Shown piece after piece: positions 1 to 24,032 of a stretch of 24,032 nucleotides of DNA. Below the pieces are notes generated by a model. That model had not been told where the DNA came from and ran no database searches. It saw nothing but the letters and a program-made list of their open reading frames with translations. The DNA is taken from positions 1 through 24,032 of the forward strand of contig JBGQGI010000001.1 in NCBI GenBank assembly GCA_041497375.1, read 5' to 3'. This DNA comes from Candidatus Dormibacteraceae bacterium (GTDB taxonomy: Bacteria > Chloroflexota > Dormibacteria > Dormibacterales > Dormibacteraceae). The position numbers and the translations under genes are program-made. Position 1 is the first letter of the stretch; each line of letters opens with the position of its first letter.

Positions 1-65
1 ATCAAGACCCAGCCGGTGGCGAGGGCGAGCGCGGCAAAGCCCGGCCCTCTCTCAATCCATTGCAT
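1..65 (-). CDS. Possible N-terminus of a downstream gene running off the left edge (MQWIERGPGFAALALATGWVL...)
   Basis: ATG at 65 (minus), 17 bp after the psuG stop, open to position 1, with a hydrophobic stretch. No Shine-Dalgarno (SD) and only 21 codons visible. Confidence 0.3.
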   Translation of the reverse strand, partial: MQWIERGPGFAALALATGWVL

Positions 66-82
66 CGCGAGGCGGGCCTGGG

Positions 83-958
83 TCAGCCGGCCAGCACGCG
101 GGCGACGCGAGCTGCCACCCGCGCGTTGTTGACGACGAGCTCGACGTTCAGCTCGAGGGATCGCCCGCCCGACAGCTCCGCCACGCGCGCCAGGAGCCGG
201 GGCGTCGCCTCGGGGCCGACAACATTGGACAGCTCGCGTGTGGCCCGCAGCACGATCTCCTCCGCGCCCTCGAGCTCGCCGGGTGGCGGGATCGCGACCA
301 CCACGCCTCGCGAGCCCGTGGCCCAGGCCGCGCTCAACACCGCGGCCGTCTCCTCCGGTCCATCGACTCGTGTGGGGACTGGGCACCCGCTGTGCCGGCT
401 GTAGAAAGCAGGTAGCTCGTCGCAACCGTATCCGAGCACTGGAACCGAAAGGCTCTCCAGCCTCTCGAGCGTATAGGCCAGGTCGAGGATGATCTTGGCT
501 CCGGCGCAGAAGACGGCGACGGCTGATCGACTGAGCTCGACGAGGTCGGCCGATTGGTCCTCCGGGTGGCCGCGGTGCACTCCGCCGATGCCTCCGGTGG
601 CGAAGCAGCGGATGCCGGCCATCTCCGCAGCGCGCATCGTTGCCGCCACAGTGGTGGCGCCAACCGTATGGCGCACCAGCGCCGGGCCGAGATCGCGCGA
701 GCTCACCTTGGCCGCGCCGCCTGCGAGGCGCTCGACCTCGGCGTCGGTCAAGCCGACCACGATCTGGCCGTCGAGCACACCGATGGTCGCGGGCACCCCG
801 CCTTCCTTTCTTATGGCCGACTCGCAGTCGCGCGCCGCTCGAAGGTTGTGGGGGGAGGGGAGGCCCTGACCCACGATCGAGGTTTCGAGGGCGACCACCG
901 GGCGGCCTCCCGCAAGCGCCTCTGCCACCTCGGGCGACATTCGAAGCAGGTCGCTCAA
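83..958 (-). CDS. psuG: Pseudouridine-5'-phosphate glycosidase (PsuG/IndA family)
   Basis: Family motifs EVAEAL..RPVVALE, VPATIG, AKVSSRDL, GATTVAATM, FATGGIGGVHRG, SADL, CAGAKIILD, NNARVAA. The TTG start overlaps the upstream stop (TTGA, 955-958). Confidence 0.92.
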   Translation of the reverse strand: MSDLLRMSPEVAEALAGGRPVVALETSIVGQGLPSPHNLRAARDCESAIRKEGGVPATIGVLDGQIVVGLTDAEVERLAGGAAKVSSRDLGPALVRHTVGATTVAATMRAAEMAGIRCFATGGIGGVHRGHPEDQSADLVELSRSAVAVFCAGAKIILDLAYTLERLESLSVPVLGYGCDELPAFYSRHSGCPVPTRVDGPEETAAVLSAAWATGSRGVVVAIPPPGELEGAEEIVLRATRELSNVVGPEATPRLLARVAELSGGRSLELNVELVVNNARVAARVARVLAG

Positions 959-1794
959 CTCGGCCGGGCCCCGGCTCTGGTCACCGCGCCCGAGGCTACC
1001 ACCACGGCTTTCTCGGCCGCCTCGAGCGGAGTCGCGCCGTCGAGGTAGGCGACGCAGAAAGCGGCGGCCAGAGCGTCGCCGGCGCCGGAGGCATCGACCT
1101 CCTGCACCTTCGGCGCGGGAACGTGCTTCCCGGCAACCCGGCAGCCCTTGGCTCCCATTTTGAGCACAGGCACTTTGGCCAGATCCTCCATTGCGACGCC
1201 CAGGGTTTCAGATTCGGCCGTCGTCCCGAACAGCACGTCGGGTTTCAACTGGGCGAGGTCGCGTGCGAACTGAGCGGGCCCGAACTCCCTGAGGCCCGCG
1301 ACCGACGACAGGTCGATTGACAGCAGCCCGCCGCCTTGCCGCACGAAGTCGATTGCCAATCGCGACGACGCCGCGAGCGGCTTCGTGAACAGCGAGTAGG
1401 ACGGCACGTGGATCAGGTTGACGCCCCGGAACCAAGATTTCCGCAGGTCGTTGGGCTTGAGGCCGGCGCTGGCGCCGCGCTGGGTCGCCATCGTCCGCTC
1501 TCCGTTTGGGCCGACCAGGACCGCGATCATGCCTGTCGGCTCTGGGCCCGAGACCGCGAAGACCTCGACCCCAAGAGCCTCAATCTCGGTCACCAGGCGC
1601 CGGCCGCGGTCATCGTCGCCGACCCGGGTGACGAGCCGAACTGGCGAGCCGAGGGCCGCCACCCATGAGCAGAAGTTGGCAGCCTGCCCGCCGCCGCCCA
1701 CCCGGATCACGGCGGGATTGTCGTCGTCGGGCCGGAGCCGGCCCGACGGGACGATCGTGATATCAAGGACGAGGTCGCCAATCGACAGGATCAT
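955..1794 (-). CDS. PfkB/ribokinase-family kinase, probably pseudouridine kinase-like from its position
   Basis: GDLVLD, GGGQAAN, VGDD..G and C-terminal DASGAGDA (anion hole and catalytic Asp). Its stop is coupled to the psuG start. Confidence 0.88.
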   Translation of the reverse strand: MILSIGDLVLDITIVPSGRLRPDDDNPAVIRVGGGGQAANFCSWVAALGSPVRLVTRVGDDDRGRRLVTEIEALGVEVFAVSGPEPTGMIAVLVGPNGERTMATQRGASAGLKPNDLRKSWFRGVNLIHVPSYSLFTKPLAASSRLAIDFVRQGGGLLSIDLSSVAGLREFGPAQFARDLAQLKPDVLFGTTAESETLGVAMEDLAKVPVLKMGAKGCRVAGKHVPAPKVQEVDASGAGDALAAAFCVAYLDGATPLEAAEKAVVVASGAVTRAGARPS

Positions 1795-1822
1795 CGGTGC
1801 CCCGAGGATAGCCGCGTCTCGA

Positions 1823-2797
1823 CTAGCGCATCGCTCCTCTCACCGTCTTGACGATTCGTGCCACCGTCGGCATCGCCGCATCCTCCATCGGCTGCGCCGC
1901 GGGCAATGGGACGTGCGGCGTCGTGATGCGGACGATGGGTCCATCGAGGTCGTCAAAGCACTCTTCGGCGGCGATCGACGCGATCTCCGCGCCCCACCCG
2001 CACAGTCGCGGGTTCTCCTCGACCGTGAACAGGCGCCCGGTTCTGCTCACCTCGCCGAGGATCGTGCGCGTGTCGAGTGGCACGAGACACCTGACGTCGA
2101 CGACAGTGGCGTGGATGCCTTCACTCTCGAGCTCGGCAGCTGCTGCCAACGCCCTCGGCACCATGGCGGCAAGAGCCACGATCGTGCAGTCGTTGCCGTG
2201 GCGCAGGACCCTGGCCGTGCCGAGGGAGTCGACGTGCTCGCCGTCGGGCACCTCGCCCTTGATGCCGTAGAGCGATTTCTGCTCAAAGAAGAGAACTGGG
2301 TCGGGGTCGCGGATGGCCGCGGCCAGCAGGCCTTTGGCATCGGCAGGCGTTGAGGGCGCAACCACCTTCAGGCCAGGCACCGCCATCGCCCAGTTCTCCA
2401 GGCTCTGGGAGTGCTGCGCGCCAAAGCGCGAACCGCCCCCGTTGGCGGTCCGGATCACCAGCGGCAGCGACACCTGGCCGTCGGTCATGTACCTGGTCTT
2501 GGCGACCTGGTTCGCGATCATGTCCCAGCAGGTGGCTAGAAAGTCAGAGAACATGATCTCGACGATCGGCTTCAGCCCGGTCATGGCCGCGCCCATCGCA
2601 GCGCCGACGATTGCCTGCTCCGAGATCGGCGTGTCGCGCACGCGGTCGGGGCCGAACTGGTCGAGCAATCCGACCGTGGCTTTGAAGACGCCGCCTGCGG
2701 CGGCCACATCCTCGCCGATGAAGTAAACGGTCGGGTCGCGCCTCATCTCCTGCGCGATGCCGGCCGCGACGGCCTCGCGGTACGTCAGCTCCGCCAT
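1823..2797 (-). CDS. TPP-dependent 2-oxoacid/acetoin dehydrogenase E1 beta subunit
   Basis: GEDV, GGVFKAT.GL, DTPISE, EIMFSDF, GAQHSQSLE, PVLFFE, DGPIVRI motifs. Overlaps the alpha-subunit stop by 13 bp. Confidence 0.93.
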   Translation of the reverse strand: MAELTYREAVAAGIAQEMRRDPTVYFIGEDVAAAGGVFKATVGLLDQFGPDRVRDTPISEQAIVGAAMGAAMTGLKPIVEIMFSDFLATCWDMIANQVAKTRYMTDGQVSLPLVIRTANGGGSRFGAQHSQSLENWAMAVPGLKVVAPSTPADAKGLLAAAIRDPDPVLFFEQKSLYGIKGEVPDGEHVDSLGTARVLRHGNDCTIVALAAMVPRALAAAAELESEGIHATVVDVRCLVPLDTRTILGEVSRTGRLFTVEENPRLCGWGAEIASIAAEECFDDLDGPIVRITTPHVPLPAAQPMEDAAMPTVARIVKTVRGAMR

Positions 2798-3807
2798 GCC
2801 GAGCCCCCGTCGCTCCAGACCTGCGTCTCGATGTCCTCGACTCGTGCGGGCGGCGCCTTGCGCGCCTCATCGGTTGCGATGTCGACCTTCTCTTGCGACT
2901 CATCGTCGATCTTCCGAAGCACGCTCTCCTCGACGCCGAGCGAACCAAGCCGCTCACGATAGGTCTGGACCGGGTCGCGGCTCATCCACTCTCGGACCTC
3001 GTCTTTAGGGCGATACGTGGCCGGGTCTCCGCGTGAGTGGCCGCCATGGCGGTAGGTGAGGGCTTCGACGAGCGACGGCCCGTCGCCTGAGCGGGCCCTT
3101 CCGATCGTGCGCGTCGCCGTCTCATGCATCACTTCGACGTCGTTCCCGTCGACCAGGATGCGCTCGAGTCCGTAGGCCGCCGCGCGGTCTGCGGCGGGGT
3201 GCTCGACCGCGGTTACCGATCGGATCGGGGTGTACTCCATGTACTGGTTGTTCTCGCAGACGAACACGACTGGCAGCTTCCACACCACCGCGAGGTTGAG
3301 GGCCTCGTGGAAGGCCCCGATGTTGGTGGTGCCGTCGCCGAAGAAGCAGACCGCCACCTGGCCCGACTTGCGCGCCTGGGCCGACCAGGCGGCACCGGCG
3401 GCGATCGGCAAGTGAGCTCCGACGATCGCGTAAGAGCCCATCGCGCCGTGCGCGACATCGGTCAGGTGCATCGATCCGCCCTTGCCGTGCATCATCCCGT
3501 TCGCGCGGCCGAGAAGCTCTCCCAACGCCGCTGCCATGGAGGCGCCTCGGGCGAGCGTGTGATCGTGACCGCGATACGTGCAGAAGGTGTAGTCGTCCTC
3601 GCGCATCGCCACCGCGTACCCGGCTGCGATCGCTTCCTGGCCCAGCGCGAGATGGCTGGTGCCGCGGATCAGGTTTTCCATGAAGAGGTCGTAGGCCCGC
3701 TGCTCGAAGTCCCTGAGCTCGACCATCAAGCGGTACAGGCGGAGCCGGGTCTCCTGGTCGATGTTTTCGATCTTCGGTGCAGCCGTTTTGCCGGTGCGAG
3801 CTTTCAA
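2785..3807 (-). CDS. TPP-dependent 2-oxoacid/acetoin dehydrogenase E1 alpha subunit
   Basis: GTSHL..GQEA, TYRGH, GKGGSMH, TPP motif GDG...ENN, TYRHGGHS. The TTG start overlaps the upstream stop (TTGA, 3804-3807). Confidence 0.93.
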   Translation of the reverse strand: MKARTGKTAAPKIENIDQETRLRLYRLMVELRDFEQRAYDLFMENLIRGTSHLALGQEAIAAGYAVAMREDDYTFCTYRGHDHTLARGASMAAALGELLGRANGMMHGKGGSMHLTDVAHGAMGSYAIVGAHLPIAAGAAWSAQARKSGQVAVCFFGDGTTNIGAFHEALNLAVVWKLPVVFVCENNQYMEYTPIRSVTAVEHPAADRAAAYGLERILVDGNDVEVMHETATRTIGRARSGDGPSLVEALTYRHGGHSRGDPATYRPKDEVREWMSRDPVQTYRERLGSLGVEESVLRKIDDESQEKVDIATDEARKAPPARVEDIETQVWSDGGSAWRS

Positions 3808-5060
3808 TACGGGTTAGCGATCATCAACTCTTCGGCGGGGAAGAGCGTGATCACCTCATGCCCCGTGGCAGTGACCACGAGCTCCTCCTCGATGCGCGCC
3901 GCCGAGTGTCCGTCGGCGGCGGGGCAGTAGGTCTCAAGGGCGAAGACCATACCCTCCTTGACCTCGACGGGAAACTTGAGCGAGTTCAGCCGGCTGATGA
4001 TCGGCCGCTCGTGCAGGCCCACGCCCAGCCCGTGGCCGAACTGCAGCGCGAACGCCTCCATCTCGCTGGAGAAGCCGAAGTCCGGCGCCTTTGGCCACAC
4101 GCTCGCGATCTGATCCGTGCTCACCCCTGGTTTCACCAGCTCGATCGAGGCGTCGATCCACTCACGCGCCTGCTTGTACGCATCGCGCTGGCCGCGCGTC
4201 GCGCGCCCGACGTTGAAGGTCCTGTAGTAGCACGTGCGATAGCCGTTGTACGACTGGATGATGTCGAAGAAGGCCTGGTCTCCGGGACGGATCAGCCGGT
4301 CGGAGAAGACGTGCGGGTGCGGGTTGCCGCGCTCGCCCGACACTGCGTTGATGGCCTCGACGTCGTCGGAGCCCATGTCGTACAGCTGCTTGCTGGCGAG
4401 GGCCACGAGCTCGTTCTCCCGGATACCCGGCTTCAACGCCTCGAAGATCGTCTGGTAGACGCCGTCGACCATGGCGGCCGCCATCGTGAGCAGCGTGATC
4501 TCGTCCTTCGACTTGATCTGGCGGGCATCGAGCATGGCCTGCTGGCCGTCCACCACGTTGAGGCCGCACTTCTGCAGGGCGAAGATCATCGGCAGCTCGG
4601 CGATGTCGACGCCGAGCGGCTCGCCGCCGACACCTTGCTCCACCATGATCTCCTTCACCGTGCGAGCGAGGTCATCCGACAGTCCCGCCTCCGGCGCCAC
4701 CGCGCCCCGCAGACCGGTCATCCCGGCGCGCGAGTTCTCGGGACGGAGCCACGGCGCGTGCAGCCGGTGGACTTTGGCGGCTGATCCGAAATCCCACAGG
4801 ATCGGCTCGCCCTTGGGGGTGAGCAGCGCGAACCGCGCCACCTTGTCGCGCGCCCACTCGCCGATGTGGGTGCTCGTGATGTAGCGGATGTTGTTCATGT
4901 CGAAGACGAGGATCGCGCCGAGACCCGCATTGGTGATCGCCTCCCTGGCGCGCCCCAGCCGGTACTCGTGCAGGCGGCGAAAGTCGACACGCTCTTCCCA
5001 GTCGACGTGCATCCGCCCGGGCGCCGGGAGCGACGCGACGGGAAACTCAGGCTTGGACAT
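3804..5060 (-). CDS. M24 family (creatinase/aminopeptidase P fold) hydrolase or lyase of unknown substrate
   Basis: Creatinase_N-like DMNNIRYIT; pita-bread motifs GDQAFFD, GYRTCYYRT, GHGLGVGLHE, GMVFALE, RIEE. Start placed at ATG 5060 (MSKPEF) after the SD-like AAAGGTGG; the ORF-track start at 5087 is probably too long. Confidence 0.88.
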   Translation of the reverse strand: MSKPEFPVASLPAPGRMHVDWEERVDFRRLHEYRLGRAREAITNAGLGAILVFDMNNIRYITSTHIGEWARDKVARFALLTPKGEPILWDFGSAAKVHRLHAPWLRPENSRAGMTGLRGAVAPEAGLSDDLARTVKEIMVEQGVGGEPLGVDIAELPMIFALQKCGLNVVDGQQAMLDARQIKSKDEITLLTMAAAMVDGVYQTIFEALKPGIRENELVALASKQLYDMGSDDVEAINAVSGERGNPHPHVFSDRLIRPGDQAFFDIIQSYNGYRTCYYRTFNVGRATRGQRDAYKQAREWIDASIELVKPGVSTDQIASVWPKAPDFGFSSEMEAFALQFGHGLGVGLHERPIISRLNSLKFPVEVKEGMVFALETYCPAADGHSAARIEEELVVTATGHEVITLFPAEELMIANPY

Positions 5061-6015
5061 TCTTGCCACCTTTGACTTCCAGCCCATCGGAGACCTTGCG
5101 GTTTTCGGATTCGAGCTTGAGGTGGGCGCCCCAGGCTTCCATCTGGAGCAGGGCGGCGAAATCCACGTCCCCCAGCTCGAAGCCGATCATGTTGGTGACG
5201 ATCTGATGGACGAGCGCCGCCACCGGCGTCGGGACGTCAAGCTTCCGGGCAGCCTCGAGGCCGAGCTCGAAGTCTTTGCGGAGCAGCTTGCCGGTGAAGG
5301 TCGGCGTGAAATCGAGGTTGACGAATGCCGGCGTCTTGTATCGAGTGAACGTCGAACCCATAACGCTGCCATTCAGAAACTCGAGGTAGTCGGCGCGGGA
5401 GACCCCACCGCGCTCAGCCAGCACGCTGGTCTCGGCCATGATCTGGGTGACGACGCCGAGAACGAGGTTGTGACAGATCTTGACCAGGCGCGCGCGCTCG
5501 CCTTCGCCGACGTAGCTGACCGTTCCCCCGAGCATCTCGAGGTAGGGAAGGGACAGCTCGAACGCCTCGCGCGGACCGGAGACTGCGATGCTGAGGCGTC
5601 CTGCCCGCACCACTTTTGGATTGCCGCTGACCGGACTGGCGAGAAGCGTGCTGCCAACCTCTTCAGCTCTCGCGCGGATCTTCTGCGAGACGTCCATCGA
5701 GACCGTCGAAGAGTCGATGACGACAGCCGGCACCCGACCACCGTTGGAAAGCAGTCCGTCGGGTCCGGTGGTCACCTCGGCGAAGTCCTGCGAGCCGGCG
5801 ACCGAGGTGAAGACGATGTCGCGGTCGGCGAGATCGGCTGGACGGTCGACAAGCCGGGCGCCGAGCTTGACGAGAGGCTCGGCCTTAGCCCTCGTCCGGT
5901 TGTAAACGGAAACGTCGCAACCGCGTTCGAGGAGCCTGGTCACCAGGGCGTAGCCCATCCGGCCGGTGCCGATCCAACCGAGCCGGTGCTTCGTGGGCTT
6001 CATCGTTTTGGACAC
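5047..6015 (-). CDS. NAD(P)-dependent beta-hydroxyacid dehydrogenase family (3-hydroxyisobutyrate DH / 6PGDH-like)
   Basis: GWIGTGRMG Rossmann motif, YNRT, PVSG, catalytic Lys in VKICHN, RKDFELG. Start is uncertain: GTG 6015 (AGGAG about 10 nt upstream) or ATG 6003. The track start at 6075 lies inside the predicted -10 box. Confidence 0.87.
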   Translation of the reverse strand: MSKTMKPTKHRLGWIGTGRMGYALVTRLLERGCDVSVYNRTRAKAEPLVKLGARLVDRPADLADRDIVFTSVAGSQDFAEVTTGPDGLLSNGGRVPAVVIDSSTVSMDVSQKIRARAEEVGSTLLASPVSGNPKVVRAGRLSIAVSGPREAFELSLPYLEMLGGTVSYVGEGERARLVKICHNLVLGVVTQIMAETSVLAERGGVSRADYLEFLNGSVMGSTFTRYKTPAFVNLDFTPTFTGKLLRKDFELGLEAARKLDVPTPVAALVHQIVTNMIGFELGDVDFAALLQMEAWGAHLKLESENRKVSDGLEVKGGKNVQA

Positions 6016-6056
6016 TGCCTCCGGGCTCCTACCAGCCACCGCGGCAGGGGTGAGCG

Positions 6057-6066
6057 CAAACGTTTG
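6057..6066. promoter_or_regulatory. Predicted LacI-family operator, left arm (CAAACGTTTG)
   Basis: Perfect 10-bp palindrome with central CG and the A-rich LacI-type pattern. It lies 4 nt downstream of the minus-strand -10 box, and a near-identical copy is at 7199-7208. Confidence 0.75.
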
Positions 6067-6070
6067 TCTA

Positions 6071-6079
6071 AACATACCA
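6071..6079 (-). promoter_or_regulatory. Extended -10 promoter for the left catabolic arm (TG-G-TATGTT)
   Basis: The minus strand reads TGGTATGTT, matching TGnTAnnnT, in the lacI-dehydrogenase gap. No recognisable -35. Confidence 0.65.
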
Positions 6080-6092
6080 CCGCATTTGCCAT

Positions 6093-7148
6093 CTACTCGG
6101 CCGGGCTTCGCTGTGCGGGCCGCGCGGCCGGTAGCTCATCGGCCCCGACCACGCTCGAGCCGCGCACCACGAGCTGCGGCGCGAACATCACGCGTCTCGG
6201 CGTCAGGACACCGGTCTCGATCTGCTCGAGCAGCATGCGCGCGGCTGCGCTCCCGAACTCGTGTATCGGCACATGGACCGTCGAGAGGCCAGGGATCAGC
6301 CGGCCGGCGAGGGGGATGTCGTTGTAGCCGATGATCGCGAGATCCTCCGGGATGCGCAGGCCTCTTTTCCGCGCCGCCCCGTATGCGCCGACTGCTGTCA
6401 TATCGGTCACCGCAAAGATCGCGGTCGGAGGACGGCTTAGCGACAGCAAGCGGTCCATGGCCTGGGCGCCGCCTTCTTCGACAAAGCCTGACTCGACGAG
6501 CAGGTCGGGGTCGGCATCGATCCCTGCCTCCGCCAGCGCGGCGTGATATCCCTTGCGGCGCAGCACCCCGGTGCTGACCGTTGTCTGGCCGGCCAGATGG
6601 CCGATTCGTACGTGGCCGAGGCCGATCAGGTGCTGGGTGGCCAGGGTGGCACCCGTGACGTCATCCGAGCCGACGAACGGGTCGACGCCTTCCTCGCTGA
6701 ACCGGTTGACAAGGACATAGGGAGTGCGCTGGTGACGCAGCCACCGCACCGCCGGGTCCTTCAAGAACGTGCTCGCCAGGATCATGCCGTCGACCCGGCG
6801 CGCCGCGAGGCTGTGAAGGTGAGCGCGCTGGCGCTCGGGGATGCCGTCCGTGTTGCAGAGGAGCACCTGGTAGCCGCGGGGCGTCGCGCCATCTTCGATG
6901 CCGCGAAACAGGGCTGCGAAGAATGGGTTCGTGATGTCGGGGATCACCACGGCGAGCACGAGCGTCTGGCGCAGCTTGAGTCCGCGGGCCACGCCGTTGG
7001 GCCGGTACTCGGTCTCTCGGAGCAAGGCCTCGATGCGGGTCCGCGTGGTTGCCGCTATGCGCAGCCCAGGATCATTGTTGGCGACGCGCGACACCGTCGA
7101 GGGGTGCACGTTGGCCCGGGACGCGAGCTCTTTCAGTGTTACGGGCAT
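6093..7148 (-). CDS. LacI-family transcriptional regulator
   Basis: N-terminal HTH TLKELASRANVHPSTVSRV, hinge YRPNGVARGL, ITNPFF, IPEDLAIIGYND, LSTV. Confidence 0.95.
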   Translation of the reverse strand: MPVTLKELASRANVHPSTVSRVANNDPGLRIAATTRTRIEALLRETEYRPNGVARGLKLRQTLVLAVVIPDITNPFFAALFRGIEDGATPRGYQVLLCNTDGIPERQRAHLHSLAARRVDGMILASTFLKDPAVRWLRHQRTPYVLVNRFSEEGVDPFVGSDDVTGATLATQHLIGLGHVRIGHLAGQTTVSTGVLRRKGYHAALAEAGIDADPDLLVESGFVEEGGAQAMDRLLSLSRPPTAIFAVTDMTAVGAYGAARKRGLRIPEDLAIIGYNDIPLAGRLIPGLSTVHVPIHEFGSAAARMLLEQIETGVLTPRRVMFAPQLVVRGSSVVGADELPAARPAQRSPAE

Positions 7149-7164
7149 GGCTCGCAGAGTTGCA

Positions 7165-7194
7165 TTGACATTTCGTTTCGCCCATGCCTAACAT
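7165..7194 (+). promoter_or_regulatory. Sigma70-type promoter for the ABC importer arm (TTGACA-N18-TAACAT)
   Basis: Perfect -35 TTGACA at 7165-7170 and TAACAT at 7189-7194, in an otherwise GC-rich sequence. Confidence 0.75.
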
Positions 7195-7198
7195 AGGG

Positions 7199-7208
7199 CA
7201 ATCGTTTG
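7199..7208. promoter_or_regulatory. Predicted LacI-family operator, right arm (CAATCGTTTG)
   Basis: Differs from the 6057-6066 palindrome at one base and shares its G...T flanks on the plus strand. It lies 4 nt after the -10, over the expected transcription start. Confidence 0.75.
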
Positions 7209-7263
7209 TTCACCGCAAGCGCCAATGCGCTGCGAAGCGCCCGCGGATGGGGAGGAGCGAAGC

Positions 7264-8481
7264 ATGCGAAGGGCTTTGATCGCAACAGTGGCGGGCGCCG
7301 GCCTGGCCCTCACCGCTTGCGGTGCGGGAACGGCTACGGCAACTCCTACGCCAGGCACTCCGATAACCATCGGCGTTTCGGTCTCGCTCAGCGGCGACTT
7401 CTCCAGCGACGGCCCTGCTTTGGAGAAGGGCTACGACCTGTGGGCTGAGGACGTCAACAAGAAGGGCGGCCTTCTCGGTCACCAGGTGACGATGAAGTAC
7501 GTCGACGACGCCAGCAGCACGACACAGGTTGTGACCAACTACGAAACTCTGATCTCATCGGAGAAGGTCGCGCTTGTTTTCGGACCTTACTCGAGCTTGC
7601 TGACCAAACCCGCGGCCGTAAGGGTCGATCGCCTCGGCTACGCCTTCCCAGAGCCCGCCGGCGGCGCCCCCTCGGTATTCGCGCTCGGCCTCCACTCGCT
7701 GTTCTTCGTGCAGCCTGCGGCGATCGAGGACAACCTCGTCAGCTACACCAACTGGGTGCTCTCGCTGCCTGCCGACCAGCGACCCAAGACGGCTGCATAT
7801 GCGACCGAGGACGATCCGTTCACGCAGCCTCAGATCGACAAAGCCAAGGGCCTGCTGGAAGCAGCTGGAGTCCAGACGGTCTCGTACAAGGTGTACCCGT
7901 CGGAGACCACGGACTTCACTCCTCTCGCGCTGAAGGTCGCCAGCTCGAACGCCGACGCCGTCATCCTCGGCACCCAGGTGCCTGACGCGATCGCCTTCGT
8001 CAAGACTTTCATCGCGCAGCACTACAACCCGAAGACCCTGATCGAGACTGCGGGTCCGGACCAGGGCGCCCAGTACTCCGACAAGCTCGGGGCGAACACG
8101 GAGGGGATCATGGTTCCGGCCGGCTGGACGTCGGGCTCACAGGCTTACGGCAACCCCACTTTTGTGGCCGAATACATCTCCAAATACGGCGGTTCGGCAG
8201 GCGACATCAGCGCCGACTCAGCCGAGGCCTATAGCGTCGGGCAGGTCGTCGACCAGGCCGCGACCAAGGCCGGCAGCATCGACAACCAGAAGTTGATCGA
8301 CACCCTCCACACAGGTACTTACCAAACGGTCCAGGGCCCGATGGGCTGGGACTCGGTCGGCAAGCCTCAAGGCGGGGTGGGCGTTTTCGTCGAGCAGTGG
8401 CAGAACGGCACAGCGGTCTTCGTCTACCCACCGACCGTTGCCGCCGCCCAGCCCGAATACCCCAAGCACGACTGGCAGTAG
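7264..8481 (+). CDS. HAAT/LivJ-type ABC substrate-binding lipoprotein
   Basis: SD GGAGGAG (7251-7257) then ATG 7264. Signal peptide with lipobox LTAC; type I periplasmic binding protein motifs (VNKKGGLLG, DDASS, VFGPYSS, SAEAY). Confidence 0.92.
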   Translation: MRRALIATVAGAGLALTACGAGTATATPTPGTPITIGVSVSLSGDFSSDGPALEKGYDLWAEDVNKKGGLLGHQVTMKYVDDASSTTQVVTNYETLISSEKVALVFGPYSSLLTKPAAVRVDRLGYAFPEPAGGAPSVFALGLHSLFFVQPAAIEDNLVSYTNWVLSLPADQRPKTAAYATEDDPFTQPQIDKAKGLLEAAGVQTVSYKVYPSETTDFTPLALKVASSNADAVILGTQVPDAIAFVKTFIAQHYNPKTLIETAGPDQGAQYSDKLGANTEGIMVPAGWTSGSQAYGNPTFVAEYISKYGGSAGDISADSAEAYSVGQVVDQAATKAGSIDNQKLIDTLHTGTYQTVQGPMGWDSVGKPQGGVGVFVEQWQNGTAVFVYPPTVAAAQPEYPKHDWQ

Positions 8482-8487
8482 ACGAAA

Positions 8488-8518
8488 CGGGGACGGTTAG
8501 CGAGAGCCGCCGTCCCCG
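8488..8518. other. Intergenic stem-loop after the binding-protein gene, probably an mRNA-stabilising or attenuating element
   Basis: Perfect 9-bp inverted repeat CGGGGACGG (8488-8496) / CCGTCCCCG (8510-8518). No U-tract follows. Confidence 0.6.
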
Positions 8519-8539
8519 CCTCGCTTCCGGGCCGTTGAG

Positions 8540-9415
8540 ATGACCCTGGTCCTGGAAGCGGCGGTGCTGGGCGTCCTGACGGGCGGCGTGTACGCCCTGA
8601 TGGCATCCGGCCTGACCCTGATTTTCGGCGTGATGCGCATCATCAACGTGGGTCACGGCGCGCTCGTGGTTCTTGGGGCATACCTCAGCTTCGTTCTCTG
8701 GCACAACCTGAACATCGATCCATTCGTGAGCCTTGTCGTGACCATGCCTGTCATGTTCGTGTTGGGCGTGATCCTGCAGGTCGTCTTCATCCGTCCATTG
8801 AAAACTGATCGCGAGGCCCTCTCTGTCCTCGTCACGTATTCGATCGCGTTGGGCATCGAGGGTTTGCTTGGGTACTTCTTCACGACGAACTATCTACAGA
8901 TCACCGCCTGGTACGACACGGCGAGCTTCCCCATCGGCGACTTTCGTGTCACCTACGTCTACGTGTACGGCTTTCTGCTCTGCGTGGCCATCCTGGGCGC
9001 GATCTTTCTGATGCTCTACCGCACCACCCTTGGCGGCGCCATCCGGGCCACGATGCTCAACCGGACGGCTGCCCAGCTCGTTGGCATCGACGTTGACCGG
9101 GTCTCGGCGATCGCCTTCGGCATCGGCATGGCCACTGCAGCTGCCGGCGGCGTGGTGTTCGGCATCACCACCACGTTCAACCCGGGGAGCCACTACGACC
9201 TGATCTCGAGATTGCTGACGATCATCGTCCTTGGAGGCCTGGGAAGCCTGCGCGGCGCCATCATCGCCGCCGTCGTAATGCTCGTGATCGAGGACATCAC
9301 CTCGGTGGTTATTTCGCCCGTGTGGGCCAGCTTCGTCTTCTTCGTCATCCTCGTCGTCGTGTTGCTGGTACGTCCGCAGGGACTGTTCGGTTTGACGGTG
9401 CGGGAGCGGCTATGA
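8540..9415 (+). CDS. HAAT ABC permease, LivH-like
   Basis: GLTLIFGVMRIINVGHG, GGAIRAT, LVGIDV, IIVLGGLGSLRGA; multiple TM segments. Confidence 0.92.
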   Translation: MTLVLEAAVLGVLTGGVYALMASGLTLIFGVMRIINVGHGALVVLGAYLSFVLWHNLNIDPFVSLVVTMPVMFVLGVILQVVFIRPLKTDREALSVLVTYSIALGIEGLLGYFFTTNYLQITAWYDTASFPIGDFRVTYVYVYGFLLCVAILGAIFLMLYRTTLGGAIRATMLNRTAAQLVGIDVDRVSAIAFGIGMATAAAGGVVFGITTTFNPGSHYDLISRLLTIIVLGGLGSLRGAIIAAVVMLVIEDITSVVISPVWASFVFFVILVVVLLVRPQGLFGLTVRERL

Positions 9416-10416
9416 AGCTGCCGCGCGACAGGCGCGTCCTGATGGCTCTGGTCCTGGTCGCGGTCCTGGCTCTCGCCCTCGTGTTTCCGGCGATATCGCC
9501 CGATTCGTCGACCACGAACATCATGGTCTTCACGCTTATGTACGTCGGGCTCGCGACCGCCTGGAACATCATGGGCGGCTACACCGGCTATATCTCGCTG
9601 GGACACGCGGGTTTCTTCGGCTTCGGGTCCTACGCGCTCGGCCTCCTCCTTGCCAGGCTCGGGGTTGCGGGCGGCTACGCGCCTTTTCTGTTCGTTCCGT
9701 TGGCCGGACTCCTCACGGCAGTGCTGGCCGCTGCGGTCGGCTGGTTCGCGCTGCGGACTCGGGCGGCGACCTTTGTGATCGTGACCATCGCCTTCATGTT
9801 CATGCTGCAGCTGCTGGCTGAAAATCTCACGAGCTTGACCGGCGGTGGGGCAGGCCTCGGCTTCCCAAACCCGCCCTGGCGCGGCGACTTCTTCGACATC
9901 CCGTTCTACTACGCGATGCTGGTGCTTGCCCTCCTGGGCATTGCCGTCTCATGGTGGATCAGGCGATCGAAGTTCGGCCTCGGGCTGCTGGCGATCCGCG
10001 ATGACGAGGACAAAGCGCTCGCCGTCGGCGTCCCGGCTCGGGCATTCAAGCTGACAGCCTTTGTGATCAGCGCCGCGCTGGTGGGCATGATCGGCGCCGT
10101 GTACGGCTATTACGTGACCTTCATCTATCCGCAGTTCGTGGTCGATCCGCTCATCGGCATCTCGATGGTGTTAATGGTGTTCCTGGGTGGGCTCGGCACT
10201 CTGTGGGGACCGGTGCTCGGTGCGCTCATCCTCGAACCAGCGCAACTGTGGCTGGCATACAACTACGGCGCCAGCCGGCTCTACCTCGTCCTGTACTCAG
10301 CCGTCTTCCTGCTCGTCATCCTGCTGATGCCGCGAGGCATCATCCCTTCGCTTCAAGAATTGATCGCCCGGCGCCGGGCGAGCGCGCGGGTGCACGGGGT
10401 TGGGGCAGCGCCGTGA
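9412..10416 (+). CDS. HAAT ABC permease, LivM-like
   Basis: ATG 9412 overlaps the previous stop (ATGA). Motifs WNIMGGYTGYISLGHAGFFG, SKFGLGLLAIRDDE, VFLGGLGTLWGP. Confidence 0.92.
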   Translation: MKLPRDRRVLMALVLVAVLALALVFPAISPDSSTTNIMVFTLMYVGLATAWNIMGGYTGYISLGHAGFFGFGSYALGLLLARLGVAGGYAPFLFVPLAGLLTAVLAAAVGWFALRTRAATFVIVTIAFMFMLQLLAENLTSLTGGGAGLGFPNPPWRGDFFDIPFYYAMLVLALLGIAVSWWIRRSKFGLGLLAIRDDEDKALAVGVPARAFKLTAFVISAALVGMIGAVYGYYVTFIYPQFVVDPLIGISMVLMVFLGGLGTLWGPVLGALILEPAQLWLAYNYGASRLYLVLYSAVFLLVILLMPRGIIPSLQELIARRRASARVHGVGAAP

Positions 10417-11144
10417 GCCTGCTCCAGGTCGATCACCTCAGCAAGCGCTTCGGCGGCGTCGTCGCGGTCGATGATTGCACGCTCTCGATTCCTGCGGGCG
10501 GCATCACAGGGCTCATCGGTCCAAACGGATCGGGCAAGACGACGATCTTCAACTTGATCACCGGCTTCATCGCCAAGGACGAGGGGCGGATCACATTCAA
10601 GTCACAGCCGATCGACGGCCTCGGGCCCGACATGGTTTACGCGCGCGGCATCGGCCGCACGTTTCAGCTCGCCCGCATCTTCCCTCGCCTCACGGCTCTC
10701 GAGAACTTGTTGGTGCCGATTCGCCGAAGAGGACTGCGCGCGCTGTTCTCACGCGCCGCCCGGAGCGATGAGAGGTCGAAAGCGATGGAGATGCTGGAGT
10801 TCCTCGAGATCGCTCACGTCGCGGACGTCCTTGGTGGATCGCTGTCGTATGGGCAGCGCAAGCTCCTGGAGCTGGGCGCGGTGATGATGGCCGAGCCCGA
10901 GCTGGTGCTGCTGGACGAGCCGGCCGGCGGCGTCAACCCGGCGCTGCTCGAACGTATCGCCGACCGCCTCCGCACCCTCAACTCGCGCGGAACCACCTTC
11001 CTCATCGTGGAGCACAACATGAGCTTTGTCATGAACCTCTGCTCCGAGGTCATAGTCGTGCAACGAGGACGCCAGATCGCAAGCGGCACGCCCGAGGCGG
11101 TGCGCAGCGACCCCGCAGTCCTCGACGCGTACCTGGGCGCCTGA
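10413..11144 (+). CDS. HAAT ABC ATP-binding protein, LivG-like
   Basis: GTG 10413 in a GTGA overlap. Walker A GPNGSGKTT, signature LSYGQ, Walker B LLDEP, H-loop VEHN. Confidence 0.93.
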   Translation: MSLLQVDHLSKRFGGVVAVDDCTLSIPAGGITGLIGPNGSGKTTIFNLITGFIAKDEGRITFKSQPIDGLGPDMVYARGIGRTFQLARIFPRLTALENLLVPIRRRGLRALFSRAARSDERSKAMEMLEFLEIAHVADVLGGSLSYGQRKLLELGAVMMAEPELVLLDEPAGGVNPALLERIADRLRTLNSRGTTFLIVEHNMSFVMNLCSEVIVVQRGRQIASGTPEAVRSDPAVLDAYLGA

Positions 11145-11145
11145 C

Positions 11146-11862
11146 ATGGCCGCATTGCTCGAGCTGCAAGGCCTGGTTGCCGGCTACGGCGGCGGCGACA
11201 TCCTGCTCGGCGTCGATCTGAGCGTCGACGAGGGAAGTCTGACGTGCATAGTCGGGCCCAACGGCGCAGGGAAGTCGACATTGTTGCGAGTGATCAGCGG
11301 CTTGCTGCGGCCGACTCGGGGTTCGGTGAAGTTTCGTCGCGAGTCAATCGCTGCGCTCAGCCCTCGCGCAATTCTCACTCGCGGCATCGTCCAGGTCCCG
11401 CAGGAGCGCAGCCTGTTTCCGACCATGACGGTCTGGGAAAACGTGCGCCTCGGGGCTTACACCGTGCGCGACAAGGGTCTGGTCGAGCGGCGCCTGGCGG
11501 CGGTGGGGGAGACCTTCCCGATCGTAAAAGAGCGTCGCCACGAGCTTGCAGCTTCGTTGTCCGGCGGCCAGCAGAAGATCGTGGAGTTCGCGCGGGCAAT
11601 GATGCTCGACCCATCTCTCCTCATCCTCGACGAGCCCTCGATGGGCCTCGACCCGAAGACCCGCACGACCGTCTTCAACACGATTCGCACGATGAACGAC
11701 GCAGGTCACACGCTTCTCCTCGTCGAGCAGAACGCGCGGTCCGGGCTTGGCATCGCGACGCACGGCGTGGTGATGGAGAGCGGGAGGATCCGGCTGGAGG
11801 GCCCCGGGCCCGAGGTGCTGAGCAACCCGGAGATCGGCCGCCTGTATCTGGGCGCCGCGTGA
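11146..11862 (+). CDS. HAAT ABC ATP-binding protein, LivF-like
   Basis: Walker A GPNGAGKST, VPQER, LSGGQ, ILDEPSMGL, LVEQN, YLG. Confidence 0.93.
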   Translation: MAALLELQGLVAGYGGGDILLGVDLSVDEGSLTCIVGPNGAGKSTLLRVISGLLRPTRGSVKFRRESIAALSPRAILTRGIVQVPQERSLFPTMTVWENVRLGAYTVRDKGLVERRLAAVGETFPIVKERRHELAASLSGGQQKIVEFARAMMLDPSLLILDEPSMGLDPKTRTTVFNTIRTMNDAGHTLLLVEQNARSGLGIATHGVVMESGRIRLEGPGPEVLSNPEIGRLYLGAA

Positions 11863-13451
11863 GCCGGCACGACATCGTGTTCGCAGGCGCCGGCCATAAC
11901 AACCTGGTCGCCGCAGCCTACGCGGCGCGCGCGGGTTTCAAGGTGCTGGTCCTGGAGGGCGCGCCACAGATCGGCGGCGACACCACCACCCAGGAGCTGA
12001 CGCTGCCGGGCTTCCTCCACGATCCGTGCGCCACCGCGCACAACGTGATCCAGAGCAACCCGCTGATGCGAAACAACGAGCTCGAGCTCGGCCGTCACGG
12101 GCTCAAATACCTCCATCCGGACCCCGTATTCACCATGCCGTTCCTCGACGGCAGCTCGATCACGATGTGGCGCGATGTCGAAAGGACCTGCGCCGAGCTG
12201 GCCAGGTTCTCCGCAGCAGACGCCCTCGCGTACAGGCAGCTGCTCGCCGATTGGGACCAGATGGCAAAGGTGATCAACGATGAGAGAGCCAGCGCACCTG
12301 CGCCGCCGGACGAGGTCATCGCACGCACCCTGGCCAGCCCACTGGGCGAGAAGATGAAAGCGATCCGCGATGACAGCGCCATCGACATCGTCAGAGAGCG
12401 GTTCCGCGACGATCACGTTCGCGCCTTCTTTGCGTGGATCGCCTTCATGACGCTGCATCCGCTCGACGAGCCGGAGTCCGGCATCATGGCCTTCTCGCTG
12501 GCGGCGGGCCGCCAGCGGTTCAGCTGGATCCTGCCCGAAGGCGGTTCGATTCAGCTGCCGCTTGCTCTGGCGCGCGACATCGAGGAGCACGGCGGCACCG
12601 TCCTCTCGTCGAAGCGGATCACACGTATCGCCGTGGAAGGCGGGAGGGCGACCGCGGTTGAGACCGAAGACGGGTCGACCTACGAAGCTGACCGGGCGAT
12701 CGTCTCGACGATCCACGTGAAGCACCTGGCCGGGATCGTCGGCGAGCAGAACCTGCCAGGCGACTACCTGGCCGGGGTGGCCAGATGGCAGCCGAACCTC
12801 ACGATGTTCGTCACCCATTACGCAATGTCGGAGGCGCCCCGTTTTCGGATGGCCGACGGCCTTGGCGCCAGCGTGACGATGGGAGCGCTCGAATCCCTCG
12901 AGGCTTACGCCGCCATGCTCTCCGCTTTCCGAGCCGGGCGGATCGACCTCGACGAGCCAGTGTTTCTTGCACTCACGCCCTCAGTCATCGATGCCACGAG
13001 GGCGCCTGCCGGCAAGCACACGTTCAAGGTGGTGAGCTTCCTGCCGTACGAGCTTGCGCAGGGTCCAGAGCATTGGGACACGATCAAGCAGGACGTTTCC
13101 AACGAGCTCTTCGAGCGGCTCTCGCTGCTGTCGCCAAACCTTTCCCGTCGGATCGTGATGGCCGAGCACGTCGATTCGCCGCTGGACCTCGAACGCAGAA
13201 ATCCAGCGAACTGGCGAGGCTCGTGCCATGGCGGGGCCAACTCGCCGGAGCAGAGCGGGTGGTTCAGGCCCATGGAGGGCTGGTCCTCGTACCGGACGCC
13301 CATCGACGGCCTGTATCAGACAGGGGCCTGTACCCATCCGGGCGGCTCTGTCTCAGGTCTGCCAGGTCGCAACTGCGCGGAGGTGCTCCTGCGCGATCTC
13401 GGCTCGAGCCTCGACGAGGCCATCGCGGGTACCAGGATCGCGGCTTCATGA
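11859..13451 (+). CDS. FAD-dependent oxidoreductase, phytoene desaturase/CrtO/PYROXD2-like (COG1233 type)
   Basis: GTG 11859 in a GTGA overlap. N-terminal dinucleotide fold GAGHNNLVAAAY...VLE...IGG, PEGGS, SPLDLE, C-terminal YRTPIDGLYQTGACTHPGGSVSG. Confidence 0.88.
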   Translation: MSRHDIVFAGAGHNNLVAAAYAARAGFKVLVLEGAPQIGGDTTTQELTLPGFLHDPCATAHNVIQSNPLMRNNELELGRHGLKYLHPDPVFTMPFLDGSSITMWRDVERTCAELARFSAADALAYRQLLADWDQMAKVINDERASAPAPPDEVIARTLASPLGEKMKAIRDDSAIDIVRERFRDDHVRAFFAWIAFMTLHPLDEPESGIMAFSLAAGRQRFSWILPEGGSIQLPLALARDIEEHGGTVLSSKRITRIAVEGGRATAVETEDGSTYEADRAIVSTIHVKHLAGIVGEQNLPGDYLAGVARWQPNLTMFVTHYAMSEAPRFRMADGLGASVTMGALESLEAYAAMLSAFRAGRIDLDEPVFLALTPSVIDATRAPAGKHTFKVVSFLPYELAQGPEHWDTIKQDVSNELFERLSLLSPNLSRRIVMAEHVDSPLDLERRNPANWRGSCHGGANSPEQSGWFRPMEGWSSYRTPIDGLYQTGACTHPGGSVSGLPGRNCAEVLLRDLGSSLDEAIAGTRIAAS

Positions 13452-14518
13452 CCGCGCACGAAACCACCAATCGCGTGCAGGTGGCGGCCCACCACTGGCG
13501 GCCCCGGTTCGTTGCCAACGGTATCGACGTCAACGACTTCGACGATACCGTTGCCAAAACCACCGAATGGAAGGATTGGGCGCCCAACTGGAAGGCGGTA
13601 GGAGAGGTGCACGAGGCGCTTGGCCAGGAGGCCGAGGAGCGCGGGCGGTGGGTATCGGCGGCGCAGGCCTATCAGCGAGCTGCGTGGTGCTGGCATCTCG
13701 GCAAGTTCCTCTGGTTCGAAGACGCGTCGCTGCATGGCGAGCTGCGCGACAGGTCGGTCGCCATCTACCGAAAGGCGCTGCCGCACCTCGATCCCCCCGC
13801 GGAGCGCCTGGAGATCCCGTTCGAAGGCGGCGCCATCCCGGGCAACCTCAGGCGGCCGGCGCATTCTTCGAACCCTCCACTGGTGCTGCTCGTGCCGGGG
13901 CTCGACTCCTCCAAGGAAGAGCTGTTCGCGATCGAGGACGACTTTCTTCGTCGCGGTCTGGCGACGCTGACCATCGACGGCCCAGGCCAGTCCGAGAACT
14001 CAGTCCATTTCGCGATCCGACCCAACTGGGAGACGGTGATCACGCCGCTGCTCGACCACCTTGCAGGCGCCGACCTTGGCGTGGACCAGGACCGGATAGG
14101 CCTGATGGGAATCAGCATGGGCGCCATCTACGGACCGCGCGCTGCCGCATACGAAAAGCGCATCAAGGCGCTGGTCGGCCTGGCGGGTCCTTACAACCTT
14201 GGCGAGTGCTGGGATGCGCTGAACACCCTCACGCGAGGCGGGTACGTGTTCTACACCAAGTCAGCGGACGAGGCGGAGGCAAAACGCAAGGCATACACCT
14301 TGAATCTCGAAGGCATCCTCGACAGGGTCAACCAGCCGATGCTCGTCATCCACGGCGGCAAGGACCGCCTGTTCCCGCCGGCGCACGCTGAGCGGATCGC
14401 GCGCGAGGCGGGCAACGCCACCTTGGTGATCTATCCGGACGGCAACCACGTGTGCAACAACATCGCCTACAAGTACCGCCCGCTGATGGCGGACTGGCTC
14501 GCCGACCAGCTCCTTTAA
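13448..14518 (+). CDS. Alpha/beta hydrolase, 2,6-dihydroxypseudooxynicotine hydrolase/FrsA-like
   Basis: ATG 13448 in an ATGA overlap. Nucleophile GISMG, acid HGGKD, His DGNHVC, plus PGLDSSKEE and DGPGQ motifs of this family. Confidence 0.85.
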   Translation: MTAHETTNRVQVAAHHWRPRFVANGIDVNDFDDTVAKTTEWKDWAPNWKAVGEVHEALGQEAEERGRWVSAAQAYQRAAWCWHLGKFLWFEDASLHGELRDRSVAIYRKALPHLDPPAERLEIPFEGGAIPGNLRRPAHSSNPPLVLLVPGLDSSKEELFAIEDDFLRRGLATLTIDGPGQSENSVHFAIRPNWETVITPLLDHLAGADLGVDQDRIGLMGISMGAIYGPRAAAYEKRIKALVGLAGPYNLGECWDALNTLTRGGYVFYTKSADEAEAKRKAYTLNLEGILDRVNQPMLVIHGGKDRLFPPAHAERIAREAGNATLVIYPDGNHVCNNIAYKYRPLMADWLADQLL

Positions 14519-15273
14519 CCGCCCGCGGCTCCTCCCGGAGGTCCGCCAAATCCTCCAGGACCGAAACCGCCGCCGGTGGTGCAGGTGCCTGACGGCCCGG
14601 CGGGCGTGATGGTGACCGATGTCGCCTGCACGGTGCCGGACGCATCCTTTGGGCCGTTGGCGCGAAGACACTGGCCGTTTTGAAGCGCAGCTTCAGTCAC
14701 GTCCGCGGTCGCGGTGATGGTCGCGGCCGAAGCCACTGTGAACGTTTGGCTGGCAGTCGCAGTTTTGACGGTGACGGAGGGGCCGCTCACAGCGGTGACC
14801 TCGCCCGTCACGAACGCCACGTTCGCCAGGCCGCTCGGGGCGGGGAGCGGTGTCGCGCCGCCGGGTGGGGTTGGGCGCGGCGTCGCCCCAGGATTTCCGC
14901 CTGGCCCAAAACCGGCGGCCAGGCAACCGGCTGCGACCTTGGGCGAGATGCGCACATTGGTCGCGGTGATGGCTCCCGACGTCGGGTCCTTCTGGCCGTT
15001 GGCGACGATGCACGTGCCTTTGAGGATGTCGGCCAGCGTGGCGATCGATGTCTTCGTGTACGTGGTGGTCGCCGTGACCGTCACCGTGGTGTCGCCATTG
15101 GGGCCGGTGAGAATAAGGGTCTGGCCGTTGACCTGGACCAGCTGGCCGGAGGCGCCGTTGCGGAATGCGTTGCCGCCCGACGGGCTTGGCGAGGTCTTGG
15201 CCGCCGATGCCGGGCCGCCGCATGCGGCCAGCACGAATGCGGCCACGGCGATGAGCGGGAGGAAGCGATTCAT
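14515..15273 (-). CDS. Lipoprotein with two tandem beta-rich domains (DUF5666-like)
   Basis: ATG 15273 begins MNRFLPLIAVAAFVLAAC (lipobox). Two visibly similar units of about 65 aa (G.L..VNG..L...T...L..G.C..ANG.KD..G...AT.V.I) are separated by a Pro/Gly linker. Confidence 0.75.
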   Translation of the reverse strand: MNRFLPLIAVAAFVLAACGGPASAAKTSPSPSGGNAFRNGASGQLVQVNGQTLILTGPNGDTTVTVTATTTYTKTSIATLADILKGTCIVANGQKDPTSGAITATNVRISPKVAAGCLAAGFGPGGNPGATPRPTPPGGATPLPAPSGLANVAFVTGEVTAVSGPSVTVKTATASQTFTVASAATITATADVTEAALQNGQCLRANGPKDASGTVQATSVTITPAGPSGTCTTGGGFGPGGFGGPPGGAAGG

Positions 15274-15286
15274 GAACGTGTCTCGT

Positions 15287-16501
15287 TCACTGCGCGCGAA
15301 GCGCCTCAATTGGCGCGAGCCTCGCGGCTCTGAGCGCTGGGTAAACCCCAAACACGAGTCCGACGGCCACGGCGACTGCCACCGCGATGAGCACGGGTAG
15401 CGGCGTGATCGTGACCGCGATGTTCGCGATCCGCGGGACTATGTAGCCGGCCGCCAAACCTGTTCCGACTCCAAGCAGACCCCCGAGTGCCGTCAGCACG
15501 CCGGCCTCGATTACGAACTGCCTGAACAGGTCGCCGGGCGTTGCGCCAAGTGCCTTGCGCAGGCCGATCTCGCCGGTCCGTTCGGTGACCGAGACCAACA
15601 TGATGTTCATCACGCCGATGCCACCGACCAGCAGGGAGATGGCGGCCACGCTGGCGAGCAGGATGGTGAGTGTCTGCGTCACGGCTTGCGCCGTACTCAG
15701 CACCTGGGTCGAGGATGTGATCGAGTAGTTGGCCAGCGCCGGATTCGTGATGTGGTGCGTCTGCAGCAGAACCTGGTTGGCCTCGATGTACGCCGACCCG
15801 AGCGTGGACTGGCCGGTCGCGCTAAGCAGGATTCTCTGCACCGAGCCGATGCCACCGAACAGCTCACCTTGGGCCGTCGTGATGGGCACCACCGCGAGGT
15901 CGTCCTGGTTGCCGAAACCTTGACTTCCCGCGCTTGCCAGGATTCCGATCACCTGGTACGGGATCTGTTTGACGGTGATCAAGTCACCAACGGCAGCGCC
16001 GAGATTCGAGGCGGTGGTCCGTCCCAACACGATCACGTGCGCCTGCGAGCTGACATCGGTTGGGGTGATGAATGATCCGCTGCCGATGGCGCGCGAGTTT
16101 GCGGCCAGCCAGTCGGTGGTGCTGCCGGAGACCGTGGTGCTCCAGTTGCTGGATGCGCTCACCAGCGATTCGCGACCCTGGCTGACGGGCGCCACCGCTG
16201 CGATGTCGGGCGCGTTCTGGTGGTCGAGCAAGCCGGTGACGTCCGACATCGTCAGCGTGTTCGCGCTGCCGCCCCCCCCGAAGACGCCGCCCGACACTGT
16301 GCTCCCCGGCGAGATGGTGAGGAGGTTGGTGCCGAGAGATGAGATGCGGGCGGTGACGCTATCGGACGAAGCCTGTCCGATGCCGACCGTCGAGATCACC
16401 GCGGCCACGCCGAAGAGGATCCCCAGCGTCGTCAGCACCGATCGCAGGCGATGCCCAAGCAAGCTGCGCAGCCCCGTCTCAATGGTGTGCAGCAGGCTCA
16501 C
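15287..16501 (-). CDS. MacB/FtsX-family ABC permease
   Basis: RSVLTTLGILFGVAAVI, LGTNLLTI, VGGIGVMNIMLVSVTERTGEIGLRKALGA, YPALRAARLAPIEALR. GTG start in a GTGA overlap. Confidence 0.93.
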   Translation of the reverse strand: MSLLHTIETGLRSLLGHRLRSVLTTLGILFGVAAVISTVGIGQASSDSVTARISSLGTNLLTISPGSTVSGGVFGGGGSANTLTMSDVTGLLDHQNAPDIAAVAPVSQGRESLVSASSNWSTTVSGSTTDWLAANSRAIGSGSFITPTDVSSQAHVIVLGRTTASNLGAAVGDLITVKQIPYQVIGILASAGSQGFGNQDDLAVVPITTAQGELFGGIGSVQRILLSATGQSTLGSAYIEANQVLLQTHHITNPALANYSITSSTQVLSTAQAVTQTLTILLASVAAISLLVGGIGVMNIMLVSVTERTGEIGLRKALGATPGDLFRQFVIEAGVLTALGGLLGVGTGLAAGYIVPRIANIAVTITPLPVLIAVAVAVAVGLVFGVYPALRAARLAPIEALRAQ

Positions 16502-17190
16502 GCGGCGACTCCGTGGACCAGGCGCCCGTCCCGCATGACCACGGTGCGCTGCGCCACCGGCGCCACCTCCGGGTCGTGGGTGATGACGATGATCGTGCGG
16601 CCCTGCTGGTTCAGCTCGCGCAGCACCGCGAGCACGTCGCGGCTGGCGGCGGTGTCGAGGTTGCCGGTCGGCTCGTCGGCCAGGATGAGGTCAGGGTCGG
16701 TGACCAGGGCTCGGGCGATCGCAACCCTCTGCTGCTGGCCGCCGGACAGCTGAGTCGGGCGGTGGTCGACGCGATTGCTGAGGCCGACCTGGTCGAGCGC
16801 GCGCAGGGCGAGGGTGCGCCGGTCCCTCTCACCTCTATATAGAAGAGGGAGCTCGACGTTTCGCCACGCAGACATGCGGGGCAGCAGCTGGAACTGTTGG
16901 AAGACAAAACCAATTCTTCGATTGCGAACGTGCGCCAGCTGCGTCTCATTGAGGCGGCTCACGTCCTCTCCGCCAAAGCAGTAGCGGCCGGAGGTGGCGG
17001 TGTCGAGGCAACCGAGGATGTTCATCAGCGTCGATTTGCCAGAACCCGAGGGTCCCATAACCGCGAGCAGCTCACCCGCGCTGACGTCGAGCGAGAAGTC
17101 GTCGAGCGCGACGACGGCAGCGTCACCAGACCCGTAGACCTTAGTGATCGACTCGAGGCGGATGAGGTGGTCGGCGTTCAGGTCGATCAC
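16498..17190 (-). CDS. MacB/LolD-family ABC ATP-binding protein
   Basis: GPSGSGKSTLMNILGCLD, GFVFQ, LSGGQQQRVAIARAL, ILADEPTGNLD, ITHD. GTG start in a GTGA overlap. Confidence 0.94.
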   Translation of the reverse strand: MIDLNADHLIRLESITKVYGSGDAAVVALDDFSLDVSAGELLAVMGPSGSGKSTLMNILGCLDTATSGRYCFGGEDVSRLNETQLAHVRNRRIGFVFQQFQLLPRMSAWRNVELPLLYRGERDRRTLALRALDQVGLSNRVDHRPTQLSGGQQQRVAIARALVTDPDLILADEPTGNLDTAASRDVLAVLRELNQQGRTIIVITHDPEVAPVAQRTVVMRDGRLVHGVAA

Positions 17191-18644
17191 CCGCCGCCCG
17201 GCGGCACGCCGCCGCCTGGCGGCACGCCTCCGCCGGCGCCACCTCTGCCGCCCCCGCCTCCAAGGACCGTTCCCGCACTGCCGGTGCTCGGCACCGAGCT
17301 GGTGACGACCGCGATGACCACGACCTGGTTGAGCTGGAGACCCGACAGGATCTCGGTCCGTAGGGGGTCCGATGCTCCGACCTGCACCGAGACGGACTGC
17401 GGCGCGCCGTTGACGAGCACCTGCACGGTGCTCCCGGCGGCTGTCGTGTGAACCGCGCTCGTGGGCACCGTGAGCACGTGCACGACCTGCTTGACCACGA
17501 TGCTTGCGGTGGCGGAGATTCCGGGCTTGATGGAGTTGCTGGTGTCGGTGAGCGCCGCGGTCACGCCGAAGGTGGCGACGCCTGAGCTGATCGTCGCGGC
17601 CGGCGAGATCGCAGTGACCTTGCCTAGCAGAGCCTGCGTTGAGCCCGCCGGAGTGACCTGCACGGCCTGGCCCTCAGCCACCAGGTTGACCTGGGCGTCG
17701 CTGACTGTCCCGGTCACCTGGTAAGCGCCGGGTGAGTAGACGACGATCGCGTACGTGGTGCCGCCGCCGGTCACCGACTGGCCGGCCTTGATGTTGACCT
17801 GGGAAACGACGCCGTCGATGGGGGAGATCAGCACGGCGCCGGCCACCTGGTGCTTGAGGGTGTTGACGTTGACCTGGTCGATCTGGACCTGCGCCAGGTC
17901 GATCTGAATCGTCTGCGGCGTGGTGCTGGCAAGGGTGGCGGCGAGCGAGCTCTTCGCAGCCGCGAGCTGCTGCTTGGCTGACGCCAGCTGCCCGGCCGCC
18001 TGGTCATTGCTCTGCTGGGCTCTCACCTTCGCCGCCGCCAGCGCCTGCTGGTCGGTGATGAGCTTCGCCTGGTCCTGCGCACATGCGGGCAGCGGCGGGC
18101 AGTCGGCCGCCACGTTCAGGTTGTCCTGGTCGACGACGATTTGGGCGGCCGCGACGGACTGCGCGTTGATGGCTTTCGTGTCGGCAAGGCTGGTCGTGGC
18201 GCTGTTGACCGCGACCTGCGCCTGCGCAACGGGGTTCTTGGCGGAGGCCAGGTTCTGGGCCGAGGGACCCGCCTCGTCCTGAGCCAGCTTTGCCTGGGCG
18301 GATGAGAGAGTCGCCTTCGCCTGCGAAAGTTGCGCGGCGAGGAGCGTGGCGTCCTGCCTCGCCAGGGTCTCGCCCCTGACGACCGTTTCGCCGACAGTCG
18401 CCATGACCGACTGGACAGTGCCGGCAGCCGCGAAGTTGAGGTCAGCCTCGGTCACCGGAGCGAGGTTGCCGGCCATACCGATCGTCTGGGTGATAGTGCC
18501 GTACACGACAGGCGCCGTCCGATAGGAGGTGGTCACTTTCCCGGCCTGCGCGTATACCGCGGTGCCGCCCAGGATCGCGAAAACCACGACGAGGCCGGCG
18601 AGGGCCTTGCGCTTTCGGAGGTTGGCAAGTAGTCGCGCTCTCAT
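17187..18644 (-). CDS. Membrane fusion / periplasmic adaptor protein (MacA/YknX-like)
   Basis: ATG 18644 (MRARLL..., basic then TM). Lipoyl-like halves GTVQSVMATVGETV and ISPIDGVVSQVN flank a long Ala/Gln coiled coil; beta-barrel and EILSGL; Gly/Pro tail. The track start at 18956 overlaps mntP and is rejected. Confidence 0.87.
   Translation of the reverse strand: MRARLLANLRKRKALAGLVVVFAILGGTAVYAQAGKVTTSYRTAPVVYGTITQTIGMAGNLAPVTEADLNFAAAGTVQSVMATVGETVVRGETLARQDATLLAAQLSQAKATLSSAQAKLAQDEAGPSAQNLASAKNPVAQAQVAVNSATTSLADTKAINAQSVAAAQIVVDQDNLNVAADCPPLPACAQDQAKLITDQQALAAAKVRAQQSNDQAAGQLASAKQQLAAAKSSLAATLASTTPQTIQIDLAQVQIDQVNVNTLKHQVAGAVLISPIDGVVSQVNIKAGQSVTGGGTTYAIVVYSPGAYQVTGTVSDAQVNLVAEGQAVQVTPAGSTQALLGKVTAISPAATISSGVATFGVTAALTDTSNSIKPGISATASIVVKQVVHVLTVPTSAVHTTAAGSTVQVLVNGAPQSVSVQVGASDPLRTEILSGLQLNQVVVIAVVTSSVPSTGSAGTVLGGGGGRGGAGGGVPPGGGVPPGGG
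17191..17226. repeat. Two tandem 18-bp units encoding the GGVPPG tail of the adaptor protein
   Basis: ccgccgcccggcggcacg (17191-17208) and ccgccgcctggcggcacg (17209-17226), one mismatch. Confidence 0.8.
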
Positions 18645-18700
18645 CGGCTGATCACGGCGCCACGATCGGGCCGCGGGCTGTGAGGAAGGTGGGAGAAGCC

Positions 18701-19270
18701 TTAGAGCCTGCTGAGACTTTCGACGACCACCAGCAGCGCGGCGACAAGCAGTAAGACGCCGGCGATGCGGCCGGCAGCCTGCCGCGCGTTCTCTGCGAGC
18801 CGTGACCCAAGCCTCATGCCCAGCTGCGCGGCGATGAAAGCTTGCACAGCGATCAGCCCGATCAGCAGTAAGAGCGGCAGCCGCAGCAGCCCGACGCCAA
18901 ACCCGACGGCAAGCTCGTCCACGCTGATTCCGACGCCGAGCACCACGACCGACCATCCGCGCGCCGTTTCGAGGAGCCGCAGCTTCTTCTCATCGTCCTC
19001 CTCGCCGTCGCCAGGCCGGAGCATCACGACCCCTATCACCGCCAGCACCCCTGCCGCGAGATAGTTGGCCCAGCCGCCCACAGCTGCGCCGATCGCGGCG
19101 CCGGCGAGAAATCCGATCAGCGGCATGCCGGCTTCGAACGCGGTGAGGATGAGGCTGGTCCGCAACCGGTCGCGTTTGGGGATGCCGGCCGCCCCCAAGG
19201 CGGTGCCGAGCACGAAAGTGTCGATCGTCAGCGGCAGGATGATGCCGGCTATCGTGAGGATCCGGAGCAC
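18701..19270 (-). CDS. mntP: MntP-family (DUF204) putative manganese efflux membrane protein
   Basis: Two-fold internal repeat with IDTF..G and SVDELAVG motifs, FEAGMPLIG, about six TM segments, 189 aa, GTG start. Confidence 0.8.
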   Translation of the reverse strand: MLRILTIAGIILPLTIDTFVLGTALGAAGIPKRDRLRTSLILTAFEAGMPLIGFLAGAAIGAAVGGWANYLAAGVLAVIGVVMLRPGDGEEDDEKKLRLLETARGWSVVVLGVGISVDELAVGFGVGLLRLPLLLLIGLIAVQAFIAAQLGMRLGSRLAENARQAAGRIAGVLLLVAALLVVVESLSRL

Positions 19271-19281
19271 TCCGGAGAAAG

Positions 19282-19983
19282 TTAGCGCGTGTGGTGGCGG
19301 GCGATCGCCTGCTTGAGCGTCTCGACCACGCGGCTAAGGTGCTCCCTCATGGCCGCCTCGCTGCGGTCTGGATCGCGGGCGGCAAGCGCTTCGACGATCT
19401 CGGCGTGCTCGCGCAGCGAGCGGTCGGGCCGGCCGGGCTGCAGGATCGTGCGGTACTGGAACCTGATGCTCTGCGATTTGAGGTTGGCCACCAGCGTCGA
19501 GGCCACGCCCTGGCCGGCGATGGCCCAGATCATCTCGTGGAAGCGAGAGTTGAGCTCCGAATAGCCCAGCGGATCGCCGGCATCGACCCGGGCGGTCATC
19601 TCTTCGAGGATCTGGCGAAGGTTCCGCGTATCGCGGGGCGTGATCCGCGTCGCTGCGTGCCTCGCCAGCATCTGCTCGAGCGCGACCCGCACCTCCTCGA
19701 TCTCGAGCGCCTCCCGGTCCGAGACGAGTCGCACGCGGGCTCCGCGGTTGGGCTGGCGCTCGACCAGGCCTTCCTGGTCCAGCCTGACCAGCGCCGCTCG
19801 GATCGCCGTGCGTCCCGCGCCGAAGGTCCGGGCGAGGTCCGCCTCGACGAGCCTTTCGTTGGGCTGGAAGCGGCCGTCGACGATCGCTTCTCGAAGCCTC
19901 AGGTATGCGCTCGCGCCGCCGCGAGCCTCTCGTTCGGCTGCACGAGCCGGCACTTCAGTCACAGCTGGGGAGGTGGTCGCCAT
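19282..19983 (-). CDS. GntR-family regulator with FCD domain (FadR/VanR type)
   Basis: wHTH LREAIVDGRFQPNERLVEADLA..GRTAIRAAL..L..EGLV; FCD motifs NSRFH and EHAEI. ATG 19983 follows the SD-like AAGGA; the track start at 20124 overlaps the divergent gene. Confidence 0.93.
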   Translation of the reverse strand: MATTSPAVTEVPARAAEREARGGASAYLRLREAIVDGRFQPNERLVEADLARTFGAGRTAIRAALVRLDQEGLVERQPNRGARVRLVSDREALEIEEVRVALEQMLARHAATRITPRDTRNLRQILEEMTARVDAGDPLGYSELNSRFHEMIWAIAGQGVASTLVANLKSQSIRFQYRTILQPGRPDRSLREHAEIVEALAARDPDRSEAAMREHLSRVVETLKQAIARHHTR

Positions 19984-20041
19984 GTTCCGATCTTTCCTTG
20001 CCGGTAAGAATATGCTGCAGTCCGGCTGGATTGTGCATAGA

Positions 20042-20053
20042 ATTGTCGACAAT
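20042..20053. promoter_or_regulatory. Predicted GntR operator (ATTGTCGACAAT)
   Basis: Perfect 12-bp palindrome in the AT-rich divergent gap between gntR and the second binding-protein gene. TTGT-N2-ACAA type sites are typical of FCD-type GntR regulators. Confidence 0.7.
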
Positions 20054-20091
20054 CCGTATTTTTGGTAAGTGCTCAATAGCGAGGAACGAAG

Positions 20092-21450
20092 GTGAACAGG
20101 TTTCAGCCAGCCGTTCGTCAGCATCTGAATCCAACCCGGCTTATCTCGGCGATCGCGGCGATCGCGGCGCTACTCGTGCTGGCCGCCTGTGGCGGAACCA
20201 CGACGAGCAGCGGCGGATTGGGCTCGGGGCCGCTGCTCGTCGGGATCCTGGCACCTTTCTCGGGTGCCGACGCCAGCTTCGGCCCGCGGTACCTCGCCGG
20301 CTGCTATGCGGCATCGCTGTCGATCAACGGCGCCGGTGGCATCGGAGGCCGCCAGGTGAGCTGCCAATCGTTCGACACGAAGGGTGAGCCCGCCGACGCG
20401 GTGCCGGCGGCGAACTCGATGATTGCCGGCAACTCGAATCTGATGGGCGTGGTCGGCTGCACCTCCGACGAGGCGTCCACCGTGGTCCCGATCCTCGACC
20501 GCTCCCACATCCCCATGTTCTGCATGACGGGCCAATCGGAGTTCAACAAGTCCACCGCCAAGTACTTCCACCGTCTCGTCCCGGCAGACTCGTTCGACAC
20601 CTACGCGATGATCGGCAGCGCCCTGTTCGGCCCGGGCCACGCACCCTACAAAAGCGTCGCGCTGGTGTTCGGTGACGACATCGGCTCGCAGACGTTTGTC
20701 GGCCCGGCTGTCGCCGCGTTGACCAAGCTGGGTGTGACGATCGCCATCAACCAGGCCATCAAGCTCGGTGCCGCGTCTTACCGGACCGAGGTCGCCAAGA
20801 TGCTGCTGACAAAACCCGACGTCATCCTCACCGAAACCATCGGCTCCGCAGGCACCTACATGAAAGAGGTCAAGCAGCAGAACGGCGGCAAGGTGATCCC
20901 GTTCATCGGCACCTCTGCCACCATCGACCCGGTCTGGTTCAAGCAGGTGAAGGATGCCATCGGCCTTGTCGACTTTCTCGCCAACTACCAGGCGGTGGAT
21001 CTCAAGCTCACCTTGTCGGGGTCCGGCTATGACGAGTTCGTGACCCAGCTGACGGCGGCCGACTCGAAATTCGGGGGCTCGAACGCGCTCACGTACAAGG
21101 GCAAGAGCCCCACCGTCCACCTGTACGACGGGATCATCATGACCGCGCTGGCCATGGTCGCGACCAACAGCGCCGATCCCACCGTCTACAACCCGAAGAT
21201 CATCGACATCGCCAATGGGGTCACCGGCGCCACCGTGGTCAGCACCTTCAAAGAGGGCGTTGACGCGCTCAAGGCCGGCAAGTCCATCCGCTACGTGGGC
21301 GCAGCCGGCGAGAACAACTTCAACCAGTACAACAACTCGCAGCAGGGCTACAACCTGGTCACTATGGACGCGAGCGGCAACGAGGTCGTCCTCGGTTCGC
21401 TGTCCGAGTCGCAAACCCAGTCGATCATCGACGCGGGCGGCGGAGCATAG
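20092..21450 (+). CDS. HAAT/LivJ-type ABC substrate-binding lipoprotein (second system)
   Basis: SD GAGGA (20081-20085), GTG 20092, lipobox LAAC; GILAPFSG, INGAGGIGG, DTKGEP, LYDGII. Confidence 0.88.
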   Translation: MNRFQPAVRQHLNPTRLISAIAAIAALLVLAACGGTTTSSGGLGSGPLLVGILAPFSGADASFGPRYLAGCYAASLSINGAGGIGGRQVSCQSFDTKGEPADAVPAANSMIAGNSNLMGVVGCTSDEASTVVPILDRSHIPMFCMTGQSEFNKSTAKYFHRLVPADSFDTYAMIGSALFGPGHAPYKSVALVFGDDIGSQTFVGPAVAALTKLGVTIAINQAIKLGAASYRTEVAKMLLTKPDVILTETIGSAGTYMKEVKQQNGGKVIPFIGTSATIDPVWFKQVKDAIGLVDFLANYQAVDLKLTLSGSGYDEFVTQLTAADSKFGGSNALTYKGKSPTVHLYDGIIMTALAMVATNSADPTVYNPKIIDIANGVTGATVVSTFKEGVDALKAGKSIRYVGAAGENNFNQYNNSQQGYNLVTMDASGNEVVLGSLSESQTQSIIDAGGGA

Positions 21451-21481
21451 CGCCACCACTTAGCCACAGGAGCCAAGCGCC

Positions 21482-22366
21482 GTGGAACTTTATGTAGCGG
21501 CGCTTGGTTTCGGCCTGATCAGCGCATCGGTGATCGCAATCGCCGCCGTCGGCTTCACCATGCAGTTCGGGATCGCGAACATGATCAACCTCGCCTACGG
21601 CGAGGTCATGATCGTCTGCGCCTACGTCGCGTTCTACGTGAACCAGGCCGGCGTCAACGTCTGGGCCGCCATGATTGCCGCCGCCCTGGCCGGCGCCGTG
21701 CTGTCCTTCTTGCTGAACCGACTTCTGTACACGCCGTTCCAGCGCAAGGGTACGAACCTTATTGGCATGGTGATCGTCTCCCTGGCCGCCTCTTTGATTC
21801 TCGCCAACATCCTTCTTCCGATCGTCGGTTACGCCACGTCTTCGTATCAGGTTGACCAGGGCCCTCTCGTGCGCTGGAACGGCCTGGTGCTGACGACCGC
21901 GCAGATTGCAATCATCTTTGTTGCCGCGATCCTGATGCTTGCCGTCCACGGCCTGCTCAGGTACACAAGGTTGGGGAAGGCGATGCGCGCCACCGCGGCC
22001 AACCCCACCCTGGCCCGCAACTGCGGCATTCCGACCCAGCGCGTGGTCGACCTGGTCTGGCTCCTCACCGGGGCCCTGTGCGGCGTGGCGGGCGTCGTCG
22101 CCGGCATGAACTCGGAGAACTTCGCCGTCGCGAGCGGGGCCGCCTACCTCATCACGATCATCGCGGCGGCGGTGCTGGGTGGAGCGGGACAGCCGTACGG
22201 CGCGATGATCGGAGCCCTCATCATCGGCATCGTGACCGAGCTCAGCGCTGCGGCCATCGCCCCCGAGTACAAGGAGGTCGTGGCCTTCGCAATCCTTGTC
22301 CTGGTGATGGTGCTGCGCCCGCAGGGCCTGCTGGCGAAGCGCGGCGCCCTGGCGGCGGCCGGATGA
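21482..22366 (+). CDS. HAAT ABC permease, LivH-like (second system)
   Basis: SD AGGAG, GTG start; GFTMQFG...INLAYGE, TRLGKAMRA, VLGGAGQPYGA. Confidence 0.9.
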   Translation: MELYVAALGFGLISASVIAIAAVGFTMQFGIANMINLAYGEVMIVCAYVAFYVNQAGVNVWAAMIAAALAGAVLSFLLNRLLYTPFQRKGTNLIGMVIVSLAASLILANILLPIVGYATSSYQVDQGPLVRWNGLVLTTAQIAIIFVAAILMLAVHGLLRYTRLGKAMRATAANPTLARNCGIPTQRVVDLVWLLTGALCGVAGVVAGMNSENFAVASGAAYLITIIAAAVLGGAGQPYGAMIGALIIGIVTELSAAAIAPEYKEVVAFAILVLVMVLRPQGLLAKRGALAAAG

Positions 22367-23364
22367 ACAGCTATTACGCGGGCACGCTTTTCGTTTACGC
22401 GGCCGTGGACATCATCGCCTGCCTCGCGCTCAACCTCCAGTTCGGCGTCTCGGGCATCGTCAATTTCAGCTTTATCGTCTTTCAGTCCATCGGCGCATAC
22501 ACCGCCGCGGTTCTCTCGATGCCGCCCGATACCGCCAACGAGGGTTTCCAGGTCTATGTCGGCGGATTCCAGCTTCCGTTCCCGATTCCCTGGATCGGAG
22601 GCGCCATCGCGGGGGGCCTGCTTGCGATTCCTGTCGGCCTGGTGGTGCTCAGAAAGCTGAGGACTGACTACCAGGCCATCTCCCTGCTCGTCCTCTCGGT
22701 GATCGCGAACTCTGTGATCATGAATGCTCGGCCGTTCTTGAACGGGGCGGCAGGAATCGCGGAGGTGCCTGGGCCGTTCTCCGACCAGGTCAATCCGCTC
22801 AGCGACAGCTACCAGCTCCTGTACGTCGGGCTGACCGTGCCATGCGTGCTGCTCGTTTGGTGGGTGGCTTCCAGGATCGTCAACTCGCCCTTCGGCCGAA
22901 GCTTGCGAGCGATGCGCGAGCACGAGCTCGCAGCCACCGCCATCGGCAAGAACCCAACGCAACTAAAAATGACCATCTTCATCGTCGGCGGCGTCATCGC
23001 CGGCCTGTCCGGGGCGATCCTGGTGGGCTATATCGAGGTCTGGGCGCCCTCAGAGTGGCTCTACCCCGAGACGATCATCCTTTTCGCCGCGGTCATCGTC
23101 GGCGGGCGTGGCAACAACGTAGGCGCGATGCTCGGCGCGCTGCTGGTGCCCGTGGGCTTCTTCGAGGTGACGCGGCGGATACCAGCCACCATCGGCGGCT
23201 GGACGCCTCCTCCCAACCTGATCCCCGCCATGGAGTGGGTGGCGATCGGCCTCCTCATCATCGGGTTCCTCTGGTTCAGGCCGGAGGGCGTGAGGCCGGA
23301 GCCGAGGCGTGTCTTCGCGGGAGCACCGGTTCGCGAGGAGCGCAGCAATGCCGGCAACTCTTAA
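22363..23364 (+). CDS. HAAT ABC permease, LivM-like (second system)
   Basis: ATG 22363 in an ATGA overlap; LNLQFGVSG, SPFGRSLRAMRE, VIVGGRGNNVGA, FRPEG. Confidence 0.9.
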   Translation: MNSYYAGTLFVYAAVDIIACLALNLQFGVSGIVNFSFIVFQSIGAYTAAVLSMPPDTANEGFQVYVGGFQLPFPIPWIGGAIAGGLLAIPVGLVVLRKLRTDYQAISLLVLSVIANSVIMNARPFLNGAAGIAEVPGPFSDQVNPLSDSYQLLYVGLTVPCVLLVWWVASRIVNSPFGRSLRAMREHELAATAIGKNPTQLKMTIFIVGGVIAGLSGAILVGYIEVWAPSEWLYPETIILFAAVIVGGRGNNVGAMLGALLVPVGFFEVTRRIPATIGGWTPPPNLIPAMEWVAIGLLIIGFLWFRPEGVRPEPRRVFAGAPVREERSNAGNS

Positions 23365-24032
23365 CTCTGCGCTGCTGGCGGCAGCCGACGTGCACCGGCA
23401 TTTCGAAGGCGTGCACGCGGTGGATGGAGTTTCGATCGAGGTACCGACCGGAAAGATCACGGGGCTGATCGGACCGAACGGCGCCGGCAAGTCGACGTTT
23501 CTCGCTGTGTTGGCGGGGACGCTGCCCGCCTCTGAGGGCACGATTGTTTTTGACGGCCAGGACATCACCCACATGCCTGCGTACGCGCGGGCCCGGCGCG
23601 GCCTCGTGCGCACCTTCCAGCTGCCCTCCGAGTTCGCTCGGCTCACGGTCCTCGAAAACCTGCTCGTGGCCGCTCCGCAAAATCGCGGTGACTCGCTGTG
23701 GGGCGCGTTGATGGGCAAGGGCTACTGGATGGTCGACGAGCGCCGACTGATCGACCAGGCTCGGGGCCTCCTCAAGAGGTTCGGCATGACTGCCAAGGAA
23801 TCGGACTACGCCGGCACCATGAGCGGTGGTCAAAAGCGCCTGATCGAGATCATGCGCGCACTGATGTTGAAGCCCAGGGTCTTGCTCCTCGACGAGCCGA
23901 TGTCGGGCGTCCATCCGTCGATCGTCGAGGAGATCCAGCGCTACCTCCAGGAGCTGCGCAGGGAAGGCTTGACGATATTGATGGTCGAGCACGAGCTGCG
24001 CCTGGTGGAGCGCTTGTGCGACACGGTGGTCG
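23348..24032 (+). CDS. HAAT ABC ATP-binding protein, LivG-like, truncated by the window end
   Basis: Read manually from ATG 23348; absent from the track because no stop falls in the window. Motifs GLIGPNGAGKST, RTFQ, MSGGQKRLIE, LLLDEP, VEHE. Confidence 0.9.
   Translation, partial: MPATLNSALLAAADVHRHFEGVHAVDGVSIEVPTGKITGLIGPNGAGKSTFLAVLAGTLPASEGTIVFDGQDITHMPAYARARRGLVRTFQLPSEFARLTVLENLLVAAPQNRGDSLWGALMGKGYWMVDERRLIDQARGLLKRFGMTAKESDYAGTMSGGQKRLIEIMRALMLKPRVLLLDEPMSGVHPSIVEEIQRYLQELRREGLTILMVEHELRLVERLCDTVV

Follow-up and report, generated by a model that had tools for sequence, protein, structure and literature searches.

Several described systems resemble parts of the locus reported here. 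Regulons of the LacI/GalR family (PurR, RbsR, CytR and CcpA types) combine a shared repressor architecture with CG-centred palindromic operators and with targets that flank the regulator, and the enzymes under their control include sugar kinases, isomerases or glycosidases. The acetoin/2,3-butanediol system (AcoA, AcoB, AcoC and AcoL together with butanediol dehydrogenase), which is controlled by AcoR/sigma-54, sets a heterotetramer-type E1 alpha/beta beside a secondary-alcohol dehydrogenase. Among enzymes of the M24 (pita-bread) fold, DddP (4S00, 4RZY and 4B28) is a DMSP lyase, and in ectoine degradation the ring-opening hydrolase DoeA/EutD is paired with DoeC, an aldehyde dehydrogenase of the succinate-semialdehyde type (SSADH-type) that yields a C4 dicarboxylate. 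The hydrolase of 2,6-dihydroxypseudooxynicotine (DHPON) from Arthrobacter nicotinovorans (2JBW), here DHPON hydrolase, groups with AntI and Ayg1, and E. coli carries the psuK-psuG pair (yeiC-yeiN).

The stretch of DNA that we analysed (the window) spans 24 kb and comes from a Candidatus Dormibacterota soil bacterium. We think it likely that the window holds two things joined by happenstance, a divergent catabolic regulon governed by a LacI-family repressor and an ordinary pfkB-psuG pair. An earlier note on this DNA knew of no described pathway that combines these enzymes, and our literature search likewise found no paper describing one.

Layout of the locus and its LacI operators

Gene families were assigned by profile matches (Pfam and NCBIfam) and by PDB relatives, and junctions were read directly in the sequence. 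The locus comprises 14 genes in two divergent arms around lacI, seven on the minus strand (lacI included) and seven on the plus strand. Beyond lacI, the minus arm encodes a beta-hydroxyacid dehydrogenase of the HIBADH and tartronate-/succinate-semialdehyde reductase family (5047-6003; NAD_binding_2 and NAD_binding_11), an M24-fold enzyme (3804-5060; PF00557), E1 alpha (2785-3807; E1_dh, 9e-74) and E1 beta (1823-2797; Transket_pyr and Transketolase_C) of a thiamine-diphosphate enzyme of the PDH/acetoin type, a PfkB-family kinase (pfkB, 955-1794; PF00294, 1.5e-30) and a predicted pseudouridine-5'-phosphate glycosidase (psuG, 83-958; PF04227, 4e-97). Overlaps of 4 to 14 nt are found at the dehydrogenase/M24, M24/E1 alpha, E1 alpha/E1 beta and pfkB/psuG junctions, and a gap of 28 nt separates E1 beta from pfkB. 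The plus arm begins with a substrate-binding lipoprotein of the LIV/HAAT type (7264-8481; Peripla_BP_6, 8.5e-48; lipobox LTAC), continues with the permease/ATPase set of the importer, namely livH (8540-9415), livM (9412-10416), livG (10413-11144) and livF (11146-11862), and ends with a CrtI/CrtO-like FAD oxidoreductase, hereafter the flavoprotein (11859-13451; Amino_oxidase and NAD_binding_8), and an alpha/beta hydrolase of the DHPON-hydrolase/AntI/Ayg1 (FrsA-like) group (13448-14518; 2JBW match). Here ATGA or GTGA overlaps link livH to livM, livM to livG, livF to the flavoprotein gene and the latter to the hydrolase gene. The genes, the stop/start overlaps and the two operators described in the earlier note all lie where it had placed them. 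The identical 14-gene order recurs in two independent assemblies (L002 and L045), and the window is therefore not mis-assembled. An aldehyde dehydrogenase and an E2, both present in relatives, are missing from the window, whose source MAG is 64% complete.

The repressor (6093-7148, minus strand; LacI HTH with Peripla_BP_1/3) consists of an N-terminal LacI HTH and a periplasmic-binding-protein-like effector domain, as is usual for the family; it falls below the cut-offs of the NCBIfam models for RbsR, CytR and PurR and reaches no equivalog. A CG-centred palindrome with the 10-bp core CAAWCGWTTG occurs exactly twice in the 24 kb (at 6057 and 7199), against 0.03 occurrences expected by chance, and both copies are intergenic, one on either side of lacI, which bears out the shared operator proposed earlier. 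The left operator, CAAACGTTTG (6057-6066), lies between the lacI stop and the dehydrogenase start, and the right operator, CAATCGTTTG (7199-7208), follows a promoter-like TTGACA-N18-TAACAT on the plus strand, the two elements together occupying 7165-7208. In loci from Actinomycetota, Pseudomonadota and Chloroflexota the same core stands upstream of dehydrogenase, M24, E1 alpha, binding-protein and lacI genes; in the related loci scanned for the operator it was never found before pfkB. Operators and coupled arms support the earlier proposal of a single divergent regulon controlled by LacI, with predicted operators at both ends of lacI. As in other LacI/GalR regulons, targets flank the regulator and autoregulation is probable. 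Unlike in those regulons, the enzymes that would be controlled are not sugar kinases, isomerases or glycosidases, and the operator and regulator are conserved as a pair alongside the M24 cluster across phyla.

The conserved unit and a proposed route

The related loci number 101, from at least five phyla, and conservation of the core was counted in 80 species-level loci; the loci are not independent in phylogenetic terms, and some represent one contig twice (L004 and L029). The cluster is common to many soil and marine bacteria. M24 is present in all 80 species-level loci, the dehydrogenase in 54, LacI in 41, E1 alpha in 37 and E1 beta in 33, and the conserved unit consists of LacI with its operator, the beta-hydroxyacid dehydrogenase, a Cys-variant M24 enzyme and the PDH/acetoin-type E1 alpha/beta. 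A peripheral module recurs as well, made up of the LIV-type importer, the hydrolase and the CrtI-like flavoprotein: LIV genes occur in 22 species-level loci and the hydrolase in 15, hydrolase and importer are found together in 22 loci while 8 and 9 loci have one only, and the flavoprotein is present in 13 of the 101 related loci, 10 of which also have the hydrolase. Relatives often add E2/E3 and an SSADH-like aldehyde dehydrogenase (E2 in 11 and the aldehyde dehydrogenase in 26 of the species-level loci), and complete E1/E2/E3 plus SSADH versions are found on plasmids of Phaeobacter, Pacificitalea and Marinovum and on one Streptomyces plasmid. The roseobacter versions carry ribose-type sugar importers and two SDRs that resemble butanediol dehydrogenase or acetoin reductase.

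The signature gene of the cluster encodes the M24 enzyme, which shows 68-77% identity across phyla. DddP is both its best solved relative (4S00 and 4RZY, 1e-24) and its best NCBIfam relative, over the full length and including the long N-terminal domain. Nevertheless, the protein scores 117.6 bits against the DddP equivalog NF043017, whose cut-off is 600, it does not have the complete acidic and histidine metal-ligand set of DddP, and DMSP genes are absent from the genomic context of the cluster. Alignment with prolidase 1PV9 gives D, C, H, E and E at the five ligand positions, with Cys277 replacing the second metal-binding Asp, a Cys shared by all 106 orthologues without exception. The pairing of an M24 protein with an SSADH-like aldehyde dehydrogenase in relatives also recalls ectoine degradation, but M24 scores 76 bits against the DoeA model (cut-off 613), and the locus has no DoeB or DoeD homologues and encodes E1 alpha/beta instead.

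The dehydrogenase falls below the cut-offs of all NCBIfam equivalogs, and in the PDB it is related to, among others, succinic-semialdehyde/glyoxylate reductases and 2-(hydroxymethyl)glutarate dehydrogenase. E1 beta passes NF006667 (371 bits, cut-off 321) and is 64-92% identical in related clusters; E1 alpha matches human PDH E1 alpha at 1e-55 and lies under the TIGR03182 cut-off (326 versus 394). The arrangement of E1 alpha/beta beside a dehydrogenase is that of the acetoin system, and the resemblance grows in the related clusters that gain a lipoyl-E2, an E3 and an aldehyde dehydrogenase and, in roseobacters, the acetoin-reductase-like SDRs. Yet the window contains no lipoyl-E2 or E3 gene (E2 is found in 11 related loci, with LpdA in Phaeobacter, and G000 has three E2 genes outside the cluster), the clusters always embed an M24 enzyme that is in no described aco operon, the locus adds an ABC importer of its own as well as a flavoprotein and a DHPON-like hydrolase, and control is by LacI rather than AcoR/sigma-54.

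In the plus arm, the binding protein is distantly related to solved binders of amino acids and aromatic acids (1e-13), and the flavoprotein scores 279 bits against the CrtO model (cut-off 1000) and matches CrtI 4DGK at 5e-15. The hydrolase aligns with 2JBW at 2.8e-45 over residues 20-355 (about 335 residues, nearly the full length) and with AntI at 5e-19, and it keeps the serine-hydrolase motifs GISMG, GKD and GNH of a Ser-Asp-His triad. In contrast to DHPON hydrolase, it accompanies a LIV-type importer, and the nicotine and pyridine catabolism genes that were sought (molybdenum hydroxylases, 6-hydroxynicotine oxidase and 2,6-dihydroxypyridine hydroxylase) are absent from the window. It may be an esterase or amidase instead of a C-C hydrolase.

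To the gene content, operators and conservation pattern observed here we would fit a route whose step order and end products are proposed, and in which the chemistry of M24, E1, the flavoprotein and the hydrolase is read from family resemblance. LacI would bind the CAAWCGWTTG operators at each end of lacI; a small compound would be imported by the LIV/HAAT-type ABC system and pre-processed by the flavoprotein (oxidation or saturation) and by the serine hydrolase (retro-Claisen, ester or amide cleavage). The dehydrogenase and the Asp-to-Cys M24 enzyme, for which we prefer hydrolytic ring opening or cleavage of a C-N bond, would then generate an acyloin or 2-oxo acid. E1 alpha/beta would cleave this product with thiamine diphosphate, probably using E2/E3 encoded elsewhere, and would likely yield an acyl-CoA together with an aldehyde similar to succinate semialdehyde.

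Candidate substrates and competing readings

Possible substrates for such a route are an N-heterocycle or lactam, a reduced phenolic or cyclitol, or an organosulfur compound. We tentatively entertain the first, while regarding it as unlikely: the cluster, without PsuG, would degrade a compound such as a hydroxypyridine or pyridone, a cyclic imide or an amidine, with the hydrolase removing an acyl side chain, M24 opening the reduced ring at a C-N bond, and the dehydrogenase and E1 turning what results into succinate semialdehyde or succinyl units. To our knowledge, a C-N bond is the cleavage target of all characterised M24 hydrolases; the hydrolase of the locus resembles DHPON hydrolase, and amino acids, amides and urea are cargo of LIV/HAAT importers. 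Some related clusters carry molybdenum hydroxylases, RidA and amidase, consistent with the same idea: IorB-type MoCo subunits are present in 11 loci and 2Fe-2S subunits in 10, the Paenarthrobacter version has amidase and RidA, and an XDH-type molybdenum subunit adjoins a hydrolase paralogue, though only in G200 (same family), within an eight-operator regulon. However, molybdenum hydroxylase, amidase and RidA are all missing from the window, IorAB-type enzymes also oxidise sugars and aldehydes, the sugar importers and butanediol-dehydrogenase-like SDRs of the roseobacter versions, like the TauE-family exporter of others, do not suggest a heterocycle, and regulators of the LacI or ROK type are uncommon for heterocycle pathways.

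It is rather doubtful that the substrate is carbocyclic, in which case a phenolic (for example an acyl-polyhydroxybenzene or hydroxyhydroquinone) or a cyclitol would become a hydroxylated cyclohexane-1,3-dione, M24 would perform a metal-assisted retro-Claisen reaction to give 4-hydroxy-5-oxohexanoate, and the acetoin-type E1 (with E2/E3) would split this acyloin into acetyl-CoA and succinate semialdehyde. The union on roseobacter plasmids of a full acetoin-dehydrogenase-like complex, SSADH and the two acetoin-reductase-like SDRs argues for such a route, as do the SSADH-type aldehyde dehydrogenases of 26 loci and the fact that AntI and Ayg1, relatives of the hydrolase, shorten acyl-polyphenols. 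Against this, we know of no M24 enzyme that cleaves a C-C bond. The characterised dihydrophloroglucinol cyclohydrolase has another fold (PMC10470551). In addition, the window holds no recognisable aromatic reductase or dehydratase, and our literature search found no paper mentioning such a route.

Catabolism of an organosulfur compound is improbable. A DddP-like M24 enzyme would here expel a sulfur-containing leaving group from the position beta to a carboxylate, for example as sulfite when the substrate is 3-sulfolactate or as dimethylsulfide when it is a sulfonium acid. Enzymes of the HIBADH and GabD types would be the counterparts of the paired reductase and dehydrogenase for sulfolactaldehyde, and the pyruvate or sulfopyruvate that results would go to the PDH-like E1. 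DddP is the nearest characterised relative of M24, an operator stands before lacI and a co-transcribed exporter gene of the TauE/SafE family in five gammaproteobacterial loci, the Streptomyces version is flanked by an SsuA-like binding protein, an LLM oxidoreductase and a flavin reductase, and a sulfite reductase adjoins the cluster in L024. Yet the DddP score is far under its cut-off and the metal site of M24 differs, the window has neither TauE nor a sulfur gene, the LLM of L024 is of the F420 type, the ALS-like enzyme of G200 is not Xsc, and there is little reason why pyruvate should need an E1 of its own.

We consider it very unlikely that the locus is a plain acetoin/2,3-butanediol operon, or a branched-chain or guanidino amino-acid operon, with accessory genes. 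Its E1 alpha/beta do resemble the PDH/acetoin E1, its importer is of the LIV type, valine catabolism includes a HIBADH-type enzyme, and the pattern of flavoprotein, TPP enzyme, aldehyde dehydrogenase and amidinohydrolase recalls the arginine transaminase route. But M24, the most conserved member of the cluster (80/80 loci, with its Cys invariant), is absent from known aco and bkd operons, as are the DHPON-like hydrolase and the CrtI-like flavoprotein; no NCBIfam equivalog for acetoin, butanediol or amino-acid pathways was reached, and LacI control with an operator conserved across phyla fits none of those systems.

The pfkB-psuG pair

PsuG looks like a canonical pseudouridine-5'-phosphate glycosidase. 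It matches PF04227 over profile positions 1-290 of 291, the full-length Indigoidine_A/PsuG fold, and aligns with E. coli PsuG 4GIJ at 1e-70 (241 bits); the motifs AGAK (with the catalytic Lys, mutated in 4GIM), ALE (Glu), KVS and SADL (metal site) are identical to those of E. coli, and in this alignment the catalytic residues give no sign of altered specificity. psuG overlaps the PfkB kinase gene by 4 nt, and the pair is kept together in sister genomes. Unlike in E. coli, the kinase scores 28.7 bits against the PsuK model NF007355 (cut-off 540), its best matches being ribokinase models that are weak and likewise under cut-off, and the pair lacks a dedicated regulator or transporter and is 3'-terminal in operons that differ by genome. 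From the constant pairing with psuG we presume that the kinase acts on pseudouridine.

The two genes are passengers, independent of the cluster and outside its conserved unit. Among the 52 related loci that can be judged, pfkB-psuG is present in three (L002, L024 and L045) and psuG is absent from 49; across all 101 loci the carriers are three near-identical Dormibacterota relatives only. In L024, 5 kb containing siroheme synthase and sulfite/nitrite reductase genes on the opposite strand, together with the F420-type LLM, lies between E1 beta and pfkB. In the loci L108-L112 the pair is kept without the cluster; G182, G065, G248 and G101 of the same family lack the cluster and keep the pair, and in G200 it is found at another place. 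In 26 Chloroflexota genomes having both, M24 and PsuG either fall on separate contigs or lie over 1 Mb from each other. Sequence comparison indicates that their histories are discordant: against G256, from another family, the cluster genes are 74-86% identical and PsuG 43%, whereas against G200 the cluster genes are 34-57% identical and PsuG 74%.

The least probable reading is the one put forward in the earlier note, an integrated pathway for a C5-substituted uracil, modified pseudouridine or acyl-pyridinedione in which PsuG and the hydrolase would break equivalent exocyclic C-C bonds, leaving the side chain or ring to the remaining enzymes: it is favoured by the fact that the genes are contiguous and probably co-transcribed in the window as in L002 and L045, and by the C-C hydrolases that are the nearest solved relatives of the hydrolase, but all hydrolase-sharing loci beyond the closest relatives are among those without the pair, and co-occurrence of psuG/pfkB with the M24, dehydrogenase, E1 and hydrolase set is essentially nil beyond genus level. 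The mechanisms are also unrelated, PsuG acting by Lys-mediated ring opening and retro-aldol type cleavage and DHPON hydrolase by a Ser-His-Asp retro-Claisen reaction. Because the pseudouridine genes are unrelated neighbours of the cluster, a pathway for a "C-linked uracil" is unsupported.

In the source genome itself pfkB-psuG is likely to be co-expressed with the cluster, since pfkB follows E1 beta by 28 nt with no terminator-like site in the gap and no promoter-like site of its own. The adjacency of E1 beta and pfkB recurs in the assemblies L002 and L045. We propose that pfkB-psuG was vertically inherited and would convert pseudouridine by way of pseudouridine-5'-phosphate to uracil and ribose-5-phosphate, and that a horizontally mobile cluster landed beside it in a Dormibacterota lineage, where transcription from the cluster promoter probably continues into the pair, which stands outside the pathway. 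A lineage-specific functional link may exist, with uracil or ribose, for example, feeding in. More broadly, we put about even weight on the possibility that the core of this locus is a widespread and undescribed catabolic route, in which a common metabolite (heterocyclic, alicyclic or organosulfur) would be opened or cleaved by a new type of M24 enzyme before an orphan acetoin-type E1 split the product into an acyl-CoA and succinate semialdehyde, and which in one Dormibacterota lineage would share a single transcript with pseudouridine salvage.

Layout and control of the cluster

We have found that the window, the entire contig C1 of a 1.6-Mb MAG that is 64% complete and that its proteins assign to Candidatus Dormibacterota, carries two compact gene arms around lacI, and every gene that the earlier note listed is present where it had been placed. 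Pfam and NCBIfam scans locate on the reverse strand psuG (83-958), pfkB (955-1794), E1 beta (1823-2797, which passes the PDH E1 beta subfamily model), E1 alpha (2785-3807, slightly below its own model's cut-off), an M24-fold protein (3804-5060), a HIBADH-type dehydrogenase (5047-6003) and lacI itself (6093-7148). On the forward strand they locate a LIV/HAAT-type binding lipoprotein (7264-8481), livH, livM, livG and livF (8540-11862), a CrtI/CrtO-like flavoprotein (11859-13451) and an alpha/beta hydrolase (13448-14518) whose best solved relative is the DHPON hydrolase 2JBW (2.8e-45). Junctions in both arms, read from the sequence, are ATGA or GTGA overlaps or very short gaps; apart from the two regulatory regions, the one sizeable gap in the cluster is that of 28 nt from E1 beta to pfkB. 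A chimeric contig is ruled out, because the same 14-gene order occurs in independent assemblies of two close Dormibacterota relatives (L002 and L045). None of the window's proteins reaches the cut-off of the NCBIfam equivalogs for DddP, DoeA, creatinase-type enzymes, HIBADH, tartronate semialdehyde reductase, PsuK, RbsR, CytR or PurR. The window's operon has no E2 or E3 gene; three E2 genes lie elsewhere in the same incomplete genome, and a search of this 64%-complete MAG for an SSADH orthologue returned only paralogues of 35-41% identity.

The palindrome CAAWCGWTTG occurs exactly twice in the 24 kb, where shuffled sequence leads one to expect 0.03 matches, which bears out the shared operator proposed to flank lacI. 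The left site (6057) lies between the lacI stop and the dehydrogenase start, and the right site (7199) lies between lacI and the binding-protein gene, directly 3' of a promoter-like TTGACA-N18-TAACAT. In loci of Actinomycetota, Pseudomonadota and Chloroflexota the motif also precedes genes for the dehydrogenase, M24, E1 alpha, the binding protein and LacI. It follows that across phyla the enzymes are accompanied by both their repressor and its operator. The reading of the locus as an undescribed LacI regulon was right, and a full-text literature search found no paper on this cluster.

We also note the rest of the contig. At 14515-18956 a DUF5666 lipoprotein gene is convergent with the hydrolase gene. 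After it comes a MacB-type module that comprises an FtsX/MacB_PCD permease, an ABC ATPase and an HlyD-like adaptor but no outer-membrane channel, as expected for a monoderm. At 19282-24032 a second LIV-type ABC importer, with a binding protein, two permeases and an ATPase gene truncated by the end of the contig, is divergent from a GntR/FCD regulator gene.

A conserved core and its variable partners

The M24 protein, 68-77% identical between phyla, is the signature of the cluster. Its nearest solved relatives are the DMSP lyases DddP (1e-24), then prolidases, and it scores 118 bits on the DddP equivalog model against a cut-off of 600. Aligned with the Pyrococcus prolidase it retains four of the five metal ligands (Asp, His, Glu, Glu). 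We take it, by its sequence, to be a distinct subfamily with a predicted altered metal site, because the second metal-ligand Asp is replaced by Cys277, within the motif GYRTCYYRT, and this cysteine is invariant in 106 of 106 orthologous M24 matches. The corresponding ESM Atlas clusters are labelled only 'putative M24 peptidase'.

We compared 101 loci that encode an M24 orthologue at 55-93% identity, from Dormibacteria, other Chloroflexota, Actinomycetota, Alpha- and Gammaproteobacteria, Myxococcota, Verrucomicrobiota and others. For partner counts, every reading frame lying no more than 9 kb from M24 was clustered over 80 species-level loci; ORF calling was simple, and antisense shadow ORFs, which arise in high-GC DNA, were recognised by overlap and discarded. 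The HIBADH-type dehydrogenase accompanies M24 in 54 of the 80 loci, LacI in 41, E1 alpha in 37 and E1 beta in 33. Less frequent are an aldehyde dehydrogenase of succinate-semialdehyde-dehydrogenase (SSADH) type (26 loci, one protein passing the TIGR01780 cut-off), LIV importer genes (22), the DHPON-like hydrolase (15), a lipoyl-E2 (11), an IorB-type molybdenum subunit with its 2Fe-2S partner (11 and 10, respectively) and the CrtI-like flavoprotein (8). Over all 101 loci, hydrolase and LIV importer are both present in 22, one without the other in 8 and 9, and neither in 62, and the flavoprotein occurs mostly alongside the hydrolase (10 of 13 flavoprotein loci). Importer, hydrolase and flavoprotein together make up a peripheral module, which would feed the core.

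From gene content, operators and conservation we infer as most likely a route in which LacI would repress both promoters until an inducer appears and the LIV-type system would import a compound for initial processing by the flavoprotein and the serine hydrolase. Dehydrogenase and M24 enzyme might then yield an acyloin or 2-oxo acid, which E1 alpha/beta could cleave with thiamine diphosphate into an acyl unit and a succinate-semialdehyde-like aldehyde; relatives would oxidise this aldehyde through the clustered SSADH.

Other versions of the cluster surround the core with different genes. Roseobacter plasmids, one of them conjugative, carry the M24-E1 core (L104 from Phaeobacter, L113 from Pacificitalea and L114 from Marinovum) in the run SDR-M24-E1 alpha-E1 beta-lipoyl protein-SSADH-E2, with LpdA in addition in Phaeobacter. 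On these plasmids E2 consists of two proteins, one lipoyl and one with the catalytic domain, whose genes are parted by that for SSADH, and the core faces a ribose-type sugar ABC importer, two acetoin-reductase-like SDRs and a ThuA-domain gene. A Streptomyces plasmid combines LacI, HIBADH-M24-SSADH, a fused E1 and an E2 with a flavin reductase, an LLM oxidoreductase and an SsuA-like importer. Gammaproteobacterial versions include TonB receptors, an Amidohydro_2 protein, IorAB-type subunits, a cysteine-desulfurase-like protein and a DctP-type TRAP system, whose binding protein matches solved DctP-type C4-dicarboxylate binders at 1e-109, a likeness that does not name the substrate. They also carry, in a shared operator-controlled operon upstream of lacI (L056:12313-13062 and four other loci), a gene of the TauE/SafE family, which we take to be of the sulfite/sulfonate exporter type. 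In G200, a genome of the window's own family, the regulon is enlarged (G200:C7:73469-98201; loci L115, L020 and L116), with eight CAAWCGWTTG operators, three DHPON-like hydrolase paralogues, an E2, a cupin, a second M24/HIBADH pair and an XDH-type molybdenum large subunit in one operon with a hydrolase paralogue. Lastly, a small plasmid of the soil isolate Paenarthrobacter ureafaciens SD-1 (L105) has an M24 gene 58% identical to the window's, near a HIBADH-type gene, a cupin/XRE regulator, RidA, an amidase, a LIV importer and a flavin reductase; its alpha/beta hydrolase gene is fragmented.

The neighbouring pseudouridine genes

The earlier note had joined PsuG and the hydrolase in one pathway for a C-linked uracil, a proposal that is wrong or at least unsupported. 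Presence can be judged in the 52 loci whose sequence extends 2 kb or more downstream of E1 beta, and psuG is found in only 3 of them (L002, L024 and L045), all with an M24 protein of 91% identity or more to that of the window. At 84-87% M24 identity there follows a group (L003, L025-L031 and L004/L029, the latter one and the same contig) that has the full two-armed cluster without pfkB-psuG. In L024, one of the three with psuG (M24 91% identical), 5.1 kb separate E1 beta from pfkB (L024:6885-11986), with an F420-type LLM oxidoreductase gene that directly abuts pfkB and, on the opposite strand, genes for siroheme synthase and sulfite/nitrite reductase; co-transcription of pfkB with E1 beta is impossible there. 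An operator upstream of pfkB was found in none of the loci examined.

The wider genome sample, in which Candidatus Dormibacterota is treated as a class of Chloroflexota, agrees with this. PsuG is encoded in 146 of 300 Chloroflexota genomes and the M24 orthologue in 41, the window's own included, and the 26 other genomes with both have them on separate contigs or at a distance of over 1 Mb. Four genomes of the same family (G182, G065, G248 and G101) lack the cluster and keep pfkB-psuG as an overlapping pair in other contexts, with PsuG 64-79% identical to the window's, while G200 has both cluster and pair in different places. Cluster genes of the window share 74-86% identity with their counterparts in G256, from another family, and only 34-57% with those in G200, the reverse of PsuG, which is 43% identical to that of G256 and 74% to that of G200. 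The histories of cluster and pair are, on these identities, discordant, and the simplest reading would be that the pair was inherited vertically and that a laterally mobile cluster came to lie beside it.

The window's PsuG itself appears canonical, scoring 241 bits against E. coli PsuG with the catalytic Lys, a conserved Glu, the KVS Lys and the SADL motif aligned. We find in the window neither a terminator-like site before pfkB nor a promoter-like site of pfkB-psuG's own, and the pair is therefore probably expressed by read-through, as a likely passenger on the transcript and not a step of the pathway. We also note that the PsuG frame stays open for 626-660 aa in some Chloroflexota (G142:C22:98984-99874; G285:C4:1348385-1349296), which suggests a fused PsuG-kinase protein.

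Candidate substrates and significance

For the compound that the cluster degrades we keep three candidate classes. An N-heterocycle or lactam is a tentative and rather unlikely one, since M24 hydrolases cut C-N bonds and some versions of the cluster include molybdenum hydroxylases, RidA and an amidase. A reduced phenolic or cyclitol, whose ring would open to 4-hydroxy-5-oxohexanoate and give acetyl-CoA and succinate semialdehyde, is slightly less likely, and would be consistent with the butanediol-dehydrogenase-like SDRs, the full acetoin-type complex and SSADH; the enzyme that opens the ring of dihydrophloroglucinol has a 'cyclase' fold, not M24 (PMC10470551). An organosulfur compound is improbable; the case for it is the likeness of M24 to DddP, the TauE gene within the regulon and the parallel between the HIBADH/GabD pair and sulfolactaldehyde metabolism. 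Neighbouring TPP and LLM genes were considered as Xsc and SsuD, which would have favoured a sulfonate, and neither identity held.

The comparison with relatives lends no support to a C-linked-uracil pathway, striking as that would have been; the window instead adds one more example of a widespread, uncharacterised catabolic cluster, here joined by an incidental pseudouridine module. Operon-like tight adjacency in a single genome can thus mislead pathway inference unless relatives are compared. For enzymology, two concrete starting points are the Cys that invariably replaces Asp at the M24 metal site and the E1, which often occurs without its E2, and cultured carriers (Phaeobacter gallaeciensis/inhibens, Tritonibacter mobilis, Streptomyces sp. 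YIM 121038, Occultella gossypii and Kibdelosporangium) make the question directly testable. Because we could find no published function for an enzyme set that is about 70% identical between Dormibacterota, Actinomycetota and marine Pseudomonadota and comes with a repressor and operator of its own, the cluster probably reflects a nutrient flux that is common in soils and oceans and overlooked by current annotation.

Follow-up and report, generated by a model that had tools for sequence, protein, structure and literature searches.

Conserved CG-centred palindromes on both sides of a lacI gene are probable operators of a local autorepressor in an uncultured member of the Dormibacterota

Introduction

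In a contig from an uncultured soil/sediment bacterium of the Dormibacterota, a gene for a LacI-family regulator lies between catabolic genes and a divergent set of transporter genes, and a palindrome centred on CG is found near each of its ends. Are these palindromes the operators of the protein encoded between them, and do they place uptake, breakdown and the regulator itself under one control? The window, which is the whole stretch of DNA that was analysed, is 24,032 nt long and makes up the entire contig C1 of a draft assembly (1.62 Mb, 251 contigs, 64% complete, 65% GC). A first-pass annotation of this window had proposed that one operator, in identical geometry on both sides, ties the two arms together and responds to a single inducer. 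It had also pointed to DNA looping and to the use of the motif in finding other regulon members.

Gene content of the locus

The genes on the two sides of lacI were assigned by Pfam and NCBIfam matches, as follows.

83-6003, minus: catabolic arm, whole
83-958, minus: PsuG/IndA-like protein
955-1794, minus: PfkB kinase
1823-2797, minus: E1 beta, thiamine-dependent dehydrogenase
2785-3807, minus: E1 alpha, thiamine-dependent dehydrogenase
3804-5087, minus: M24-fold enzyme (longest open reading frame; candidate start)
5047-6003, minus: HIBADH-like dehydrogenase, the first gene of the catabolic arm
6093-7148, minus: lacI, LacI-family repressor gene, 351 aa (Pfam, NCBIfam, structure match)
7264-14518, plus: uptake arm, whole, divergent from lacI
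7264-8481, plus: binding protein of a Liv-type ABC importer, followed by two permeases and two ATPases
11859-13451, plus: CrtO-like flavoprotein
13448-14518, plus: alpha/beta hydrolase

No E2 gene is present beside the E1 alpha and E1 beta genes of the catabolic arm. The lacI gene begins with an ATG at 7148 on the minus strand and its stop codon is at 6093-6095. The close LacI orthologs are found in genomes labelled Candidatus Dormibacterota, which earlier carried the label 'Chloroflexi CF_'.

Position and sequence of the two cores

The two palindromes were read from the sequence.

6057-6066: left operator core, CAAACGTTTG, a perfect 10-bp palindrome centred on CG
7199-7208: right operator core, CAATCGTTTG, a 9/10 palindrome

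The letters and coordinates bear out the description of a CAAWCGTTTG palindrome on both sides of lacI. The left core is part of a conserved 12-mer that spans 6056-6067, and it lies 26 nt past the lacI stop and 54 nt ahead of the dehydrogenase ATG. The lacI ATG lies 51-60 nt from the right core, and the ATG of the binding-protein gene (7264, plus) lies 56-65 nt from it. The centres of the two cores are separated by 1142 bp, in agreement with the earlier figure of about 1.14 kb. The arms also read as previously described. On the minus strand, TG-G-TATGTT-TAGA is followed by CAAACGTTTG (TG 6079-6078, hexamer 6076-6071, core 6066-6057), and on the plus strand TTGACA-N18-TAACAT-AGGG is followed by CAATCGTTTG.

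Both cores consist of a 10-bp palindrome around a central CG. Beyond about 6 nt from the centre the sequence is conserved and is not symmetric (a family site is 16-22 nt). The left site is nearly always perfect across loci, and the right site carries a constant A/T imperfection (CAAACGATTG in lacI orientation).

Conservation in related genomes

A set of 24 orthologous loci was compared, 13 from a contig collection (LacI 72-90% identical) and 11 from genomes of the same genus (80-93%). These relatives are not independent of one another; the loci at 91-93% identity add little, and the loci at 72-81% carry the conservation argument. At the left position, the core is present in all 24 loci, as CAAACGTTTG in 22 and as CAATCGTTTG in L012 and L092. 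The right site is present in 22/22 loci with an intact region. This count leaves out L006, which begins at lacI, and L005, where a deletion has joined half of the right site to lacI codon 4. Within the core every column is invariant, and spacer columns off the motif agree at only ~40-60%. The expectation that the motif is kept at orthologous loci while its flanks diverge is therefore borne out on both sides, and we regard this conservation as the decisive evidence for the predicted operators.

A 16-nt position weight matrix (PWM) was built from the orthologous sites and run over the whole draft genome. The left site scores 27.8 bits and the right site 28.1 bits; the next best position in the genome, at 17.5 bits, scores below all true sites. 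No position in the genome outside these two gives a strong match, and both are kept in 24 loci; we therefore take them to be genuine operators of a LacI regulon that is local and regulates itself.

Among the matches listed in 31 related genomes, paired sites 1.1-1.16 kb apart occur only where an ortholog of this LacI is present (the tally includes G019, on which no claim rests). The gene order lacI, HIBADH, M24, E1 alpha, E1 beta is kept in most orthologous loci. The transporter is divergent from lacI in 12/13 loci, that is, in all that hold the region, since L006 starts at lacI. In G002, the closest relative examined, the catabolic arm stops after E1 beta, without the PfkB or PsuG/IndA-like gene, and the flavoprotein and hydrolase genes come after the transporter as they do here. 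In G001, the M24 and E1 genes are found at the end of the transporter arm. Because genes switch arms between genomes in this way, the two arms appear to act as one functional unit. The proposal that the operators tie the transporter arm to the catabolic arm thus gains support from three sides: the sites are kept at both positions, the pairs track the ortholog, and genes move between the arms.

Distant LacI homologs (35-47% identical; Firmicutes and other phyla) mostly have no perfect nAAnCGnTTn palindrome upstream, or have other cores. A single Spirochaetia locus among them has the same core. Because the palindrome is mostly missing or the core is different, these homologs give no footprint for the Dormibacterota group.

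A probable two-way promoter at the right operator

Two promoters were recognised around the right core.

TTGACA 7165-7170, 18-nt spacer, TAACAT 7189-7194, plus: transporter-directed promoter (promoter scan, 10/12)
TTGCGG 7218-7213, 17-nt spacer containing the operator, TATGTT 7195-7190, minus: candidate lacI-directed promoter (sequence and alignments)

The transporter promoter is the sole sigma-70-like call in a promoter scan of 5950-7350, made with a consensus that may not be that of the Dormibacterota. The right operator begins 4 nt after TAACAT and covers the predicted start near 7201. The arrangement of TTGACA, a 17-18 nt spacer and TAnnnT is found in 23/23 sequences, window included.

On the opposite strand, TTGCnn occurs at a fixed 17-nt spacing in 21/23 sequences, the exceptions being L003 (TTGTCC) and L012 (GAACGG). 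The -10 hexamers of the two promoters overlap on opposite strands with a 1-nt offset, which gives a shared heptamer, TAnnnTA. This heptamer is invariant in the 23 sequences even though its inner bases vary (TATGTTA, TATGGTA, TATCTTA, TACCTTA). If transcription starts 7 nt from each -10, the predicted divergent starts lie near 7201 (plus) and 7183 (minus), 18 bp apart. The first reading had missed this candidate promoter towards lacI, whose -10 overlaps that of the transporter promoter.

Both lacI and the transporter are probably controlled from the right operator. Because this operator sits in the spacer of a lacI promoter that shares the transporter -10, autoregulation through the two-way promoter is the expected outcome.

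A search of sequencing runs for transcripts of the locus turned up DNA contigs only; the one run with an RNA-Seq label probably holds DNA of a relative that is 90-95% alike.

A candidate promoter and a possible roadblock at the left operator

One promoter element was read next to the left core.

6071-6079, minus: candidate extended -10 of the catabolic-arm promoter, TG-G-TATGTT (sequence read; relatives)

The left arm has no recognisable -35 element in this window, and the left promoter is not called by the consensus promoter scan. In 19 relatives, TAnnnT is found exactly 3 nt before the left operator. Most of these have TGn ahead of it, and many have TTGACA 17-18 nt upstream of the left -10. 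In the window, the spacing is 4 nt through one extra T and the -35 has been lost by a short deletion; it is likewise lost in L096 and L097. In L003, L005, L007, L008 and L013, the left operator lies ~10 nt after the lacI stop and no clear promoter precedes it.

These comparisons qualify two parts of the first-pass annotation. The left promoter said to be squeezed just behind the lacI stop, with a predicted start near 6064 (minus), agrees with the conserved elements of the 19 relatives; it agrees less well with the window, which has no -35, and with the five relatives that have no clear promoter. The identical geometry, in which the operator begins 4 nt after the -10, is found on both arms here but not in the 19 relatives with a left spacing of 3 nt. 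Because the left side varies among relatives, with a 3-nt spacing or no clear promoter, the equal spacing of the two arms is, on this comparison, a coincidence of this genome.

The left site may instead be mainly a transcriptional roadblock. On this account the catabolic operon starts with lacI, polymerases from the lacI promoter are halted at the left site, lacI is expressed at a basal level and the enzymes stay off. Both lacI and the catabolic genes are on one strand, separated by an 89-nt gap, and a scan found no terminator-like site between lacI and the left operator. The loss of the -35 in the window and in two relatives points in the same direction, and because five relatives show no promoter at this position, the left site may act partly or mainly in this way. 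Roadblock repression is established for LacI-family proteins, by PurR at purB and by CcpA at internal cre sites. The 19 relatives that keep TAnnnT at its fixed distance, most with TGn and many with TTGACA, argue for a working promoter, and as a description of the main role of the left site the roadblock is a tentative reading that we think is probably not the right one. Roadblock and promoter occlusion are not mutually exclusive mechanisms. In the reading that we prefer, the left operator blocks a promoter of the catabolic arm, and because there is no terminator in between, a repressor bound there would also stop read-through from lacI.

The repressor protein

The LacI helix-turn-helix (HTH) domain PF00356 matches residues 4-51 of the protein (E 1.5e-11; 44.4 bits vs a cut-off of 27), and the match was confirmed by a six-frame search of the genome. 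The effector-binding domain is matched by PF13377 (Peripla_BP_3, E 4.7e-37) and PF00532 (Peripla_BP_1, E 2.1e-31). The protein aligns over its full length to RbsR, CcpA and PurR structures; of the solved structures, E. coli RbsR (9ny7) comes closest, at E 7e-63. The best NCBIfam matches are all below their equivalog cut-offs (RbsR, 234 vs 531 bits; CytR, 231 vs 436; PurR, 216 vs 501). Because these scores are so far below the cut-offs, the protein is not considered an ortholog of RbsR or PurR.

The hinge motif N-G-V-A-R-G-L-K aligns with S-A-L-A-R-S-L-K of E. coli RbsR. In PurR and LacI complexes, the hinge leucine inserts at the central CpG. This leucine appears to be retained here, which fits a CG-centred site.

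One could imagine a 1.14 kb loop of DNA around lacI by which the two operators act together, in the manner of the main and auxiliary lac operators of E. coli. Two sites of one motif are always paired, 1100-1159 bp apart, and some members of the family loop DNA: LacI does so as a tetramer and GalR does so with HU. The features of this protein and of its sites speak against a loop. No C-terminal heptad-leucine tetramerisation helix is found, and E. coli LacI can be aligned only as far as query residue 330 (LacI 327), short of that helix. The 19-residue tail (333-351) is Pro/Ala-rich, and several orthologs cease matching at residues 333-346. The closest solved relatives, RbsR, CcpA and PurR, are dimers. 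The distance between the sites is simply set by the length of lacI, their helical phase is not conserved (fractional turn 0.0 to 0.95 among loci), and each site has its own promoter to control. Because there is no tetramerisation tail and the helical phase varies freely, the earlier hint at looping finds no support, and we consider a loop improbable. Two dimers acting independently, one at each site, are the more natural arrangement.

Extent of the regulon

No further regulon members were found in the draft genome, either by the exact-core search or with the 16-nt PWM. The suggestion that the motif could be used to find them was thus not borne out in this genome. Distant members could be unassembled because the genome is only 64% complete. 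Exact CAAWCGTTTG occurs three times in the 1.62 Mb assembly, twice at this locus. The third occurrence (C25:5009) was rejected as a regulon site; it lies within codons 6-9 of a gene and the conserved flanks are absent. With one mismatch allowed, the window contains 7 strand-wise matches vs 1.5 expected. The one-mismatch matches at 20365 and 20689 were rejected as regulon sites, as both lie within a second Liv-type binding-protein gene.

The 3.4 Mb of G002 contain no core besides the two of this locus. In G001, G003 and G004, extra cores are scattered, some intragenic and some intergenic, and none is found in more than one of the four genomes. Many relatives, each with several LacI-like candidates, contain the 12-mer RCAAWCGWTTGY more often than its reversed control. 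For this reason, a core-only scan would probably pick up operators of paralogs, and where relatives have the same core away from this locus, it is probably the target of another LacI paralog. L013 has two additional LacI paralogs in tandem, each with its own copy of the site.

These observations bear on the idea that the palindromes serve another regulator, either a global one of the CcpA or PurR type or a LacI paralog, and that their place beside lacI is incidental. The core CAAACGTTTG is also the centre of the E. coli PurR box and close to the RbsR site, and the enrichment of RCAAWCGWTTGY in genomes with several LacI-like candidates could be read in the same way. Against this, the motif in this genome is confined to this locus, and the assembly contains one other LacI HTH only, truncated by the end of its contig. 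Across genomes the pair occurs together with the ortholog, with no such pair among the matches listed in genomes without it, and each tandem paralog in L013 brings its own site. A cre-type site was rejected on our own comparison of the flanks, which do not fit the cre consensus. Control by a regulator other than the adjacent LacI is thus very unlikely.

A chance repeat of an AT-rich word in the two intergenic regions has almost nothing left to recommend it: base composition leads us to estimate ~1.5 exact cores per 1.6 Mb, and a bare 11/12 word is common to two regions of this size in ~3% of shuffles, but a perfect 10-bp palindrome in one region together with a match of at least 9/10 in the other is seen in 1/1000, and the conservation of position and core over 24 loci with diverging flanks refutes this reading.

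Discussion

The answer that the locus suggests is a local one. The protein encoded at 6093-7148 would be a dimeric repressor of the LacI/GalR family that binds the two CG-centred CAAWCGTTTG palindromes flanking its own gene. The right site would cover the start of the transporter promoter (TTGACA-N18-TAACAT) and fill the spacer between the -35 and -10 of the lacI promoter (TTGCGG-N17-TATGTT), so that one dimer bound there could silence the ABC importer arm together with lacI, giving negative autoregulation. The left, perfect palindrome, just downstream of the -10 behind the lacI stop, would block the catabolic arm and halt lacI read-through. The two sites would most likely act independently and not via a DNA loop. 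We give this reading as a whole, a local dimeric autorepressor acting at both operators, a probability of roughly 0.82.

RbsR is induced by its ligand and PurR is co-repressed. The sequence is compatible with either direction; in the reading that we prefer, a small-molecule effector, probably the imported substrate or its product, would release both sites and so couple uptake to breakdown. Going by the enzymes, candidate substrates are small amides, amino compounds, hydroxy acids, nucleosides and ribose. That one inducer relieves repression of both arms, as first proposed, is plausible.

The locus can be compared with the local regulons of the LacI/GalR family described by Ravcheev et al. 2014 (PMC4052901). 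In that collection, the sites of 1173/1303 LacI regulators are even palindromes centred on CG, autoregulation applies to 72% and local action to ~90%, and more than 75% of the sites lie 30-140 bp ahead of the start codon (PMC4052901). The operators here are 51-65 bp upstream of start codons, and in its central CG, predicted autoregulation, local action and site distance the locus fits the family pattern. The HTH and periplasmic-binding-protein-like effector domains, and the control of adjacent transporter and catabolic operons, are shared with those regulons as well. The differences are in the host, an uncultured Dormibacterota lineage, in the symmetric core, which is only 10-12 bp here, and in the targets. 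While 96% of the LacI groups whose pathway is assigned regulate carbohydrate use (PMC4052901), the genes here include no recognisable sugar genes (a Liv-type importer, an M24-fold enzyme, E1 without E2, a HIBADH-like dehydrogenase, a flavoprotein and a hydrolase).

The closest individual likeness is to E. coli RbsR and PurR, whose motifs are closely related to each other (PMC4052901). They give the best family and structure matches and the hinge-helix leucine motif is kept, but the regulon here is local, not global, and contains no rbs or pur genes. The E. coli lac repressor belongs to the same protein family and also has more than one operator per locus. It differs in that the protein here has no tetramerisation tail and the operators are 1.14 kb apart, each at its own promoter and without conserved phasing.

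The right-hand promoter resembles the bidirectional promoters of the acrR/acrAB type (Warman et al., PMC12825309), in which a local auto-repressor, AcrR, encoded on one side, represses both genes. In both cases, the opposite-strand -10 hexamers overlap as TAnnnTA, the divergent starts are ~18 bp apart (predicted here) and each -35 is within the leader of the other transcript. Among bacterial bidirectional promoters, the 18-bp class is the most common (PMC12825309). AcrR is a TetR-type repressor, whereas the repressor here is of the LacI type.

The imperfect right site and the perfect left site may together form a switch, graded and self-insulating, that serves a non-sugar catabolic pathway not described before. 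This is a speculative extension, and we think it rather unlikely to be correct in full. If it is, the imperfect site at the shared -10 would let the importer and the repressor leak, and the perfect site would serve both as promoter operator and as roadblock, keeping the enzymes tightly off until the compound arrives. In some relatives, the roadblock would then be the sole control of the catabolic arm.

The locus represents ordinary bacterial gene control and adds no new mechanism for LacI-family regulators. It offers a clean, testable regulatory unit with a defined operator, in a phylum without a cultured, genetically tractable member. Two promoter features come with it: a candidate sigma-70-like consensus (TTGACA, 17-18 nt, TAnnnT) that is kept across genomes of the Dormibacterota, and what is probably a two-way promoter whose halves share one -10. 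In practice, the repressor may provide a handle on the compound used by this conserved cluster of transporter and enzyme genes.

Exchange of genes between the two arms

Genes switch arms between genomes. In the orthologous locus of G001 (L089, G001:C1:45000-55300), the M24, E1 alpha and E1 beta genes are located on the transporter arm, after the hydrolase gene, and a CrtO-like match was not found in this locus. In that of G002 (L088, G002:C1:26200-34000), E1 beta is the last gene of the catabolic arm, which contains neither a PfkB nor a PsuG-like gene. The window may thus have gained both of them recently.

Variation in the operator region

In a relative's contig from sequencing run X25, the transporter leader (window 7219-7262) differs from the window by several small indels. 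None of the variants listed is an indel within the promoter and operator (7165-7210). This distribution agrees with the constraint seen in alignments of orthologous loci. In one relative (L005:3940-4020, CF_12 scaffold_71064), a deletion has placed lacI codon 4 immediately next to TGAACAAACG, the left half-site of the upstream operator. The promoter, the second half-site of this operator and the lacI start codon are lost. The same genome bin contains a second, intact copy of the entire locus (L010).

Motif matches and regulators outside the locus

The third exact CAAACGTTTG of the source genome (G000:C25:5009-5018) sits inside a gene on the minus strand, at codons 6-9. The conserved flanks are missing around it, and the match probably arose by chance. 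Within the window, matches with one mismatch at 20365 and 20689 both lie inside the binding-protein gene of a second Liv-type ABC transporter. This transporter and the regulator gene divergent from it look like a separate local regulon (window 19282-23364):

19282-20124, minus strand, GntR/FCD-family regulator
20092-21450, binding protein of the second Liv-type ABC transporter, followed by permeases

The sole other LacI-type HTH in the assembly is at G000:C108:6040-6108. The region upstream of it is absent from the assembly because the contig end cuts the gene off.

LacI paralogs in related genomes

One orthologous locus (L013:6055-8485) contains two additional tandem LacI-family paralogs between the dehydrogenase and M24 genes, each preceded by its own operator-like site:

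L013:6163-6174, GCAAACGTTTGC, before one extra paralog
L013:7334-7345, GCAAACGATTGC, before the other

Across related genomes G005-G034, RCAAWCGWTTGY is in many cases several-fold more common than its reversed control. For example, it occurs 9 times on the forward and 8 times on the reverse strand of G006 (control, 1 and 1) and 11 and 8 times in G013 (control, 0 and 1). This excess suggests that these relatives contain a set of LacI paralogs with one common operator core.
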